IMG/VR virus record: IMGVR_UViG_3300025889_000077
Direction: 5' to 3' (one strand)
Length of the DNA stretch: 64,000 nt
From: an uncultured virus (IMG/VR IMGVR_UViG_3300025889_000077)
Taxonomy: Duplodnaviria; Heunggongvirae; Uroviricota; Caudoviricetes
Positions 1 through 64,000 of the stretch are shown one piece after another. A program made the position numbers and the translations under genes. The notes beneath the pieces were generated by a model. That model did no database searches. It worked only from the letters and a program-made list of their open reading frames with translations, and was not told the origin of the DNA. Every line of letters starts with the position of its first letter. Position 1 is the first letter of the stretch.

Positions 1-4
1 GGCA

Positions 5-700
5 ATGGGATCCAGGCGCTTTGTTTATAAGGATGATAAAATGCGATTGAGAGAAAGAGTCAAAGGTTCTGGGCCTGACAGAACAGAACTGAAAATATTT
101 CATAAACTTGGAACAGTCTCAAAAGAAACCGTTTCTGAACTCAATCATATTCTGGATACCTGTGATAGAAACGACATTGGTTCCGACAACTATTCAATCA
201 CAAACACAATTGATTATGAAGATACACATGGAGTAAAAAAAGAATACTATCGTCAACTTCTTTTACAAGAGAACAAAGACGGACCAACTTTGAAAAATGC
301 GAAAGTCGGTCAGGTATTCAAGGAATCAGAAGATCAGTATAGTATATGGGCAAACAAAGAGTTTGATATAGACACCACAATCTCCGACATAAATCGTTAT
401 TTCAGACAAGTATTTCGGTTTCGGTTGAGTGAAACATTACCACACCATTCAGTTGCTTGGCATATTGATACGAATACAAGTGTAATGTGTAGGGCGCAAA
501 TCTGTTTACATGAAAACGACTCTTTGTTTGAGTTTAAGAATAGAGAAGGTATTCATCAGTTGTTCATGAAGCCTGGCGAGTTATGGTTTATCAATACGGG
601 ATGGAATCACAGAGTTGTGGCGAATAATGATCTGAGAAGAACGGCGGTATTCTCATTCAGATTTGAAGACTTGATAGAATCCCAAGATTTGTATGTTTAG
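5..700 (+). CDS. 2OG-Fe(II) oxygenase, Asp/Asn beta-hydroxylase-like cupin
   Basis: HxD (WHIDTN) plus distal His in WFINTGWNHRVVAN and a following Arg; the true start may differ. Confidence 0.65.
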   Translation: MGSRRFVYKDDKMRLRERVKGSGPDRTELKIFHKLGTVSKETVSELNHILDTCDRNDIGSDNYSITNTIDYEDTHGVKKEYYRQLLLQENKDGPTLKNAKVGQVFKESEDQYSIWANKEFDIDTTISDINRYFRQVFRFRLSETLPHHSVAWHIDTNTSVMCRAQICLHENDSLFEFKNREGIHQLFMKPGELWFINTGWNHRVVANNDLRRTAVFSFRFEDLIESQDLYV

Positions 701-1259
701 AATATCAGAGAATAGATATTTCTATCATGTTCCAAAAACCGCTGGATCTTCTATAATAAAACATGAAAAACTGACATATCTAGGCGACAGAAAAACGGAA
801 TTTCCTAGACGACATGATCCTATTTCCATATGGCACGAAAGAACTGGAATAGATTTTAATCAGAATAACACAATAGCAATAGTTCGGAATCCTTATTCGA
901 GAATGATAAGTTATTGGTTGTTTACTAATGCGACATTTAACTGTAACTTATCCTTCAAAGATTTTCTCACTACTGAAAATATTATGGACGAATTTTTGAA
1001 GAAAAATGCTTGTTATCATTCTACAAAAACAAAGATGGCACAACACATTTCTTCTTCAGCAAAGATATATAAATTTGAAACAGACTTGCCTGAAATAGGA
1101 AAGATTCTGGAACTACCAAATTTTCCTGCTGGTATAAAAGAAAAATCAAGTAAATACACAACAGCATGGCAAAACTATTATAACTCGGAAACTCAAAAAA
1201 TAGTTCTGGATCGGTTTTACGAAGATTTTGAAAACTTTTCATATAACAAGGATTTATGA
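693..1259 (+). CDS. Sulfotransferase family 2 protein
   Basis: 5'-PSB motif HVPKTAGSS, 3'-PB motif IVRNPYSRMISY, C-terminal YEDFENFSY. Confidence 0.8.
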   Translation: MFRISENRYFYHVPKTAGSSIIKHEKLTYLGDRKTEFPRRHDPISIWHERTGIDFNQNNTIAIVRNPYSRMISYWLFTNATFNCNLSFKDFLTTENIMDEFLKKNACYHSTKTKMAQHISSSAKIYKFETDLPEIGKILELPNFPAGIKEKSSKYTTAWQNYYNSETQKIVLDRFYEDFENFSYNKDL

Positions 1260-1805
1260 ATGAAAATGAAATCTATGTACAAAGACAGAATTGATACAAG
1301 AAAAGATTTTTCTGCCGAAAACTGTTTTAAATCCAATTGGACCCAGAGAGTTGAGACGAGTGTACGAAATGTCTTAAAGATTGTAAATTTTTCTTTGCCC
1401 GAAGGAATTATTGTTGAATATGGAGTGGGATACAGTATTAATCTAGAAAAAATAAAAGCAGATTATTATCCAGAAAAGGATATTTTAGGATTTGATATAA
1501 AAAACTTTTCAGGTAGACCTTGGGTAAAAGATTTAGATGTTAGAAACATCTGTTCTTATAAAGAATTCAAAAAACCTATTGCTTTAGCGATTAATGAATT
1601 ACCTAATTGGCACGAATCTTATATTACAAAACAAGCGGGTTACGATCATGCTATGAATAATTTAGTTGTTGGAGGAATATATATAGAAGCCAGACAAATA
1701 AATCCGGAATTTTATGATTATCCTCGTCACGTATACGAAAATGATACACTTAAAAAAATTTACGTCCAATCAGGACATATTGGATTTATAAAAATCAAAG
1801 ACTAA
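1260..1805 (+). CDS. Putative SAM-dependent methyltransferase-like protein
   Basis: IVEYGVGYS glycine motif, GFDI acidic strand end, LVVGGIY. Confidence 0.45.
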   Translation: MKMKSMYKDRIDTRKDFSAENCFKSNWTQRVETSVRNVLKIVNFSLPEGIIVEYGVGYSINLEKIKADYYPEKDILGFDIKNFSGRPWVKDLDVRNICSYKEFKKPIALAINELPNWHESYITKQAGYDHAMNNLVVGGIYIEARQINPEFYDYPRHVYENDTLKKIYVQSGHIGFIKIKD

Positions 1806-1809
1806 TACG

Positions 1810-2940
1810 ATGAATTTAATCAAAACGAAATCTTATTGGATTCTTGATGAACATGAATCTTACATAGATATTACTTCTGGAGGTTTTGCTTTTCCTTTTG
1901 GATACGCGAATGAAGAACTCATAGATTCGGTTTCTCAAGAAATGCGAACAGTCTCAAAGTGTATGTCAAATATAGGCCAGACTACAGATTCCGTAGAAAA
2001 AGCAGAACAGTTTTTAAAAGACAATAACTGGTCTGGTATTATTTGGACCGTTACCGGAACTGGTGCCGTAGAAGCCGCACTTCAATATACCACACTTCTA
2101 AATCCCAACAAAAAGATACTCTCATATACTCCCGGTTGGCACGGTACGAGTATAATGACAAAACAACTATCTGCTACTTCATCTAATTTTTCTGGACCTG
2201 TAAGAACCATAAAAACAAATCCTTGGAGAACGGATTTAGAGAGATCCATAGAAGAAAAACGATTGATTGAAAGAACCGAAATAGAAATAAAATCGCATAA
2301 TGTAGGCATTCTGGTAATCAATCCCGCTCCATGGTATTATGGTTTGAATATTTGGAGCAATCAGTTTTGGTTATCCCTGAAAGAAATCTGCGAAGATAAA
2401 GTGACCATTATCGTTGATGATGTAGCTTCTTGTTGGGGTAAGACTGGCGAATATTTCAGTCACACAAAACTAATACCATTTAAACCAGATGTTGTTTGTA
2501 TAGGTAAAGCAATAACTGGTGGTTATGCTCCATTAGGGGCAACACTGTTTTCGAAAAACATTTGGGAAAGAGCGGAAGGTAGGATTTTTTATGGACACAC
2601 TTTCCGTCCATATATGGGCGGCATAGGGGCATTTAACAAGAGCATAGAAATAATAAACCGAGAAAAATATTTTGATTCTGTGGAGAATATTGAGACAAAT
2701 TTACGAAATATAGGATACAGATTAAAATCACTTGACTTGATAAACACATTTAGAGTATATGGTCAATGTGCTTCTTTTGATGTAATACGAGATAATCATA
2801 AAATACAGAACTTCAAAAAACGATATTATGGTGCCAGTAACAGTTCTGGTTTTAATTCTTTAAGAGTCTGCCCAATGTTTATAGCAGACAACGAATATTT
2901 TGATATTTTAGAAACTACCTTGATTGATATAATGTCATGA
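1810..2940 (+). CDS. Class-III PLP-dependent aminotransferase
   Basis: YIDITSG, TGTGAVEAAL, WHG, IVDDVASCWGKTG, PDVVCIGKAITGGYAPLGA (PLP lysine), GHTF. Confidence 0.85.
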   Translation: MNLIKTKSYWILDEHESYIDITSGGFAFPFGYANEELIDSVSQEMRTVSKCMSNIGQTTDSVEKAEQFLKDNNWSGIIWTVTGTGAVEAALQYTTLLNPNKKILSYTPGWHGTSIMTKQLSATSSNFSGPVRTIKTNPWRTDLERSIEEKRLIERTEIEIKSHNVGILVINPAPWYYGLNIWSNQFWLSLKEICEDKVTIIVDDVASCWGKTGEYFSHTKLIPFKPDVVCIGKAITGGYAPLGATLFSKNIWERAEGRIFYGHTFRPYMGGIGAFNKSIEIINREKYFDSVENIETNLRNIGYRLKSLDLINTFRVYGQCASFDVIRDNHKIQNFKKRYYGASNSSGFNSLRVCPMFIADNEYFDILETTLIDIMS

Positions 2941-3509
2941 TTACCAAAAGATTATCAAATTTTCCAGATACAATAATATCAAGATTGAAACATATTTACA
3001 ATAATTATTATGACCAACTCATTGAAATTAAAACAAACCACTACAATACTAAAATGTATTTTATTTCTAATAAAATCGAGTTTAACATAAACATACCACA
3101 TTGCGAAGTGATAATTTTTATGATAAGCCCTCCGAATATGGGCAAGTCTATAATACATACAGACAGAACCAATGTGTCTGATGATAAAATTGTCGATAAT
3201 TTTGGCATTAATGTGCCACTAAAAATCGACAAACACAAAAGCAAATTTATTACGGGAAAATATGAGGATTTGTCTTTGTATCCTAAGAAAACAAAAAAAC
3301 AAGATGGTGATAGAATATCATATGAATTTGAATATGATCCTGATTTATTCGAAGAGATGGATTTAAAACCAGCAATTTTGATTAATGGTTATGTTCCACA
3401 TGGTTGGACCAACTACAGTGATGAAGAAAGAATTATGTGTAGATTAGAATTTGGATCACACTCCATTGAAACAATACACGATCTTCTTTACAAAAAAGGT
3501 TGGTTATGA
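2937..3509 (+). CDS. Putative 2OG-Fe(II) oxygenase/cupin
   Basis: IHTD ... INVPL ... VPHGWTN..ERI motif pattern. Confidence 0.55.
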   Translation: MITKRLSNFPDTIISRLKHIYNNYYDQLIEIKTNHYNTKMYFISNKIEFNINIPHCEVIIFMISPPNMGKSIIHTDRTNVSDDKIVDNFGINVPLKIDKHKSKFITGKYEDLSLYPKKTKKQDGDRISYEFEYDPDLFEEMDLKPAILINGYVPHGWTNYSDEERIMCRLEFGSHSIETIHDLLYKKGWL

Positions 3510-4252
3510 AATTTTTGATATATCAATATTTCTCTAAAGAAAAATCAAAAAAAATGAAATTGACTTTATCTGATGCGTCTTACGTTAATATGCAAACCAA
3601 CATCGATAATAATCTTGAGGATTTAGGATTTAAAGATTTTCATGAATTGTCTATTCAATCGTTAAAAGCATATGCCAACAAGATAGGTGTTGATTATATT
3701 TTATATGATACTTTGAACGAGTCAATAAATTATAACCCTTACTATGGTCGTTTTTATCCGTTTAAAAATGATCTGGTAAATTATTATGATGCGGTTTGTT
3801 ATTTTGATTGTGATATTTTAGCCACCACATATGCGGGAAATATATTCGATTATTACAATCCGAATAACATAACCTTATATTCAAGACCCATTTCTGTACG
3901 AGAAAATTTAAATAGATTGAAAAATAAAAGAACAATTAAAAGTCGAAAAGAAACTTCGGGAATAATAATCTTCCCAAAAAGCGTTTTTTCCGATTTCAAA
4001 AATATTAATCTTGAAATTTTGGACACAGACGATACATATCAATTGGTCGTGGATGTAATTATACTTGCTAGATACTTGAAAAATAATTTCGTTTCACAGT
4101 TACCACATTCTTACAATTATCTAATGCACCAAATAGAAAGATCAGATAAGAAATCTATAGATGCACGATTTGATATGAATTTTATTCATTATGGATTAGA
4201 TTATAAAGACATGTTGTATAAAGATTTTTCTTCCGAAGCAATCCTCAAGTAA
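3500..4252 (+). CDS. Putative GT-A fold glycosyltransferase
   Basis: LIYQY start, YANKIGVDY, YFDCDI (DxD), SGIII, FIHY; paralogous to GTs at 40329, 41129 and 45392. Confidence 0.6.
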   Translation: MVMKFLIYQYFSKEKSKKMKLTLSDASYVNMQTNIDNNLEDLGFKDFHELSIQSLKAYANKIGVDYILYDTLNESINYNPYYGRFYPFKNDLVNYYDAVCYFDCDILATTYAGNIFDYYNPNNITLYSRPISVRENLNRLKNKRTIKSRKETSGIIIFPKSVFSDFKNINLEILDTDDTYQLVVDVIILARYLKNNFVSQLPHSYNYLMHQIERSDKKSIDARFDMNFIHYGLDYKDMLYKDFSSEAILK

Positions 4253-4259
4253 TAAAATG

Positions 4260-4267
4260 TATAAATA
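4260..4267 (+). promoter_or_regulatory. T4-type late promoter TATAAATA
   Basis: Exact gp55 consensus upstream of structural genes. Confidence 0.75.
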
Positions 4268-4329
4268 ACTCTATATAACTTGGTGCAGGGGCGGTTTTGC
4301 CCGTCCGACAAAGAAAACGAGAGGTTTTT

Positions 4330-4683
4330 ATGGCACAGTACGAAGAGTTCACAATCGATCAAGGTTCTGATGTATCAGTTACCTTAAATTTAGTGAATAC
4401 CGATGGTAGTAAGAAAAATCTTACTGGTTATTCGGTGGCAGCAAAAATGAAGAAAACATACAATTCTGCCGATTCCGATACAACATCTTTTACAACCAAT
4501 ATCACTTCACCTGCTACTGGAGGTATCTGTACTTTGGCTCTGACCAATACTCAAACAGATGCTCTCAAGGCGGGAAGATATGTGTACGATGTTGAAATCT
4601 CATATGTCGATAGTTCTGCTAATACTGTAATAGAAAGAGTTCTAGAGGGTCGTATCCAAGTCACACCGTCAGTTACAAAGTGA
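4330..4683 (+). CDS. Virion structural protein (BppU N-terminal-like, tail/baseplate associated)
   Basis: ATG after GAGG; IDQGSD ... GRYVYDVEI ... RVLEGRIQVTPSVT pattern common in T4-like phages. Confidence 0.6.
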   Translation: MAQYEEFTIDQGSDVSVTLNLVNTDGSKKNLTGYSVAAKMKKTYNSADSDTTSFTTNITSPATGGICTLALTNTQTDALKAGRYVYDVEISYVDSSANTVIERVLEGRIQVTPSVTK

Positions 4684-4694
4684 GGTAGGGATAT

Positions 4695-7600
4695 ATGACT
4701 AATCTAGTTGTCACCGGAGAAACTAAAGTCGCAAAGATTGTAAGCGGCATTACAATCGTAAAATCTATTACAGTTTCAACTCCACAATATACACCCCAAA
4801 GAGTCGTCGAAATTAATACGAATTTTGCGAATATATCACACGACGATATCATACGATATGATAGTTCTTCAGACAATTTTCTACCACAATCATTTGATTC
4901 AGCATTAGATCAATCTAAAGCAACGATCCGAGGTTACTTCAACACGGGTGGGGACCTAACTTATGATTCCGCGACCGGTAAATTTTCTATTGATGTTGAA
5001 GTCGTTTATACAAAAGATAATTTTGATTCAGATTTCAATCTTGCGTTAGATAGTGCCGCTTTGGGTGGTAAAGGTCTTGCATACAACTCCACTACAAACA
5101 CTCTTAGCATAGACTCCGCTGAACTTGCTGCGTATTTCTCTACGGCCGATTTACCTGAAGGCACCAATCTATATTACACAACATCAAGGGCTGATAGCGA
5201 TTTTGATGTTAGATTAGCAACTAAGACCACAACGGATGTAGCAGAGGGTGTAAATCTCTATTATACAACTGCTAGAGCAGACTCAGACGCACGTAGTGCT
5301 TTGGTTGGTGGTACGGGAATAACATACGATTCTTCAACTGGTAACATCAGCATAACAAATACAGGCGTTACAGCGGCAACATATGGTTCCGCTTCTCAAG
5401 TTCCTGTGTTTACTGTAAATGCTCAAGGACAAATTGATTCTGCTGGAACTGTATCAGTCGCAGGTGTTTCTTCAACGTCATTTGATTCAGCATCAGGCAT
5501 ATTTACGATCAACACGGCTGATGGGGGGTCTTACACAACAGCGATTGCCGACTCAGACTTTACCGCCAAAAGAGCAAGAGAATCTGTCTCAGTGACAGAC
5601 GCAGGTGGTGATGGCTCTCTTACATATGCTGAAGCAACAGGCACATTTACATATACAGGACCTTCTGCGACAGAAGTACGAGCGCATCTCGTAAACGGAA
5701 TTGGAATAACATACGATTCTGCTTCTGGTGTTATTTCGACAAACGATGCGCAGATTAATCACGATGCACTAAACAACTTTGTTGCAAACGAACACATTGA
5801 CCACACGTCTGTTACCTTGACTGCTGGCAAGGGTCTTAGTGGTGGTGGTGATATTTCTTCTTCTCGTTCTTTTGCCATCGACTCAGCAGAACTTTATGCT
5901 AAATGGGATCATGATGGATTTAACGATTATGTTGCCAATGAACACATCGACCATACTTCAGTTACGCTAACGGCGGGTAAAGGTCTTTCTGGCGGGGGTG
6001 ACATATCTGCTTCCAGAAGTTTCGCCATCGACTCAGCCGAATTTCTTGCGGGTTACGAAGCATCAATCAATCACGATAACTTGACGGGATTTGTTGGTAA
6101 CGAACACATAGACCATACGTCTGTTACCTTGACTGCTGGTAAGGGTCTCTCTGGTGGAGGCGATATATCCACGAATAGAACTTTCAATATTGACTCAGCA
6201 GAACTTTATGCTCAGTATAACCATGACGATTTTTCCGACTATGTGGCAAATGAACACATCAATCACACAAGCGTCAATATTACTGCTGGTCGCGGTCTAT
6301 CCGGCGGCGGTGATATATCCACGAACAGAACGTTCAATATAGACTCAGCCGAGTTTGCTTCATATTTCACGACTTCAAATCTACCAGAAGGATCGAATCT
6401 CTATTACACAACTGGTCGAACAGACTCAGATGCAAAGAATGCGATATCAGGTGGAACTGGTATTACATACACGGCCGCTACTGGAGTAATCGCAACAAAC
6501 GATGCGCAGATTGATCATGACGCATTGAATAACTTTGTTGCAAACGAACACATAGACCACACCTCAGTCACCTTGACTGCTGGTAAAGGTCTAAGTGGTG
6601 GTGGTGATATATCCACTAATAGAACTTTCAATATTGACTCAGCAGAACTTGCCGCACAATATAGTAAAGTCATTGTACACGACAACACAAATGGTTTCGT
6701 TTCAAATGAACATATAGATCACACCTCAGTTACCTTGACTGCTGGCAAGGGTCTCTCTGGTGGTGGTGATATTAGTACTTCAAGATCATTTGCCATTGAC
6801 TCAGCAGAATTCTTGGCCGGATACGAAGCATCTATCAATCACGATAACCTGACGGGATTTGTGGCAGATGAACACATTGCACATACGTCCGTTACTCTAA
6901 CTGCTGGTCGAGGTCTATCCGGTGGGGGCGATATATCCACGAATAGAACTTTCAATATTGACTCTGCCGAGTTTGCTGCTTATTTCACGACTGCAAATCT
7001 ACCCGAAGGATCGAATCTATATTATACTTCTGCCAGAGCAGATTCGGATGCTAGAAATGCTGTTTCTGCTGTTGATAATGGTGGTGATGGTTCGTTCTCT
7101 TATAGTCCAATTACAGGCATTTTTTCATATACAGGACCTTCTGCCACAGAAGTGAGAGCGCATTTCGTTGCTGGTACTGGTGTTACTTACAATTCTGCTT
7201 CTGGTGTTATTTCTATCGGGCAACCTGTTGCTACAACTGATTCTGTGACATTCTCTGGATTGACTGTATCTGGAAACTTCACGGTCAATGGTACACAAAC
7301 AATAATCAACACACAAACATTGTCCGTTTCAGATCCGATGATACATCTGGCTGATAGTAATGAAACAAGTGATGTTATTGACATTGGTTTCATAGGTCAC
7401 TACTCAAATGATGGCGGCATTACAAAAAGACACACAGGATTTATAAGAGACGCAAGCAATAGTCAATATTATCTTTTCAATGGACTTATAGATTCTTCTT
7501 TAGATTCGAATCCTCCAAATAATATTGTCAATGTTGGTGGAACAGGTTGGACACTTGCGACACTTAATGTTGGTTCATTGACTGGTAAATATTCTGGATT

Positions 7601-10301
7601 TGATTCCGATTTCAATGTATCTCTTGACAATGCCGGATTAGACGGTAAAGGTCTTGCTTACAACTCAGGCACCAATACTCTTAGCATAGACTCAGCAGAA
7701 CTTGCCGCACAATATAGCAAGGTCGTTGTTCATGACAACACAAATGGATTTGTTTCTGATGAACATGTAGCACACACAAGTGTCACCTTGACTGCTGGCA
7801 AGGGCCTTAGTGGTGGTGGTGATATATCTGCATCAAGAAGTTTCGCTATCGACTCGGCTGAGTTTCTTGCGGGTTATGAGGCGTCTATCAACCATGACAA
7901 CTTGACAGGTTTCGTGGCAGACGAACACGTAGCACATACTTCAGTAACCTTGACGGCGGGTAAAGGTCTTTCTGGTGGCGGCGACATTTCAACGAATAGA
8001 AGTTTCGCAATCGACTCAGCAGAACTTTATGCTCAGTATAAACATGATGGATTTAGTGATTATGTTGCAAATGAGCATATCGATCACACAGGAGTAACTC
8101 TAACTGCTGGCAAAGGTCTAAGTGGTGGCGGTGATATTAGTGCATCAAGAAGTTTCGCTATCGACTCGGCTGAGTTCTTAGCAGGTTTCGAAGCAAGTAT
8201 CAACCATGATAATCTAACTGGTTTCGTTTCAAATGAACATATAGATCACACCTCAGTTACCTTGACTGCTGGCAAAGGTCTATCAGGTGGCGGCGATATA
8301 TCTGCTTCAAGATCATTTGCCATTGACTCATCAGAATTGTATGCCAAGTGGGATCACGATGGATTTAACGATTATGTTGCCAATGAACATATCAATCACA
8401 CCGCCGTCACACTAACGGCGGGTAAAGGTCTTTCTGGCGGGGGCGACATATCCTCGTCTAGATCATTTGCTATCGACTCAGCCGAATTCTTGGCAGGCTA
8501 TGAAGCGTCAATCAATCACGACAATCTGTCAGGATTTGTAGCAGACGAACATGTAGCACACACAAGTGTCACCTTGACCGCAGGAAAAGGTCTCACTGGT
8601 GGAGGCGATATTTCTTCGAATAGAAGTTTCGCTATTGACTCGGCTGAATTCTTGGCAGGGTATGAAGCATCTATAAATCACGACAATCTAACTGGATTTG
8701 TTGCAGATGAACATGTAGCACACACCTCAGTCACTCTAACTGCTGGCAAGGGTCTAAGTGGTGGCGGTGACATTAGCGCATCAAGAGCATTTGCTATCGA
8801 CTCAGCGGAATTTTTGGCGGGATACGAAGCATCCATCAATCACGACAATCTAACTGGATTTGTTGCAGATGAACACATAGATCACACTTCAGTTACTCTA
8901 ACAGCGGGTAAAGGTTTATCTGGTGGAGGTGACATATCCTCAAACAGAAGTTTCGCAATCGACTCAGCGGAGTTCTTAGCAGGTTTCGAAGCATCAATCA
9001 ATCACGACAACCTGACAGGTTTCGTTTCAAACGAACATATAGATCACACAAGCGTCACATTAACTGCTGGCAAAGGCCTGTCAGGTGGGGGAGACATTTC
9101 CACTAACAGGTCATTTGCCATTGACTCGGCTGAGTTTCTTGCGGGTTATGAAGCATCAATAAATCACGATAATCTTACTGGTTTTGTGTCGGATGAACAT
9201 GTAGCACACACAAGCGTTACCTTGACTGCTGGTAAAGGTCTATCAGGCGGCGGCGATATCTCCGCTTCACGGTCGTTTGCTATTGATAGTGCAGAGTTCT
9301 TGGCAGGATACGAAGCATCCATCAACCACGATAATCTAACTGGTTTCGTTTCAAACGAACACATAGATCACACAGGAGTAACTCTAACTGCTGGCAAGGG
9401 TCTCTCTGGTGGTGGTGACATATCTTCTAACAGAAGTTTCGCTATAGATTCAGCAGAATTCTTAGCGGGATACGAAGCATCAATCAACCACGATAATCTA
9501 ACGGGATTTGTCGCTAACGAACATATCGATTGGACTTCCGCTTCTGCAAACTTCTTCACTACAGGCGATTTGAGAACAAGTGGAGTTATCACAATCGATT
9601 CAGACGGTGCTGCTCCTTCTGGTACCGCAAAGAAACTTTATAATGTTAATGGTCGTCTGTATTGGAATGGGGTTGTTCTGGATTCGGATTATAAAGGTGG
9701 TGGTGGCGGTGGTGCTTCTGTCACGACTTCGATAACAGCGCCAGTAGGGCCGAGTGATGGTGATCTTTGGTTTAACGAACTTGATGGTACTCTGAACTTA
9801 TGGTTTGTTGACTCCGATACGAGTCAGTGGGTAGATTTATCGGGACCGGCGGGCGTGGATGGCGTAGATGGCGTAGATGGCGTTTCTGTTACAGTCTTTG
9901 ACGACACAACTACAGACGCGACTCGTTATCTTCTATTTAATGATGCCACTTCAGGCGCACTTGATTCGGCTTGGGTATCTTCATCAAAACTTACATACAA
10001 TCCATCGTCTGGTCAAGTTTCGGCGACAGACTTTAACTCGACTTCTGATATCCGTTTCAAAGAAAACGTTGTTCCGTTGGAAGGACAATCTTCGCTTGAC
10101 ATTATAAATAGATTAAATCCAGTCGCGTTTGATTGGAAAGATAACGGAGTTCATAGTTATGGTCTTATTGCCCAAGAACTTGAAAAGATATTGCCAGAAC
10201 TTGTAACAGAAACAGATGGAAAGAAAGGGGTTTCTTATATTCCTTTGATTGCTTTGCTGATAAAAGGAATACAAGAATTGCAGGAGAAACTAAATGGCTA
10301 G
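4695..10301 (+). CDS. Long tail fibre with His-rich repeats and C-terminal intramolecular chaperone (peptidase S74-like)
   Basis: About 18 repeats [42 protein letters not shown] repeats; C-terminal [10 protein letters not shown]...[15 protein letters not shown]...LIKGIQEL. Confidence 0.85.
5760..9530 (+). repeat. Intragenic ~150-160 bp coding tandem repeats in two blocks (7 + 11 units)
   Basis: Repeated translated unit with synonymous codon variation; boundaries approximate. Confidence 0.85.
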
Positions 10302-10905
10302 ACTAAATTTTCCAGCATCACCGACTGATGGACAATCATATGCGTCTGATTCTGGTGGTACATATGTTTGGGATTCTGATAAAACTAAATGGAGCAGAGC
10401 GGTAGGTCCTGCATATGTAACTCTAACTGGTATACAGACGCTCACGAACAAAACCTTGACAGCCCCCATCATTGCGACGATCAGCAATACAGGAACAATC
10501 ACGCTCCCCACGTCTACAGATACTCTTGTGGGCAGGGCGACGACAGACACACTTACCAACAAGACCCTGACTGCCCCGGCAATTTCAAGTCCGACTATGA
10601 CCGGGACGATACTTGAGGACGTATATACACTCTCTGGAACTACCCCGGCGCTGGACCCTGACAACGGCTCCATCCAGACTTGGACGCTATCCGGCAACTC
10701 GACGCCAACGGACAGCCTCTCGGCTGGCGAGTCTATCACCCTGATGATTGACGATGGCACTGCCTACACGATCACATGGCCAACGATGACTTGGATCAAC
10801 AACGCCGGGTCTGCCCCGACACTTGCAACCAGTGGGTATACTGTCGTGGTTCTGTGGAAGGTATCCACGACTCTCTACGGCGCACTGGTGGGGGATGGCA
10901 CCTGA
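10294..10905 (+). CDS. Tail-fibre-associated protein
   Basis: [11 protein letters not shown]...YVWD...KW N-terminus and [10 protein letters not shown] repeats typical of phage fibres. Confidence 0.65.
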
Positions 10906-11465
10906 TGCTGGCGCGTAAACTCATGGGGGCCGGTGGTTTTGGTGGTGGTCCTGCCACTTTTGAGGGCTTTACAATAGATGTAAATTACACCTCTAACTAT
11001 GTGACCCTGTATGAATTTAGAGTGGTTGACCACGATGACGTGGAATGGGCCTTGGCCCTTACACCTAAATCGGACTCGTTCCTGACATATAATTCTATTA
11101 GTGCGGGAGAGGTCTGTGGAAACGGCACCGACGTTGCAAATCAGGTTCTGAATAACTTGCAAGACGGATCGCCAGATATTTCCAGTTCAACAAGTGCTGT
11201 TGGCGGTCAGGTTGCAAGCGCGACAAGCAGTTCGGGCCTAAAGTTGTTTTTCAAGCCCTCAATCTCAAGGTCTGTGAAATACTTGGATATCGCTTTCAAT
11301 AACTATTATGGCTACGCAGGTGGGTCTATGACCCTGTACGCAGGTGATTCAGAAACGGTTTTAACGCCCTCGGACTCACCGGCCAACTCCTCAGACGTCT
11401 ATCAAACCACGGGGAATAGTAACGGTAAGTGGTATCGCTGGACGTATCCAGAAGACCCAACTTGA
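10905..11465 (+). CDS. Putative fibre tip / receptor-binding protein
   Basis: TGATG overlap start [11 protein letters not shown]; beta-rich; lies in the GC-rich module. Confidence 0.5.
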   Translation: MLARKLMGAGGFGGGPATFEGFTIDVNYTSNYVTLYEFRVVDHDDVEWALALTPKSDSFLTYNSISAGEVCGNGTDVANQVLNNLQDGSPDISSSTSAVGGQVASATSSSGLKLFFKPSISRSVKYLDIAFNNYYGYAGGSMTLYAGDSETVLTPSDSPANSSDVYQTTGNSNGKWYRWTYPEDPT

Positions 11466-11478
11466 GAATGAGGATAAA

Positions 11479-11979
11479 ATGACGGACATTCTAATCACCG
11501 ACCTTGGCACGATCCCGCGCAGGATTTCCGAAAGGGACTTCCGCAGGGCAAACCCGAATGTGTCGTTCCCGGAGATGCTCACAAACGAGATGATCGCTCC
11601 TTATGGCGCAGCGTTTGCTGAACCTGCCAGTCCAGTTCCTGACGGAAAGCGGATTGTCTCAACGTCCTTTGTTGAAACCAACGGCCAATGGGCGCAGGTT
11701 CACACGCTTGAAGACATTCCTCCACCGACAGTAGCGGAAATCGTCTTGTCCCCAACACAGTTTCACACGGCGCTGCGGGTCAACGGTCTCGACGCTGCGG
11801 TGAAAACGGCAATCAGTGAAATGCCGGATCAGGTACAGAAGGCGAGCGCCGAAGTTCGACTGGAATACGCATCTGCGTTTCACCGGACTGACCCACTTGT
11901 CACGGCGCTGGCTTCCGCTGTTGGCCTGACAGATGAACAAGTCGATGCAATGTGGATTGCGGCCAAAGACTATCTGTGA
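11479..11979 (+). CDS. Putative tail fibre assembly/chaperone-like protein
   Basis: GAGG RBS; ANPNVSFP and EYASAFHRTDPLV...GLTDEQVDAMW motifs seen in fibre-adjacent genes. Confidence 0.5.
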   Translation: MTDILITDLGTIPRRISERDFRRANPNVSFPEMLTNEMIAPYGAAFAEPASPVPDGKRIVSTSFVETNGQWAQVHTLEDIPPPTVAEIVLSPTQFHTALRVNGLDAAVKTAISEMPDQVQKASAEVRLEYASAFHRTDPLVTALASAVGLTDEQVDAMWIAAKDYL

Positions 11980-12147
11980 ATAAACAACACGCAGTGATCT
12001 ATATTATATAAGTATAAAAATATGCTGATAAGAAAATTAAAACAATATCCACAGCATTACTACACATAGACACAACGTTTTCTGGGTTCGCTACTACAGT
12101 TGGTCAGACCAGAAGAACCTACCAGCTAATAGTCAAAGGAGACGAAG

Positions 12148-12639
12148 ATGGCGATTAAAGTATCAGGAATAACGGTTATCAATGATAACCGCGAATTGAC
12201 CAATTTAAACTCCATGAGTGGAGTAATTGCTACTGATTCTGACATCAGGGGCGCGGCGATCTCTAGCGACAAATTAATAACTATTTCCGGTTTCAATACG
12301 GCTAACTATTACACTGATATTGATTCTACCGGTTCTGCCAACATCACTTTAGATTTGAAGGCCGGTATCAACTATCGATTCATTTTACGAAAAAATCTCA
12401 CACTGACAAATCCAATAAATTACGCTGGAATGAATGGAAAATCTGGGTTCATCGAGGCGATACAAGATTCCACTGGAAGTCACACTTTGTCTTACGAAAC
12501 AGACTGGTTGTTCTCTCCCGGCACCCCACCAGATTTAGCTGATAGCGCAAGAGCTTCCGATTTGTTTGGATATCAGGTACAAGATAGTGCCATGATAATT
12601 TCTCGAATAATCTCTCTGTCTAATAGGTTACCAGCTTAA
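12148..12639 (+). CDS. Virion structural protein, MAIK paralogue 1
   Basis: AGGAG RBS; MAIKVSG..VIND; QDSTGSHTL..W.F..G..P.L domain. Confidence 0.6.
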   Translation: MAIKVSGITVINDNRELTNLNSMSGVIATDSDIRGAAISSDKLITISGFNTANYYTDIDSTGSANITLDLKAGINYRFILRKNLTLTNPINYAGMNGKSGFIEAIQDSTGSHTLSYETDWLFSPGTPPDLADSARASDLFGYQVQDSAMIISRIISLSNRLPA

Positions 12640-12650
12640 GGTTAAAAATC

Positions 12651-13907
12651 ATGGCAATCAAAATTAATGGCACTAACGTAATCAACGACGCCGAAAAATT
12701 TGTGAATATAAAAGACGTTCCCGCAAATTACATTGCGACAGATTCAGATGTTCGGGGATTCGCTTACATAGACGCAAACGACTCTGACCTGTTGATGGAC
12801 GTGTACAATAACTTCATCGCTCTCAATTATGTCGCCATTTCCCCCTCCGGTACGGACGTGACTTGGGACCCTTCTAAGTCGATAAATTTTACGGTTCGTA
12901 TGGACGGTAATTATACTATGAAAAACCCAACTCGAACACTATCGCCTTTTGAGGGGAAAACAGGAACATTTGAATTGTGGCAAGATTCGACTGGTTCTAG
13001 AACTATGTCTTGGGAATCGGATTGGAAATTTACAAGCGGTTCTGCTCCGACATTATCCAATTCGCCGGGGGTCACTGATCTTTTTGCATACACCATTGTT
13101 GATTCGGATATCATAGTTTTTAGTGAATATAGTTTTGGTATACCCAAGCCATTACCAAGTCCACCAAGTCCAGAGCTTATAGTATCATTCAGAGGACATA
13201 TTCTGGGCAGAGAAAATAATATTGATAATCCAACTGGTACGACCATTTTGAGGTTAGATTCAAGCGCCGGCCCCGGCGGCACCAGTGTGGTTAATAACAA
13301 AGACTTTATTATTCTTACAGGATTTTGGGATAACACAACATCGACCACAATAACCGCCTCTGTTGGGGGGACGGCTGCCACCGAAATTATAGAAAACTAT
13401 TCGTCAGGAGAGTATCCAGAAGGCGCTTCATTTTATTTCAAATCGGATTCAAATTACAGCATTTCTTCGGGTAGCACCAAAATTACTGCCACTTCAGACT
13501 ACACGAATTATCCGACTGGTGTCGCTTTAATATTCAACACTAATGGAGCAGACTATACAATTTCGGTCGGTAATACCGTAGAGGCTGATGGGCCAAGCGC
13601 GTTGAACACAACTCTGAACGCAGAAGCGGTGACTACAGTGCCAGCGAACACGTACAGAATTAAAACCTACTTCGGTACAGGTAGACCAATCAACGTCCGC
13701 CTTCAGAACCTGAATGTGACATATCCTAGTGATGATTGGACAACAAACTCCTTTGATGGAGATGGAGCGAATGGCGGCAAGGATGATATGAATTATTCGT
13801 ATATAATTTTAGGTCCGGGTGATATTGATTCGGATTTCACATTCACAACAAATGATGCTGGCCGTCAAGCGCACCACATCATGAGCATAGACTTAACGAA
13901 AGCCTAA
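12651..13907 (+). CDS. Virion structural protein, MAIK paralogue 2 with extra C-terminal domain
   Basis: MAIKING..VIND; QDSTGSRT..W...W.F; Pro-rich linker PKPLPSPPSP. Confidence 0.6.
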   Translation: MAIKINGTNVINDAEKFVNIKDVPANYIATDSDVRGFAYIDANDSDLLMDVYNNFIALNYVAISPSGTDVTWDPSKSINFTVRMDGNYTMKNPTRTLSPFEGKTGTFELWQDSTGSRTMSWESDWKFTSGSAPTLSNSPGVTDLFAYTIVDSDIIVFSEYSFGIPKPLPSPPSPELIVSFRGHILGRENNIDNPTGTTILRLDSSAGPGGTSVVNNKDFIILTGFWDNTTSTTITASVGGTAATEIIENYSSGEYPEGASFYFKSDSNYSISSGSTKITATSDYTNYPTGVALIFNTNGADYTISVGNTVEADGPSALNTTLNAEAVTTVPANTYRIKTYFGTGRPINVRLQNLNVTYPSDDWTTNSFDGDGANGGKDDMNYSYIILGPGDIDSDFTFTTNDAGRQAHHIMSIDLTKA

Positions 13908-13911
13908 AGTC

Positions 13912-14427
13912 ATGGCAATCAAAATATCCAATAACACAATTATCGACGACAGTAGAGGTATAGCGTCCGGAACCGGGCTTGATGGTCCGGTAGTTGCAAG
14001 TGTTAATAAAATTCAGGGCCAGTGGCTGCTAAATAGAGTAGATTCGAATGCGATCTATTCAACAGAAAACGCTACGGCCGCATACAATATTGTAACACTA
14101 GATTCGAATGGGTCTGCGCAAATTTCTATCGATATTCGTTCGGAAATAAATGTGAGTTTTGTGTTGAGGAAAAATCTGACAGTTAATAATCCTATCGGTA
14201 CATCACTGTTTCCGGAATTGTCCGGCAAAACCGGCACAATAAGAGCATATCAAGATTCTACGGCGGGACATACATTGTCATGGGGTAGTAGGTGGTTATT
14301 TAATAATGGCGAAACGCCCGTTCTAACAGATTCGGCCAATTATGGTGATGTTTTTTACTATCTCGCATTCGATAGCGATCAATTTTTAGTGCGGCGAGTG
14401 AGCGAAGGTATCATAACTTTCCCGTAA
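13912..14427 (+). CDS. Virion structural protein, MAIK paralogue 3
   Basis: MAIKISN..IIDD; QDSTAGHTLSW...WLF. Confidence 0.6.
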   Translation: MAIKISNNTIIDDSRGIASGTGLDGPVVASVNKIQGQWLLNRVDSNAIYSTENATAAYNIVTLDSNGSAQISIDIRSEINVSFVLRKNLTVNNPIGTSLFPELSGKTGTIRAYQDSTAGHTLSWGSRWLFNNGETPVLTDSANYGDVFYYLAFDSDQFLVRRVSEGIITFP

Positions 14428-14444
14428 CACAAAATCGTTTTACT

Positions 14445-14452
14445 TATAAATA
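14445..14452 (+). promoter_or_regulatory. T4-type late promoter TATAAATA
   Basis: Consensus upstream of gp13. Confidence 0.8.
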
Positions 14453-14481
14453 GATAAAACAAATCTACATAAGGATAAGAC

Positions 14482-15234
14482 ATGGCGAATCCTACAACAA
14501 GAGATGGCTTCCGTGATTATTGTTTAAGAGCATTAGGTGAACCTGTTCTTGAAGTCAACATTGATGAAGACCAGATTGAAGATCGTATTGACGAAGCGAT
14601 TCAATATTGGCAAGCATTTCATTCCGAAGCAACTTATAGAACCTATGTGGCACAACTGATCGGCGATGCGGATGTGTCAAATGAATATATTTCCGTAGCA
14701 TCTGATGTTCTCTATGTCAATAGATTATTCCGTATCAGCACTGGTTCTACTGGTGCTGGTATGTTTGATTTGAAATATCAGTTCATACTAAATGATGTGG
14801 CAAACATGGGATCGTTCATGGGCGATCTGGCTTATTACGTTCAGTTGAAACAGTATATGGAAATATTGGATCAAACTCTGAATGGCAATCCACAAGTCAC
14901 GTTTGTTCGTAAGATGAATCGTCTATATGTCATGGGTGATTTTGCTGATAATGACATTCAATCTGGAGATTATGTTGTATACGAAGCCACCAAACTTGTA
15001 GATAAATCCACATATGGTGAAGTCTATAACGATATATGGTTAAAGAGATATGCTACGGCATTATTGAAAAGACAATGGGGCGCTAACCTGATCAAGTTTG
15101 AAGGTATGCAGTTGCCAGGTGGGGTCACATTGAACGGTCGACAAATGTTTGATGATGCGAATAACGAAATCCAATCGCTTGAAGAAACTTTAAGAATGAC
15201 ATGGGAAGAACCTTGTGACTTTTTTGTAGGGTGA
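14482..15234 (+). CDS. gp13: Neck protein gp13
   Basis: DYCLRALGEPVLEVNID..QIEDRIDEA; WLKRYATALLKRQWGANLIKFEGMQLPGGVTLNG. Confidence 0.92.
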   Translation: MANPTTRDGFRDYCLRALGEPVLEVNIDEDQIEDRIDEAIQYWQAFHSEATYRTYVAQLIGDADVSNEYISVASDVLYVNRLFRISTGSTGAGMFDLKYQFILNDVANMGSFMGDLAYYVQLKQYMEILDQTLNGNPQVTFVRKMNRLYVMGDFADNDIQSGDYVVYEATKLVDKSTYGEVYNDIWLKRYATALLKRQWGANLIKFEGMQLPGGVTLNGRQMFDDANNEIQSLEETLRMTWEEPCDFFVG

Positions 15235-15794
15235 ATAATATGGAAGCATTCGTATATAAATGGACTGATGAGGCAACCAATATGCTTTACGTTGGGTATC
15301 ATAAAGGTGATCCTGACGATGGTTATGTATGTTCAAGTAAATATATGTTGGCCGAATATGAAAAACGTCCTGAAGATTTTTCGAGAACTATTATCGCTAC
15401 AGGAAAAAAGAAAGATATGATTGATTTAGAATCTTCTATATTGAAAGCGGCAAATGCTTCTACAAATGAGATGTATTACAATAGACATAACGGTGGCAAG
15501 TTTTACTTGTCTGAACACAGTGAAGAAACAAAGAGAAAAATCGGCGCTGCAAATAAAAAAATAAGAACAGGATCAACTTTATCGGAAACACATAAAGCAA
15601 ATATAGGGAAATCCATTAGGGGAGAAAAAAATGGGTTTTATGGAAAAACTCATACAGAAGAAACCAGAAGAAAAATGTCTGAGGCGAATCTTGGGAAAAC
15701 AATGAAGGATTCGACAAAGGAAAAACTATCCAATCATTGGAAAGGTAGAACATGGACTTTAATCGATGGGAAAAGAGTATGGAGTCAAAAATGA
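15231..15794 (+). mobile_element. Free-standing GIY-YIG (Seg-like) homing endonuclease with NUMOD3 repeats
   Basis: FVYKW...LYVGYHKG...YVCSS; HSEETKRKI, NGFYGKTHTEETRRKMS. Confidence 0.8.
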
Positions 15795-15934
15795 AAACGT
15801 TTAAGCAGTTTATGGAAGACAAATATCCTAATCAAGACCCACCAGAAACAAGACCAGAGATTAGATCGGTTGAAGATGATATAGCATATGGTGCTAAAGG
15901 TTATGACCTAAAGATAAAAAAGAAGAAACAATAA
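15791..15934 (+). CDS. Small protein with capsid-targeting-like N-terminus (MKTFKQFMED)
   Basis: GGAG RBS, ATGA overlap; resembles the T4 internal-protein N-terminus. Confidence 0.5.
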   Translation: MKTFKQFMEDKYPNQDPPETRPEIRSVEDDIAYGAKGYDLKIKKKKQ

Positions 15935-16834
15935 ATGGCAACGAATCATTACTTCAACCAAAAAGTTTCAAGTGAACAACAACTCTACGAAGATATCATT
16001 GTAGAGTCCTTGAAGTTTTATGGTCAAGATGTGTATTATCTTCCTCGCGATATTGTGAGAGAAGACACGATTCTTGGTGATGATGTTCCTTCTAAATTCA
16101 ACTCGGCATATATCGTGGAAATGTATCCCGAAAATGTCATGGGATTTGATGGAGAAGGTGATCTTTATACAAAGTTCGGAGTAGAGATTCGTGATGCCGC
16201 TACCTTTGTTCTTGCGAGAAGGAGATGGTCACAAACGGTCGCACGATTAGATAACGAGATAAGTTCTGTAAGACCCCGAGAAGGTGACTTGATCTATCTT
16301 CCTATGTCAAAATCTCTTTTTGAGATTATGCATGTTGAACACGAAGATCCGTTTTATCAGTTACGAAATCTTCCAGTGTATAAGTTGCGTTGTGAGTTGT
16401 TTGAATATAATGATGAGCAGTTTGATACGAATATTGCTGAAATAGATGAAATTGAAAAAGACTTTGCTTATCGTTGGAACATCACGACAGATTCGGCGGG
16501 TGCTGGTTACACAGTTGGTGAAACTGTCACCCAAACACTTTCAAGCGGTATTGTTATCTCTGGTGAAGTTGTAAGATGGGCCGATTCAGATGCGACTATG
16601 TGGGTCGCTCATGTTGGTGGTGATGACTCGGCTGGTAATGGTTATAACTTCCATGAGTTTACTACAGGAATCAATATTGTTGGTGGGACTTCAGGCACAA
16701 GTATCAATGTTGCAACAGTCACAGAAACGAACACAATATCCGCAAACGAAGACAACTCAGCATTTGAAACATCAGCAACAGATATGGATTTCTTAGACTT
16801 CTCTGAAGACAATCCATTTGGAGATCCAAGATAA
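15935..16834 (+). CDS. gp14: Neck protein gp14
   Basis: EQQLYEDIIVESLKFYGQDVYYLPR; RPREGDLIYLP; FEIMHVEHEDPFYQL; DFSEDNPFG. Confidence 0.92.
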   Translation: MATNHYFNQKVSSEQQLYEDIIVESLKFYGQDVYYLPRDIVREDTILGDDVPSKFNSAYIVEMYPENVMGFDGEGDLYTKFGVEIRDAATFVLARRRWSQTVARLDNEISSVRPREGDLIYLPMSKSLFEIMHVEHEDPFYQLRNLPVYKLRCELFEYNDEQFDTNIAEIDEIEKDFAYRWNITTDSAGAGYTVGETVTQTLSSGIVISGEVVRWADSDATMWVAHVGGDDSAGNGYNFHEFTTGINIVGGTSGTSINVATVTETNTISANEDNSAFETSATDMDFLDFSEDNPFGDPR

Positions 16835-17127
16835 TGTTACGTTTTAAGCAATATATATCAGAGGGTGTTAAATTAAAGTTGATTCGTGGTGGGAATCAAG
16901 ATACGCTCAAAATGTGGAATAAGGGTGATTCAAAATGGGTCGAATTGCGAGGTAAACCAAATTTTGAAACCAACTATGATCCTAAAGACCCTTTACATAA
17001 AGCGATAACAATGTTAGGTAAATCTGCAAATATATCAGATTTTGTAAATGGTGATGAAGTGAGCATTAATCCAAATCACCCGGATGCAAGAAAATCATTA
17101 AGAGTGATAAAGAAGTTAATGAAATAG
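16834..17127 (+). CDS. Putative internal head protein
   Basis: MLRFKQYISE N-terminal motif. Confidence 0.45.
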   Translation: MLRFKQYISEGVKLKLIRGGNQDTLKMWNKGDSKWVELRGKPNFETNYDPKDPLHKAITMLGKSANISDFVNGDEVSINPNHPDARKSLRVIKKLMK

Positions 17128-17147
17128 AGTCGAAAGAACCGAAATAA

Positions 17148-17930
17148 ATGCTAACCAACTATTTCTATCATGAACGCATAAGAAAATCAGTAGCGATGTT
17201 TGGGTCGCTATTCAAGGAAATCTATGTGCTGCGGAAAAATGCGAATGGTGATATTCGTAGTTCTGTAAGAGTTCCTTTATCATATGCACCGAAACGAAAA
17301 TATCTTGATAGGTTGAGAGAGAACCCTGATCTTGATACCGACACAAAAGTTGCTATCAAGTTACCTCGTATGTCTTTTGAAATCATAAATTATCAGTATG
17401 CTTCAGAAAGGCAACTGATCAAGACACAAACTATAACACAATCTGGGACTACGGTTTCCAACAGAAGAAAAATATATGCCCCTGTTCCATATAATATTAG
17501 TTTTCAGTTGAACATATATGCCAAGACACAAGAAGATGCTTTACAGATTGTTGAGCAGATCATTCCATATTTTACGCCTCAGTATAGTTTATCAATCAAA
17601 CCATTCACCGATTATGATGTGATAGAAGATGTTCCGATCACTCTGATGTCTATGACATTTACGGATAACTATGAAGGCACTCTTTTAGATAGACGAATGA
17701 TCATTTACACATTGGACTTTGAAATGCACGCCAATTTCTATGGCCCAACAGCACCAACACCAAATATTATTCGCAAAGTCATCAATAATCTTTATCTGAT
17801 GGAAGAAGGTCCATCAGATTCGGATGTAAAGTTTGCGACAATCACAGTATTACCAAATCCATTAAACGTATCCCCTGATTCTGACTATGGTTTCACGACA
17901 ACAATAGTAGAAACAGTAGATAGCACATAA
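17148..17930 (+). CDS. gp15: Tail sheath stabiliser/terminator gp15
   Basis: YFYHERIRKSVAMFGSLF; VPLSYAPK; LPRMSFEI; PVPYNI.FQL; QIVEQIIPYF.P. Confidence 0.92.
   Translation: MLTNYFYHERIRKSVAMFGSLFKEIYVLRKNANGDIRSSVRVPLSYAPKRKYLDRLRENPDLDTDTKVAIKLPRMSFEIINYQYASERQLIKTQTITQSGTTVSNRRKIYAPVPYNISFQLNIYAKTQEDALQIVEQIIPYFTPQYSLSIKPFTDYDVIEDVPITLMSMTFTDNYEGTLLDRRMIIYTLDFEMHANFYGPTAPTPNIIRKVINNLYLMEEGPSDSDVKFATITVLPNPLNVSPDSDYGFTTTIVETVDST
17874..17930 (+). repeat. 57-bp direct repeat copy 1 (3' end of gp15)
   Basis: Near-identical to 18393-18449. Confidence 0.9.
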
Positions 17931-17941
17931 GGAAAAAAACA

Positions 17942-18397
17942 ATGCTAACATTCAAAAAATACTTAGAAGAGAAAAAAAGAGGCCTCTGGGACAATATTCA
18001 TGCCAAGAGAAAAAGAGGTGAAAAACCAGCGAAACCTGGTGACCCGAATTATCCTGATAAAGAAAATTGGGAAAAATTGACTAAAGAGGAAAAAGATCCA
18101 AACGAATATGATAAAGAAGGCGATATGGCTAAGGGTCAATTAAAGACTCTGGTACGTAACGCTTCTGATCTTATGAAGATGATGGGTGACGACGACAATC
18201 TCCCTGAGTGGGTGCAGTCTAAAATCACCAAAGCGGAAGACTATATCTCGTCCGTTCGTGATTACCTTCAATCAGAGAAGGAAAAAATGAACGAAGAGAA
18301 AAAAGACCCACGTCTAGTACGTGCTGGAGTTGAAAGTTTCAATAAACCTAAAAGAACACCTAGTCACCCAACAAAATCTCATATTGTTGTCGCCTGA
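17942..18397 (+). CDS. Putative internal head protein, possibly C-terminally truncated
   Basis: MLTFKKYLEE; GLWDNIHAKRKRG, EYD.EGDMAK.QL, LPEWVQSKITKA modules; ends abruptly at the repeat copy. Confidence 0.55.
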   Translation: MLTFKKYLEEKKRGLWDNIHAKRKRGEKPAKPGDPNYPDKENWEKLTKEEKDPNEYDKEGDMAKGQLKTLVRNASDLMKMMGDDDNLPEWVQSKITKAEDYISSVRDYLQSEKEKMNEEKKDPRLVRAGVESFNKPKRTPSHPTKSHIVVA

Positions 18398-18449
18398 TTC
18401 GGATTATGGTTTCATGACGACAATAGTAGAAACGGTAGATAGCACATGA
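18393..18449 (+). repeat. 57-bp direct repeat copy 2 (orphan gp15 3' end)
   Basis: Encodes PDSDYGFMTTIVETVDST* in the gp15 frame; mostly third-position differences. Confidence 0.9.
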
Positions 18450-18976
18450 TAAGTTTTAGAAAATTCGTATCCAATAGTTCAATTCAATATGTCGCCGAAA
18501 ATAATATGTCTCTTGGTGAACTTTATAGAGTTGGATCTGAAGCATATTACAAAACATTCCGAGAAGCGCGAGAACTCTATAACGAGGGAAACTTGGAACT
18601 TTCAGGTGTTGATAAGTTCATGATAGAACAAACTGACATTGGTGAGTTTGGTTTGTATGAAGGCAATCATGTACCTCTTGATTGTCCTCTTATGGAAGAA
18701 GAACAACCAGAACTCAATAAACCTAAAGTTGGCGGACCAAAGAAATATTATGTTTATGTAAAAGATCCATCAACGGGCAATGTCAAGAAAGTTTCTTGGG
18801 GCGATACAACGGGATTAAAAGTAAAAATAAACAATCCTGAAGCAAGAAAATCGTTTGCAGCAAGACACAAATGTGATCAGCAAAACGATAAAACATCCGC
18901 AGCGTATTGGGCTTGTAGACTACCTTATTATGCAAAGCAACTTGGACTTTCGGGCGGGGGATCATTTTTCTGGTAA
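18446..18976 (+). CDS. Conserved T4-like phage hypothetical protein
   Basis: KKYYVYVKDP..GNVKKVSWGD; ARKSFAARHKC; AYWACRLP. Confidence 0.7.
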   Translation: MISFRKFVSNSSIQYVAENNMSLGELYRVGSEAYYKTFREARELYNEGNLELSGVDKFMIEQTDIGEFGLYEGNHVPLDCPLMEEEQPELNKPKVGGPKKYYVYVKDPSTGNVKKVSWGDTTGLKVKINNPEARKSFAARHKCDQQNDKTSAAYWACRLPYYAKQLGLSGGGSFFW

Positions 18977-18979
18977 TTT

Positions 18980-19255
18980 ATGAATCCATATGTAGATACG
19001 CATATCAGTGAAAACGAATGGTTAAGATCATTCAATACAAATCTTGATAATTCTGAACTTATCTGGCATAGAGACAGAAAGGACAGGACTATATTTGTTA
19101 TGTCTGGAGACAATTGGCGTTTTCAAAGAGAAAATGAATTACCTGAATTGTTAGTTCCCGGTAAAATTTTTAATGTAGAGAAAATGGTATATCATAGACT
19201 TATTATGGGAACCAATAATCTAATATTAAAAATAAAAGAACGCGACTTTTTATAA
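18980..19255 (+). CDS. Small cupin-like hypothetical protein
   Basis: ELIWHRD...W.FQ.ENELP...YHRLI. Confidence 0.6.
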   Translation: MNPYVDTHISENEWLRSFNTNLDNSELIWHRDRKDRTIFVMSGDNWRFQRENELPELLVPGKIFNVEKMVYHRLIMGTNNLILKIKERDFL

Positions 19256-19258
19256 ATA
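19251..19258 (+). promoter_or_regulatory. T4-type late promoter TATAAATA
   Basis: Consensus upstream of the terminase region. Confidence 0.7.
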
Positions 19259-19263
19259 GACAT

Positions 19264-19404
19264 ATGAATACAAAAAATGAACAACCTCCAATTATACTTG
19301 AAGACCACCCAAATTGTGGCACTGAAGATTGTTGCGGAGAATGTGAGACTGCTACAAAAAAGGAAGACCTGAAAGATGATAAGATTCAGACAGTTTCTAT
19401 ATGA
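19264..19404 (+). CDS. 46-aa Cys-rich peptide (HPNCGTEDCCGEC), not in ORF track
   Basis: Read manually; ATG 5 nt after the late promoter. Confidence 0.5.
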   Translation: MNTKNEQPPIILEDHPNCGTEDCCGECETATKKEDLKDDKIQTVSI

Positions 19405-19777
19405 ACAAGACAAATGTGATCTTATATCATATCGTCATATGAAAGAATTTGAAAAATTTGTTGATCGTATGTTTCAGAAGTTCCATATTGATTTCAATTT
19501 CACAAAACATTTCGCAGATCGTATGAGCGACAACAGAAATAATCCTTGTATCAAAATGCAAGAGTTGGCTGACTTCATCAAAAAGATATATAAGAATAGT
19601 GGTAAATCTATCAAGAGCGTAGAGGGATCGGAAGCAGTAATTAAAGACATGCAATCAGATTTAAATATTCCTATTGCCGTCACATACGATAGCAGGAACG
19701 ATGAATTTGATGTTGCGGCAAAAACGATTATGCGAAAGAAAAACTTCAGCACACCGAATAGAACAATAAGGTTTTAA
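19376..19777 (+). CDS. Putative internal head protein
   Basis: MIRFRQFLYE; FTKHFADRM.D.RN; AKTIMRKKNF. Confidence 0.55.
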   Translation: MIRFRQFLYEQDKCDLISYRHMKEFEKFVDRMFQKFHIDFNFTKHFADRMSDNRNNPCIKMQELADFIKKIYKNSGKSIKSVEGSEAVIKDMQSDLNIPIAVTYDSRNDEFDVAAKTIMRKKNFSTPNRTIRF

Positions 19778-19778
19778 A

Positions 19779-20126
19779 ATGAATGATAATATTAATGATG
19801 ATTTTGAGAAATCCAGAAGTACTTATTTTGAACTCCTAGAAACAGGCAAACAATCACTTGAAACTTTAGTGAGAGTTGCTGAAGAAACGGAACATCCAAG
19901 AGCATTTGAAGTTCTTGCCACGATGATCAAAAATCTATCAGATATTAATGATAGGGTTCTTGATCTGCATAAGAAAAACAAAGAACTCAAAACAATGGAC
20001 AAGAAACAGTTGGAACCGCCCGACAAGATTACCAATGTTTTTATCGGTTCTGCTGTTGAACTTCAAAAACTGATAGCAGAACAAAATCAAACTATAGACA
20101 TTACACCAAATGACGATAACGAATGA
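19779..20126 (+). CDS. gp16: Terminase small subunit gp16
   Basis: DDFE.SR; EHPRAFEVLATMIK; NVFIGS..ELQKL; directly upstream of gp17. Confidence 0.88.
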   Translation: MNDNINDDFEKSRSTYFELLETGKQSLETLVRVAEETEHPRAFEVLATMIKNLSDINDRVLDLHKKNKELKTMDKKQLEPPDKITNVFIGSAVELQKLIAEQNQTIDITPNDDNE

Positions 20127-21720
20127 CATTGAATTTGCATTAGGTAGAAATACTAATGTAAAGAAACATGGTATTGTAGACAGTTGGTCGTCTGAACAAG
20201 TTTCAGAATATGCCAAGTGCATGAAAGATCCAAAATACTTTGCCAGAAACTATTGTAAAATCATTTCGCTTGATAAGGGACTTATAAATTTTGAATTATA
20301 TCCATATCAAGAAAATATGTTTGAAGCGTTTGAAAAGAACCGTTTCAATATCATATTGGCTTGTCGGCAGTCTGGCAAATCCATTTCTTCTGTGGCATAT
20401 TTGTTGTGGTATGCGATTTTTCACCCCGATAAAAATGTGGCAATCCTTGCAAACAAAGCGGCAACAGCAAGAGAAATGCTTTCTCGCATTACATTGATGC
20501 TGGAGAACTTACCATTCTTTCTACAACCCGGCACAAAAGTACTCAATAAAGGTTCAATAGAGTTTTCCAATAACTCTCGAATATTTGCGGCTGCGACTAC
20601 AGGACAATCCATTCGTGGTCAATCGGTTTCTCTGCTTTATCTAGACGAGTTTGCATTTGTTGATAATGATGTTGAATTCTATACGTCAACATATCCCGTT
20701 GTCGTTGCTGGTACATCTACAAAGATTATTGTTACATCTACTGCAAATGGCGTAGGCAATGTCTTTGAAGATTTATGGACCGGAGCATTACAAGGCACAA
20801 ACGATTTCAGACCATTCAGAGTTGATTGGTGGGACGTTCCAGGAAGAGATGAAAAGTGGAAAATAGACACCATCAAAAACACTTCACAATTACAGTTCGA
20901 CCAAGAATTTGGAAACGAATTCTTAGGCACAGGTGATACATTGATCAATGGCGAAACTCTTATGAAACTAAGAGCAATAGAACCTATCAAGACTCTAGAA
21001 AAAGGTGATTTGAAAATCTACAAAGAACCTGAAAAGAAACATCAATACCTTGTTTTAGTTGATGTGGCAAAAGGTAGAGGTCAAGACTACTCATCATTCA
21101 ATATCATTGATATCACGAATGAACCTTTTGAGCAGGTTGTCACATATCGCAATAACAAGATATCTCCAATTCTATTCCCGAATGTGATAGAAAAATATGC
21201 CAAGATTTTCAATGAAGCATATGTTATTGTAGAAGCCAACGATCAGGGTTCTTTGGTGACGAAAGGGCTTTATTATGATCTAGAATACGAAAATCTTCAT
21301 GCTTCATCATCTATCAAAGCGGATGCTCTTGGTATTGAAATGAATAAAAAGGTGAAGAGAATAGGATGTTCTTCCATCAAAGATATTATCGAAAGTAATA
21401 AACTCAGACTCTATGACAAAGAAACAATCAAAGAGTGTACCACCTTTGTTGCAAAAGGTCAATCATATGAAGCATCAAACGGAAATCATGATGATCTTAT
21501 GATGAATCTTGTTCTGTTTGGATATTTCTCAGTCACAGAAATGTTTGAAGACATGTCAAATGTCAATCTCAAGAAAATGATATTTGATGGTAGAATCCAA
21601 GAGATTGAGAATGATATGGTACCATTCGGATGGATAAACAATGGTGTTGAGGATGCAATAAAAGAAGAGGAGAACAAGAGGTCCTCGTTCTCCTTTGAAG
21701 TTATTGATAATCCTTGGTAG
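20110..21720 (+). CDS. gp17: Terminase large subunit gp17
   Basis: Walker A CRQSGKS, Walker B LYLDEFAFV, TSTANG, DVAKGRGQDYS, HDDLMM. Confidence 0.96.
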   Translation: MTITNDIEFALGRNTNVKKHGIVDSWSSEQVSEYAKCMKDPKYFARNYCKIISLDKGLINFELYPYQENMFEAFEKNRFNIILACRQSGKSISSVAYLLWYAIFHPDKNVAILANKAATAREMLSRITLMLENLPFFLQPGTKVLNKGSIEFSNNSRIFAAATTGQSIRGQSVSLLYLDEFAFVDNDVEFYTSTYPVVVAGTSTKIIVTSTANGVGNVFEDLWTGALQGTNDFRPFRVDWWDVPGRDEKWKIDTIKNTSQLQFDQEFGNEFLGTGDTLINGETLMKLRAIEPIKTLEKGDLKIYKEPEKKHQYLVLVDVAKGRGQDYSSFNIIDITNEPFEQVVTYRNNKISPILFPNVIEKYAKIFNEAYVIVEANDQGSLVTKGLYYDLEYENLHASSSIKADALGIEMNKKVKRIGCSSIKDIIESNKLRLYDKETIKECTTFVAKGQSYEASNGNHDDLMMNLVLFGYFSVTEMFEDMSNVNLKKMIFDGRIQEIENDMVPFGWINNGVEDAIKEEENKRSSFSFEVIDNPW

Positions 21721-21862
21721 TTATTTCAATATGTTTTACTCCACAATGTGGGCAGAACATTTTATCGGGTTTATATTTCTCTTGACTTGCGATGCTCCAC
21801 CAACCAAGACATTCTGAACATGTATAATGAAAAATATATTCTACTGAAGTTTTTATTCCCAA
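21701..21862 (-). CDS. 53-aa zinc-ribbon protein (CSEC...CPHC), not in ORF track
   Basis: TTG start with GAGGA RBS; MGIKTSVEYIFHYTCSECLGWWSIASQEKYKPDKMFCPHCGVKHIEITTKDYQ. Confidence 0.6.
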   Translation of the reverse strand: MGIKTSVEYIFHYTCSECLGWWSIASQEKYKPDKMFCPHCGVKHIEITTKDYQ

Positions 21863-22074
21863 TGTTTGCGGTCCTCTTCAGTATCAAATCCATACCGATA
21901 TTCTTGTAGTTCTTCGGCAGTCATATCGACTGCTTCAACCCGAATCCCCTTACCAGTTCCTTCAGGCCACCAATGAGGATCATATTGGCGACCGTAATAA
22001 CGATCAGCACTGCCACGATCTTGTGGTGATCCGTGTTTTGCTATTTGATTTGATTCTTTAGAAACGATAGTCAT
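21853..22074 (-). CDS. Hypothetical early protein
   Basis: HGSPQDRGSADRYYGR motif; in an operon behind an early promoter. Confidence 0.65.
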   Translation of the reverse strand: MTIVSKESNQIAKHGSPQDRGSADRYYGRQYDPHWWPEGTGKGIRVEAVDMTAEELQEYRYGFDTEEDRKHWE

Positions 22075-22737
22075 TCATTCACCTTTTGCTTCCCGTGCTT
22101 TTTTCATCCGTTCATAACCAACGATCCATTCATCGGGCATCTTGATTTTCGGAGTAGGGACTTTGAGTTTAACTTTCTTGTTCTTGAATTCCGACTTGAG
22201 TTCCTTGGCGAGATTGGGTCCCATGAACCGAGAGACCAGTTTCAGCAAGCATTCAACAAACGAGCCATCGTGGTGCATATAACCAGCACTGTGTGCGAGT
22301 TCATGAAGTAGAGTGTATTCATTGAAACCGAATTCGGGGTTCAGTTCGATTATGCCGTTCCAATAAGCAAGACCAGCAGTCCGCGAACCAATCTTCCGAG
22401 CGCGAACTTCAAGAGTCTGAATATCATTTCCGATAGGACCTTTGACTTTCTGCCATGTTGCCGACTTCACGACTTTGTTGGCATAAGCAATCGCTTCTTT
22501 GATTGACGAAAACCTGTGAATGGATTCGAAGTTCTTACGCTCAAACGACCATTCGGCTCTGTAGACTTTCGACCGTTGAGAATCGGTATGCGCGGTCTTG
22601 CCTTTATTAGAAAGGGCAAGTTTGTTCTTCATCTTACCTAGATAGTTGAGATACGCACGAATCGTATCGTGATCCCAACCATAGTCGGCTTTCAACCGAG
22701 AAACGAGTTCTTTCTGTTCGGCGGTGTAGACGAGCAT
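22075..22737 (-). CDS. Zinc metalloprotease-like (HExxH, SprT-like) protein
   Basis: TLLHELAH...HHDGSF. Confidence 0.6.
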   Translation of the reverse strand: MLVYTAEQKELVSRLKADYGWDHDTIRAYLNYLGKMKNKLALSNKGKTAHTDSQRSKVYRAEWSFERKNFESIHRFSSIKEAIAYANKVVKSATWQKVKGPIGNDIQTLEVRARKIGSRTAGLAYWNGIIELNPEFGFNEYTLLHELAHSAGYMHHDGSFVECLLKLVSRFMGPNLAKELKSEFKNKKVKLKVPTPKIKMPDEWIVGYERMKKAREAKGE

Positions 22738-22949
22738 TAGAAGTCTCCCCAGTTCATTTTCATTCCTACGTTCATTTCTGCGTTCCGCCGAGCCGCATCA
22801 AAACTAACAAACGGACCAGCAGAGGTGAAATCATCATCCAACCGACCTTTCGGAGTGAAGACCATATAACCTTGGAAGGTCTTATGGATCATAACCGGTT
22901 TCAGAGAGTTAGTCGATTCATTGTATTCATTGAAGGTCATCATGCTCAT
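22737..22949 (-). CDS. Hypothetical early protein
   Basis: Directly follows a repeated early promoter and AG-rich RBS. Confidence 0.65.
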   Translation of the reverse strand: MSMMTFNEYNESTNSLKPVMIHKTFQGYMVFTPKGRLDDDFTSAGPFVSFDAARRNAEMNVGMKMNWGDF

Positions 22950-22981
22950 GGTGATTCTCTCTTTCTCTCTCTTACATACTT

Positions 22982-23010
22982 AATATAAGCATTGCGAGAC
23001 CAAATGTCAA
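22982..23010 (-). promoter_or_regulatory. Early sigma70-type promoter TTGACA-N17-TATATT (repeat copy 1)
   Basis: Shared leader GCTTATATT.A.TA.GTAAGAGA. Confidence 0.8.
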
Positions 23011-23029
23011 GAGGGTGAAGGAACTTTTT

Positions 23030-23260
23030 TTACATCATAATCTGATTACACGCATAACCATCCGAGTCGGCAAGGTGTAGATCAAGAATCATTTGTTCTT
23101 CTACGATATCCATGTTCTGTGATTCGATCAATGCGTGACCTTCAGCATGGTAGTAGTTCCGCCAGTACCGCTCAAGTTTGTCATTCAAACCATTGGCATG
23201 GGCAACAAGAATTTTCTTGCCGTTGATGAAGTCGTAAACTTTCAGATTCCAGTTGGACAT
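23030..23260 (-). CDS. Hypothetical early protein
   Basis: Follows the repeated early promoter. Confidence 0.65.
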   Translation of the reverse strand: MSNWNLKVYDFINGKKILVAHANGLNDKLERYWRNYYHAEGHALIESQNMDIVEEQMILDLHLADSDGYACNQIMM

Positions 23261-23285
23261 GATTCTCTCTTTCTCTTACATACTT

Positions 23286-23314
23286 AATATAAGCACTCTT
23301 GAATCAAATGTCAA
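23286..23314 (-). promoter_or_regulatory. Early promoter TTGACA-N17-TATATT (repeat copy 2)
   Basis: Same conserved leader as copy 1. Confidence 0.8.
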
Positions 23315-23739
23315 GAGCATCCGGGATATTTTTTCAAAAAAGATTCGAAAAGAATCACTTCCATCTCGTATGCTTCGACTTCCCAAGGAAACTCATAGTA
23401 GTTTGCGAGGTCAGAAGCAACTTCTTCGTTCCTCCACAGAACGGTATCGATATTTTCGGCCTTCATTTCGCCACGTGCATACTGCTTGACGTGAACCATT
23501 TCGTGACAAACAGTTTTGATCAGTTCATCAAAACCCAGAAACTCCGACAGTTCGATTTCAAACATGCGCTTGTCGATTTCAAGAACAGCACCGGCCGTTT
23601 CGCCCATGTCGGAACTGAATTCAACCGTAATGTCGAGAGTCCGCATCCGAGGCATTAGTTCTTCGATGCAATGATAAATGACACGCTCAGTAAGGATTTT
23701 CATCCATTGGGCGCCATTCATGATTTCTACATAGTTCAT
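23311..23739 (-). CDS. Metallopeptidase-like protein (HEMVH)
   Basis: TVCHEMVHVKQY; Y..FPWEVEAY. Confidence 0.7.
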   Translation of the reverse strand: MNYVEIMNGAQWMKILTERVIYHCIEELMPRMRTLDITVEFSSDMGETAGAVLEIDKRMFEIELSEFLGFDELIKTVCHEMVHVKQYARGEMKAENIDTVLWRNEEVASDLANYYEFPWEVEAYEMEVILFESFLKKYPGCS

Positions 23740-23762
23740 ATGATTCTCTCTCTTACACTATT

Positions 23763-23791
23763 AATATAAGCATTCGAAAGTGATTCGTCAA
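23763..23791 (-). promoter_or_regulatory. Early promoter TTGACG-N17-TATATT (repeat copy 3)
   Basis: Nearly identical to the copy at 36547-36575. Confidence 0.8.
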
Positions 23792-23810
23792 GTGCTAAAA
23801 AGCATTTTTT

Positions 23811-23818
23811 TATAAATA
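23811..23818 (+). promoter_or_regulatory. T4-type late promoter TATAAATA
   Basis: Upstream of gp18. Confidence 0.8.
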
Positions 23819-23878
23819 GAAATAATGATTATTCGTATTATGATAACATATCAATAACTCTATAAGAGAGGTAGACTC

Positions 23879-25606
23879 ATGGCATTATTCACTCCATCAG
23901 AATCTCCAGCGGTAACGTTCAAGGAGATCGATTTAACTGGTGTAGCACCGAATGTTCAGTCAACCACAGGCGCTTTTGTTGGCGATTTTAGTTGGGGTCC
24001 AGTGAGAGATCCTGTTCTTATTGCAAACGAAAACGAATTGGTTACTACTTTTGGCGCACCAGATTCAGATAACACTATAGATTTCCATTCGGCTGCTTAC
24101 TTCCTGAAATACTCAGGCAGTCTACAGGTCGTGAGAGAAGCGACTTCAGCGGCCAAAAACTCTTATGATTCCGATGCTGCTTCAGCACCAACTGTACGGG
24201 AACGGGATCATTTTGACACTCAAGTGACCGCACTTGATAGTGACAATCATACATTTATTTCAAAATATCCGGGCGAACTCGGCAACGCAATTAAAATTGA
24301 AGTTTGCCCAGTTGACTCAGCCGGTACTGCGTTTGATGCGTGGACCTATGTGAATGAATTTGATTCGGCGCCCGGTACATCCACATACGCTTCAAATAGA
24401 AGTGCTACCAATGACGAAGCACATGTTATCGTCGTTGACAGAACTGGTAAAATGACTGGTACTGTTGGTACCATTCTCGAAAGATATCCATTCGTTTCTC
24501 TTGCTAAAAACGCAAAGAATACTGATGGTTCCACAAACTACATCAAAGATGTTATCAATGGCCGTTCACGTTACATTTGGATGGCCGGTTTTGGTAACCA
24601 ATCAAAGTTTGATGCTCTTGCTGGTACTGATGCGGATTCCGGAGACAACTTCATATTCTCGGGTGGCGCTGTTCAAACATTCACCATGCAAGGTGGTGTG
24701 AACTCAGGAACTCTTACCACGTCAGAATATGCGACAGGGTTTGACGAGTTTGAAGATGTTGACAATATTCAGGTGGATTTCTTGATTGCGCCTGGTATGT
24801 CATCAAGAGCGAATCAAACAACCGTTGTCAATGATCTTATCGCGATTGCCGGATCGACTCGCAAAGACTGCGTTGTTGTAGCATCACCCGCAAGATCGGA
24901 TATCGTCAATGGCGCAACTCCAGTTGCCGATGCTGTAACAACCGCGAACACATTTACGAACTCGTCGTATCTGTTCATGGATAATGCTTACTTCAAAATA
25001 TACGACAAATATAATGATCAGTATATCCACATTCCGGCGGCATCATCAACTGCTGGTGTTATGGCACTATCTGATCTTTCTTCTGCTCCTTGGTTCTCAC
25101 CAGCAGGCGCGAGAAGAGGTAACTATCTTGGTGTAACAGCATTGACATATTCGCCAACAAAAGCAAATAGAGACACACTCTATAAAGCAGGTATCAACCC
25201 AATCGCCAATATTCCTGGCGAAGGTCTGATGCTTTATGGTGATAAGACACATCTACGCAGACCATCCGCATTTGATAGAATCAATGTGCGCCGTCTGTTC
25301 CTTGTTCTTGAAAGATCAATCGCAATTGCCGCAAGATCGGTCATGTTTGAATTCAACGATGAATTCACCCGTGCCGAATTTGTGAACATTGTTGAACCTC
25401 TTTTAAGAGAAGTCAAAGGTCGTCGTGGTATCACTGACTTCCGCGTTGTGTGTGATGCGTCAAACAACACCGCCGCTGTTATAGATAGAAATGAGTTCGT
25501 TGCTGATATCTACATCAAGCCAGCGAGATCAATCAACTATGTCACCCTCAATTTCGTTGCTGTTCGCACTGGTGTGGATTTCAACGAAGTTGTTGGCACA
25601 GTATAA
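23879..25606 (+). CDS. gp18: Tail sheath protein gp18
   Basis: SPAV..KEIDLT; F.WGP; PWFSPAG..RG; YGDKT...SAFDRINVRRLF; FEFNDEFTR; IKPARSINYVTLNFVA. Confidence 0.96.
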   Translation: MALFTPSESPAVTFKEIDLTGVAPNVQSTTGAFVGDFSWGPVRDPVLIANENELVTTFGAPDSDNTIDFHSAAYFLKYSGSLQVVREATSAAKNSYDSDAASAPTVRERDHFDTQVTALDSDNHTFISKYPGELGNAIKIEVCPVDSAGTAFDAWTYVNEFDSAPGTSTYASNRSATNDEAHVIVVDRTGKMTGTVGTILERYPFVSLAKNAKNTDGSTNYIKDVINGRSRYIWMAGFGNQSKFDALAGTDADSGDNFIFSGGAVQTFTMQGGVNSGTLTTSEYATGFDEFEDVDNIQVDFLIAPGMSSRANQTTVVNDLIAIAGSTRKDCVVVASPARSDIVNGATPVADAVTTANTFTNSSYLFMDNAYFKIYDKYNDQYIHIPAASSTAGVMALSDLSSAPWFSPAGARRGNYLGVTALTYSPTKANRDTLYKAGINPIANIPGEGLMLYGDKTHLRRPSAFDRINVRRLFLVLERSIAIAARSVMFEFNDEFTRAEFVNIVEPLLREVKGRRGITDFRVVCDASNNTAAVIDRNEFVADIYIKPARSINYVTLNFVAVRTGVDFNEVVGTV

Positions 25607-25620
25607 TAAGGAGATAACAG

Positions 25621-26151
25621 ATGGCTGTTTTAGGTATTGACGATTTCAAAGCAAAACTGAAGGGGGGTGGCGCACGTTCAAACCTCTTCAAAGCAACACT
25701 CAACTTTCCACTCTTTGCGGGTGGTGATGTTGAACTCACATCTTTCATGTGCGAAGCCGCACAGTTACCTGGGTCTACCATTGGTATGATTCCTGTGCCT
25801 TTTCGGGGTCGTATCCTGAAAATTGCTGGTGATCGTACATTTGATGACTGGACCGTTAATATTATTAACGATACAGACTTCAAAATTCGGAACTCCTTTG
25901 AACGCTGGATGAACACAATCAATGCCCACTCAGCAAATACTGGTTTGACGAATCCTGCATCTTATATGGTGGACATGTTTATTGAGCAACTTGATAAAGA
26001 TGGTTCTTCCATCAAAAGATATGACTTCAGAGGAACATTCCCTATTGCGGTAAGTCCTATTGAAGTTTCATATGGTGATCAAGACACTATTGAAAGATTC
26101 CAGACAACACTTGCTGTCCAGTACTGGGAAGATGTGGCAATCACAACATAA
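25621..26151 (+). CDS. gp19: Tail tube protein gp19
   Basis: GGARSNLF; FMCEAAQLPGS; FRGR.LKIAGDRTFDDWT. Confidence 0.95.
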   Translation: MAVLGIDDFKAKLKGGGARSNLFKATLNFPLFAGGDVELTSFMCEAAQLPGSTIGMIPVPFRGRILKIAGDRTFDDWTVNIINDTDFKIRNSFERWMNTINAHSANTGLTNPASYMVDMFIEQLDKDGSSIKRYDFRGTFPIAVSPIEVSYGDQDTIERFQTTLAVQYWEDVAITT

Positions 26152-26166
26152 AACATGACTAAATAA

Positions 26167-26192
26167 GACTAGGAGGGGAAACTCTCCTAGTC
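26167..26192 (+). promoter_or_regulatory. Hairpin GACTAGGAG...CTCCTAGTC between gp19 and gp20, just after a late-promoter variant ACTAAATA (26158-26165)
   Basis: Perfect 9-bp inverted repeat. Confidence 0.5.
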
Positions 26193-26217
26193 ATTATTAC
26201 TTACATGAAGGCTAGAC

Positions 26218-27918
26218 ATGGCGGAACAAGATACACAAAAAAGTGATGGTTTTTCGATATTTGGTTTTGAAATCAAGAGAAAAACCAAAGAAGATCCGAA
26301 TTTAAAAGCGATTGTACCAAAAGTAGACGAAGACGGTCCTGGTTACATGACCGCTGCCGGGGCGCATTTTGGTCAATATGTTGATATTGATGGAAACTCC
26401 GCAAAAGATAACTATCAGTTGATTATGCGATATAGAGGAATTGCTCTCTATCCAGAAGTCGATATGGCAATTGAAGACATTGTGAACGAATCTATTGTCG
26501 GTACGGAATCTGGGTTTGGTTTAGAACTGAATATGGATGATGTAAAAATTTCGGATTCCATAAAGAAAAAGATAAAAGACGAATTTGATGACATATTGAA
26601 TATGTTGAAATTCTCCGATTTAGGTCATGACATTTTTCGGAGATGGTATATTGATGGAAGAATTTGTTTTCAATTGATTGTAGATGAAAAGAATCCCAAG
26701 AAGGGTATTCAAGAAATTCGTCCAATCGACACATCTAAACTTCGTAAAATCAAAAATATCACAAGAAAAAGAGATGAAAGAACTGGTGCGCCGATCATTG
26801 ATAAAGAAGAAGAATTCTTCATATATCAAGATAAGGTTGCCACAAATAACAAATTGATTTCGGCACCTATTGCTGCTGGGGGTGTCAAAATTTCAAAAGA
26901 TGCGATTCTCTATACTACATCAGGATTACTTGATGAGAATATGAAGACTGTGATTTCGTATCTTCACAAAGCATTGAAACCAACAAACCAACTTAGAATG
27001 ATGGAAGATTCTCTTGTTTTGTACAGATTGGCAAGAGCGCCTGAAAGAAGAATTTTCTATGTAGATGTTGGCAACTTGCCTAAAGGCAAAGCAGAAGAGT
27101 ACATGAAAGGTATCATGGCTCGGTATCGCAATAAGTTGGTATACGATGCGAGTACAGGCGAGATAAAAGACGACCGTAAGTTTATGGCAATGACAGAAGA
27201 TTTCTGGATGCCGAGAAGAGAAGGCGGCCGCGGAACTGAAGTTTCTTCATTGCCGGGTGGCGATAATCTTGGGCAAATAGATGATGTCATTTTCTTTCAA
27301 AAGAAACTGTATAAATCTCTTGGTGTTCCTATCTCAAGAATGGAACCAGAAACAAACTTCTCTCTTGGTAGATCAAATGAAATCACAAGAGATGAATTGA
27401 AGTTCCAGAAATTTGTTGATCGTCTTAGAAAAAGATTTTCTCTCGTATTCAAGGAATGCTTGAAGCGACAGTTGATACTCAAAAATATCGTGACCGAGGA
27501 AGATTGGAATGATCTAAACGGCGATTTATTTTTTGAATATGATCGTGACAATCACTTTACGGAACTGAAAGAGGCTGAATTGCTTCGTGAAAGACTACAG
27601 AACATGGATGTCATTCAGAACTATGTTGGACAATACTTCAGCCAAGAATGGGTGATGAAAAATGTTCTGAGACTTTCCGATGATGATATTGAAGAAATGA
27701 AAAAGCAGATTATGCAAGAAACACCAAAAGAAGAAGAAGCGCCGCCTGAACAGGAACCCGAAGCGGAACCCGAACCGGAACCTCAGCCGCAAGGCCAAAA
27801 ACATTCTATAGATATTAATGTCAAACCGCAAAAAGAAGATACCGACTGGTCACAAGTCGCCGATCTTGAACTGACTGAAAATTTGAATAGGATGATTGCT
27901 AAAAAGTTGAATAAATGA
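26218..27918 (+). CDS. gp20: Portal vertex protein gp20
   Basis: FRRWYIDGR; NQLRMMEDSLVLYRLARAPERRIFYVDVGNLPK.KAE; EDFWMPRREGGRGTE; ITRDELKF. Confidence 0.96.
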   Translation: MAEQDTQKSDGFSIFGFEIKRKTKEDPNLKAIVPKVDEDGPGYMTAAGAHFGQYVDIDGNSAKDNYQLIMRYRGIALYPEVDMAIEDIVNESIVGTESGFGLELNMDDVKISDSIKKKIKDEFDDILNMLKFSDLGHDIFRRWYIDGRICFQLIVDEKNPKKGIQEIRPIDTSKLRKIKNITRKRDERTGAPIIDKEEEFFIYQDKVATNNKLISAPIAAGGVKISKDAILYTTSGLLDENMKTVISYLHKALKPTNQLRMMEDSLVLYRLARAPERRIFYVDVGNLPKGKAEEYMKGIMARYRNKLVYDASTGEIKDDRKFMAMTEDFWMPRREGGRGTEVSSLPGGDNLGQIDDVIFFQKKLYKSLGVPISRMEPETNFSLGRSNEITRDELKFQKFVDRLRKRFSLVFKECLKRQLILKNIVTEEDWNDLNGDLFFEYDRDNHFTELKEAELLRERLQNMDVIQNYVGQYFSQEWVMKNVLRLSDDDIEEMKKQIMQETPKEEEAPPEQEPEAEPEPEPQPQGQKHSIDINVKPQKEDTDWSQVADLELTENLNRMIAKKLNK

Positions 27919-27919
27919 C

Positions 27920-28909
27920 ATGTCTCATGAAAATAAATTACTCGCTACTGCCTTACTCTATAGTGATGAAAACACAGAAGAGGTCCGAAAGGAACTGAAA
28001 GAACTAAAGTTGGGTATCTTGAAAAAGATATCTGCTTTGATGGAAGACATAGAGACTATTGATAATAGATTGCTTGAAGAACAAACAACTATTGTAGAAG
28101 GTCCTAAAGGTGATAAGGGGGAGAAAGGTGAAAAAGGTGATACGGGACCAGTAGGTCCGCAAGGATTGATTGGTGAACAGGGCGAGATTGGTCCTCAAGG
28201 CGTTCAAGGCGATAAAGGTGAGCAAGGCGAAAGAGGTCTTGATGGTTCCCAAGGAGAAAGAGGACCTCGTGGTTATCAAGGGCCGATAGGACCTAAAGGC
28301 GATAAGGGCGATAAGGGGTTTCAAGGAGAAAAAGGTGAACAAGGCGAACCAGGTATCCAAGGAAAAAAGGGAGATACTGGTGAAACTGGACCTAAAGGTG
28401 ACCGAGGCGAAAAAGGTGATATTGGTCCAAGAGGTCCTGAAGGATCAACCGGTCCCATGGGCCCAAAGGGAAAAAGAGGCGATAAAGGTGATACGGGACC
28501 AGTAGGACCACAAGGCCCCGAAGGTCCTGCTGGCAAAGATGCAGCATTGCCAAATGTGCAGCCATACATTGAAGAAGTAGAAAAGAACTTCAAGACATGG
28601 CAAGCAAATGTGAATAAGTCATTAAGTACATTAGGCGGTGGCGGTTCTTATAATTTGATGGACAATGCTGATGTTGTTCGTACACGAAAAGAGAATATAC
28701 CAGATCGTGCTATACTGATATATAATAAAGACATTGATAAATATGAAGTACAACTTATAGATAATGCAATCGGTGGTGGTGATTCTTCGGTTCCCTTATT
28801 CATACAAGATTCGGCACCGACAACAGAATTGAATAAATATTTATGGATACAAACGAATATAGATAGTGATTCAGATAGTTTTACATTCTGGTTCGATGAT
28901 GGGTGCTAA
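27920..28909 (+). CDS. Collagen-like (Gly-X-Y) fibre protein
   Basis: Long uninterrupted GXY run (GPKGDKGEKG...GPAGKD) between coiled-coil-like N- and C-terminal parts. Confidence 0.85.
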   Translation: MSHENKLLATALLYSDENTEEVRKELKELKLGILKKISALMEDIETIDNRLLEEQTTIVEGPKGDKGEKGEKGDTGPVGPQGLIGEQGEIGPQGVQGDKGEQGERGLDGSQGERGPRGYQGPIGPKGDKGDKGFQGEKGEQGEPGIQGKKGDTGETGPKGDRGEKGDIGPRGPEGSTGPMGPKGKRGDKGDTGPVGPQGPEGPAGKDAALPNVQPYIEEVEKNFKTWQANVNKSLSTLGGGGSYNLMDNADVVRTRKENIPDRAILIYNKDIDKYEVQLIDNAIGGGDSSVPLFIQDSAPTTELNKYLWIQTNIDSDSDSFTFWFDDGC

Positions 28910-28935
28910 GAAAAAACAAATGAGGAGAAAAACTA

Positions 28936-29493
28936 ATGACAATCATTAGAGATGGCGCGGGCAGTGGATATCAGGCGAAGGTAAGTTCTATTAATAGACT
29001 ATTGACTGATGCTGTTACAACACCCGTTTTTGCTGAGAGATCAGATACAAATGGGGATGCTTATGTTGCTATTACAGATCACATTTCTATGACCACAACG
29101 GACACTGAGACCGGCAATCTTTATATAAAAAATACTGGAACAAGAAACATATTGGTCCACAGTATAAGAACATGCGGAACGGTTGTATCGTTGTGGAAAA
29201 TGTATACTAATTCCACAACAGGTACACTAATATCTGCCGCAACAGATGCATATGTCAACAATTTGAATTTGAGTTCAAATAATGTTTCGACAGTGAATGC
29301 TTACAGAGGTGTGAATGGATCAACAGTAACAAATGGAACATTCTTTGAACAGTGGATCAACGGGACAGGTCACAGCGAAGAATTTTTTAACGGTGCGTTG
29401 ATTATCAGTCCTCAGAAAAGTATTGCACTTACTGTTGAAGTCGCGACTGCGGGAACTATTTGCACAAGACTAATTTATTATTATGGTGAATAA
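28936..29493 (+). CDS. Putative virion decoration protein
   Basis: MTIIRDGAGSGYQAKV..NRL; paralogous to 29688. Confidence 0.5.
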   Translation: MTIIRDGAGSGYQAKVSSINRLLTDAVTTPVFAERSDTNGDAYVAITDHISMTTTDTETGNLYIKNTGTRNILVHSIRTCGTVVSLWKMYTNSTTGTLISAATDAYVNNLNLSSNNVSTVNAYRGVNGSTVTNGTFFEQWINGTGHSEEFFNGALIISPQKSIALTVEVATAGTICTRLIYYYGE

Positions 29494-29496
29494 AGC

Positions 29497-29691
29497 ATGG
29501 CATTAAGAAACGCATTCCAAGATTTAGCAACAGAAAAAACCCTTAATAATTTTAAGATAGGTAATGATACACTAGATCGGGAATTATTGACAGAAATTTT
29601 ATACGAACTCAAGAAGATAAATCTTCATTTATCTATTGTCACAGGTGAAGAATTATCAGACGAAGAAATTAATTTGGAGGAAAGACTATGA
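29497..29691 (+). CDS. Hypothetical protein
   Basis: LLTEILYELKKINLHLSIVTGEEL helix; in operon. Confidence 0.55.
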   Translation: MALRNAFQDLATEKTLNNFKIGNDTLDRELLTEILYELKKINLHLSIVTGEELSDEEINLEERL

Positions 29692-30257
29692 AAATAGAAT
29701 CTGGATCTGGTAATGGTAAATGGGTATCTGTTACAGATAATAATCAATTAAATGTTTATTCAGAAACATCATCACAACAACACATTATCAGTCTAAGAGA
29801 TGGTAATGCATACCAAGTCTGGGGTACGGGGACATGTGTAAATGGTACTGTCACGATTTTACATTTGAAAAATAATTCTACTTTAGATATGGTTGTAAGT
29901 TATATTCGTTGGCAAATTTTAGATCCCTCTGGTGGAACTGCTTTGCCGAATGCGTCTAACTATTTACAGATAGGTTTTGATACGACATATTCTTCTGGGG
30001 GTACATCAAAAACTCCTACAAATATGAACTCAGGATCTGGTAAACTTTCTTCCGTGACAGCTTATAATGCTGGGCCAACAACAACCGGAACAATTGACGT
30101 GTTTGATCGTCATTATCCAAAAGAAGAAGGAGAAATGTACAGATTCAATAAAGAGGGTTCGCTTATCATTCCTCCCGGAAAAACTATGGAAATAAACTAC
30201 GTTGGTGATCATACTTCGGGAACCGTATATACTAGAGTTTCGTTCTATTTACAGTAA
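29688..30257 (+). CDS. Putative virion decoration protein
   Basis: MKIESGSGNGK.V.V...NQL; shares LKNN, N.N..S and LII.P.K motifs with 28936. Confidence 0.5.
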   Translation: MKIESGSGNGKWVSVTDNNQLNVYSETSSQQHIISLRDGNAYQVWGTGTCVNGTVTILHLKNNSTLDMVVSYIRWQILDPSGGTALPNASNYLQIGFDTTYSSGGTSKTPTNMNSGSGKLSSVTAYNAGPTTTGTIDVFDRHYPKEEGEMYRFNKEGSLIIPPGKTMEINYVGDHTSGTVYTRVSFYLQ

Positions 30258-30268
30258 GAGAATAAAAT

Positions 30269-31396
30269 ATGATAAAGTTTGAAATTGGTAGTACTACTAG
30301 CGGACATACTGCTGACGTTGTGCGTGATGACAATCATGCAGACGGTATACCAAATAAACCATATGGCATTGCTGCTTACACGCATCCTATGGTTCATCAT
30401 GTCAATAATAATATCATAGCATCAAATGATTCATATGGACCAGATTTAAATCAAAATATCTCCGCTGGTGGTACTCCGCTGTTGATTCATAATGGTGGTG
30501 ATAGTGCTGGATGGAGCGCATCGACAATTTCTGGGACATGGGATTTTGTTTCGACTGATCAAGCAAATAGTGGCGCACAAAGTATAGACGCTTCAGGAAC
30601 AGTTGGTGGAGCAGAGGCACTTTTCAATAGAGACTCTGGTGCTATTACATTTGGTAATTACGAATCATTATCTGGTTCGATCTATCTATCGTCTTGGTCT
30701 CTTCAGGGAGATAAAGATGTTTCTTTAAGATTTAGACTCGCCGGAACAAATGTGAGCAACGAATTAAATTTATCTGAATATATTTCTACTATAACTTTAA
30801 ATGCTTGGCAAAATTTTTCAATAGGTCTTTCAGATTTTGCAATTGTTGGTACAACTTTAGATCAGTTGGTAGTTAAAACTATTGATATCGGAGCCGGTCA
30901 GGCACCTAATTATTATTTAGACGATATTCAGTTCGAAGAAACAGGCGCTCCAGCAATTTTCAAGATGGCACCAAATTCTGGTCAAAGGGTCGCTGCAAGA
31001 GGTCTAGAATTGATATTGGTTGACGCATTAAATCCGACTGCGACTGACGGCGCATCTTATGGATACTCGTATAATAAAATTCTCAATGTTAATGAGTTAC
31101 AGAATGGCATTATCTTTAGATGGTATAGAAAAAATAAATTGCGGTTTTCGGGAAATGTGAAAAATCTATTCGATTTTTTGAATCTGCCCGGCAGTCGGAT
31201 CGTGACTTCAGTATCAGATTCAACAAACACTATGTTAAAGATTCGATTTGATTTTACGACTGAAATTGAGTTATTGGGTTCTGAAAATGACAGAATCGAG
31301 ATTGTTATTCGAGATGATTTGAGCGGACTATTAAAATTTAGAGCAACACTTATAGCAGATTTGATCACTTCTGTTATTGAAGATGTTATAGATTAA
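30269..31396 (+). CDS. Putative virion protein with carbohydrate-binding-like beta-sandwich
   Basis: WQNFSIGLSDF...YYLDDIQF jelly-roll-like pattern. Confidence 0.45.
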   Translation: MIKFEIGSTTSGHTADVVRDDNHADGIPNKPYGIAAYTHPMVHHVNNNIIASNDSYGPDLNQNISAGGTPLLIHNGGDSAGWSASTISGTWDFVSTDQANSGAQSIDASGTVGGAEALFNRDSGAITFGNYESLSGSIYLSSWSLQGDKDVSLRFRLAGTNVSNELNLSEYISTITLNAWQNFSIGLSDFAIVGTTLDQLVVKTIDIGAGQAPNYYLDDIQFEETGAPAIFKMAPNSGQRVAARGLELILVDALNPTATDGASYGYSYNKILNVNELQNGIIFRWYRKNKLRFSGNVKNLFDFLNLPGSRIVTSVSDSTNTMLKIRFDFTTEIELLGSENDRIEIVIRDDLSGLLKFRATLIADLITSVIEDVID

Positions 31397-31408
31397 AGGA
31401 AGAAGCAA

Positions 31409-31627
31409 ATGGCATGGAATACGATAAGAGGTGGAATTTGGGAATATGATGATAATCCACCAGATCCTGGCAACATTGCGCAAAGAGCATTATGGGAAAA
31501 GCAGACAAACGGCATTCGAACAACAGGTGTAAATCAGGTTTATGTGAAATGTAGAAAAGTAGGTTCGACTGTAGAAACTGAAGGTGAGTTGAGCAAGACA
31601 TATTGGGACAATGTTAGTTTAACTTAA
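31409..31627 (+). CDS. Hypothetical protein
   Basis: AGGA RBS, in operon. Confidence 0.55.
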   Translation: MAWNTIRGGIWEYDDNPPDPGNIAQRALWEKQTNGIRTTGVNQVYVKCRKVGSTVETEGELSKTYWDNVSLT

Positions 31628-31645
31628 TGTCAAAAACTTTAAAAG

Positions 31646-31653
31646 TATAAATA
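31646..31653 (+). promoter_or_regulatory. T4-type late promoter TATAAATA
   Basis: Upstream of the prohead genes. Confidence 0.8.
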
Positions 31654-31678
31654 ATATTAAATTATAAGGAGATTTGAA

Positions 31679-31879
31679 ATGAGCGAATACGCTGAAAATA
31701 TTATTGATAACATTCTTAGCAAAAACTATACCAATGCTGGTGATGCAATTAATCAAGCATTACATGCAAAAGTAGCAGATGCTTTTGAAACTATTAAAAT
31801 CGGCATGGGTGCTGATTACTCTGGTTATGAACTTGCTGACGAAGACGACTACGAAGAACTGGAATCGGAGGAAGAATAA
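31679..31879 (+). CDS. Small acidic prohead core protein (gp67-like)
   Basis: Size, acidic tail and position between gp20 and gp21. Confidence 0.55.
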   Translation: MSEYAENIIDNILSKNYTNAGDAINQALHAKVADAFETIKIGMGADYSGYELADEDDYEELESEEE

Positions 31880-31882
31880 CAA

Positions 31883-31970
31883 ATGAAACTGATTACCGAA
31901 TATTTAAAACTCGGTAGATAGCAACTTCTTCCAATGAAGGTAAAAAAAGAAAAGAAGAAAGAATTTTCGC
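31883..31970 (+). pseudogene. Duplicated gp21 start (MKLITEYLKLGR*) plus relic sequence
   Basis: ATGAAACTGATTACCGAATAT vs ATGAAACTAATTACCGAATAC at 31971. Confidence 0.6.
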
Positions 31971-32633
31971 ATGAAACTAATTACCGAATACGTTGAAGAT
32001 GATCTAGAGGTCATCGCCGAAGCAAAAGCAGACGGTCGCAAGAAATACGCGATTGAAGGCGTATTCATGCAAGCAGAGACAAAGAATAGAAATGGTCGCA
32101 TCTATCCAAGAGGAATCATGGAAGGTGCGGTCAACAAATATATTGAAGATCAAGTAAGTAAAGGTCGTGCTGTTGGTGAATTGAATCATCCTACAGGTCC
32201 GACTATTAACTTAGACAAAGTTTCGCACAAAATTGACGAACTCAAATGGGACGGCAATAATGTGATCGGAAGAGCAACCATTCTTGAAACTCCATGTGGT
32301 CAAATCGTAAGAGGATTACTTGAAGGGGGTGTAAAGTTGGGTGTTTCAACTCGTGGTATGGGAAGTCTGGAACAAAGGGAAGGCATTAACTATGTCAAAC
32401 CTGATTTCGTTTTAAGTACAGTTGATATCGTACAAGATCCATCAGCGCACGATGCGTTTGTTAATGGGATTATGGAAGGTGTAGATTGGATCTGGAATAA
32501 CGGAATCTTGGAAGCCAGAGAAGTGAGAAAAATGGAGACTGAAATTAGAAAGGCTCCACGCGCTAATCTCTATGAGACGCAGGTTCGTGAGTTTAAAAAT
32601 TTCCTCTCATTAGTTAAATCAAAATCAAGATAA
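31971..32633 (+). CDS. gp21: Prohead protease gp21
   Basis: IEGVFMQAE.KNRNGRIYP; GELNHP; LGVSTRGMGSL; DIVQDPSA.DAFV.GIMEG. Confidence 0.95.
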   Translation: MKLITEYVEDDLEVIAEAKADGRKKYAIEGVFMQAETKNRNGRIYPRGIMEGAVNKYIEDQVSKGRAVGELNHPTGPTINLDKVSHKIDELKWDGNNVIGRATILETPCGQIVRGLLEGGVKLGVSTRGMGSLEQREGINYVKPDFVLSTVDIVQDPSAHDAFVNGIMEGVDWIWNNGILEAREVRKMETEIRKAPRANLYETQVREFKNFLSLVKSKSR

Positions 32634-32651
32634 TTGATAGGAGTCAAATAA

Positions 32652-33578
32652 ATGACAAAAAAATATGAAGATGATCTTGAGCTAGATTACGATGGCGAAG
32701 AAATCGAAGAAGCTCATGACGAAAAAAATGCTGAAGAACAATCTGTTGCTTCAGTAGCTGCTGCCGATGATAAAGTAAAAGGCGCAAAAAAGCGTAAAGG
32801 TGATAAGGAGAATTCTATGCCTAGCGAACTTAAAGTTGCTAAAGAAGATTTCGAAGATGACCTTGACGCTCTTATTTCAGAAGAAGCCACTCTTTCAGAA
32901 GGTTTCAAAAAGAAAGCGGCAACGATCTTTGAAGCGGTGATCAATTCAAAACTCAAAGAAGAAATTGACCGTCTTGAAGAAGCCTATGAAGAAAAACTTA
33001 CGGAGGATCTGGAAGTCTACAAAGATGCTCTCGCAGAAGAAGTGGATGCGTATCTGAATCTAGTAGTTGAAACTTGGATGAAGGAAAATGAAATTGCAAT
33101 CGAACAAGGTCTTCGTACCGAGATTGCTGAGAACTTCATGGAAGGTCTCAAGAACTTGTTTATGGAATCATACATTGAAGTACCTGAATCACAGGTTAAT
33201 GTTGTAGACGAATTGGCAGCTGAAATTGATTCATTGAAAGAAACTGTGAATACTTACACAGAAGCAATGCTTGCAATGAACGAGGATCTGGAAGCATATC
33301 ACAAGCGTGATATCATTCTGGAGAAATCATCTGGTCTTGCCGAAACCGAAATCGAAAAACTCTTTTCGTTGGTTGAGGATTTAGATTTTGAAGATGCTGA
33401 AACTTTCTCGGAGAAAGTGGATACCATCAAGAAATCTTATTTCAAAAAATCTATTTCAGAAGGTGCGGATGAAACCGATGATCTTCTCGTAGATAAAGAC
33501 ATGGGTGCCATTGCTCAAATCGACAATGACACTATGGCAAAATATGTTGATGCGATCCGTCGCCAAAGAAAAGAATAA
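32652..33578 (+). CDS. gp22: Prohead core scaffold protein gp22
   Basis: Acidic coiled coil; LSEGFK.KAATIFEA; W..EN.IAIE.GLRTEIAE.F. Confidence 0.92.
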   Translation: MTKKYEDDLELDYDGEEIEEAHDEKNAEEQSVASVAAADDKVKGAKKRKGDKENSMPSELKVAKEDFEDDLDALISEEATLSEGFKKKAATIFEAVINSKLKEEIDRLEEAYEEKLTEDLEVYKDALAEEVDAYLNLVVETWMKENEIAIEQGLRTEIAENFMEGLKNLFMESYIEVPESQVNVVDELAAEIDSLKETVNTYTEAMLAMNEDLEAYHKRDIILEKSSGLAETEIEKLFSLVEDLDFEDAETFSEKVDTIKKSYFKKSISEGADETDDLLVDKDMGAIAQIDNDTMAKYVDAIRRQRKE

Positions 33579-33605
33579 TAACAATACATTCAGGAGAATA
33601 AAAAA

Positions 33606-34946
33606 ATGTATAACCAACAACTCCCTAACTATTCTTCTCTCGTCGAGAAGTGGGGCAGCGTTCTTAATGAAGATGCTGCCGGTAAAATCACAGACTATCA
33701 CAAGAAGTCGGTCACTGCCGTTCTTCTTGAAAACCAAGAGCGTGCCATGCGCGAAGAAGGTATGCTTCTTCACGAAGGTACAGGTGCTCCTTCAAACAGC
33801 ACAACTTCAGCGGCCAACTGGAACCCAGTTCTGATTTCGCTTGTTCGTCGTGCGATGCCAAACCTCGTCGCTTATGATATCTGCGGCGTTCAGCCGATGA
33901 CTGGTCCTACTGGTCTTATCTTCGCGATGAAGTCGCGCTATGGTGACGGTTCTACAGCGTCTACTGAAGCACTCTTCAACGAAGCTAACACGAAGTACGG
34001 TGGTGAATCTTCGGGTTCCGCTCAAGACGCATCGCCTTCTGGTCTGCTTGGTCTAACCGACTCTAACAGCGACTCTTCTATCAACAATGATCGTGTTGGT
34101 CCTGTTGTCGGTACTGGTATGGCGACAGACGATGCGGAAGCCCTCGGTTCTACGGGTGGTTCGACTTTCAATGACATGGGATTCACCATCGAAAAAGCAA
34201 CCGTGACTGCGAAGTCCCGTGCATTGCAGGCAGACTATTCGCTTGAACTCGCACAAGACTTGAAAGCGATCCACGGTCTTGATGCTGAAACCGAACTTGC
34301 GAATATTCTCACGACTGAAATCCTTGCAGAAATCAACCGTGAAGTTGTTCGTACAGTCAACTCGCAAGCGAAAACTGGTGCTTCACAAGCTAACACTGCT
34401 ATCAACGGTATCTTCGATCTTTCGACCGATGCTGATGGTCGTTGGTCGGTTGAGAAGTTCAAGGGTCTCGTTATTCAAATCGAAAGAGAAGCCAATGTGA
34501 TTGCAAAAGAGACTCGGAGAGGCAAAGGTAACTTCGTTCTCTGTTCGTCTGATGTTGCCTCGGCTCTTGCTGCTTCGGGTATGCTTGACTATGCTCCTGC
34601 TATGTCAACGAGCCTCAATGTTGATGACACAGGCAACACATTCGCTGGTGTTCTGAATGGACGTACCAGAGTGTACATTGACCCATATTCGGCAACCGAT
34701 TATGTGAACGTTGGTTATAAGGGTACAAACCCATATGACGCTGGTGTGTTCTACTGCCCATACGTTCCTCTGACGATGGTTCGTGCCGTTGTTGAAGCGA
34801 CCTTCCAGCCGAAAATCGGCTTCAAGACTCGCTACGGTATGGTATCTAACCCATTCGTTGGTTCGACACCTGCTAACGGTCTTGCAACTGCGAAAACAAA
34901 TCAATATTATCGTATCTTTAGGGTTGATAATATGCTATCTGCATAA
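33606..34946 (+). CDS. gp23: Major capsid protein gp23
   Basis: LISLVRRAMPNL.AYDICGVQPMTGPTGLIFAM; ELAQDLKAIHGLDAE.EL; FYCPYVPL; FQPKIGFKTRYG. Confidence 0.97.
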   Translation: MYNQQLPNYSSLVEKWGSVLNEDAAGKITDYHKKSVTAVLLENQERAMREEGMLLHEGTGAPSNSTTSAANWNPVLISLVRRAMPNLVAYDICGVQPMTGPTGLIFAMKSRYGDGSTASTEALFNEANTKYGGESSGSAQDASPSGLLGLTDSNSDSSINNDRVGPVVGTGMATDDAEALGSTGGSTFNDMGFTIEKATVTAKSRALQADYSLELAQDLKAIHGLDAETELANILTTEILAEINREVVRTVNSQAKTGASQANTAINGIFDLSTDADGRWSVEKFKGLVIQIEREANVIAKETRRGKGNFVLCSSDVASALAASGMLDYAPAMSTSLNVDDTGNTFAGVLNGRTRVYIDPYSATDYVNVGYKGTNPYDAGVFYCPYVPLTMVRAVVEATFQPKIGFKTRYGMVSNPFVGSTPANGLATAKTNQYYRIFRVDNMLSA

Positions 34947-34982
34947 TCCAATAAAAAAATCTGGGTTCAACCAGATAAACTT

Positions 34983-35008
34983 AGGGGCGCATTTAGCGCC
35001 CCTTTTTT
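34983..35008 (+). terminator. Rho-independent terminator after gp23
   Basis: AGGGGCGC-ATTTA-GCGCCCCT followed by a T run. Confidence 0.85.
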
Positions 35009-35021
35009 ATTTCCGATTTCG

Positions 35022-35273
35022 TCAAGCCCTTTTGTTCATAAATTCGATAAAATAACGAATTATTTGTTGATGTGTGTCGTCATTCCACCGAAGAACATAT
35101 TTCAAAGGCATAGATGAATATTCACCATCGGGTCCGGTACGAAAGCAATATTCCCAACTTTCATGAGATTTAGAATAAAAGAAATACAAATCACCAAATC
35201 CGCGATCAGCAATTTCGACATGACCGTAAAACTCGTCATCTTTATGATTGCAATGATTAGGATGTTGTTTCAT
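35022..35273 (-). CDS. Hypothetical protein
   Basis: Last gene of the minus-strand early operon. Confidence 0.55.
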   Translation of the reverse strand: MKQHPNHCNHKDDEFYGHVEIADRGFGDLYFFYSKSHESWEYCFRTGPDGEYSSMPLKYVLRWNDDTHQQIIRYFIEFMNKRA

Positions 35274-35427
35274 ACCATTGATCCCAGACTTGAACCCAGA
35301 CTTGAACCCAGACTTGACCCCGGACTTGATTACTGACTTGATCCCAGACTTGAATACCGACTTGACCCCAGCCTTGATCCCAGACTTGAATACTGACTTG
35401 ATCCCTGACTTGATTATTAGTTTTCAT
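35257..35427 (-). CDS. 56-aa QVxx-repeat protein (11 units), not in ORF track
   Basis: MKTNNQVRDQVSIQVWDQGWGQVGIQVWDQVSNQVRGQVWVQVWVQVWDQWYETTS, read manually. Confidence 0.6.
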   Translation of the reverse strand: MKTNNQVRDQVSIQVWDQGWGQVGIQVWDQVSNQVRGQVWVQVWVQVWDQWYETTS

Positions 35428-35602
35428 ACCATTGATCCAAGACTTGATCCAAGACTTGATCCTCGATTTGATACCAGACTTGATCCTCGACTTGATCCTC
35501 GACTTGACCCAAGACTTGATCCCAGACTTGATACCGGACTTGATCCCAGACTTGATCCCAGACTTGATCCCCGACTTGATCCCAGACTTGATCCCAGACT
35601 TG
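35278..35602. repeat. Two arrays of 12-bp tandem repeats (TTG-N6-GAC; consensus ttgatcccagac)
   Basis: 11 and 14 units separated by a short spacer carrying a start and a stop. Confidence 0.95.
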
Positions 35603-35617
35603 ATTCCTAGTTTTCAT
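35417..35617 (-). CDS. 66-aa QVxx-repeat protein (14 units)
   Basis: MKTRNQVWDQVWD...QWYEN; ATGA overlap with the upstream gene. Confidence 0.6.
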   Translation of the reverse strand: MKTRNQVWDQVWDQVGDQVWDQVWDQVRYQVWDQVLGQVEDQVEDQVWYQIEDQVLDQVLDQWYEN

Positions 35618-35745
35618 AGTGTTGCTCTCTGAATTGAGGTATTTTTCTCCAACTTCTTAATTCGTTTTTCGAGTTCTTCAAGTCTCTTGTTCAGTTCGGA
35701 AATCTTGTCCGATAATTTCAATAGATAATAATCAGTCCCACTCAT
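35614..35745 (-). CDS. Short coiled-coil protein
   Basis: MSGTDYYLLKLSDKISELNKRLEELEKRIKKLEK. Confidence 0.45.
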   Translation of the reverse strand: MSGTDYYLLKLSDKISELNKRLEELEKRIKKLEKNTSIQRATL

Positions 35746-35932
35746 TATCATACCTAACTGTTTGCCGATATGACTCACCATAGTACTTTTCTGCGTACTT
35801 TGACGCATCAGTGTAATACAAATCTGGGTCGTGCCCAGCAGAAACTTTGCGCTTCTTAGGTTTGCCCTGCATCTTTTGATGAACTTCACGAATCAGTTCC
35901 ATGCGTTCTGCATAAGTTTTTGCATAGTCCAT
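35732..35932 (-). CDS. Hypothetical early protein
   Basis: TGATG overlap start MDYAKTYAER. Confidence 0.55.
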   Translation of the reverse strand: MDYAKTYAERMELIREVHQKMQGKPKKRKVSAGHDPDLYYTDASKYAEKYYGESYRQTVRYDNEWD

Positions 35933-36132
35933 CAAGAAGCCTCTACCCAATCGTTTTGCATTTGAACGATCATTTTCATTTCAAGTTCCTCTGCTTTGTT
36001 TTCAAATGTTTCCGCAAGACGAAGTATTTTCCAAGCAGGAATAGCATCCTCCGGAGTGTTCGTTACGCGAATCATATGACGCAATTCCTTAGCGATTTCC
36101 CAGTACTCACGCATTGTTACGCTATCTCCCAT
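35932..36132 (-). CDS. Hypothetical early protein
   Basis: In operon; the start may be the downstream MREYW. Confidence 0.55.
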   Translation of the reverse strand: MGDSVTMREYWEIAKELRHMIRVTNTPEDAIPAWKILRLAETFENKAEELEMKMIVQMQNDWVEAS

Positions 36133-36521
36133 TCTTTGAATTCAACTATTTCCATCAACTCTTTCACAAGAGCGCGGCCTTCGTCGGTGAAGAGAATACC
36201 CTTCTTCCAAACCCAACCTTCAACGTCTTGTTCGTGATAGAAATCCTCAGTCTGCATCATCCAACGCAGAGCAGTTGCACGGTCGCCAGCACCCAGTTGA
36301 ATGGTATTTTGAACTTCTGCTTCAAACGCAGCAATGTCTTCTGCTGCTCGCACTTTTTCAGCAGCAATATCTTCTGCGATTGTCGCTTCCATGCGGTCCC
36401 ATGCTTCCTGCTTTTGAGCAGGAGTGAGAACGTGCCAGCAATGAACACCACCGTCACGAGGACGAAATCCGTAGGCGTCTTTGTGAATGTCGCTGTAAAG
36501 TTCGTCGCTGTAAGTGTACAT
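36117..36521 (-). CDS. Hypothetical early protein
   Basis: YSDIHKDAYGFRPR; GAGDRATALRW motifs; follows the early promoter. Confidence 0.7.
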   Translation of the reverse strand: MYTYSDELYSDIHKDAYGFRPRDGGVHCWHVLTPAQKQEAWDRMEATIAEDIAAEKVRAAEDIAAFEAEVQNTIQLGAGDRATALRWMMQTEDFYHEQDVEGWVWKKGILFTDEGRALVKELMEIVEFKEWEIA

Positions 36522-36546
36522 CTGTTTTCCTCTCTCTTACACTATC

Positions 36547-36575
36547 AATATAAGCATTCGAAAGTGATTCGTCAA
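36547..36575 (-). promoter_or_regulatory. Early promoter TTGACG-N17-TATATT (repeat copy 4)
   Basis: About 45 bp near-identical to copy 3. Confidence 0.8.
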
Positions 36576-36598
36576 GAGGTAAAATGAACTTTTTTCAT

Positions 36599-37210
36599 TT
36601 ATTTTTTCTTTTTTACCACTACCTCTACGTTGGTCGGCAATTCGATTCGCGAATTATCGTGGTTGTGATACAGATAGAACTTAACGTTCGGGAACTCTTG
36701 GAACATGCTTTGCCAGATGGGTCGCCAGTTGTTGCTCAATCGGAATGTGTTTGTCTTCTCACGATCCGACTGGAGATAGAAATCTGAACACGATCTAAGA
36801 TTCATATCAAAGATGGAGTCAAATCCGTACATATGTATTTCATTACCTTTGAGTTTCTTTATCGCATAGTATGTGGCCATGTGACCACAATTAAAATCTG
36901 TGTAGTTGTCCACATACTCTGGTTTTTCTGTAAAGAATCCTTTGATTCGTGAAGCATGGTTCATATAAAATTGTGGATGGTTGTCGCACCACATTTTTGG
37001 TCTCATACCCATGACCCATTCACCAGGAGGTATAACAGAACCTTCAGTTATCGCTTTACACATCTTGAAATCGACAATACAAGTAGCATAAGCGTCAGGT
37101 ACAGAAAATGGTGGTAGATTACAAGTAAGTTTGATACCTTTTCTTTGTTCGGTGTTGTAGATATGAGCGTTATCGCCATTACCGATAATATGAACTATTC
37201 TTGGTTTCAT
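36599..37210 (-). CDS. Putative glycosyltransferase-like protein (DUF115/sialyltransferase-like fold)
   Basis: HIIGNG...TCN...NCGHMATYYA...IHMYGFDS. Confidence 0.5.
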   Translation of the reverse strand: MKPRIVHIIGNGDNAHIYNTEQRKGIKLTCNLPPFSVPDAYATCIVDFKMCKAITEGSVIPPGEWVMGMRPKMWCDNHPQFYMNHASRIKGFFTEKPEYVDNYTDFNCGHMATYYAIKKLKGNEIHMYGFDSIFDMNLRSCSDFYLQSDREKTNTFRLSNNWRPIWQSMFQEFPNVKFYLYHNHDNSRIELPTNVEVVVKKKK

Positions 37211-37839
37211 TACTTCTCTTTCATAAGTTTCTTTATTTCTTCCTTACCCCGGCGCCCTGTCCAATGCATAACTTTGATAGTTTTAGGACCCGTCTTATCT
37301 TGAATATCAAGACGAAGAGTGTTATATTTTCTGGGGAGGTCAGTGATATTTATCATCCTTTTCATACCATCTCGAACAATCGAATGAAGTACTTCTTGAT
37401 CTCCGACTTCTTTTGTAAATACTGTAGCAGAAACCCAATCATTCAATATCTTTGGAGTGCCTTGAAATGCTACAACACCAGAGTTATGCCATTTTTCTCC
37501 TCTTCGGCGTGACCATGGAACATCTTCTACCATAGCAAGTTTATTCGGTTCAACATAATCGAATATGTCTTCTATGTTGTCTCTCACTTCACAATCTGTG
37601 TCAAGCCAACAAACATAGTCTGACATTTTAGATGCTTCAAACATTGCTTTTGGTTTTTTGAACCATCCTGGGTCCTGAGACTTTAGTTTTTGTGATATTT
37701 TCGGATATGGATTATTATCCATACCAAAATCCCATATCAAAAGTTTTGCGTTCGGATTATGTTTTTGAAAGTTTTCTACGAACCATTTCAGTTGCCATTG
37801 AGTATTGGAGTCGCAACCTGTGATAAAAATTTTTTTCAT
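37210..37839 (-). CDS. GT-A glycosyltransferase
   Basis: Start MKKIFITGCD by TAATG overlap; WLDTDC (DxD), HNSGVV, GDQEVL, HWTG. Confidence 0.75.
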   Translation of the reverse strand: MKKIFITGCDSNTQWQLKWFVENFQKHNPNAKLLIWDFGMDNNPYPKISQKLKSQDPGWFKKPKAMFEASKMSDYVCWLDTDCEVRDNIEDIFDYVEPNKLAMVEDVPWSRRRGEKWHNSGVVAFQGTPKILNDWVSATVFTKEVGDQEVLHSIVRDGMKRMINITDLPRKYNTLRLDIQDKTGPKTIKVMHWTGRRGKEEIKKLMKEK

Positions 37840-38483
37840 TATACAATCTCGTAAGTTTCTCCAAAGTTGTGTTTTGCAAGGCACCCTTCTCGTTTCTGTA
37901 TCGTAGTAAAAGAATCGACTGCCTCTACAGGCCAAGGATACCACTCTTCAAGAAAATCAAATCTGTCATTATGAAAAAATACATCCGTTGGAGCGGCCTC
38001 TGTCTTCGCTTTTTCAATTACGATCTTTGCTTTTCTTGGCGAAATCAAATATGCGTGTGCGCCCGGAAAGTACTGCTTTGATTGCAGTTTGTTTTGACCC
38101 ATTTGTGTTGGAATATTGAATTTGCCATAAGATGGTTTGCCGAATGAAATACATCCTCTAAAGAAGTTCATTTTTGGTATTTCTGATTTAACCACAGCGT
38201 CATGTTCAAGAATAAGAATGTTCTCGTCTTTTGTAAAGGATTCTTGCCACAAAGAATAGTGTGATAGAAATGCAGCCATACAATTCTCAAGTCTTGAATA
38301 TACTTCTTCAAAACCCTTGGGATTGATCCCGTGGTCTGTTAGTATTTTTCTTGGATTGTCTTTTGGTGTAAATGCTTTCCACATCTTTACATCAAGACCA
38401 AATTTCTTTGCAGATTTTATACATCGTTCTGCGGCAGAAACTGACAAAGGATTATCCATTATTGTGATTACATATGCTTTCAT
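37839..38483 (-). CDS. GT25-like glycosyltransferase
   Basis: AYVIT; AFLSHYSLW; LILEHDA; GAHAYLISP. Confidence 0.78.
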   Translation of the reverse strand: MKAYVITIMDNPLSVSAAERCIKSAKKFGLDVKMWKAFTPKDNPRKILTDHGINPKGFEEVYSRLENCMAAFLSHYSLWQESFTKDENILILEHDAVVKSEIPKMNFFRGCISFGKPSYGKFNIPTQMGQNKLQSKQYFPGAHAYLISPRKAKIVIEKAKTEAAPTDVFFHNDRFDFLEEWYPWPVEAVDSFTTIQKREGCLAKHNFGETYEIV

Positions 38484-39187
38484 TATAAACTCGTAGTTGA
38501 TTGAATGCCCTGAACTTTTGTGTAGTATGTTTTAGTCACAGATAACCCGGGAACAAGTTGTCTACACATCAAAGCATCATTAGGCCAAAGGCCGTGTTCT
38601 TTGGCTAAATTCAACATAATACTGCCACCATTTGATGTTATGTAATATGCCGAGTTGCCAGCAAGACCTTGTGGAATATATGAATGATCGATTCTTGGTG
38701 CGGGAATTATTTCCTTATCACCATTATATGTTTGAACAAAATTATTATATGCTGTGGGTATTCGTGTTGCGCCGAACGGGGAGTTCAAACCTATAATAGG
38801 CGCTTTATTTCCTTCTGTAAAGTTTTCTGGTATGTCTTTAATAAAAATCGCATCATGTTCAAAAACGAATATTGGTTTGTTTTCTATAGCAGTTTTTTTC
38901 CACAAAGAATAATGCATGATTGCGCAAGAAATTCTTGAATATGGATTTTTTGTCGGATAAGCAGACTTTTTCAATCCTGTGACAAAATCTTGTTGAGAAC
39001 CAGACCATGGATAATTCCAATGGATGTTCTCTTTCTTCATGAACTGATCGATTTCGGATTTATCTGTGATCGCTTTGAGTTTATGAAGATTAATCCAAGG
39101 CGCAAAATGCTTTATCGATTCTTTTAAATAAGAAACGCCCTGTTCGGAATGTATATTGTTTTCAACATATATTACATATCCATCCAT
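38483..39187 (-). CDS. GT25-like glycosyltransferase
   Basis: SCAIMHYSLW; VFEHDA; GNSAYYIT; WPND. Confidence 0.75.
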   Translation of the reverse strand: MDGYVIYVENNIHSEQGVSYLKESIKHFAPWINLHKLKAITDKSEIDQFMKKENIHWNYPWSGSQQDFVTGLKKSAYPTKNPYSRISCAIMHYSLWKKTAIENKPIFVFEHDAIFIKDIPENFTEGNKAPIIGLNSPFGATRIPTAYNNFVQTYNGDKEIIPAPRIDHSYIPQGLAGNSAYYITSNGGSIMLNLAKEHGLWPNDALMCRQLVPGLSVTKTYYTKVQGIQSTTSL

Positions 39188-39196
39188 AATACGACC

Positions 39197-39769
39197 TCAT
39201 TCTTGGGTACACATAAAGATCAAATGCCCGCTACGCTTTCCAGGTTCGACTTCTACTTTGAAACCTTTATCACGAATCATTTTTATCACCTCTTTGTTTG
39301 TGGCATCAAGCGGATCATATGCTGAAGATTCAGATTGTTGTTCTGAATATTCAATATACAAAATGCCATTTGGTGTTAATTGTTCTGTCCAAACTCGCAA
39401 AGTTTCTTCGGGGTCAATACTATGATCAAATGAATTAGAATAAACAATATCATGTTTACCGATCCACTCATCTTTTTGTTTTGTAAAGTCCCATTGAACA
39501 GTCATAGGAAACTGTTCAGCAGTTTCGGATATTTCAGTACCGATAATCTCAGCATTCGGAAAATGCCCCTGAAAGAACTGTTGTTCTCCTCCATTTCTTG
39601 TGCCATGACAGATTATCGCTTTTGGATCACCATCAAAGTTTTTTCGGAAATGGTCTACAATGCGTTTTACCGTTTCGGGTTTTACATAACGCCAATCAAT
39701 TTTTTTCTTGTTGGCTTCAGTTTGCATTTCGACATAATGGTCGTAATCTCTGTACTTATAAATTTTCAT
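39197..39769 (-). CDS. SAM-dependent methyltransferase-like protein
   Basis: CHGTRNG.E, GTEIS, WDF, DIVYSNSFDH, L.PNGILYIE. Confidence 0.65.
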   Translation of the reverse strand: MKIYKYRDYDHYVEMQTEANKKKIDWRYVKPETVKRIVDHFRKNFDGDPKAIICHGTRNGGEQQFFQGHFPNAEIIGTEISETAEQFPMTVQWDFTKQKDEWIGKHDIVYSNSFDHSIDPEETLRVWTEQLTPNGILYIEYSEQQSESSAYDPLDATNKEVIKMIRDKGFKVEVEPGKRSGHLIFMCTQE

Positions 39770-40329
39770 TCTTTTTCCAATACTGTATAACCAACATTTT
39801 TATTGTTCACTTTATATAGTCTCCACTTCTTACCAGAATTCAAAAACTCTTCAATCGCTTTACCGAGTTCTGGTTTTGAGTGAGTGTCATGCATTACGAT
39901 ATATTTATTAACAAAAGAATAATGTGCATTGAGTTCTTTCTTTAATTGTGAATACACATGCCAAGTATCAATGAATAAAAGATCACAATCTGTCGCCGTT
40001 GCTCTAAACGAACACGAATCATCTTCAATGACCTTGAAATCAATATCATTATCGGTAGCATATTTTTCAAATAGTGCCTTGCATGGACTATAATCTTTGA
40101 GTGATCTATCAATTCCAATAACAGATTTTGGTTTTTGTAAAAGAACTGCCGCAAGAGTCGTTCCTTGTTTTACTCCGAGTTCTTTGTAAGTCTCGCATTT
40201 TTCCATCAAGCGAACAATTTCATCGTGAACCGCGCAATAATCTTCGCCATGATATTCTTCTTGTCGCTTTCTTAGATCGTCATAAAACTCCTGAAGAGTT
40301 TTTGTATGTGTCATATCGGTCGTGAGCAT
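39766..40329 (-). CDS. Methyltransferase (Methyltransf_24-like)
   Basis: ELGVKQGT, GID, LLFIDTWH, IVMHDT; start set by TAATG overlap. Confidence 0.7.
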   Translation of the reverse strand: MLTTDMTHTKTLQEFYDDLRKRQEEYHGEDYCAVHDEIVRLMEKCETYKELGVKQGTTLAAVLLQKPKSVIGIDRSLKDYSPCKALFEKYATDNDIDFKVIEDDSCSFRATATDCDLLFIDTWHVYSQLKKELNAHYSFVNKYIVMHDTHSKPELGKAIEEFLNSGKKWRLYKVNNKNVGYTVLEKE

Positions 40330-41132
40330 TATAGTTTCCATTCTGTTTTGTGTAAATTGGTTATTCGCCATAGTTTGTCGGTATCAAAATCATCTGCACC
40401 AGAAAGTTGAATATGAACAAAATTGGTGTCCTGAGTTCTCAAATCAACAACAGGCCTCGGATTTCCTTGACCGTGATAATGAACAAACGCATTCCATTTC
40501 TGATTCATTTCATCTACAATAAGATTTGACTTGAACATCATAGCGTGAAGATATGGTTGATCACAACCATAAAAAGCACTTAGTCCATTTGTATTTATCA
40601 GGTCTTGATATCTCTTGAACTTGACAAACCCCTTTCGTATTTTATCTACGGATTTCATATTATACAACACTACACCGGAATTGTAAACCTTTAATAATCC
40701 TTTTTCTGTTCTAGGCATATCAACAGCATAAACAGTCTTGATAATTTTTGCCCATTTTTCATCAGCATTATATCCTATGTGATGATTAGGATTTTGTTTT
40801 CTCAATTCTGGTTGATGTGGTTCTGTACAGATTCCTATGTCGCCAGAATATTCTTCAAATATATTTTCTTTAGATTGAAGTACTGTATCTGTTGGAAATA
40901 TGTCAGTATCACAAAAAAGAACTTTATCATATTTCTCAAACTCCGGTTCATAAACGACTTTGAACTGACCGTAATGTGGTGTGTATTTTCCAAGTCCTGA
41001 ACAATATTTGGGATTATGTTCAAAAAGATATTCTGCTCCAATACTATGCGCATATTCGCGCATCGCTGCTTTGCCTGCGCGAATGCCCGATTTTAGTGGT
41101 CCATCCCAGTATTGATATATCAATGTTTTCAT
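40329..41132 (-). CDS. GT-A glycosyltransferase
   Basis: LIYQYW; FCDTDIF; YNSGVV; DQPYL; KWN; FVHI. Confidence 0.75.
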   Translation of the reverse strand: MKTLIYQYWDGPLKSGIRAGKAAMREYAHSIGAEYLFEHNPKYCSGLGKYTPHYGQFKVVYEPEFEKYDKVLFCDTDIFPTDTVLQSKENIFEEYSGDIGICTEPHQPELRKQNPNHHIGYNADEKWAKIIKTVYAVDMPRTEKGLLKVYNSGVVLYNMKSVDKIRKGFVKFKRYQDLINTNGLSAFYGCDQPYLHAMMFKSNLIVDEMNQKWNAFVHYHGQGNPRPVVDLRTQDTNFVHIQLSGADDFDTDKLWRITNLHKTEWKL

Positions 41133-41827
41133 ACTATACCTTCATTCTGCAATCTTTTGAGTGATTGTTCTTTCGTGACTTTATTTCCTTTTGAGTCAGT
41201 CTTTCTCATATGAATCATATATGCGTTTTTAGATTTTGGTAAATAAGAACACCAACACCATTTTTGATCTAGTATATATTCGGGAGAATCTGGAATATTT
41301 GCTTTTCGAGATAGATTGTGCATAATACCTTCGTCTACGAATATTGTACTTCCGATTCGCATAACTTCTTTCACATTCCACTGTTTGCGAAGTCTCTTTC
41401 TCATATCTCTATCAAGTCGCCAGATAGCACCTCCCCAGAAGGCATTTATTTTTGAAGAATATTGCGGAAAAGCATTTCGAAATCTCGCAAAGGCATTCGC
41501 TCTAATATGATCGGAACAAATACCCACACCCGTTTCGTCTTCAAAGATATTCCTAGACAATCCTCTTCTAACAAACATATCAGGATCAATCATCGCAACC
41601 ACATCATATTCGTCAAACTCAGGATTCAACATATGCACTTTATGACAAGCATTGACTTTCTTCAATTGGGATTTGTTGGAAATTGACATAATAGCGCCGA
41701 CTGGTTCTCCAGTAATTAATCTATACTCAGCACCACAATATGAAGCATATTGTTTCATGTTTTCCATAGACGCTTTTGCCAAATCGGACAGTTGGCCATT
41801 ATAATGTTGTAGTAGTATGTTTTTCAC
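41129..41827 (-). CDS. GT-A glycosyltransferase
   Basis: YA..CGAEY; MIDPDMF; DEGIMH; MIH. Confidence 0.7.
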   Translation of the reverse strand: MKNILLQHYNGQLSDLAKASMENMKQYASYCGAEYRLITGEPVGAIMSISNKSQLKKVNACHKVHMLNPEFDEYDVVAMIDPDMFVRRGLSRNIFEDETGVGICSDHIRANAFARFRNAFPQYSSKINAFWGGAIWRLDRDMRKRLRKQWNVKEVMRIGSTIFVDEGIMHNLSRKANIPDSPEYILDQKWCWCSYLPKSKNAYMIHMRKTDSKGNKVTKEQSLKRLQNEGIV

Positions 41828-42522
41828 TTGTCCAATGCCCAGTAATTTTTTGTCGGTCCGGTATCAAAATCGTATCCCCAAGTATCAATATCAATCTTGT
41901 ACCAATCTGCTACCATCTGAATAGTTTTTGGTGTATATACATCACGATAAGAACCTTTGTTCAAATCGGTGACATTTCTTGCTCTTGACATTTTCGGTAT
42001 TTCGAAATACTTACACACATCATCATTGTAATTCTCAAATCGAAGAATGTCGCACCGAATAGTGTCTTTGTTGTCTGTCACATATTCGTATGCGGGTTGC
42101 CATCCTCGAATTGCCCGGTGATGCATGAATGGTTGATTATACCACAAATCTCGTTCCGACAGGAAATGTTCAAATGAATCGATACGATGTTTTCCAACAG
42201 GTTCTTTCTTTTCAACTTCAATCACTTTCTTCGCAAAGAAATAACGAGAAACCACACGATCCCATGGATTGCGAATAATCGCAAATGCTGTATAATGATT
42301 TCTGTAAGAAGGTTTTATATGTTTCCAAGGTGTGTGTTCATTCCCATGATGATCTCCAATTTCTTTCATTCTTTGATGAAGACCTTTTGTGTATTCAGGC
42401 GATTCATGTAGTTCTGGAGTACAGGCAATAATCTTGTTTTGTAGAAGAGGAGATTTGCGAATTGTCATCCCTCCATTTTTTGGTATATGTATAAAGATTT
42501 TTGCGTTCCAATCATATATCAT
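41824..42522 (-). CDS. Sulfotransferase family 2 protein
   Basis: FIHIPKNGG.TI; IIRNPWDRVVSRY; LRFEN; W...DID.WGY. Confidence 0.8.
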   Translation of the reverse strand: MIYDWNAKIFIHIPKNGGMTIRKSPLLQNKIIACTPELHESPEYTKGLHQRMKEIGDHHGNEHTPWKHIKPSYRNHYTAFAIIRNPWDRVVSRYFFAKKVIEVEKKEPVGKHRIDSFEHFLSERDLWYNQPFMHHRAIRGWQPAYEYVTDNKDTIRCDILRFENYNDDVCKYFEIPKMSRARNVTDLNKGSYRDVYTPKTIQMVADWYKIDIDTWGYDFDTGPTKNYWALDK

Positions 42523-42523
42523 A

Positions 42524-43312
42524 TTAATCCTTTTTTTCTAAAAATTTTATGTCGAGTGGTTTTTTGTCTTCTTCAATCATATGTTCCGCATTTACTTGAA
42601 GATATGAGTTCACAAAACCGTGATGATTTTTATGACCAACATAAGGTTGTGATAAAACTTGATACCATCCAAATTCTGCTGCTCTTAATCTCTTTTCTTC
42701 ATGCAACTTGTATACTTCTTTTGTATCTATATTGGCAGCATTGTGTATTATAAGTTGATCAATCATGTAATCTTTCATGCGTTTGTCACTTTCGGGCGAA
42801 TCATAAAACTCATTGAACTTGGATCTTTTCGTTACTGCAAATCCATGTGCGTAACCTGTCTGATATGCGTCTTCTACATAAGGCAAAAAATTTGCCTTTC
42901 GATGTATAAAACTATCAAATCGCATTCTCACAATAACATCATATTTCATTTCTATTTTGTCAAGAAGAAAACAATGTATCAAATGCTGTTTTGTGTGATG
43001 AGAAGTCCATTCACGAAACCATGGTTTACTTCCAAATTGTTTGATCTTTTTTTTGAAATTTTCTGATAGATGATATTCTTTTGGAACATCTGTGTATGGA
43101 TGATAATGAATTTTCGGTTCATTAAAATAATGGCATTCTTCTTCTGGATAATATGTATCGAATAGTTTTCTATTCTTTTCATTATCCCAAGTCGCATAAT
43201 AAAAGTCAGCCTCAGAAAACATAGACTTGTTGACTTCTATAATACGAGTCATCAACTCAGGAAATTTTGGATTTGGTTTCATAATCCCAGATATTAAAAC
43301 TGCCACTTTCAT
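42524..43312 (-). CDS. Glycan-biosynthesis-associated protein (putative GT)
   Basis: MKVAVLISG; ADFYYATW; YDVIVRMRFD; start set by ATGA overlap. Confidence 0.5.
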   Translation of the reverse strand: MKVAVLISGIMKPNPKFPELMTRIIEVNKSMFSEADFYYATWDNEKNRKLFDTYYPEEECHYFNEPKIHYHPYTDVPKEYHLSENFKKKIKQFGSKPWFREWTSHHTKQHLIHCFLLDKIEMKYDVIVRMRFDSFIHRKANFLPYVEDAYQTGYAHGFAVTKRSKFNEFYDSPESDKRMKDYMIDQLIIHNAANIDTKEVYKLHEEKRLRAAEFGWYQVLSQPYVGHKNHHGFVNSYLQVNAEHMIEEDKKPLDIKFLEKKD

Positions 43313-44046
43313 TTTTTTGTGCCTTGAACAAATATCCATTCTTTGTGACTACAACCAGGACCAGTAGGCCTGTGATCAATCAATATGTCGGTGAATCCAA
43401 TCTTTTCTAGGTCATCAATAATCTGACGGTCTTCTGTCACACTTACATCATGCATACCATTTGTTGTTTTGGCGTTAACGTCATTATCATAATAACCCGC
43501 AGTCATGATTACATGTGACTTAGCATACACATTAAAGTTATGACTACTCGTATCTCGACCACCAAAGGCCATTTGAAAACAAATATGACCATTCGGTTTG
43601 AGTACCCGATAAGCGTCTTCAAAAATGGAGTAACGAATATCATAACACGCAATATGTTGTAAACATATCACACTGAACCAAACATCATAAGACTCATTCT
43701 CAACAGGTGTACTTTTACCGTCACACACATATAAATTACTCTCTGTGATATCTGCATTTTTTAGATTTATCTTGGCGTTCTCAATATTTTTTTCACCAAT
43801 ATCAACACCATCAATTCTTTTAAAACGGTGATTGAATTTGATGATGTTTCTTCCAGGGCCTGTACCATAATCTAATGCTATAAGATTTTTGGTATCAAAA
43901 TTTTTAAATAAAAACTCATCATAGTCAGACCATTTATTGTGTTTATCATAACCACCGACTACAGGATTTCTATTTTTTAAACTCCATCTCTTGGCTTCAC
44001 TTTCATAATGTTTAAATTGCATTTTTAGATATTGAGATAAATTCAT
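43309..44046 (-). CDS. Class I SAM-dependent methyltransferase
   Basis: ALDYGTGPGR; GVDI; SVICLQHI; RVLKPNG. Confidence 0.85.
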   Translation of the reverse strand: MNLSQYLKMQFKHYESEAKRWSLKNRNPVVGGYDKHNKWSDYDEFLFKNFDTKNLIALDYGTGPGRNIIKFNHRFKRIDGVDIGEKNIENAKINLKNADITESNLYVCDGKSTPVENESYDVWFSVICLQHIACYDIRYSIFEDAYRVLKPNGHICFQMAFGGRDTSSHNFNVYAKSHVIMTAGYYDNDVNAKTTNGMHDVSVTEDRQIIDDLEKIGFTDILIDHRPTGPGCSHKEWIFVQGTKK

Positions 44047-45395
44047 GAATATGATACCTTGTTTTTGATGAAGTGTTCCAAATCTTCAGGTGTTCCTAGC
44101 CCCCACATACTTTTCGCCTCATCTATTCTTATGATTTTCCCGTCTTGAATTGCTTGATTGTATACGGGACAAACATAAAATTCGTTATTCACGCGAATGT
44201 TCTTTGCTATCATTTGTTCAGCATATTTTACAAAATCTGATCCACGTTTCCAATAATAATATCCTACTGTTGCGTTGTTGGATATAGGATTCTTCTCAGC
44301 AACTTCTGTTGCGATATTTCGTTCGTCTATTTTCACAAACGACCATTTAGGATGTGTTGCCTTAAAGGTGACAATACCCCCATCCGCATTTGTCTCCTGC
44401 ATACGATACATAAATTCCAAAGGATTCCAGTCTACCCACTGGTCGCTGTTCGCAAAGAATAGTGGTTTGTCGTTTTCGATATATTCTTTTGCGAGAAGAG
44501 CAGTACAAGCGGCTCCTTCTGTAATACCATCAACTTCGATGATCTTACATTTGGGAGCAATCAGATTGAGCATTGTGTCTAGATTGTATTTTTCTCTGTG
44601 TTGTTTTTGAACGACAAAATGAAAGTTTGCTTCAAGACCAATGTTTTCTACGACAACTTGGATCATTGGTTTACCATTCACTTCAATAAGAGGTTTGGGA
44701 AAAGTATAACCTGCTTTTTCAAAACGAGAACCAGCGCCCGCCATAGGTATCAACACATTTAGATTATCGTCTTTCCATTTTTTATTCATTTCACCACCCT
44801 TTAGTTCAGTAATTATTCTATCTATACAAACTTCGTATGGATTTTCTACGCGAATATAATGCGCTTTTGATCTTTGTGCTGCTAATAGACCGGGAGGACT
44901 ATCTTCAACAATAAGCGTGTTTTCGGGAAGAACATTCATCATTGACATTGCTTTCCAGTACATTTCTGGATGAGGTTTTGAGTTCTTTACATCTTCGTTT
45001 GAAAGAACAACACTACAATGCTGAATAAGATTTGCTGCCGATAGTGCAGTCAGAACTGTTCTTCGTATAGAGTTGGAACACACACCTATCTTATATCCAT
45101 TATTTTCCAGATATTGAAAAAGTTCGTTTATTGCAGGAATGGGTTCCAACTCACCGAGTTTTTTCATTGTAATGGTTTGCTTCTTCTCCCATATTTGTTG
45201 ATGTTCTTCTGTTGGTAATCCTTTGCGAACAGATAACATATTCAGTTTTTCAGTTGTTTTTCTTCCATCATATATATTCACATGTTCTTCTTCGGTAATG
45301 GCATATTTGCCTAGAGCTTCATTAAGTGCTTCATAATGTATCTTTTTTGCGTCAATGAGAACACCATCTAAATCAAAAAGAACAAGAGATATCAT
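44043..45395 (-). CDS. HAD phosphatase fused to a sugar-phosphate nucleotidyltransferase-like domain
   Basis: N-terminal FDLDGVL, CSNS, KPHP, IVEDS; C-terminal IPMAGAGSRF...PKPLI, ANSD, AEK, GLGTPEDL. Confidence 0.85.
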   Translation of the reverse strand: MISLVLFDLDGVLIDAKKIHYEALNEALGKYAITEEEHVNIYDGRKTTEKLNMLSVRKGLPTEEHQQIWEKKQTITMKKLGELEPIPAINELFQYLENNGYKIGVCSNSIRRTVLTALSAANLIQHCSVVLSNEDVKNSKPHPEMYWKAMSMMNVLPENTLIVEDSPPGLLAAQRSKAHYIRVENPYEVCIDRIITELKGGEMNKKWKDDNLNVLIPMAGAGSRFEKAGYTFPKPLIEVNGKPMIQVVVENIGLEANFHFVVQKQHREKYNLDTMLNLIAPKCKIIEVDGITEGAACTALLAKEYIENDKPLFFANSDQWVDWNPLEFMYRMQETNADGGIVTFKATHPKWSFVKIDERNIATEVAEKNPISNNATVGYYYWKRGSDFVKYAEQMIAKNIRVNNEFYVCPVYNQAIQDGKIIRIDEAKSMWGLGTPEDLEHFIKNKVSYS

Positions 45396-46174
45396 GCATT
45401 TATATCCTTCATCAACTGTTCTACATTCTCACCTTGATTTGGCAATTTATCTTTTAGAAAGAAATGCACAAAATGACAATGTTCAATTTTACGATTTGCT
45501 GAGTACAGACCATTCCATTTCCAATGCATTCTATTTATCTTCATTTTTTCTTTGCGAATCCACCAGTTCAGTAGTGTTTGATCTGTTGACCATTTCCATG
45601 TACCAACACCATCAATGAAATTCTTGAACTCTGGTCTTTCGAGAAACTGTTTTGGTGTCTGGCCGCGAAGATATTTTACGATTGATTTATTCATCAGCAT
45701 GAGACCCATATTCATAAACTCATAACCAAGATGATTTGGGTCAAAGTCTACTTTGGGATGAAGTCTTCCATATTGCATTTGAGAATAATTCAGTATCTTC
45801 GCTTTATACTGATTCGTGATTGGCATATCTCGTTCTACAACAGCACCAAAATTCGCTTCGGAACCAAATGCTTCAAATATATCTGGTGCCGTATCACGAA
45901 TGAAAATATCAGCATCAATGATTGCTATCTGGTCATAACGATCAAAATAGTTGAATGCGTTTTCTTTTTCGTAAATAGGAAGAGGCAGAGGTCGGGAAAC
46001 GCATTCCTGACTTCTGCCTGTATTAAAAGGATCTGGTCGAATAACTAGAATTGGTTTTGTCTGTACTATATGATCGATATCGAATTTTATACAATATCTT
46101 TTCACAGACTCAATACAATGTTTGTATAATTTAGAAGGTTTCCCTACGGAAACTTGATAGATCATTCTCTTCAT
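45392..46174 (-). CDS. GT-A glycosyltransferase
   Basis: MIYQV; IIDADIF; NMGLM; TDQTLLN; KWN; FVHF. Confidence 0.75.
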   Translation of the reverse strand: MKRMIYQVSVGKPSKLYKHCIESVKRYCIKFDIDHIVQTKPILVIRPDPFNTGRSQECVSRPLPLPIYEKENAFNYFDRYDQIAIIDADIFIRDTAPDIFEAFGSEANFGAVVERDMPITNQYKAKILNYSQMQYGRLHPKVDFDPNHLGYEFMNMGLMLMNKSIVKYLRGQTPKQFLERPEFKNFIDGVGTWKWSTDQTLLNWWIRKEKMKINRMHWKWNGLYSANRKIEHCHFVHFFLKDKLPNQGENVEQLMKDINA

Positions 46175-46183
46175 AATAAACTT

Positions 46184-46525
46184 TCATTTTTCGTATTCTT
46201 CGATTACAGTCTTTCTATCTGGATCACCATTTTGACGAACACTACCTAATTTACTTTCAAAACTTGTTTCTGAGAACTTCGTGCTAGTGCTATTTACATA
46301 CAAACCAAACCAAGCAGCACCTGCACCAACAATAACAGATACAAGACCTGCTTGTTCCATAGATGGAGCATCCAATGCCATAAACCATGTGACAACTTCA
46401 TACAATAGATACAAATACATCGTAATAAATGCTCTAGGAAATAGTCTCCAACGACTAAAGTATTCGGGAGCATACCACCAGAACTTTGAAAATCCGTTCA
46501 TGATTCGCCTCGTTATTTTTCTCAT
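46184..46525 (-). CDS. Small membrane protein (2 TM; holin-like candidate)
   Basis: Hydrophobic WRLFPRAFITMYLYLLY and GLVSVIVGAGAAWFGLY segments. Confidence 0.55.
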   Translation of the reverse strand: MRKITRRIMNGFSKFWWYAPEYFSRWRLFPRAFITMYLYLLYEVVTWFMALDAPSMEQAGLVSVIVGAGAAWFGLYVNSTSTKFSETSFESKLGSVRQNGDPDRKTVIEEYEK

Positions 46526-46540
46526 AACAAAAACGCCTCA

Positions 46541-46750
46541 CTATGACTGTTCAAGTATTGTTTTGGCTATACTCAATGCTTCTTCGTAGTTTTCTTTAAA
46601 TCGATTGCTCTTATGTCCATTATGTACAAACCATCTTAGACTATTTATATCACCTTCAATAATATGTTCAGGTACATTCAAATCTTTAACCAATTCTGAA
46701 AATTCAAATCGTTTATTCAGTAAATCAAAAATAGAATTCGATTTGTCCAT
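46541..46750 (-). CDS. Hypothetical protein
   Basis: In operon. Confidence 0.55.
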   Translation of the reverse strand: MDKSNSIFDLLNKRFEFSELVKDLNVPEHIIEGDINSLRWFVHNGHKSNRFKENYEEALSIAKTILEQS

Positions 46751-47081
46751 TATTCACCTGCTCCATAATAATTTTATCCGTACAAAACGAATCTAAACAA
46801 TGTTTTCTCGTATACCAATATACCCAAGCATCTAGGCAATGGTTTTTATTCACTGAAAAAAGTTTAGGAAATATCTTATTCAAAACTTTTCCGGAATAAT
46901 AGAATACACCATCAATCAACCAGACAAGATTTAACCTTTTTGATCTTTTCCATTCGTAATTTCTTGCTGAGAATGTTTGGTTCATGTTACCAAAAGAGAT
47001 AACATTGATCAATATTGAAACCGTCAATAAAACATCATAAAAGTATTTTATAATTCTAGTTGATATTTTCAGAGTATTCAT
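46725..47081 (-). CDS. Hypothetical membrane-associated protein
   Basis: NQTFSARNY...IDGVF...HC motif. Confidence 0.55.
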   Translation of the reverse strand: MNTLKISTRIIKYFYDVLLTVSILINVISFGNMNQTFSARNYEWKRSKRLNLVWLIDGVFYYSGKVLNKIFPKLFSVNKNHCLDAWVYWYTRKHCLDSFCTDKIIMEQVNNGQIEFYF

Positions 47082-47235
47082 CTTCTACATTTTCCGTATA
47101 ATAAGTTGGTCTGATCTTGTACTTATTATATTTAGTATCTTCTGCATTTTTAATTCTTTTTTCTTTGTTTTCCGAGAGATACTTGTTACGATTACTTTTA
47201 CGATTTTCGGGATTACGTTTGCCATACTTAGCCAT
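47056..47235 (-). CDS. 59-aa basic protein, not in ORF track
   Basis: MAKYGKRNPENRKSNRNKYL..., AGGA RBS. Confidence 0.5.
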   Translation of the reverse strand: MAKYGKRNPENRKSNRNKYLSENKEKRIKNAEDTKYNKYKIRPTYYTENVEDEYSENIN

Positions 47236-47236
47236 G

Positions 47237-47470
47237 TCAAGTCCTAATTGTATTTCCTCTTCCTGAGCCTTTTTTGATTCTTCCTAGTAAGTCTTTAAAA
47301 CCTGATGGTGTTTTAGAATGTACACCTCCAACACCCGAAACGATTCCGGGCGATGATAGTTTTTGTATTAAATCGGGATCTTCGGATAGAATAATTTGAA
47401 GTTCAGGATATGTACACTGAACCTCAAACTCTTCTTTTGTTGATCGATTTTTAATCGTGTATAATGGCAT
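47237..47470 (-). CDS. FmdB-like small regulatory protein
   Basis: MPLYTIKN..T.EEFE; GFKDLL.RIKKG. Confidence 0.6.
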   Translation of the reverse strand: MPLYTIKNRSTKEEFEVQCTYPELQIILSEDPDLIQKLSSPGIVSGVGGVHSKTPSGFKDLLGRIKKGSGRGNTIRT

Positions 47471-47588
47471 TACAAATTTACCTTAATTTCACAAATAATT
47501 TATCCAATGTGTACAATTATCATGGGGATCGTCATTCCAGTGAATATCAAGATAATCAATGGATTTTAAATCCACTTAATTTATGTGT

Positions 47589-47681
47589 TTATACTCCGTA
47601 TGTCATGACAACATATACTAAAACGCCGCCTGCTACAAACCAAGCATATTTGTTTTCCCAAAGTGCTTTAATGTTATCCAT
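47589..47681 (-). CDS. 30-aa single-TM peptide, not in ORF track
   Basis: AAGGAG RBS; MDNIKALWENKYAWFVAGGVLVYVVMTYGV. Confidence 0.5.
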   Translation of the reverse strand: MDNIKALWENKYAWFVAGGVLVYVVMTYGV

Positions 47682-47692
47682 GTGTTTTCTCC

Positions 47693-47884
47693 TTATTTTA
47701 GTAAGATATTAAGGGCTTCGAGTTCTTCCCTGAGTACAAAATCATTAGGTAGATTTACAGTATTACCAGCAACAATATTTGTGGCAATCGTTTTCAAATC
47801 ATCCTTTTTAAAATCTGTGTGCTTACTTAAACTCTTAATAACTTCAGATTTATTTATATTTCCTCTGTATCCAATCACTAACAT
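47693..47884 (-). CDS. Hypothetical protein
   Basis: AGGA RBS. Confidence 0.55.
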   Translation of the reverse strand: MLVIGYRGNINKSEVIKSLSKHTDFKKDDLKTIATNIVAGNTVNLPNDFVLREELEALNILLK

Positions 47885-47908
47885 TTTCCTATAACCTTGT
47901 AAATAAAA

Positions 47909-48040
47909 ATCGGGGCGAGTTCATCCTTTAGCGTCACTGTCCGGACAGAGTGGATATAACGAGTTATCGCGCCCCGATGCTAATTCGACTTTTGACCTTC
48001 GGACGAACTATGCGCCGTTCCCAGTCATAGTGTCGAATTA
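47909..48040 (-). ncRNA. Candidate structured RNA: two tandem multi-stem elements downstream of gp32
   Basis: 9-bp closing stems TAATTCGAC/GTCGAATTA and ATCGGGGCG/CGCCCCGAT with internal hairpins; U-run after the second. Confidence 0.45.
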
Positions 48041-48943
48041 ATCCTCTTCTAATAGTTTGTTGAAATAATCGATGGTGTCGTCGTCTTCATTGCTGAATTT
48101 ATCGTATGGAATTTCATCATCAAGATCATCATATGATTTCGATTGGTTCATTGATGGTGCTGGCGATTCATTCATAGATGCTCTTACAACATCGTTATCG
48201 TTTGAACCCATAACGATATTCAATCGTGATTTGAGTTCATCGTAACTCTTGAATGTAGACCTGTCTGAAAACTCCTTCAGCGAATAAATTTGAGAATAGA
48301 TTTTTTCAAGTTCCTCGTCGTCAGCAAGAGGTCCAGTTGCTGAGAACTCTGAACGATCATAGTTAGGCCAACCTTCATACTGACGAACTTTCAACTTGAA
48401 GTTTGCGCCTTCCCAAAGATCAAACGGATTCATTGCCGTTTCATCTTCATATTCGGGGTTCATTGCTTGGGTAATCTTGTCAAAGATTTTCTTACCGAAA
48501 TCATAGAGAAATACTTTGCCGTTATTCTCTGGATTTTTAGGATCAGAAACGACATAAATGTTTGTCACATAATGTAGTTTGCGTTTCTGGTCCCGTGCTT
48601 GTTTTTTCTTCAATGAATTTGGATTATCATCTTCATTCCACAATTGAGAATTGAGTTCACTCACCGGATCGGGTTCACCGAAAGTGGTCAAAGATTTTTC
48701 AATATAATATTGACCTGTCGGTCCCTTAAAGAAGTGATCCCAGTATCTAACAAAAGGAACTGCTTCATCTTCTCTTTGCGGAAGAAATCTAATTTCGGCA
48801 TAACCGTTACCCGCAGCATCGCGAGTAGGTTTCCAAAAGCGGTTATCCGAATAATCAACTTTTGTCGTATTAAGTTTCTCTGCTTGAGAAACGATATTGG
48901 TCAGAAAATCTTTTCTGTTGCGTTTTAGTGTTGCTAAAGACAT
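48038..48943 (-). CDS. gp32: Single-stranded DNA-binding protein gp32
   Basis: RFWKPT.D.AGNGYA.IRFLP; YIEKSLTT.G..DPVSE; GKKIFDKI; FDLWEGANFKLK; acidic tail. Confidence 0.95.
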   Translation of the reverse strand: MSLATLKRNRKDFLTNIVSQAEKLNTTKVDYSDNRFWKPTRDAAGNGYAEIRFLPQREDEAVPFVRYWDHFFKGPTGQYYIEKSLTTFGEPDPVSELNSQLWNEDDNPNSLKKKQARDQKRKLHYVTNIYVVSDPKNPENNGKVFLYDFGKKIFDKITQAMNPEYEDETAMNPFDLWEGANFKLKVRQYEGWPNYDRSEFSATGPLADDEELEKIYSQIYSLKEFSDRSTFKSYDELKSRLNIVMGSNDNDVVRASMNESPAPSMNQSKSYDDLDDEIPYDKFSNEDDDTIDYFNKLLEED

Positions 48944-48990
48944 TTGTATCTCCTTGTATGTACTTAGATATATTTGTATGTAATCGTATG

Positions 48991-49221
48991 TCAGAAATTC
49001 AGAACACCCGATGAACTGTCTGAAATGACTGTTTTATTTCTAATACTCTCCGCCTGTAACTTTGAGATTATTTTTCCGTTCAAGTATTTTTTACAGTCAT
49101 CAGGTTCTATTCTGAATTCCTCACAAGTATTTATAATCGCATCAATGTAGGTTTCTTTATTGTTGCGAATTTTTTCTTCTATTCTTTTTGAGAATAACTC
49201 CTTTGATAATATCTGATTCAT
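48991..49221 (-). CDS. gp33: Late transcription coactivator gp33
   Basis: FS..IE; YIDAII..CE...IE; KL..E; position upstream of gp32. Confidence 0.75.
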   Translation of the reverse strand: MNQILSKELFSKRIEEKIRNNKETYIDAIINTCEEFRIEPDDCKKYLNGKIISKLQAESIRNKTVISDSSSGVLNF

Positions 49222-50309
49222 TTACTCACCGCTTTTACTAAAATTGTGTATTTATTAATCCTTCCATTTGCTTTTGTTGGTTTCGTAGTCAGTTCGGAAA
49301 TCATTTTATTGATTTTGGGGATTGTTGAGGTCTGGACAACAGACAAAACATCATCAGGTTTACGAAGCCGAATAGAACGAGAGACTTCTTCATCCCATAG
49401 TTGAAGTGTAGTACCCTTGACTTCGAACCCTTTTGGAGACCGACTTACATATTCAGTCAGCACACGATTCGAAGTGTTGAATGTGTACAACCGCATTGCA
49501 CCAATAATAGCAGTAGGATTGATAGAAGTCAAGCGATATTCATTGGAATCTTTCAGATAGACCAATTTGTCAACTTGCTTGTCTGCCGTCTTTGGTTTTG
49601 TTTTGCGAGGTTTCCGAGTTGCCGTTTTACCCAGAATATATTGTTCGGATTCCTTTACGAGTTTTTCAATCCACTCCATATATTCTTTTCTTTTACGAAT
49701 CGAAAGATGATCGTATGTTTCCATAAGATCGTCTGTCTTTTTTGTCACCAGTTCGTTGAGTTCTTTCAGAAGCGGTGTGTAATAATCATTCACAGCCTTT
49801 GCCATATTTGACGCAGCATCTTTTGATTGTAAATCCGAATACACAGAGAAATCTTTGTTGTTTTCCCAGTCATCCACGATTGATTCGAGTTCACCAAGAT
49901 AATCGGAAATCTTGTTCTTCAAAAGAACCATAGGAGAAATTCTTGTCGATGTTTTATTGTCTCTTTTGGCAAAAGACCTAATGTTAGCAAGTGCCAAGTC
50001 AATACTCTTTTGAGGTTTCCATTTCTGGGGAAATGTTTTTTTCAGATTTTGCCAATGAATAGAAGCAGCAGCACCAGTAGACATTGTGTAAATGCTTTCC
50101 GGGGCTGACAAGAGAATTGATGCTTCTTTTTTAGAAAAATTTTTACGAATATAAGTCTTCAGAATCGAAGACACATCTTTGCCATCAACTTCAATTCTGA
50201 AGTACTGATAAAATTTATCCCATGTATCGGTAGGGGCCGCTTGCAATCCAACTTTAATTCTGCGACCAAAAGATTTAGTCTTCTTAGACTTTGAGATTCG
50301 ACGTACCAT
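49218..50309 (-). CDS. Conserved T4-like phage hypothetical protein
   Basis: SINP..IIGA..L..FNT..R.L; GFEVKGTT; LRKP; NGRIN. Confidence 0.7.
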   Translation of the reverse strand: MVRRISKSKKTKSFGRRIKVGLQAAPTDTWDKFYQYFRIEVDGKDVSSILKTYIRKNFSKKEASILLSAPESIYTMSTGAAASIHWQNLKKTFPQKWKPQKSIDLALANIRSFAKRDNKTSTRISPMVLLKNKISDYLGELESIVDDWENNKDFSVYSDLQSKDAASNMAKAVNDYYTPLLKELNELVTKKTDDLMETYDHLSIRKRKEYMEWIEKLVKESEQYILGKTATRKPRKTKPKTADKQVDKLVYLKDSNEYRLTSINPTAIIGAMRLYTFNTSNRVLTEYVSRSPKGFEVKGTTLQLWDEEVSRSIRLRKPDDVLSVVQTSTIPKINKMISELTTKPTKANGRINKYTILVKAVSK

Positions 50310-50330
50310 TATGTTTCTCCTTTTGGAAAC

Positions 50331-50359
50331 ATCATATCACAAGACTCTTTACTTGTAAA
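50331..50359 (-). promoter_or_regulatory. sigma70-type promoter TTTACA-N17-TATGAT
   Basis: Correct spacing, upstream of an AGGAG RBS. Confidence 0.65.
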
Positions 50360-50362
50360 GAG

Positions 50363-50572
50363 TTATTTTTCGTAAAATTTATGTAACTCTTTTTCACCAG
50401 AAGAATCGATTGTGTATCTGATATAATCTTTTTTACACAAATATTCCAAAGTGTTTTCTATAATATGTTCTTCCATTTCTTTTAAATCTCTTGACTTTGT
50501 TACTCTACCAAGAGTATATGCCAAGATAACAATGGAAATAGTAAGTACGGTGAAAATGAATTCATCAATCAT
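50363..50572 (-). CDS. Small membrane-anchored protein
   Basis: N-terminal hydrophobic helix. Confidence 0.55.
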   Translation of the reverse strand: MIDEFIFTVLTISIVILAYTLGRVTKSRDLKEMEEHIIENTLEYLCKKDYIRYTIDSSGEKELHKFYEK

Positions 50573-50823
50573 AGGATAGGTATTTCTCTCATTTCTTTGA
50601 GCGATTCAATTCGAAATGATCGCCAACCTTCTGCTTCAACATCCCATACGGGCAAAACTGTTTCATTGATACGATGTTCTCTTGTTGTGCCAGTCGCCGA
50701 CCTTTCTGGAATATGATTTTTATTTAGAGTGCATTTCATATCTCGTAAAGATCCATCCACTTTTTCAAATTGTATATGATACACACCTTGAGAAAGTTTC
50801 TCTTTAAGTTCTTCTCTGTTCAT
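50569..50823 (-). CDS. SH3/WYL_2-like small protein
   Basis: F.KVDG..R.M.CTL; VWDVE..GWRSFR. Confidence 0.7.
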   Translation of the reverse strand: MNREELKEKLSQGVYHIQFEKVDGSLRDMKCTLNKNHIPERSATGTTREHRINETVLPVWDVEAEGWRSFRIESLKEMREIPIL

Positions 50824-51386
50824 TGTAAAGTCTCCTTCATTTTAAACCATTCTGGCATTTCACGATTTGTCCAAACCATTTTGAATCGATCTTGCTTCGT
50901 TTGATAGAATGCGCGATATGACTTAACAGCGTCTTCGAATACACACTCCGGATTTGCCTTCATTGCGAGTTTAAATGGTGTCTGTACTGCCATCTTGATA
51001 TTCTTAGGTGTATACTGTAAAATATCTTTTAGCAATGTATATGTCGAGTGTATTTTGCCATAGCGATGCTCATACTCATAACACAATGCTAGGAAATGAT
51101 GATAGTGCCACATATAATTTGCACTAGCCTCCATTGTCCAGACTGTGCATGGGTGATTGAAGTGAACTGCTTTGTATAGAACATCATTCATCTTTGCGTC
51201 TGGATGTGTATAGAAGTCAACCATGCGTTTGCCAGACTTAGATGAACGCTTTTCTTTGACACCATCAAGCATACGATGCGCAGTTGAAAGCATTTGAGCA
51301 GATTCGACAACCATTTTTACAACATGACGATCACACTGCAATCGTGCGGCTGTAACTGGACATTTATCAAGTGCGAAGATATTCAT
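50820..51386 (-). CDS. Pyrimidine-dimer DNA glycosylase-like (DenV-related) protein
   Basis: MNIF.LD; DRHVVKM..ESAQMLSTAH; H.NHPCT.W; EY..RYGK.H. Confidence 0.75.
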   Translation of the reverse strand: MNIFALDKCPVTAARLQCDRHVVKMVVESAQMLSTAHRMLDGVKEKRSSKSGKRMVDFYTHPDAKMNDVLYKAVHFNHPCTVWTMEASANYMWHYHHFLALCYEYEHRYGKIHSTYTLLKDILQYTPKNIKMAVQTPFKLAMKANPECVFEDAVKSYRAFYQTKQDRFKMVWTNREMPEWFKMKETLQ

Positions 51387-51562
51387 TACCGGTGATCCTT
51401 ATGCTTAGGCTTGGCTTTGAGATGCTTGATAGTATACCTATGCGACTTGGCACGACTCATGGTCTTACCTTTGCGAAAGTCCCGACCGCCGCAACATGGG
51501 CAGTCAGGACGAACTCCAAGATGAGTACTTGGATTTGATTTTATGTGATTTCCAGTATCCAT
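51386..51562 (-). CDS. 58-aa basic protein with CPCC motif, not in ORF track
   Basis: GGAG RBS, own promoter, TAATG overlap with the denV-like gene. Confidence 0.55.
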   Translation of the reverse strand: MDTGNHIKSNPSTHLGVRPDCPCCGGRDFRKGKTMSRAKSHRYTIKHLKAKPKHKDHR

Positions 51563-51586
51563 GACACTTCTCCCATTTACAATAGT

Positions 51587-51615
51587 ATCATAACATGCAA
51601 TGGTAGAAGTGTCAA
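51587..51615 (-). promoter_or_regulatory. sigma70-type promoter TTGACA-N17-TATGAT
   Basis: Near consensus. Confidence 0.75.
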
Positions 51616-51622
51616 GCGTTTT

Positions 51623-51844
51623 CTATTCTTTCGTTGAAACAAATGAATACAGTTCTTTCGCTTTGGACATTAGGTCCTCCATCGAATACATCCTGTAAGC
51701 TTCTTCGACTTCCTTATAAGATTTCTTTCCTTGTTCATACAGATCATTCATGAGTTGCACATTCATGTGATACTGTTGATCCATGTAATCTTTTGCAAGT
51801 TGAAGCATTTCTGCGCGAATCTCAAATGGGTTCTTACTGCTCAT
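51623..51844 (-). CDS. Conserved hypothetical protein
   Basis: KNPFEIR.E.L.LAKD; AKELY.FVS. Confidence 0.65.
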   Translation of the reverse strand: MSSKNPFEIRAEMLQLAKDYMDQQYHMNVQLMNDLYEQGKKSYKEVEEAYRMYSMEDLMSKAKELYSFVSTKE

Positions 51845-52050
51845 TTCATCACCTTTGCCATTGCTTCACCGGCAGCATTCGCAAATGCACTGGTTTGTTT
51901 CATCGCTTCTTTGGAAAATTCCGTTTGGATTTTGATAAATTCGTAGAGAGGTTCACTCATTGATTCGTCTTTTATCCAAGTATCAACCCAAGTCTTCTTG
52001 GCGTTCTGAATCGTGTCGATCCAGAAGTTGTTGATGTAATCTGTCATCAT
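51841..52050 (-). CDS. Small helical (phasin-like) protein
   Basis: IDTIQNAKK..V; F...QTEF.K; AGGAG RBS. Confidence 0.55.
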   Translation of the reverse strand: MMTDYINNFWIDTIQNAKKTWVDTWIKDESMSEPLYEFIKIQTEFSKEAMKQTSAFANAAGEAMAKVMK

Positions 52051-52143
52051 GTTTTTTCTCCTTGTGTGTTGTGTGTTAAAATGGTTGATTTGCTACGCTG
52101 GTTCAACCATAAAAACCTCGATAGATAACTGACTTGTTCTTAT

Positions 52144-52407
52144 TTATCTGTCGAATCCGTTATGTGCGACATAAGTGATATCACTTCTTGAGAGACCAAT
52201 ATCTTTCAGTTGCGTATCACTTAATGAACTGAGTTCACGGATAGTACTACGAGCAATTATTTTTTTAACTCTCGCTTCGGCCGCTTTCTCCCACGCTTTC
52301 ATAAATTTTGAATTCATAAAAGAATCGACCATCAGGCCGAGAAATCTAATGACTTCGCTAATCGGATTTGCTAAATAATTGCTGAGTGTGAGTGTAATGT
52401 GTGTCAT
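52144..52407 (-). CDS. DUF1127 (YjiS-like) small protein
   Basis: TIRELSSLSDTQLKDIGLSRSDI signature. Confidence 0.8.
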   Translation of the reverse strand: MTHITLTLSNYLANPISEVIRFLGLMVDSFMNSKFMKAWEKAAEARVKKIIARSTIRELSSLSDTQLKDIGLSRSDITYVAHNGFDR

Positions 52408-52414
52408 TTGTATT

Positions 52415-52828
52415 TTACTTCCCTATTAGAATCTGCCTTGGTTTCTTTTCTTCTGGCAGAATGTATTTTAGTTCAATTTTGAGCATTCCATTTTCCATGT
52501 CCGCACCAAGAACTTCAACGTGTTCCGAAAGTCTGAAACTCTTACTAAACTTTCTTGTGGAGATACCTTTATGAAGATATTTGCTTGTATCAGTTTCTTT
52601 TGAACCAGAAATCTTCAGGGTATTCTCTTCTTGCGTAATGTTAATATCGTCCTTTGTGTATCCAGCAAGTGCCATTTCAATCACAAGATTGTCTTCATCA
52701 ATCTGAAGAATGTTGTGAGGTGGATATGTATCATTAGGCATTTTAGCGAAATGATCAAACTCACGAAAGAGCGGTTCAAAACCAAGAAAGTTGCGGGGAA
52801 AAATAGATGATAGTTGTGTATTAGTCAT
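52415..52828 (-). CDS. hsp20: Small heat-shock protein Hsp20 (IbpA-like)
   Basis: GFE; YPPHNI; IEMALAG; YLHKGIS.R.F...F.L; A.MENG.L.I.L...PEEKKPR.I. Confidence 0.93.
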   Translation of the reverse strand: MTNTQLSSIFPRNFLGFEPLFREFDHFAKMPNDTYPPHNILQIDEDNLVIEMALAGYTKDDINITQEENTLKISGSKETDTSKYLHKGISTRKFSKSFRLSEHVEVLGADMENGMLKIELKYILPEEKKPRQILIGK

Positions 52829-52939
52829 GCTTTTACTCCTTATATAAGCAAGTTAAAATTTAGACCCCATTATTGGGCATCTAATACTATTTAGACAAAA
52901 GAGTAATGATTATAGAGAAACTCTGGTATTACTCTTTTG
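52829..52939 (-). promoter_or_regulatory. ROSE-like RNA thermometer leader of hsp20
   Basis: ACUUGCUU-AUAU-AAGGAGU hairpin pairs UUGCU with the SD; two upstream hairpins. Confidence 0.6.
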
Positions 52940-52942
52940 CAT

Positions 52943-52971
52943 ATTATACAACAAATTCGCTCTGTTGTAAA
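52943..52971 (-). promoter_or_regulatory. sigma70-type promoter TTTACA-N17-TATAAT for hsp20
   Basis: Correct spacing. Confidence 0.65.
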
Positions 52972-53394
52972 CTATTTTGCGGGTCTAAGTCCGATAGAAT
53001 ATTTTGGAGTTAAATCCCACTGATCTCTTTCTTTGTATGAAATGATCTTTATTTGATTTAGGTTCGCACATTTCAAATCCTCTTTTTTTGCAAAGGACAA
53101 TAGACCCCAATCACTCAGCAATGTTGAAATCGTATTTCTACGAAGAATATCATTTTCTGTGATATTGGATTTCTTACCGTCTAACAAAAAGAGTTCTTTA
53201 AAATGAACTATGAAATATCTACCTTGTTTGTGTAGAATATGACAAGATTGAAATAACTTCTTTTCTTTTTTAGAAGCCACGCCAATACGAGTTAAAGTCT
53301 CTTTGATTTTTAAAAAGTCGTCTGGTTCATTGAGTATTATCTCCAACATATCTGATGGAGACCATTCTATAATATTATCATTTTCCATTTTCAT
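52972..53394 (-). CDS. regA: Translational repressor RegA
   Basis: PDDFLKIKETLTRIGVAS; QSCHILHKQGRYFIVHFKELF.LDG; W.L.PKY.IG. Confidence 0.96.
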   Translation of the reverse strand: MKMENDNIIEWSPSDMLEIILNEPDDFLKIKETLTRIGVASKKEKKLFQSCHILHKQGRYFIVHFKELFLLDGKKSNITENDILRRNTISTLLSDWGLLSFAKKEDLKCANLNQIKIISYKERDQWDLTPKYSIGLRPAK

Positions 53395-53432
53395 CTCATT
53401 TTTTTATTATTGTTATGCCTAGCGGCTATTTG

Positions 53433-53440
53433 TATTTATA
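53433..53440 (-). promoter_or_regulatory. T4-type late promoter TATAAATA upstream of regA
   Basis: Consensus on the minus strand. Confidence 0.6.
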
Positions 53441-53472
53441 AAAAAATGAGTTTTATAATGTTTATAGTATTT

Positions 53473-53664
53473 TCACTCTTCGTCGTCATTTTCCAGTTCT
53501 GCTGCTTCAATCAATGAAACGAGATGTAGAGAACCATCACGCAACTGACCAATTGTGGAAAGTTCTTCGCCTTTGAATGCGCCTCTTTGAACCAATGCAT
53601 CAATCACGGCAACCGTGTTTCTTGCGACCTTGTTTCCAAGCGACATAATTTCTTTATCAGCCAT
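53473..53664 (-). CDS. Conserved hypothetical protein
   Basis: IDA..QRGAFKGEEL..IG.LRD. Confidence 0.7.
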   Translation of the reverse strand: MADKEIMSLGNKVARNTVAVIDALVQRGAFKGEELSTIGQLRDGSLHLVSLIEAAELENDDEE

Positions 53665-53669
53665 TGTTA

Positions 53670-55388
53670 TTACTCCTTCACATAGCTAAAGTTTTGTTTT
53701 TTGTAAAATTCTAATTTACGCTCAAATTTGTTTTCTAAGATTTCGCCTTTATGAGATATGATAAAGACATTTGTGTTATCGTCTAAAGTATACAATATTT
53801 TGGTGAGATTTTCAACCCCATCGAAGTCCAAACTCGAATCAAATGTCTCGTCAAGTATAAGAAGATTTGTTGATACCGAGTTCTTCATTCTTGCTATCTG
53901 TCGCCAAGTGAACAAAAGAGCAAGCGATATTCTCTGTTTTTCTCCTTCAGAAAAAGACGCATATGTAAAATCGTCTCTGTATCGTGACCGAATTATTTCG
54001 TTGAAGTTTTCGTCCAGATTGAATGAGACAAAGAAATCTAGAACCTGTAAATATTGATTTACGAGTCTATTTATAATCGGCACATACTGTTTCAGGATTT
54101 TTGTCTTGATTCCGGTGTCTTTTAGCATTTCAGCGATGACAATATTATAAGAATAATCCTCATTGATTGTGCTTTTAGACTCCAACAGATTCGATTTTTT
54201 CTCTGTCGTTTCCATAAGTTCCTTTACTACATCATCAAGGTCTTCCTCCCTTTTATTGAGTTTTTGAATTTCGTTCACAAGATCCATTACAGATTTATTC
54301 AAAATCTCTATGGTTCTATTATTGTTCTGAATCGTGGAGTTTTTATCACGAATATCATTTGCCACAGATTGTAGATATTCAAGTTTTTGCGATACTTCAT
54401 TTGTCTTCTTGGCCAGATCAGTTATTGCTGCTGATATTTCCTTTGCCTTGTTTTTGGAATGAGAAATCTTTGATGTTCTCAGTTCATCATCAATCTCTTG
54501 TGTACACGTAGGACAGTGAGTATTATCTTCGTAAAACTTCACCTCTTTTACAAGTTTGTTCATACTGCTTTTGAACTGCGACTCGAAACCGAGAAGTTTA
54601 TCCTTTGTTGCTTGAGTTGATGTGAGTTCGAGATTATTTTTATTGAGTATATCTTCCAAATCCGATCCAACATTCTCATTAATGACTTGGAGTTCTCTGA
54701 TTCGATTCTGATTTTCCTCTATCTTATTTTGTTTTTCCGTGATTTCGAATTCATTGATTTCCCGAATATCATTGATGTATTTTTTCTGCGATTGTATTTT
54801 GTTTGATAGAATTTCTACTTGATAGTTTACTTCCTTTATCTTTTCTTTGAGAACAGATTGTTTCTCTTTGAGAAGAATATTCATCTTGGAGAAAATGTTG
54901 ATGTCAAGCAAATCTTCTATTACTTCACGACGATGGGCTGCTGGTAGTTCCATGAATGGTGTAAATGAAGTGGAACCAAGAACAACAATCTGATGAAACG
55001 ATTTGTGGTTCATCTTGATAATATTCTTTTCAAGAATCTTCTGATAATCTTTTGCGTGACTCGATTCGTTTAACAGTTGTCCGTTCTTGTAAATCTGAAA
55101 TATGTTTGGTTTGATACCGCGAATGATACGGAAGTTTGATTTACCAATAGTAAAGTCAACCTCAACAAGACAATCTTTTTTATTGATTGAGTTTGTGAGT
55201 TGTGGTTTATTGATATTACGATGTGGTTTACCAAACAGAACGAATGACAAAGCATCAAGCATTGTACTTTTGCCAGCTCCATTTTGCCCTACTACAAGAG
55301 TTGTTTTTGATTTCGTAAAATCTATTTCGGTGAAGTTGTCACCAGAACTCAGAAAGTTCTTGTATTTTAGTTTATGGAAGATTATCAT
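53670..55388 (-). CDS. gp46: Recombination endonuclease ATPase subunit gp46 (Rad50-like)
   Basis: GQNGAGKS; CPTC zinc hook; FSEGEKQRI; LILDETFDSSLD; ISH. Confidence 0.96.
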   Translation of the reverse strand: MIIFHKLKYKNFLSSGDNFTEIDFTKSKTTLVVGQNGAGKSTMLDALSFVLFGKPHRNINKPQLTNSINKKDCLVEVDFTIGKSNFRIIRGIKPNIFQIYKNGQLLNESSHAKDYQKILEKNIIKMNHKSFHQIVVLGSTSFTPFMELPAAHRREVIEDLLDINIFSKMNILLKEKQSVLKEKIKEVNYQVEILSNKIQSQKKYINDIREINEFEITEKQNKIEENQNRIRELQVINENVGSDLEDILNKNNLELTSTQATKDKLLGFESQFKSSMNKLVKEVKFYEDNTHCPTCTQEIDDELRTSKISHSKNKAKEISAAITDLAKKTNEVSQKLEYLQSVANDIRDKNSTIQNNNRTIEILNKSVMDLVNEIQKLNKREEDLDDVVKELMETTEKKSNLLESKSTINEDYSYNIVIAEMLKDTGIKTKILKQYVPIINRLVNQYLQVLDFFVSFNLDENFNEIIRSRYRDDFTYASFSEGEKQRISLALLFTWRQIARMKNSVSTNLLILDETFDSSLDFDGVENLTKILYTLDDNTNVFIISHKGEILENKFERKLEFYKKQNFSYVKE

Positions 55389-55618
55389 GATTTTGAACCA
55401 ATCAGTTCAATGTCGGATTCAGTTTCTATCCATAGTTTAGCACCACACGGTCTGGGGTTATCTGGTCTATACACCATTCTTGAAGGCCCGTTGATAAGTA
55501 CTTCCATACAGTACACAACATTTTTAGTGTCCGTATATTCAACTCTACACACAGGTTCTTTACGACCGTGCTTTGCGTTTTGTTGAATGATGTTTCTGTT
55601 GATGTGAATAATTTTCAT
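55385..55618 (-). CDS. Conserved hypothetical protein
   Basis: IHINR..I..N.K; V.INGPS..VY; CGAK.WIET. Confidence 0.7.
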   Translation of the reverse strand: MKIIHINRNIIQQNAKHGRKEPVCRVEYTDTKNVVYCMEVLINGPSRMVYRPDNPRPCGAKLWIETESDIELIGSKS

Positions 55619-56670
55619 ACTATATCTAAAGTCTCTGCTTCCGTCAAAAGGCTTCTCATTTTCATTTTTAGAACACTCTTGTCAAGTTCTGTATCCACAG
55701 CATCAATGTATGTGTCTAGAAGAGTGCCTGTATCTTCTATCGATATATTCGTATCTTCTACTGATTGTCCTGTAAACTCTTCGTAAGATTCCATGACCTT
55801 GAGGTCGTGAACATTTTGATTTTGAATCTTCTCAACATATTTATCAAAGAGAAATGTGTCCGTTTTTTTCTCTATGATGATCTTTACAAACTTACCTTCA
55901 CAATTTGGTACGTATTTGTTTTGTCTGCTATCTTCGTTGTAATATATTTTCTGAAACAGTATATGCGGATTTCTTACTGGTGTCAATTCTCTTGTTTCAG
56001 TATCCAGAATATGAAAATATTTCGGGTCATTCGCATCAGACCAGAAAAACTCCATTTGACTTCCAAGATAAGTGATGTTATCTTTGCGGGATTTCGTGTG
56101 AAAATGTCCCGTATAAACTGATTCGAATCTTGAGAATAATTTTGGATCCATACCGTGCGTGTTGACAACACCTTTCATAAGATCAAAACCATGAAGGTCC
56201 AAGTGACCACAAAGAATATCCGCTTTACAGTTTTGAATAAACTCCATGGAATGATTGTAGTTTTCGGTATTGATCCATGGCAATAAAGCAATGTCTAGAC
56301 CATAATAATTGAATACAGTCGGATTCATGAAAATCGTGACCACATCCATATAGTGACCCAGAAACTCTTTGAGAGAGTTCAGATCATTTGTATTCTTGTA
56401 TGCCACGTCATGATTTCCGGGAATGATATCCATATGAATACCATGTTTCCTCAGTTTATCTAAAAACATTTTACGATTACGATTTACAGTCTTTACTGCA
56501 ATCTGTTTTCGGTTATCGTAGTAGTCACCAAGATGAAGAATATGCTTGATATCATTTTCCAACAAATACGGAAAGAAAGTTTCGGAATAAAACTTCTCGG
56601 CATTATCCGCGAATACGTCTGAAGCATTTCTTATACCTGCGTGTGTATCATTCAAAATTGCCAACTTCAT
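55615..56670 (-). CDS. gp47: Recombination endonuclease nuclease subunit gp47 (Mre11-like)
   Basis: NDTH.G; HLGD..D; GNHD; GHL; GHFH. Confidence 0.96.
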   Translation of the reverse strand: MKLAILNDTHAGIRNASDVFADNAEKFYSETFFPYLLENDIKHILHLGDYYDNRKQIAVKTVNRNRKMFLDKLRKHGIHMDIIPGNHDVAYKNTNDLNSLKEFLGHYMDVVTIFMNPTVFNYYGLDIALLPWINTENYNHSMEFIQNCKADILCGHLDLHGFDLMKGVVNTHGMDPKLFSRFESVYTGHFHTKSRKDNITYLGSQMEFFWSDANDPKYFHILDTETRELTPVRNPHILFQKIYYNEDSRQNKYVPNCEGKFVKIIIEKKTDTFLFDKYVEKIQNQNVHDLKVMESYEEFTGQSVEDTNISIEDTGTLLDTYIDAVDTELDKSVLKMKMRSLLTEAETLDIV

Positions 56671-57197
56671 TTTTTAGAATATTCTTTCAATATATTATCC
56701 TTATGTCTAATCTCATCAATCTTTGATTTGAGTTGGTCTACAAACATTGAGCCAACACTAACGCCCATTTTATCGTTATGGTCAATGTCAACGAAATCTT
56801 CAAATGTGTGGTTTTCTAAAAATCTTTGTTTTACCGTTTCTTGTTTTTTCTCTTTGTCGATTCTACGAAGAAATGCGTACCAAGAAATCTGTGTAAAATA
56901 GGCAAACGCATTTGGATTGCCTGTCCGTGTTGCTGCTTCTAAGTTATAATTATATATCGCCTTGAGACAATTCTCAACAGCATCCATTACCATTTCTTCT
57001 CGGTATGAATATCCAATAAAATTAGATTTGTGAGATAACCCTTCAGCAATGTTCATAAAACATTTTGCAATGTAATTGGGCACTTTTGGTTTTTCATCAC
57101 CAGATGCTTCACATTCCTCAACCAATCTCACATAATCAAAAACTGCTCTTGAAAAATCTTTATTATTTACATAATGTGGTTTTTGCTTTTTCTTCAT
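56667..57197 (-). CDS. gp55: Late sigma factor gp55
   Basis: HYVNNK.F; IAEGLS...NF..Y.YREEM..D..ENC; NAFAYFTQI...AFLRRI.KEKKQ. Confidence 0.95.
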   Translation of the reverse strand: MKKKQKPHYVNNKDFSRAVFDYVRLVEECEASGDEKPKVPNYIAKCFMNIAEGLSHKSNFIGYSYREEMVMDAVENCLKAIYNYNLEAATRTGNPNAFAYFTQISWYAFLRRIDKEKKQETVKQRFLENHTFEDFVDIDHNDKMGVSVGSMFVDQLKSKIDEIRHKDNILKEYSKK

Positions 57198-57217
57198 TTC
57201 TATTCCTCATTTTTATC

Positions 57218-57246
57218 ATTATACTATATTCTATAAGGTGTGTCAA
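57218..57246 (-). promoter_or_regulatory. Perfect sigma70 promoter TTGACA-N17-TATAAT for gp55
   Basis: Exact consensus. Confidence 0.85.
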
Positions 57247-57302
57247 ATAACATTTTATTTCAGTCTGTAATATTTTGTTATCATACGAATGCATTTTCTA
57301 TC

Positions 57303-57330
57303 TTGACAAATTGGAAAAATGGTGTATAAT
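57303..57330 (+). promoter_or_regulatory. Divergent promoter TTGACA-N16-TATAAT with no sense gene downstream
   Basis: Consensus hexamers, 16-bp spacer. Confidence 0.5.
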
Positions 57331-57381
57331 AACTTAAAGTTCTTTGAGTTTAAGAAAGGGAGGATAGTATACAGATACGAA

Positions 57382-57831
57382 TCAGTTCAGTTTGTTACGA
57401 TTGATTCGAATTATACCAGAAGAATCTAATGAGTACAAGTTATGGATTGAATTTTCATTTTGAATCGAATTCATCATCTCCGAGATGTTTTCAAATATTT
57501 CATTTCTGTCTGAATCATGTGATCTAGATTTTTCATAAGTTTCCCACCATTTATTATATTGTTTAACTGCCACTTTACTTGGTTTATTCATAGTCATGAT
57601 ATGCATAGGATTGATGAATACTGGTTGATTGATTTCTTCTTGAAAAAGAATATATGGCCTGAGAATGAAGTAATTGATTCCTTCTTCAATGTCTTCTTCT
57701 GTAATGACAGAAAGAACTTTTCTATAAAATCTAATATGATCGGAAGGAGAATCGACGACTTCAGCAATCACAATATCTCCTGAAGTGAGTTTGAATTGAC
57801 CTAAAGAGATTTGTATTTTTTCTTCATTCAT
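57382..57831 (-). CDS. Hypothetical (Sm-like fold) protein
   Basis: FKLTSGD.VIAEV; usual position between uvsW and gp55. Confidence 0.6.
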   Translation of the reverse strand: MNEEKIQISLGQFKLTSGDIVIAEVVDSPSDHIRFYRKVLSVITEEDIEEGINYFILRPYILFQEEINQPVFINPMHIMTMNKPSKVAVKQYNKWWETYEKSRSHDSDRNEIFENISEMMNSIQNENSIHNLYSLDSSGIIRINRNKLN

Positions 57832-59324
57832 ATTTTTACCTCGTATTCTTTCCATGGGAACTCTTCTCTATTATAAATCTTACATCTTTCAACGGAATGA
57901 CGAAGTGCGAAATTGAAGTATTTTTTATAAGATAGGTCATCAACTATGTCATACAGATTGAGAGGTTCTTTATTATCGGATATTCGAAGTCCGCGACCAA
58001 TTGACTGAAGAACACGAATCTGAGATTTAGAAGGACTCGAAAGAATGATGTTATGAATATTGCGTATGTTGATCCCAGTACTGAACACGCCGTAGGAAGC
58101 AACAATGATAGCATTTTTCTGTGTCTCCACAATCTTACGAATCATCTCACGGTCTTCTGTATCAATGCCTCCATAAACAAAAAAGACTTTTCTATCATCA
58201 GGTACAGAATTCTTTATCATATCGTATAAGGGTTTTCCATGTTTCTCCACGAACTGAAAAAGAATCAAAGTGTTTCCGTTTAGAGATTTTGCTAGATTTT
58301 TTGTAAACTTGTTTCGGCCGGAATATGTAACGATATAATCAACTTCCTTTTGATATTCTGTTTTGACTAAGAACTTCCGCACTTCTTCCGGATAAACCAA
58401 TCTCAATACACTTATATTTATATTCGAAAGCACTTTGTTTTCCTGAAGCGTTTTTGTCTTTGTCACTCGAAAGATTGGTCCGAAATGGCCTTGAAGAACA
58501 AGTTCATTGACTTGAGAACCATCTAATGTGCCAGAAACACCAATCCGATATTCTGCTTCAGTTAGTTTATTCATGATCGTCGAAAGAGATTTTGCTTTGA
58601 ATAAGTGTGACTCATCTCCCATGATAGCGCCAAATCTAGAGAACCATGGTTTTTGTAGTTTATAGATTGATTGCCAAGTCGTTATCACGATTGGTTTGTT
58701 CGTGTTTTTATCCTTGCCAGAATAAATCTTGTGACAATGAGCGTCAACATCATAACCATAATCTCGAAAATCGCCATACATCTGTTCAACCAATGATGTT
58801 GTAGGTACAATAAGCAATACATTCATTTCTAGGACATCCACGAGATATCGAATGATGACATATTGAATAAGAGATTTGCCAGAACCAGTCGGAGATACCA
58901 TTACAGCATTTTTGTTTTTGATGCCATGGACGATAGCATTGAACTGATAATCACGGATTTCAATCGGGTTGTCGGCAAGTGTCAGATTCAACGATTTGGT
59001 GAAATCCATAATCTTTGCAGCAGTCGCGTCATTTTTTTGTATAGGAAGACCGTATTGTCCAGACTCAATATATTCAGTTGTGTAATTCCGTTTTTTCGCG
59101 AAGCCTTCTAAATGCGATACGAGACCTGCTGGGAGCAGTCTTGTGCGAGAATCGAATAGTTTTATTTTACCGTCCCACATTCCCGATTTGTATGCGGGCA
59201 TGAACTTATAATTCTCTACATAAAATGAAAAGTGTTCCCCGAGTTCGAATGCGATTCCTTGATTACATTCGATCCGAATCTGAGAATGGTCGATCTTCTT
59301 GATTTTTAATGTATCAGAACTCAT
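57828..59324 (-). CDS. uvsW: DNA helicase UvsW
   Basis: WDGKIKLF; RDYQ; SPTGSGKS; DESH; SGTL; STGINI; QSIGRGLR. Confidence 0.95.
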   Translation of the reverse strand: MSSDTLKIKKIDHSQIRIECNQGIAFELGEHFSFYVENYKFMPAYKSGMWDGKIKLFDSRTRLLPAGLVSHLEGFAKKRNYTTEYIESGQYGLPIQKNDATAAKIMDFTKSLNLTLADNPIEIRDYQFNAIVHGIKNKNAVMVSPTGSGKSLIQYVIIRYLVDVLEMNVLLIVPTTSLVEQMYGDFRDYGYDVDAHCHKIYSGKDKNTNKPIVITTWQSIYKLQKPWFSRFGAIMGDESHLFKAKSLSTIMNKLTEAEYRIGVSGTLDGSQVNELVLQGHFGPIFRVTKTKTLQENKVLSNINISVLRLVYPEEVRKFLVKTEYQKEVDYIVTYSGRNKFTKNLAKSLNGNTLILFQFVEKHGKPLYDMIKNSVPDDRKVFFVYGGIDTEDREMIRKIVETQKNAIIVASYGVFSTGINIRNIHNIILSSPSKSQIRVLQSIGRGLRISDNKEPLNLYDIVDDLSYKKYFNFALRHSVERCKIYNREEFPWKEYEVKI

Positions 59325-59391
59325 ATTTTTGGTTTACTCTTGAATAAATATATGTTACTATTTATGATGATTGATTCAAAGGGATTTTGAG

Positions 59392-59838
59392 ATGACTGAA
59401 CTCGACAAGATTTTAGAAATGTGGTCAGCGGATTGCCAGATCAATACTATGAAATTGGATGAAACATCAGCAGAAACTCCGATGCTACACCAAAAATATT
59501 TATCTCTGATGGCTTCCACAAAATTGAAGATAAAAAGAATCGAGAACGAACAGAAATCTTTACTTCACAAAAAATGGCTTTGGTATCAAGGAAAAATGTC
59601 TCAATCAGAGATTGAAGCCCTTGGTTGGGAATACGATCCACTACACGGAAAAAAGATTTTGAAAGGAGAATACGAATATTATTACAATTCAGATTCCGAC
59701 ATTCAACAATCGGAGGAAATGTTGACCTATTGGAAAACTGTGAAAGAAACTCTTGAAGAAATCATAAACACATTACGCTGGCGGCATTCTACAATAAAAA
59801 ACATTATCGACTTCAAAAGATTTGAGTCTGGGAATTAA
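59392..59838 (+). CDS. uvsY: Recombination mediator UvsY
   Basis: W..D..I; P.LH.KYL; K..WY.GK; Y..SD.DI; R...IKNIIDF..F..G. Confidence 0.88.
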   Translation: MTELDKILEMWSADCQINTMKLDETSAETPMLHQKYLSLMASTKLKIKRIENEQKSLLHKKWLWYQGKMSQSEIEALGWEYDPLHGKKILKGEYEYYYNSDSDIQQSEEMLTYWKTVKETLEEIINTLRWRHSTIKNIIDFKRFESGN

Positions 59839-60359
59839 TCGCCTGCTCTATCACTCAAACAGAAAGTTGTATATTTGAATGTGATTGGAAGTATGATATA
59901 TTGGACACCAGAAACTGCTGAGTTGAGAATCATATCACCGAGATTGATTGGGAATGTATCTTTATAATCAAATGTCCTGAGTTCCGTATTATTACTGGTC
60001 AATAGAATAATTCTCATGTCATATTCATAACTGTCCTGACTATCCAATTGACGACTTGATGGTGTTACTCTATTTGTTTCCACAAGTTTTTTCATCCAGT
60101 CGTATATTTCTTCATACACATTCAGATTTTCATCAACGATTGCCTGTACTGTAAGTTCACCATATTCAAGTTTATCGCCTGGGAAAAATATATTTGTTCT
60201 ACGAAATGGTTGATTCGCGACACCTAAAGATACAGAAGGGTGATTAACAGATTGAGCGAAGAACTCAATATTTTTAAATCTTTTACGATTGATGATAATC
60301 TTAAACCCAGTAGGTTGAAGAAAGTTAGAACCATCGAATGTAGATGTTGTTGTAGCCAT
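59835..60359 (-). CDS. gp3: Tail completion / tube terminator gp3
   Basis: NFLQPTGFK; FFAQSVN.P; PGDKL.Y..L....VDE.L..Y.EI..W; FP. Confidence 0.85.
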   Translation of the reverse strand: MATTTSTFDGSNFLQPTGFKIIINRKRFKNIEFFAQSVNHPSVSLGVANQPFRRTNIFFPGDKLEYGELTVQAIVDENLNVYEEIYDWMKKLVETNRVTPSSRQLDSQDSYEYDMRIILLTSNNTELRTFDYKDTFPINLGDMILNSAVSGVQYIILPITFKYTTFCLSDRAGD

Positions 60360-60384
60360 TTCAATTCCTATAAAATCTTTTTAC

Positions 60385-60392
60385 TATTTATA
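60385..60392 (-). promoter_or_regulatory. T4-type late promoter TATAAATA upstream of gp3
   Basis: Consensus on the minus strand. Confidence 0.75.
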
Positions 60393-60404
60393 AGCAAAAA
60401 ATGC

Positions 60405-60433
60405 TTTACAATCTATCGAATCTGTGTTACAAT
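60405..60433 (+). promoter_or_regulatory. sigma70-type promoter TTTACA-N17-TACAAT (extended TG) for the gp45 operon
   Basis: Correct spacing, upstream of AAGGAG. Confidence 0.7.
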
Positions 60434-60467
60434 ACAAAAATATATCTCATAAACGAAGGAGTATACT

Positions 60468-61142
60468 ATGAGTTTTAAATTTTCAGAAACGACACTTTCT
60501 GTCTTGCGAAATTTTGCGACGATAAACGGAAATATCTATTTTAGGCAAGGAAATGAAGTGTCTTCAATTACCGACACAAAAAATTTCATGGCATATGGTT
60601 CCATTGAAGAAGAATTTCCTATTGATTTCGGTATCTACGATTTGTCGGAGTTTCTAAATGTTCTGAGTCTCATGACAAATCCGAGCCTCGATTTCTCTGA
60701 AAACTATTTGGTCGTAAATGACGAATCGGGAACATCACGCATCAAATATTTCTATTCGTCACCTGATATTCTTACTAAATCTGATAAGAAACCTACAATG
60801 CCTTCAGTTGATATGGAGTTTGATTTATCAAATGCGTTGTTGTCCAAACTGAAACGAGCGGGTTCAACTCTCGGTCTTGAATATCTTTCTTTGACAAAAG
60901 AAGGTGAACTGCTCAATCTGTCCGTGATTGATATCAATAATGCCACATCAAACACATATACGACTCAAATTCCTGTCAAAACGGATATGGAAGATTTCAA
61001 TATTCTGTTCAATCTGTCCAACATCCGAATCCTTGAGGGCAACTATAATGTTAAGATCAGCAAAAAACTTATTGCTGAATTGGAGAATACAGAGTATAAT
61101 CTGAAGTACTGGCTTGCTTGTGAAAGGACGAGTACTGTTTGA
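60468..61142 (+). CDS. gp45: Sliding clamp gp45
   Basis: TL.VL.NFATIN; FP.DFGIYDLSEFL; G.Y.V.IS; YW.A.E. Confidence 0.93.
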   Translation: MSFKFSETTLSVLRNFATINGNIYFRQGNEVSSITDTKNFMAYGSIEEEFPIDFGIYDLSEFLNVLSLMTNPSLDFSENYLVVNDESGTSRIKYFYSSPDILTKSDKKPTMPSVDMEFDLSNALLSKLKRAGSTLGLEYLSLTKEGELLNLSVIDINNATSNTYTTQIPVKTDMEDFNILFNLSNIRILEGNYNVKISKKLIAELENTEYNLKYWLACERTSTV

Positions 61143-62071
61143 TGGAAAATCACATCTGGGTCGAAAAATATCGACCAAAAACTATTTCTGAAACTATACT
61201 TCCTTCGCGTCTAAAATCTCAGTTTCAGAAAATGGTGGATACCGGAGAACTTCAGAACATGATGTTCTCCGGGTCTGCCGGCTTAGGTAAAACGACGATT
61301 GCGAAGGCTATGTGTAATGAACTGGGACTTGATTATCTCTTGATCAATGGATCCGAAGAAGGAAATATTGATACACTTCGTGGCAAGATTAAACAGTTTG
61401 CCACATCAGTTTCATTATCAGGTAATAAGAAAGTCGTTATACTGGATGAAGCAGATTATCTAAATCCACAATCTACACAACCAGCATTGCGTGGTTTTAT
61501 TGAACAATATTCGAATAACTGTCGGTTCATTCTGACCTGCAATTTCAAAAATCGTATTATTGAACCTCTACATTCCAGATGCGGTGTATATGAATTCAAT
61601 ACGACGAAAAAAGAATTGGCATCTATGTCAAAAGATATGCATTCGCGTATCAAAGAAATCTTGACTATCGAAAATGTAAAATACGACGACAAGATTATCG
61701 CCGAATACATTCTGAAATATCTTCCAGATTGGCGAAGAACTATCAACGAGATTCAACGAAACTCTTTGTCTGGTGAACTTACTGATGTTTTGAATAAAGA
61801 TGCCACAGAATATAATTCTCTGTTCGGATATTTGAAAACAAAAGATTTCAAGAATATGCGTAAATGGGTTGTACAGAATATGGATGTTGACGCATCTGTA
61901 ATATTTCGCAACATTTATAACAGAATTGAAGAACAGATTAAACCTCAAAGTATTCCTCCATTGATTCTTATTTTGGCAGATTATCAGTATAAAGGGGCTT
62001 TTTGTGCCGATGCTGAAATAAATATCGTTGCGTGTTTGACTGAGATTATGTCTTCTGTGGAGTTCAAATAA
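61142..62071 (+). CDS. gp44: Clamp loader large subunit gp44
   Basis: WVEKYRP; GSAGLGKTT; ILDEADYL; FILTCN; SRC. Confidence 0.96.
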   Translation: MENHIWVEKYRPKTISETILPSRLKSQFQKMVDTGELQNMMFSGSAGLGKTTIAKAMCNELGLDYLLINGSEEGNIDTLRGKIKQFATSVSLSGNKKVVILDEADYLNPQSTQPALRGFIEQYSNNCRFILTCNFKNRIIEPLHSRCGVYEFNTTKKELASMSKDMHSRIKEILTIENVKYDDKIIAEYILKYLPDWRRTINEIQRNSLSGELTDVLNKDATEYNSLFGYLKTKDFKNMRKWVVQNMDVDASVIFRNIYNRIEEQIKPQSIPPLILILADYQYKGAFCADAEINIVACLTEIMSSVEFK

Positions 62072-62096
62072 TGTCTTGTCCATCAAGGAGATATAA

Positions 62097-62474
62097 ATGT
62101 CGCCCTTTGATTTCGTAAACTCTATCAACCAAACCAAGAAAAACTTGATGGTTGACGACTTATCAGAAAAGTCGTATAATGCCTATATCGTAAATAAATC
62201 CTTGTCGTATTTTTCGGATACGGTTCTTCTCGCGAATGAGATGAACCGTTATTCACATTTAGACAATAGATTACAATACGACTTTCTGAAACAAATCGTG
62301 AGGAAACGAAAGCGTTTTTCCAAATGGGACAAACTAAATATAACGGATGATTTACAGACCATAAAAGACTATTATGGATATAGCACATCAAAAGCGAGAG
62401 ATGTTTTGTCTATCATTTCAAAAGAACAGATGAATCAGATGAGAAAATACTTGAATAGAGGTGGTAAAGGTTGA
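62097..62474 (+). CDS. gp62: Clamp loader small subunit gp62
   Basis: PFDFVNSIN; Y..Y.VN..LS...D....ANEMN; RKRKRFSKW; YYGYS..KA. Confidence 0.93.
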   Translation: MSPFDFVNSINQTKKNLMVDDLSEKSYNAYIVNKSLSYFSDTVLLANEMNRYSHLDNRLQYDFLKQIVRKRKRFSKWDKLNITDDLQTIKDYYGYSTSKARDVLSIISKEQMNQMRKYLNRGGKG

Positions 62475-64000
62475 GTTTCTATACGAATGTTGCCAGATAC
62501 GGAAACTCCATTCTGTATCGTGGTTATAATGATAATGGAATAGCAGTACAGGCAAAGTACAAGTTCAAACCCAAGATTTTCGTTCCATCTAAGGATCAAT
62601 CAAAAACGAAAGGTCTTGATGGTAATAATATTGCCGCAGTAGAGTTTGATTCTATGCGAGAAGCATCTGATTTTCTTGACCAGTACAAAGAAATCGACAA
62701 CTTCAAAATGTACGGCACAAAGAAATATATTCAGCAGTTTATTGGTGAAAAGTTTCCAACAGTGCCAAAATATGATATCAATCTCATTGATATTTGTTCT
62801 ATTGATATTGAAGTCGAATCCGATGACGGTTTTCCCGAGCCAGAACAAGCATCCAAAGAAATCACGGCAATCACAATAAAATCCAGCAAGTCTTCCATAT
62901 ATCAAGTTTGGGGTCTTGGTGAATGGTCATTTGAAAAATGTGAAGTTGATCTTGGGGAAGACCTCGTAAAATATCACAGATTTGATAATGAAACGGATCT
63001 ATTGGTAAGTTTCGTTTCGCATTGGTCAGAAAACTATCCAGATGTTATCACTGGTTGGAACGTCAGATTCTTTGATATTCCTTATCTTGTCAATCGTATT
63101 CTCCGTGTGCTTGGCGAAAAAGAAACAAAAAAACTATCACCTTGGGGACTGATCAACGACCGGCAAGTTACGGTTATGAATCGTAAACAAATCTTTTTTG
63201 ATATCACGGGCACCGAAACACTCGACTATATGGAACTTTTCAAAAAGTTTGATCGGGTGTCTGGCAATCAAGAATCTTACAAACTTGATCATATTGCTTA
63301 TTCCGTTCTGGGTGAAAACAAGTTATCATATGAAGAATATGGTAATCTAAACAATCTGTTCCGCGAAAATCATCAAAAGTTCATTGACTATAACATCAAA
63401 GATACTCAATTGATCGAAAGATTGGAGAAAAAACTTGGCATTATTTCTCTAGTTCTTTCCATTTCGTACATGGGGGGTGTGAACTATACTGATACATTAG
63501 GCACTACGGCGATTTGGGAATCTATCATATATCGAACACTCAAACAACTTGACGTATATCCCGAGATTTCAAATCGTACTCCAGTCAAGACTGATTTTAT
63601 CGGCGGATACGTGAAGCCTCCTCAAGTAGGTATGCATAACTGGGTTGTATCATTTGACCTAAACTCTCTGTACCCAAATCTTATTGTACAATGGAACATG
63701 TCTCCCGAAACTATTGTACCTGGTATGCGAACATCTGGTGTAGAATACTATTTGAATCGCAAAGAAACGCTCACGGGCGCTTACACAATAGCAGCAAACG
63801 GTTCCCAATATCGTAAAGATCGACCCGGCATCATGCCTCTGATCATTGAAAATTATTATGATAAGAGGTCTAAAATCAAAAATGAGATGATTGAACACAA
63901 GAAGGAGTATGAGAAAACTCCAACGAGAGACCTCGAAAATAATATTGCTCAGTTGGAAAATGAACAAATGGCAATCAAGATTTTGCTCAACTCGCTCTAC
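62471..64000 (+). CDS. gp43: Family B DNA polymerase gp43, 3'-truncated by the window end
   Basis: TTG start SFYTNV..YGN; ExoI DIE, ExoII TGWNV.FFDIPY, ExoIII YNIKD; motif A FDLNSLYP; motif B KILLNSLY at the window end. Confidence 0.96.
   Translation, partial: MSFYTNVARYGNSILYRGYNDNGIAVQAKYKFKPKIFVPSKDQSKTKGLDGNNIAAVEFDSMREASDFLDQYKEIDNFKMYGTKKYIQQFIGEKFPTVPKYDINLIDICSIDIEVESDDGFPEPEQASKEITAITIKSSKSSIYQVWGLGEWSFEKCEVDLGEDLVKYHRFDNETDLLVSFVSHWSENYPDVITGWNVRFFDIPYLVNRILRVLGEKETKKLSPWGLINDRQVTVMNRKQIFFDITGTETLDYMELFKKFDRVSGNQESYKLDHIAYSVLGENKLSYEEYGNLNNLFRENHQKFIDYNIKDTQLIERLEKKLGIISLVLSISYMGGVNYTDTLGTTAIWESIIYRTLKQLDVYPEISNRTPVKTDFIGGYVKPPQVGMHNWVVSFDLNSLYPNLIVQWNMSPETIVPGMRTSGVEYYLNRKETLTGAYTIAANGSQYRKDRPGIMPLIIENYYDKRSKIKNEMIEHKKEYEKTPTRDLENNIAQLENEQMAIKILLNSLY

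Follow-up and report, generated by a model that had tools for sequence, protein, structure and literature searches.

Why should an Asp-Ser (DS) dipeptide recur on the virion proteins of an uncultured marine T4-like phage, and what might read it? Here, we address this question for IMG/VR record IMGVR_UViG_3300025889_000077, of which a stretch of 64,000 nucleotides was analysed as a whole (the window). The earlier note on this DNA had suggested that the phage uses its own glycosyltransferases to decorate its whole virion at DS sites that resemble the sequon of Bacteroidota. We find that the true unit is the tripeptide D-S-(D/A/S) (the tag), which is Ser-specific, directional and set at the level of the protein. 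Judging from the sequences, its enrichment on outer proteins together with its clade-specific avoidance elsewhere looks like an address for serine modification, most likely with a sugar. With moderate confidence, we interpret the tag as the acceptor at which the phage O-glycosylates serines on the exposed surfaces of its virion.

A serine-specific tripeptide is enriched in virion proteins

All DS counts per protein in the earlier note were reproduced. Pooled over the virion proteins without the tail fibre, DS occurs 53 times compared with 31.4 expected, ranking second among the 400 dipeptides (SD, 43 times), and in the fibre, DS occurs 43 and SD 19 times, with 19.0 expected. In the non-virion proteins, DS ranks 394 of 400 (31 versus 45.7 expected). 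The tag itself is found 29 times in the virion proteins without the fibre, where 7.0 are expected and where 10 of the 23 ORFs of the window counted as virion have this status by position only; 40 times in the fibre (5.8 expected); and 3 times in the non-virion proteins of the window (7.8 expected). No tripeptide of the virion set is more over-represented than DSD (16 versus 2.2 without the fibre), which is accompanied by DSA (9 versus 2.3) and DSS (4 versus 2.5); the fibre has 10 DSD versus 1.6 and 26 DSA versus 1.9. The mirror tripeptides ASD and SSD are near expectation, while the excess of SDS in the window (10 versus 2.5) is partly owed to a single DSDSDS run. Over three genomes, DSA and DSS together occur 87 times versus 36 for their mirrors. 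There is no enrichment of DT, DSG, DSN, DST or DSE, or of DxD with middle residues other than S, and G is enriched at the second residue after the S of DS. Because the signal is directional, uses Ser but not Thr and has D, A or S but not G, N, T or E as third residue, its specificity looks like that of an enzyme.

It is highly improbable that these counts arise artefactually from composition, repeats or the DNA-level site GANTC (GAY-TCN), which any DS with a TCN serine codon creates. Such an origin would be in line with the repeat context xIDSAE(F/L), which supplies at least 19 of the 43 DS of the fibre, so that these are not independent, and with the dependence among paralogues and orthologues. 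However, none of 1000 local shuffles reached the observed tag count, either in the fibre or in the other virion proteins, and the DS excess of the latter remains when residues are shuffled locally within blocks of 8, 15 or 30 (53 versus ∼33, p 0.001). Removing the fibre does not abolish the signal, five other genomes show it too, and its sites fall in 74 different columns of the alignments of nine protein families. TCN makes up 0.79 of the Ser codons following D versus 0.80 overall, which confirms the inference of the earlier note that the signal is set in the protein and not in the DNA, and GANTC shows no excess in the other frames.

The tag is also a poor fit to the sequon by which Bacteroidota O-glycosylate proteins, D-(S/T)-(A/I/L/V/M/T), and we give next to no credence to the idea that such a general system of the host acts on these sites. 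The virions of tailed phages are assembled in the cytoplasm, whereas that system acts on exported proteins and not on cytoplasmic targets. There is no indication of a Bacteroidota host; SAR11, OM43-type methylophiles (Methylophilales) and cyanobacteria are the hosts of the nearest cultured relatives. As described for Bacteroidota (PMC8550257), the sequon likewise has three residues with Asp first and a hydroxyl residue second, and DSA satisfies it. However, Thr is not used in the phage proteins, DT even being depleted (25 versus 33.4; in the fibre, 2 versus 15.6); D and S, which do not fit the sequon, are favoured as third residue; and DS shows no enrichment before I, L, V, M or T, among them the branched and large residues. 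The Bacteroidota sequon proposed in the earlier note is therefore abandoned.

Tag sites lie on outer parts of the virion

The tail fibre (4695..10301, plus strand; 1868 aa, with a Peptidase_S74 chaperone at its C-terminus) carries 43 DS, of which 40 are tags in 25 distinct 8-residue contexts and 13 lie within the first 350 aa. Further along the plus strand, three paralogues of the MAIK family, small fibre/spike-type domains (12148-12639, 12651-13907 and 13912-14427), have 5, 7 and 6 DS. In this family, which has 12353 matches, mostly at the C-termini of fibre-like proteins, 160 of 199 domains have no DS, compared with 4-6 in the window copies. In gp14 and gp15, neck proteins encoded on the plus strand (15935-16834 and 17148-17930), DS is confined to the C-terminal parts, with 3 at residues 186-231 of 299 and 3 at residues 224-258 of 260, respectively. 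The tail sheath protein gp18 (23879..25606, plus strand) has 6 DS, 3 of them DSD and all at residues 62-253; a collagen-like protein (27920..28909, plus strand) has 5 at residues 288-319 of 329, including IDSDSDSF near its C-terminus; and the major capsid protein gp23 (33606..34946, plus strand) has 2 in one loop (TDSNSDSS). Tag sites are isolated, the DSDSDS of the collagen-like protein being the longest run. No DS is found in gp19, gp13, gp32, gp44 or gp45, and gp17, gp46, gp47 and UvsW have 1 each.

In shuffles of whole proteins, the DS count is significant singly for the fibre (p 0.0005), the MAIK paralogues starting at 13912 (p 0.0005) and 12148 (p 0.0105) and the collagen-like protein (p 0.0025), and not for gp18 (6 versus 3.5, p 0.13), gp14 (p 0.31), gp15 (p 0.10) or gp23 (2 versus 2.1). 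Tube, portal, hub and inner baseplate have no sites, and the capsid has only those of its one loop. Thus, the claim that the whole virion is decorated was too wide; what holds is that exposed virion parts bear a lineage-specific stamp at the protein level, with enrichment in the outer virion and depletion in inner virion and non-virion proteins.

The tag is specific to a clade and avoided elsewhere in its proteomes

The tag recurs in five related uncultured phage genomes. Pooled over these and the window, it occurs 266 times in outer virion proteins compared with 78.4 expected, and 63 times in non-virion proteins compared with 108.9 (0.58x, Poisson 1.3e-6). In the inner virion set (hub, inner baseplate, gp4, gp13, tube and portal; 4 genomes), we counted 3 versus 17.0 (0.18x). 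Contig C48C1 is weakly positive (outer, 43 versus 22.5; inner, 1 versus 4.3). Enrichment is absent from T4, HTVC008M, P-SSM2 and contigs G005 and G009; these motif-negative genomes have 50 versus 59.7 in virion and 103 versus 102.3 (1.01x) in non-virion proteins, and for the DS dipeptide, outgroup non-virion proteins are also somewhat low (T4, 0.80; HTVC008M, 0.51).

Aligned outgroup proteins have a gap at the tag columns in 64 of 214 comparisons; among the tripeptides listed for the remaining 150, DSD and DSA appear twice each, that is, in at least 4. Elsewhere in the MAIK family, DA, DG, TA or SS stand at the equivalent positions, D-G, D-A or T-A occupy tag positions in the wider families, and T4 has DQ, DG, DW or DA at aligned sites. 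Among 46 relatives of gp18, the tag is found in 15 alignment columns, all within window positions 62-275 and none in the C-terminal half, with 1-5 tags per sequence and exactly 3 in 29 of 46. Elsewhere, sites are retained: the three of gp15 in 28, 31 and 23 of 31 relatives, two of gp14 in 18 of 24 each, and the DS at 156 of gp23 in 16 of 17. As read from these alignments, the tag sites are derived and convergent, and those of gp18 turn over while the count per protein is steady at 1-5, mostly 3.

These data bear on the possibility, which we consider somewhat unlikely, that the motif stays unmodified and that D-S-small serves as a turn or as an element of a Ca2+/Mg2+-binding loop in particle stability or solubility in sea water, while the sugar enzymes serve something else, e.g., the host envelope or DNA. 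In a predicted structure of a MAIK protein, every one of the 6 DS is found in a loop or hairpin turn, a placement that also suits an acceptor for modification; the D often predates the S, as in the T4 equivalents and in D115, which is invariant in the MAIK family; and the G two residues past the S would suit such a role, as would the published assignment of these glycosyltransferases to modification of the host surface (PMC7029224). However, G and N, which form turns, are not preferred at the third residue, DxD shows no enrichment when its middle residue is other than S, and DSA and DSS have no second acid. A motif serving the fold also does not predict clade-specific loss from enzymes and the inner virion, and the same folds in T4, G005, G009, HTVC008M and P-SSM2 do without the tag.

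Sugar enzymes accompany the tag

The clade is rich in glycosyltransferases of the GT-A type. Five GT8-like ones are encoded in the window, one immediately ahead of the genes for fibre assembly and the fibre (3500..4252, plus strand) and four on the minus strand (37210-37944, 40329-41132, 41129-41827 and 45392-46174) in a glycan gene cluster (37210..46174). On the same strand, the cluster holds two GT25 genes (37839-38483 and 38483-39187), a sulfotransferase (41824-42522), a methyltransferase (43309-44046) and a HAD/NTP-transferase fusion (44043-45395); an enzyme block upstream of the fibre, on the plus strand, adds a sulfotransferase (693-1259) and a class-III aminotransferase (1810-2940). The enzyme set listed in the earlier note stands for the five GT8-like, two GT25 and two sulfotransferase genes and for one clear and two weak methyltransferases; its Asp-hydroxylase-like oxygenases, in the plural, reduce to a single cupin/Asp-hydroxylase-like ORF (5-700) with a weak match below threshold (E 0.011).

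In an alignment of 16 GT8-like sequences, D75 and D77 (DxD) are invariant, and the profile matches the solved structures of WbbM (4.7e-8), LARGE1 (1.8e-7), LgtC (5.3e-7) and glycogenin (5e-6). PF01501 matches 6 of the 16, none at the gathering score (best E 2.4e-4; the first member has 14.7 bits, cut-off 24.3). The window has 5 copies, genomes G002, G003, G004, G006 and G007 have 9, 3, 2, 7 and 7, and the others have 0-2. The motif goes with sugar enzymes across genomes, a co-occurrence that the earlier note had proposed to examine (for the GT8-like copies, Spearman rho 0.73, n 12, kinship of the genomes being ignored); the motif-negative P-SSM2 and G009 also carry GT25 and one GT8-like gene. 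Because the co-occurrence rests on essentially one clade, it may reflect one evolutionary event.

The gene best placed to start the proposed modification is a small enzyme-like ORF of 203 aa (36599..37210, minus strand). Its family is present in six of the seven motif-positive genomes (the window, G002, G004, G006, G007 and C48C1) and missing from all five motif-negative ones (G009, G005, HTVC008M, P-SSM2 and T4); in the seventh, G003, which has a strong motif in a contig 59% complete, neither this family nor GT25 was found. Three of five members match PF01973 (Maf/DUF115) weakly (E 0.06-0.07; 13.3 bits, cut-off 34.6), and 13% of the members of the nearest named Atlas cluster carry this domain. 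For a model with pLDDT 67.7, the best VIA-align matches are CstI (2p56; Z 8.0, rmsd 4.5, 159 aligned) and Maf (5mu5; Z 7.9, rmsd 4.0, 154 aligned), while Foldseek gave no match below E 0.01. We regard the assignment as Maf/sialyltransferase-like as weak.

A T4-type late-promoter-like site, TATAAATA (46642..46649, minus strand), lies 117 nt upstream of ORF 46184-46525, the leading ORF of the minus-strand glycan cluster. The window has 13 such matches versus 4.7 expected, others preceding the fibre-assembly gene, gp13, gp18 and a gp3-like gene by 33-68 nt. The GT cluster at 35-47 kb adjoins gp23 in 0 of 80 related loci.

Specificity and avoidance say only that something reads the tripeptide, and we considered readers other than a glycosyltransferase: the serine might be phosphorylated or receive another small group, the Asp might be hydroxylated, or an assembly factor might recognise the tag. 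Acidic surroundings are favourable to some serine kinases, and the ORF at 5-700 would be a candidate hydroxylase. However, no kinase was recognised among the window ORFs, the oxygenase match falls short of the threshold, 2OG oxygenases are plentiful in the motif-negative HTVC008M and P-SSM2, and the enzymes that track the motif are sugar transferases. Such a reader is therefore quite unlikely.

Comparison with known systems

A precedent for the acceptor is that of the staphylococcal O-GlcNAc transferases SdgB and SdgA, soluble enzymes that are described as modifying Asp-flanked Ser on surface proteins, with DSD, which is present here, as the minimal acceptor of SdgB (PMC8561734, PMC3794999). 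These act on long tandem (SD)n tracts in a few adhesins, whereas here single tripeptides are scattered over many virion loops, and A or S is accepted as third residue too. The staphylococcal writers are GT-B enzymes of the GT4 type; GT-B (PF00534) had no match in G002, G003, G006 and G007, and none was recognised among the window ORFs.

No short sequon is known for Maf. Maf flagellin O-glycosyltransferases and GT42 enzymes are reported to transfer sugars in the cytoplasm to exposed Ser/Thr before assembly (PMC4065374, PMC3426422). The phage protein may resemble them, judging from its best fold matches and its weak PF01973 matches; it differs in its small size, in scoring below family thresholds and in that no CMP-nonulosonate synthesis genes were recognised among the window ORFs with Pfam and PHROGs.

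In pelagimyophages and cyanomyophages, the host recognition cluster is described as a variable island between a VrlC-like giant gene and gp14, with fibres and glycosyltransferases, most commonly GT8, inside the structural region (Zaragoza-Solas et al. 2020, PMC7029224). G002, G003, G006 and G007 have this layout, in the order phrog_358 giant genes, enzyme block, fibre genes, gp13 and gp14, with GT8-like genes upstream of the fibres, and the window begins inside such an island of fibres and glycosyltransferases. Phage GT8 and GT25 copies have been interpreted as modifiers of the host surface (PMC7029224, PMC12801897); Zaragoza-Solas et al. have them modify the host O-chain, and the parts of that paper on these genes do not mention a motif on virion proteins. 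That GT8 and GT25 are mostly lipopolysaccharide enzymes argues against glycosylation of the virion.

Some GT8-like genes lie in or beside the virion module, such as that at 3500-4252 and one of G002 (41667-42368) between gp14 and gp15. For mycobacteriophages, Freeman et al. 2023 reportedly describe glycosyltransferases encoded near structural genes that are thought or shown to coat the virion. Their targets are said to be capsid and tail-tube subunits of actinobacterial siphoviruses, with no short sequon like D-S-(D/A/S). Here, by comparison, capsid and tube are nearly free of sites, and the targets would be the fibres, the neck and the outside of the tail in T4-like myoviruses of the sea.

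A proposed model for modification of the outer virion

The motif, its specificity, its spread over proteins and genomes and the families of the enzymes are observed; we infer from the sequences that the serine is modified, which enzyme writes the modification and which group is added. The tag would sit on loops at the surface of the fibres, the outer baseplate, the C-terminal parts of the neck proteins and the outer domains of the sheath, and on one loop of the capsid. Late in infection, soluble cytoplasmic phage enzymes would modify its serine, the added group most likely being a sugar. For the first transfer, the Maf/sialyltransferase-like protein is the best candidate; GT8-like and GT25 enzymes are candidates for extension, and the sulfo- and methyltransferases for tailoring. 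Proteins that must stay unmodified, i.e., enzymes and buried virion parts, would have lost the tripeptide. In this specific form, in which the clade uses a three-residue code to lay its own glycan coat over tail, neck, outer baseplate and fibres with a Maf-like initiator and GT8/GT25 extenders, the model is tentative, and we rate its chances as a little short of even. If it is true, abundant uncultured marine T4-like (pelagimyophage-like) phages would wear a glycan coat, possibly methylated or sulfated, and would have purged its code from the rest of their proteome; the glycosyltransferases of the "host recognition cluster" would then dress the virion and not the host.

Results

The window is DNA of a marine T4-like myovirus, whose major capsid protein shares 64% identity with that of Phage C48C1, 61% with that of Pelagibacter phage HTVC008M and 57-60% with those of Methylophilales and cyanobacterial myoviruses. 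The enzyme block at 1-4252 includes genes for a sulfotransferase, a class-III aminotransferase and a GT8-like glycosyltransferase (GT); after it come a fibre-assembly protein (4297-4683), an 1868-aa fibre with a Peptidase_S74 end (4695-10301), three paralogous small fibre/spike-type proteins, here called MAIK paralogues (12148-14427), and gp13, a homing endonuclease, gp14, gp15, gp16, gp17, gp18, gp19, gp20, a collagen-like protein, gp21, gp22 and gp23 (14482-34946). A minus-strand enzyme cluster occupies 35-47 kb, and replication and recombination genes lie past 47 kb. The homing-endonuclease ORF (15231-15794) is an insertion between gp13 and gp14. There is a 130-nt overlap between ORFs 10294-10905 and 10776-11465, where the GC content is 0.50 versus about 0.38 elsewhere; in the complete related genome G007, a single ORF of 542 aa shares 50% identity with ORF 10294-10905 and carries eight D-S-(D/A/S) tripeptides versus 1.1 expected, and 10294-11465 may be a split or frameshifted virion gene. 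The fibre contains about 20 copies of a His-rich repeat of 50-54 aa each, and its Peptidase_S74 intramolecular chaperone spans residues 1784-1838; the fibres of the related contigs G002 and G003 have related repeats without the His motif and without Asp-Ser (DS).

The earlier note had counted DS dipeptides across the proteins of the window, and our recount reproduced all of its numbers. After composition correction, the fibre, two MAIK paralogues (12148-12639 and 13912-14427) and the collagen-like protein were the only single proteins with DS enrichment; gp18, gp14, gp15 and gp23 were not enriched one by one. When the fibre was left out, the 22 pooled virion ORFs, of which ten were placed there by position only, had 53 DS versus 31.4 expected, and DS ranked second among 400 dipeptides; in the pooled non-virion set it occurred 31 times versus 45.7 expected and ranked 394th. 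The excess persisted under shuffles inside 8-, 15- and 30-residue blocks, which rules out local composition as its cause. At least 19 of the 43 DS in the fibre derive from one repeat context.

The residue after DS was D, A or S far above expectation in virion proteins. Without the fibre, the virion set had 16 DSD (2.2 expected), 9 DSA (2.3) and 4 DSS (2.5), giving 29 D-S-(D/A/S) versus 7.0 expected; 1000 local shuffles gave 8.2 on average and never more than 20. The fibre had 10 DSD (1.6 expected), 26 DSA (1.9) and 40 D-S-(D/A/S) altogether (5.8), and the non-virion set of the window had 3 versus 7.8. DSD was the most over-represented tripeptide in an unbiased screen of the virion set. The mirrors ASD and SSD, as well as DDS and SDD, occurred at about the expected frequency, DSG, DSN, DST and DSE were not enriched, and DT was depleted; the Bacteroidota sequon that the earlier note had named, with S or T after D, thus does not describe the motif. 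A general DxD metal site was rejected, as DxD with a middle residue other than S was not enriched. We also rejected a DNA-level cause, in which DS would reflect GAY-TCN (GANTC): the TCN share after D (0.79-0.88) equalled background (0.80-0.83) and GANTC was not in excess in other frames or regions. Therefore, the signal is at the protein level, as the earlier note had held.

The motif recurred in five related uncultured phage contigs, which share 70-81% gp23 identity with the window. D-S-(D/A/S) counts in virion and non-virion proteins were, respectively, 62 (17.0 expected) and 7 (14.4) in G003, 45 (14.8) and 10 (15.9) in G002, 12 (3.7) and 11 (17.7) in G004, 48 (17.2) and 8 (13.8) in the complete G006, and 70 (18.7) and 9 (13.9) in the complete G007; ORFs without a homologue had 9 versus 13.2 in G006 and 6 versus 12.2 in G007. 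Among all tripeptides, DSD, DSA and DSS ranked first, third and fourth in G003, and DSS ranked first in G002. When the window and these relatives were pooled as a clade, virion proteins without the window fibre had 266 sites versus 78.4 expected and non-virion proteins 63 versus 108.9 (Poisson 1.3e-6), the genomes being related and their counts not independent events. T4 had 67 DS versus 58.9 and 11 D-S-(D/A/S) versus 12.2 in virion proteins, and 9 versus 9.0 in non-virion proteins. HTVC008M and P-SSM2 were likewise negative in their core virion proteins, as were two large uncultured contigs, G005 (20 versus 21.8) and G009 (10 versus 13.2). Pooled, these motif-negative genomes had 50 sites versus 59.7 in virion and 103 versus 102.3 in non-virion proteins, ruling out a general trait of T4-like virion proteins. 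C48C1, the only cultured relative examined that carries the motif, was weakly positive over its whole tail module, with 43 sites versus 22.5 in outer proteins, mostly within three fibre or connector proteins, and 1 versus 4.3 in inner proteins. None of the paper titles and abstract openings covered by the literature search describes a D-S tag on marine phage virions.

Within the virion, the sites were unevenly placed. Four clade genomes, pooled, had only 3 sites versus 17.0 expected in their inner proteins (hub, gp48-, gp53-, gp5-, gp25- and gp6-like inner baseplate proteins, gp4, gp13, tube and portal). Nearly all others in the virion module were in gp7-, gp8- and gp10-like proteins, VrlC-like giant proteins, fibres, the C-termini of gp14 and gp15, the N-terminal half of gp18 and one gp23 loop; from known T4 architecture, we take these site-bearing parts to be outward-facing. 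Across 46 gp18 sequences, the sites fell in 15 alignment columns, all within window residues 62-275 and none in the C-terminal half, with one to five per protein and exactly three in 29 of the 46. Judging from this alignment and from the domain layout of T4 gp18, the gp18 sites are probably exposed. In a predicted model of MAIK 13912-14427 (pLDDT 84), with a fold weakly like phage spike and gp10-type domains, all six DS lie in loops or hairpin turns. None begins a helix, leaving the idea that IDSAEF is a helix N-cap unsupported in this model. The main rival to serine O-glycosylation, the reading favoured below, is a tripeptide that forms a turn or binds a cation and stays unmodified, which we consider rather unlikely.

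By alignment, the D-S-(D/A/S) sites are derived. The MAIK domain belongs to a large family (12353 matches), in which 160 of 199 domains lack DS and the mean is 0.36, versus 4-6 in the window copies; at the DS positions of the latter, the rest of the family has DA, DG, TA, TT, SS or TD. Across nine virion protein families with 74 distinct site columns, 214 comparisons with outgroups gave 64 gaps; among the remaining 150, only about 4 showed DSD or DSA. T4 has DQ, DG, DW, DA, DA and DA at aligned sites, and the TDSD of the fibre corresponds to TDGS in the solved collar-fibre protein 9d93.

Five window ORFs (3500-4252, 37210-37944, 40329-41132, 41129-41827 and 45392-46174) form a GT8-like family with further members in G002, G003 and G004 and an invariant DxD. 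Its profile matched the GT8 enzymes WbbM (4.7e-8), LARGE1, LgtC and glycogenin, and Pfam's GT8 model scored below threshold. The earlier note had proposed to test whether DS enrichment goes with its GT genes across T4-like genomes. GT8-like genes followed the motif, with 2-9 copies in motif-positive genomes (window, 5; G002, 9; G003, 3; G004, 2; G006, 7; G007, 7; C48C1, 2) versus 0-1 in motif-negative ones (HTVC008M and G009, 1 each; G005, P-SSM2 and T4, 0), and GT25 did not, as P-SSM2 and G009 have it despite being motif-negative and the G003 contig lacks it. The GT cluster is not a fixed neighbour of gp23: window ORFs 35022-47081 were unmatched in the compared loci, including 80 centred on gp23. 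Two GT8-like proteins were used as tblastn queries, and none of 50,697 phage records matched.

In G002, G003, G006 and G007, two or three GT8-like copies lie ahead of the fibre genes inside the virion module; G002 has one between gp14 and gp15, and in the window 3500-4252 lies directly ahead of the fibre genes. This layout is that of the pelagimyophage 'host recognition cluster' (PMC7029224), in which the family seen most often is GT8, taken by the authors to modify the host O-chain. The T4-type late-promoter-like TATAAATA occurs 13 times in the window versus 4.7 expected, mostly just upstream of virion genes (plus strand: 4260, 14445, 19251, 23811 and 31646; minus strand: 46642, 47851, 49128, 53433, 54068, 58415 and 60385). 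One copy of this 8-mer lies 117 nt ahead of the head of the minus-strand cluster, and others stand before the fibre-assembly gene, gp13, gp18 and a gp3-like gene.

A clade-specific six-ORF block lies inside the tail module of G002 (28889-33408; L177) and G003 (57608-62163; L192-L193); it comprises two or three GT8-like ORFs and ORFs of 430, 153 and 220 aa without family, and none carries the motif. The 430-aa ORF of G002 gave weak fibre-like leads only in an Atlas comparison. GT25 is a family of collagen hydroxylysine galactosyltransferases. In the window, a GT25 pair (37839-39187) co-occurs with the collagen-like protein (27920-28909; Pfam Collagen 1.9e-25) and with ORF 5-700, which has a weak cupin/Asp-Arg-hydroxylase-like match (E 0.011); another use of the pair would be collagen hydroxylation and glycosylation. 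A GT25 domain in the complete G006 (G006:C1:57542-58081; L281) lies within a 647-aa ORF just upstream of gp13, in the virion module. The motif-negative HTVC008M (L084) and P-SSM2 (L085) have many 2OG-Fe(II) oxygenase genes among their structural genes.

ORF 36599-37210 (minus strand; 203 aa) has orthologues in G002, G004, G006, G007, G010 and C48C1 and none in the complete genomes G009, HTVC008M, P-SSM2 and T4; G005 and the G003 contig, which are 77% and 59% complete, also lack one. The family is thereby present in six of seven motif-positive genomes, C48C1 included, and in none of five motif-negative ones. PF01973 matched three of five members at E 0.06-0.07 and occurs in 13% of the members of the nearest named Atlas cluster. 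For its predicted model (pLDDT 68), the best two of 48161 chains were the sialyltransferase CstI (Z 8.0) and a Maf flagellin glycosyltransferase (Z 7.9); neither Foldseek nor a sequence profile against solved structures gave anything significant. We suggest this ORF as a candidate writer of the motif, with a weak but consistent Maf/sialyltransferase-like assignment.

Discussion

The motif is directional, serine-specific and third-residue-selective, is present only on outward-facing parts, and has been lost from clade enzymes and buried virion proteins. Such a set of five properties would be expected if a soluble enzyme read the motif, and the fold by itself hardly accounts for it. Sugar transferase genes set the clade apart, and a bacterial O-GlcNAc transferase is known for which DSD is proven to be the minimal acceptor (PMC8561734). 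Therefore, we lean, by a modest preference, towards serine O-glycosylation of exposed virion surfaces. That the serine is modified at all is itself an inference, as are the enzyme that would start the chain and the nature of the sugar.

Loss of the tripeptide from proteins that are not targets, specific to this clade, would be an unusual trace left by a modifying enzyme across a whole proteome. If sugar enzymes of the phage read the tag, it would be the first short sequon of a cytoplasmic, virus-encoded protein glycosylation system, the puzzling glycosyltransferase load in structural regions would gain a testable role, and virion glycosylation would reach beyond a few actinophages to myoviruses that are very abundant in the ocean. 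Glycans covering the fibres and tail would have consequences for host recognition, for how stable and sticky the particles are in sea water, and for the detection and culturing of such phages.
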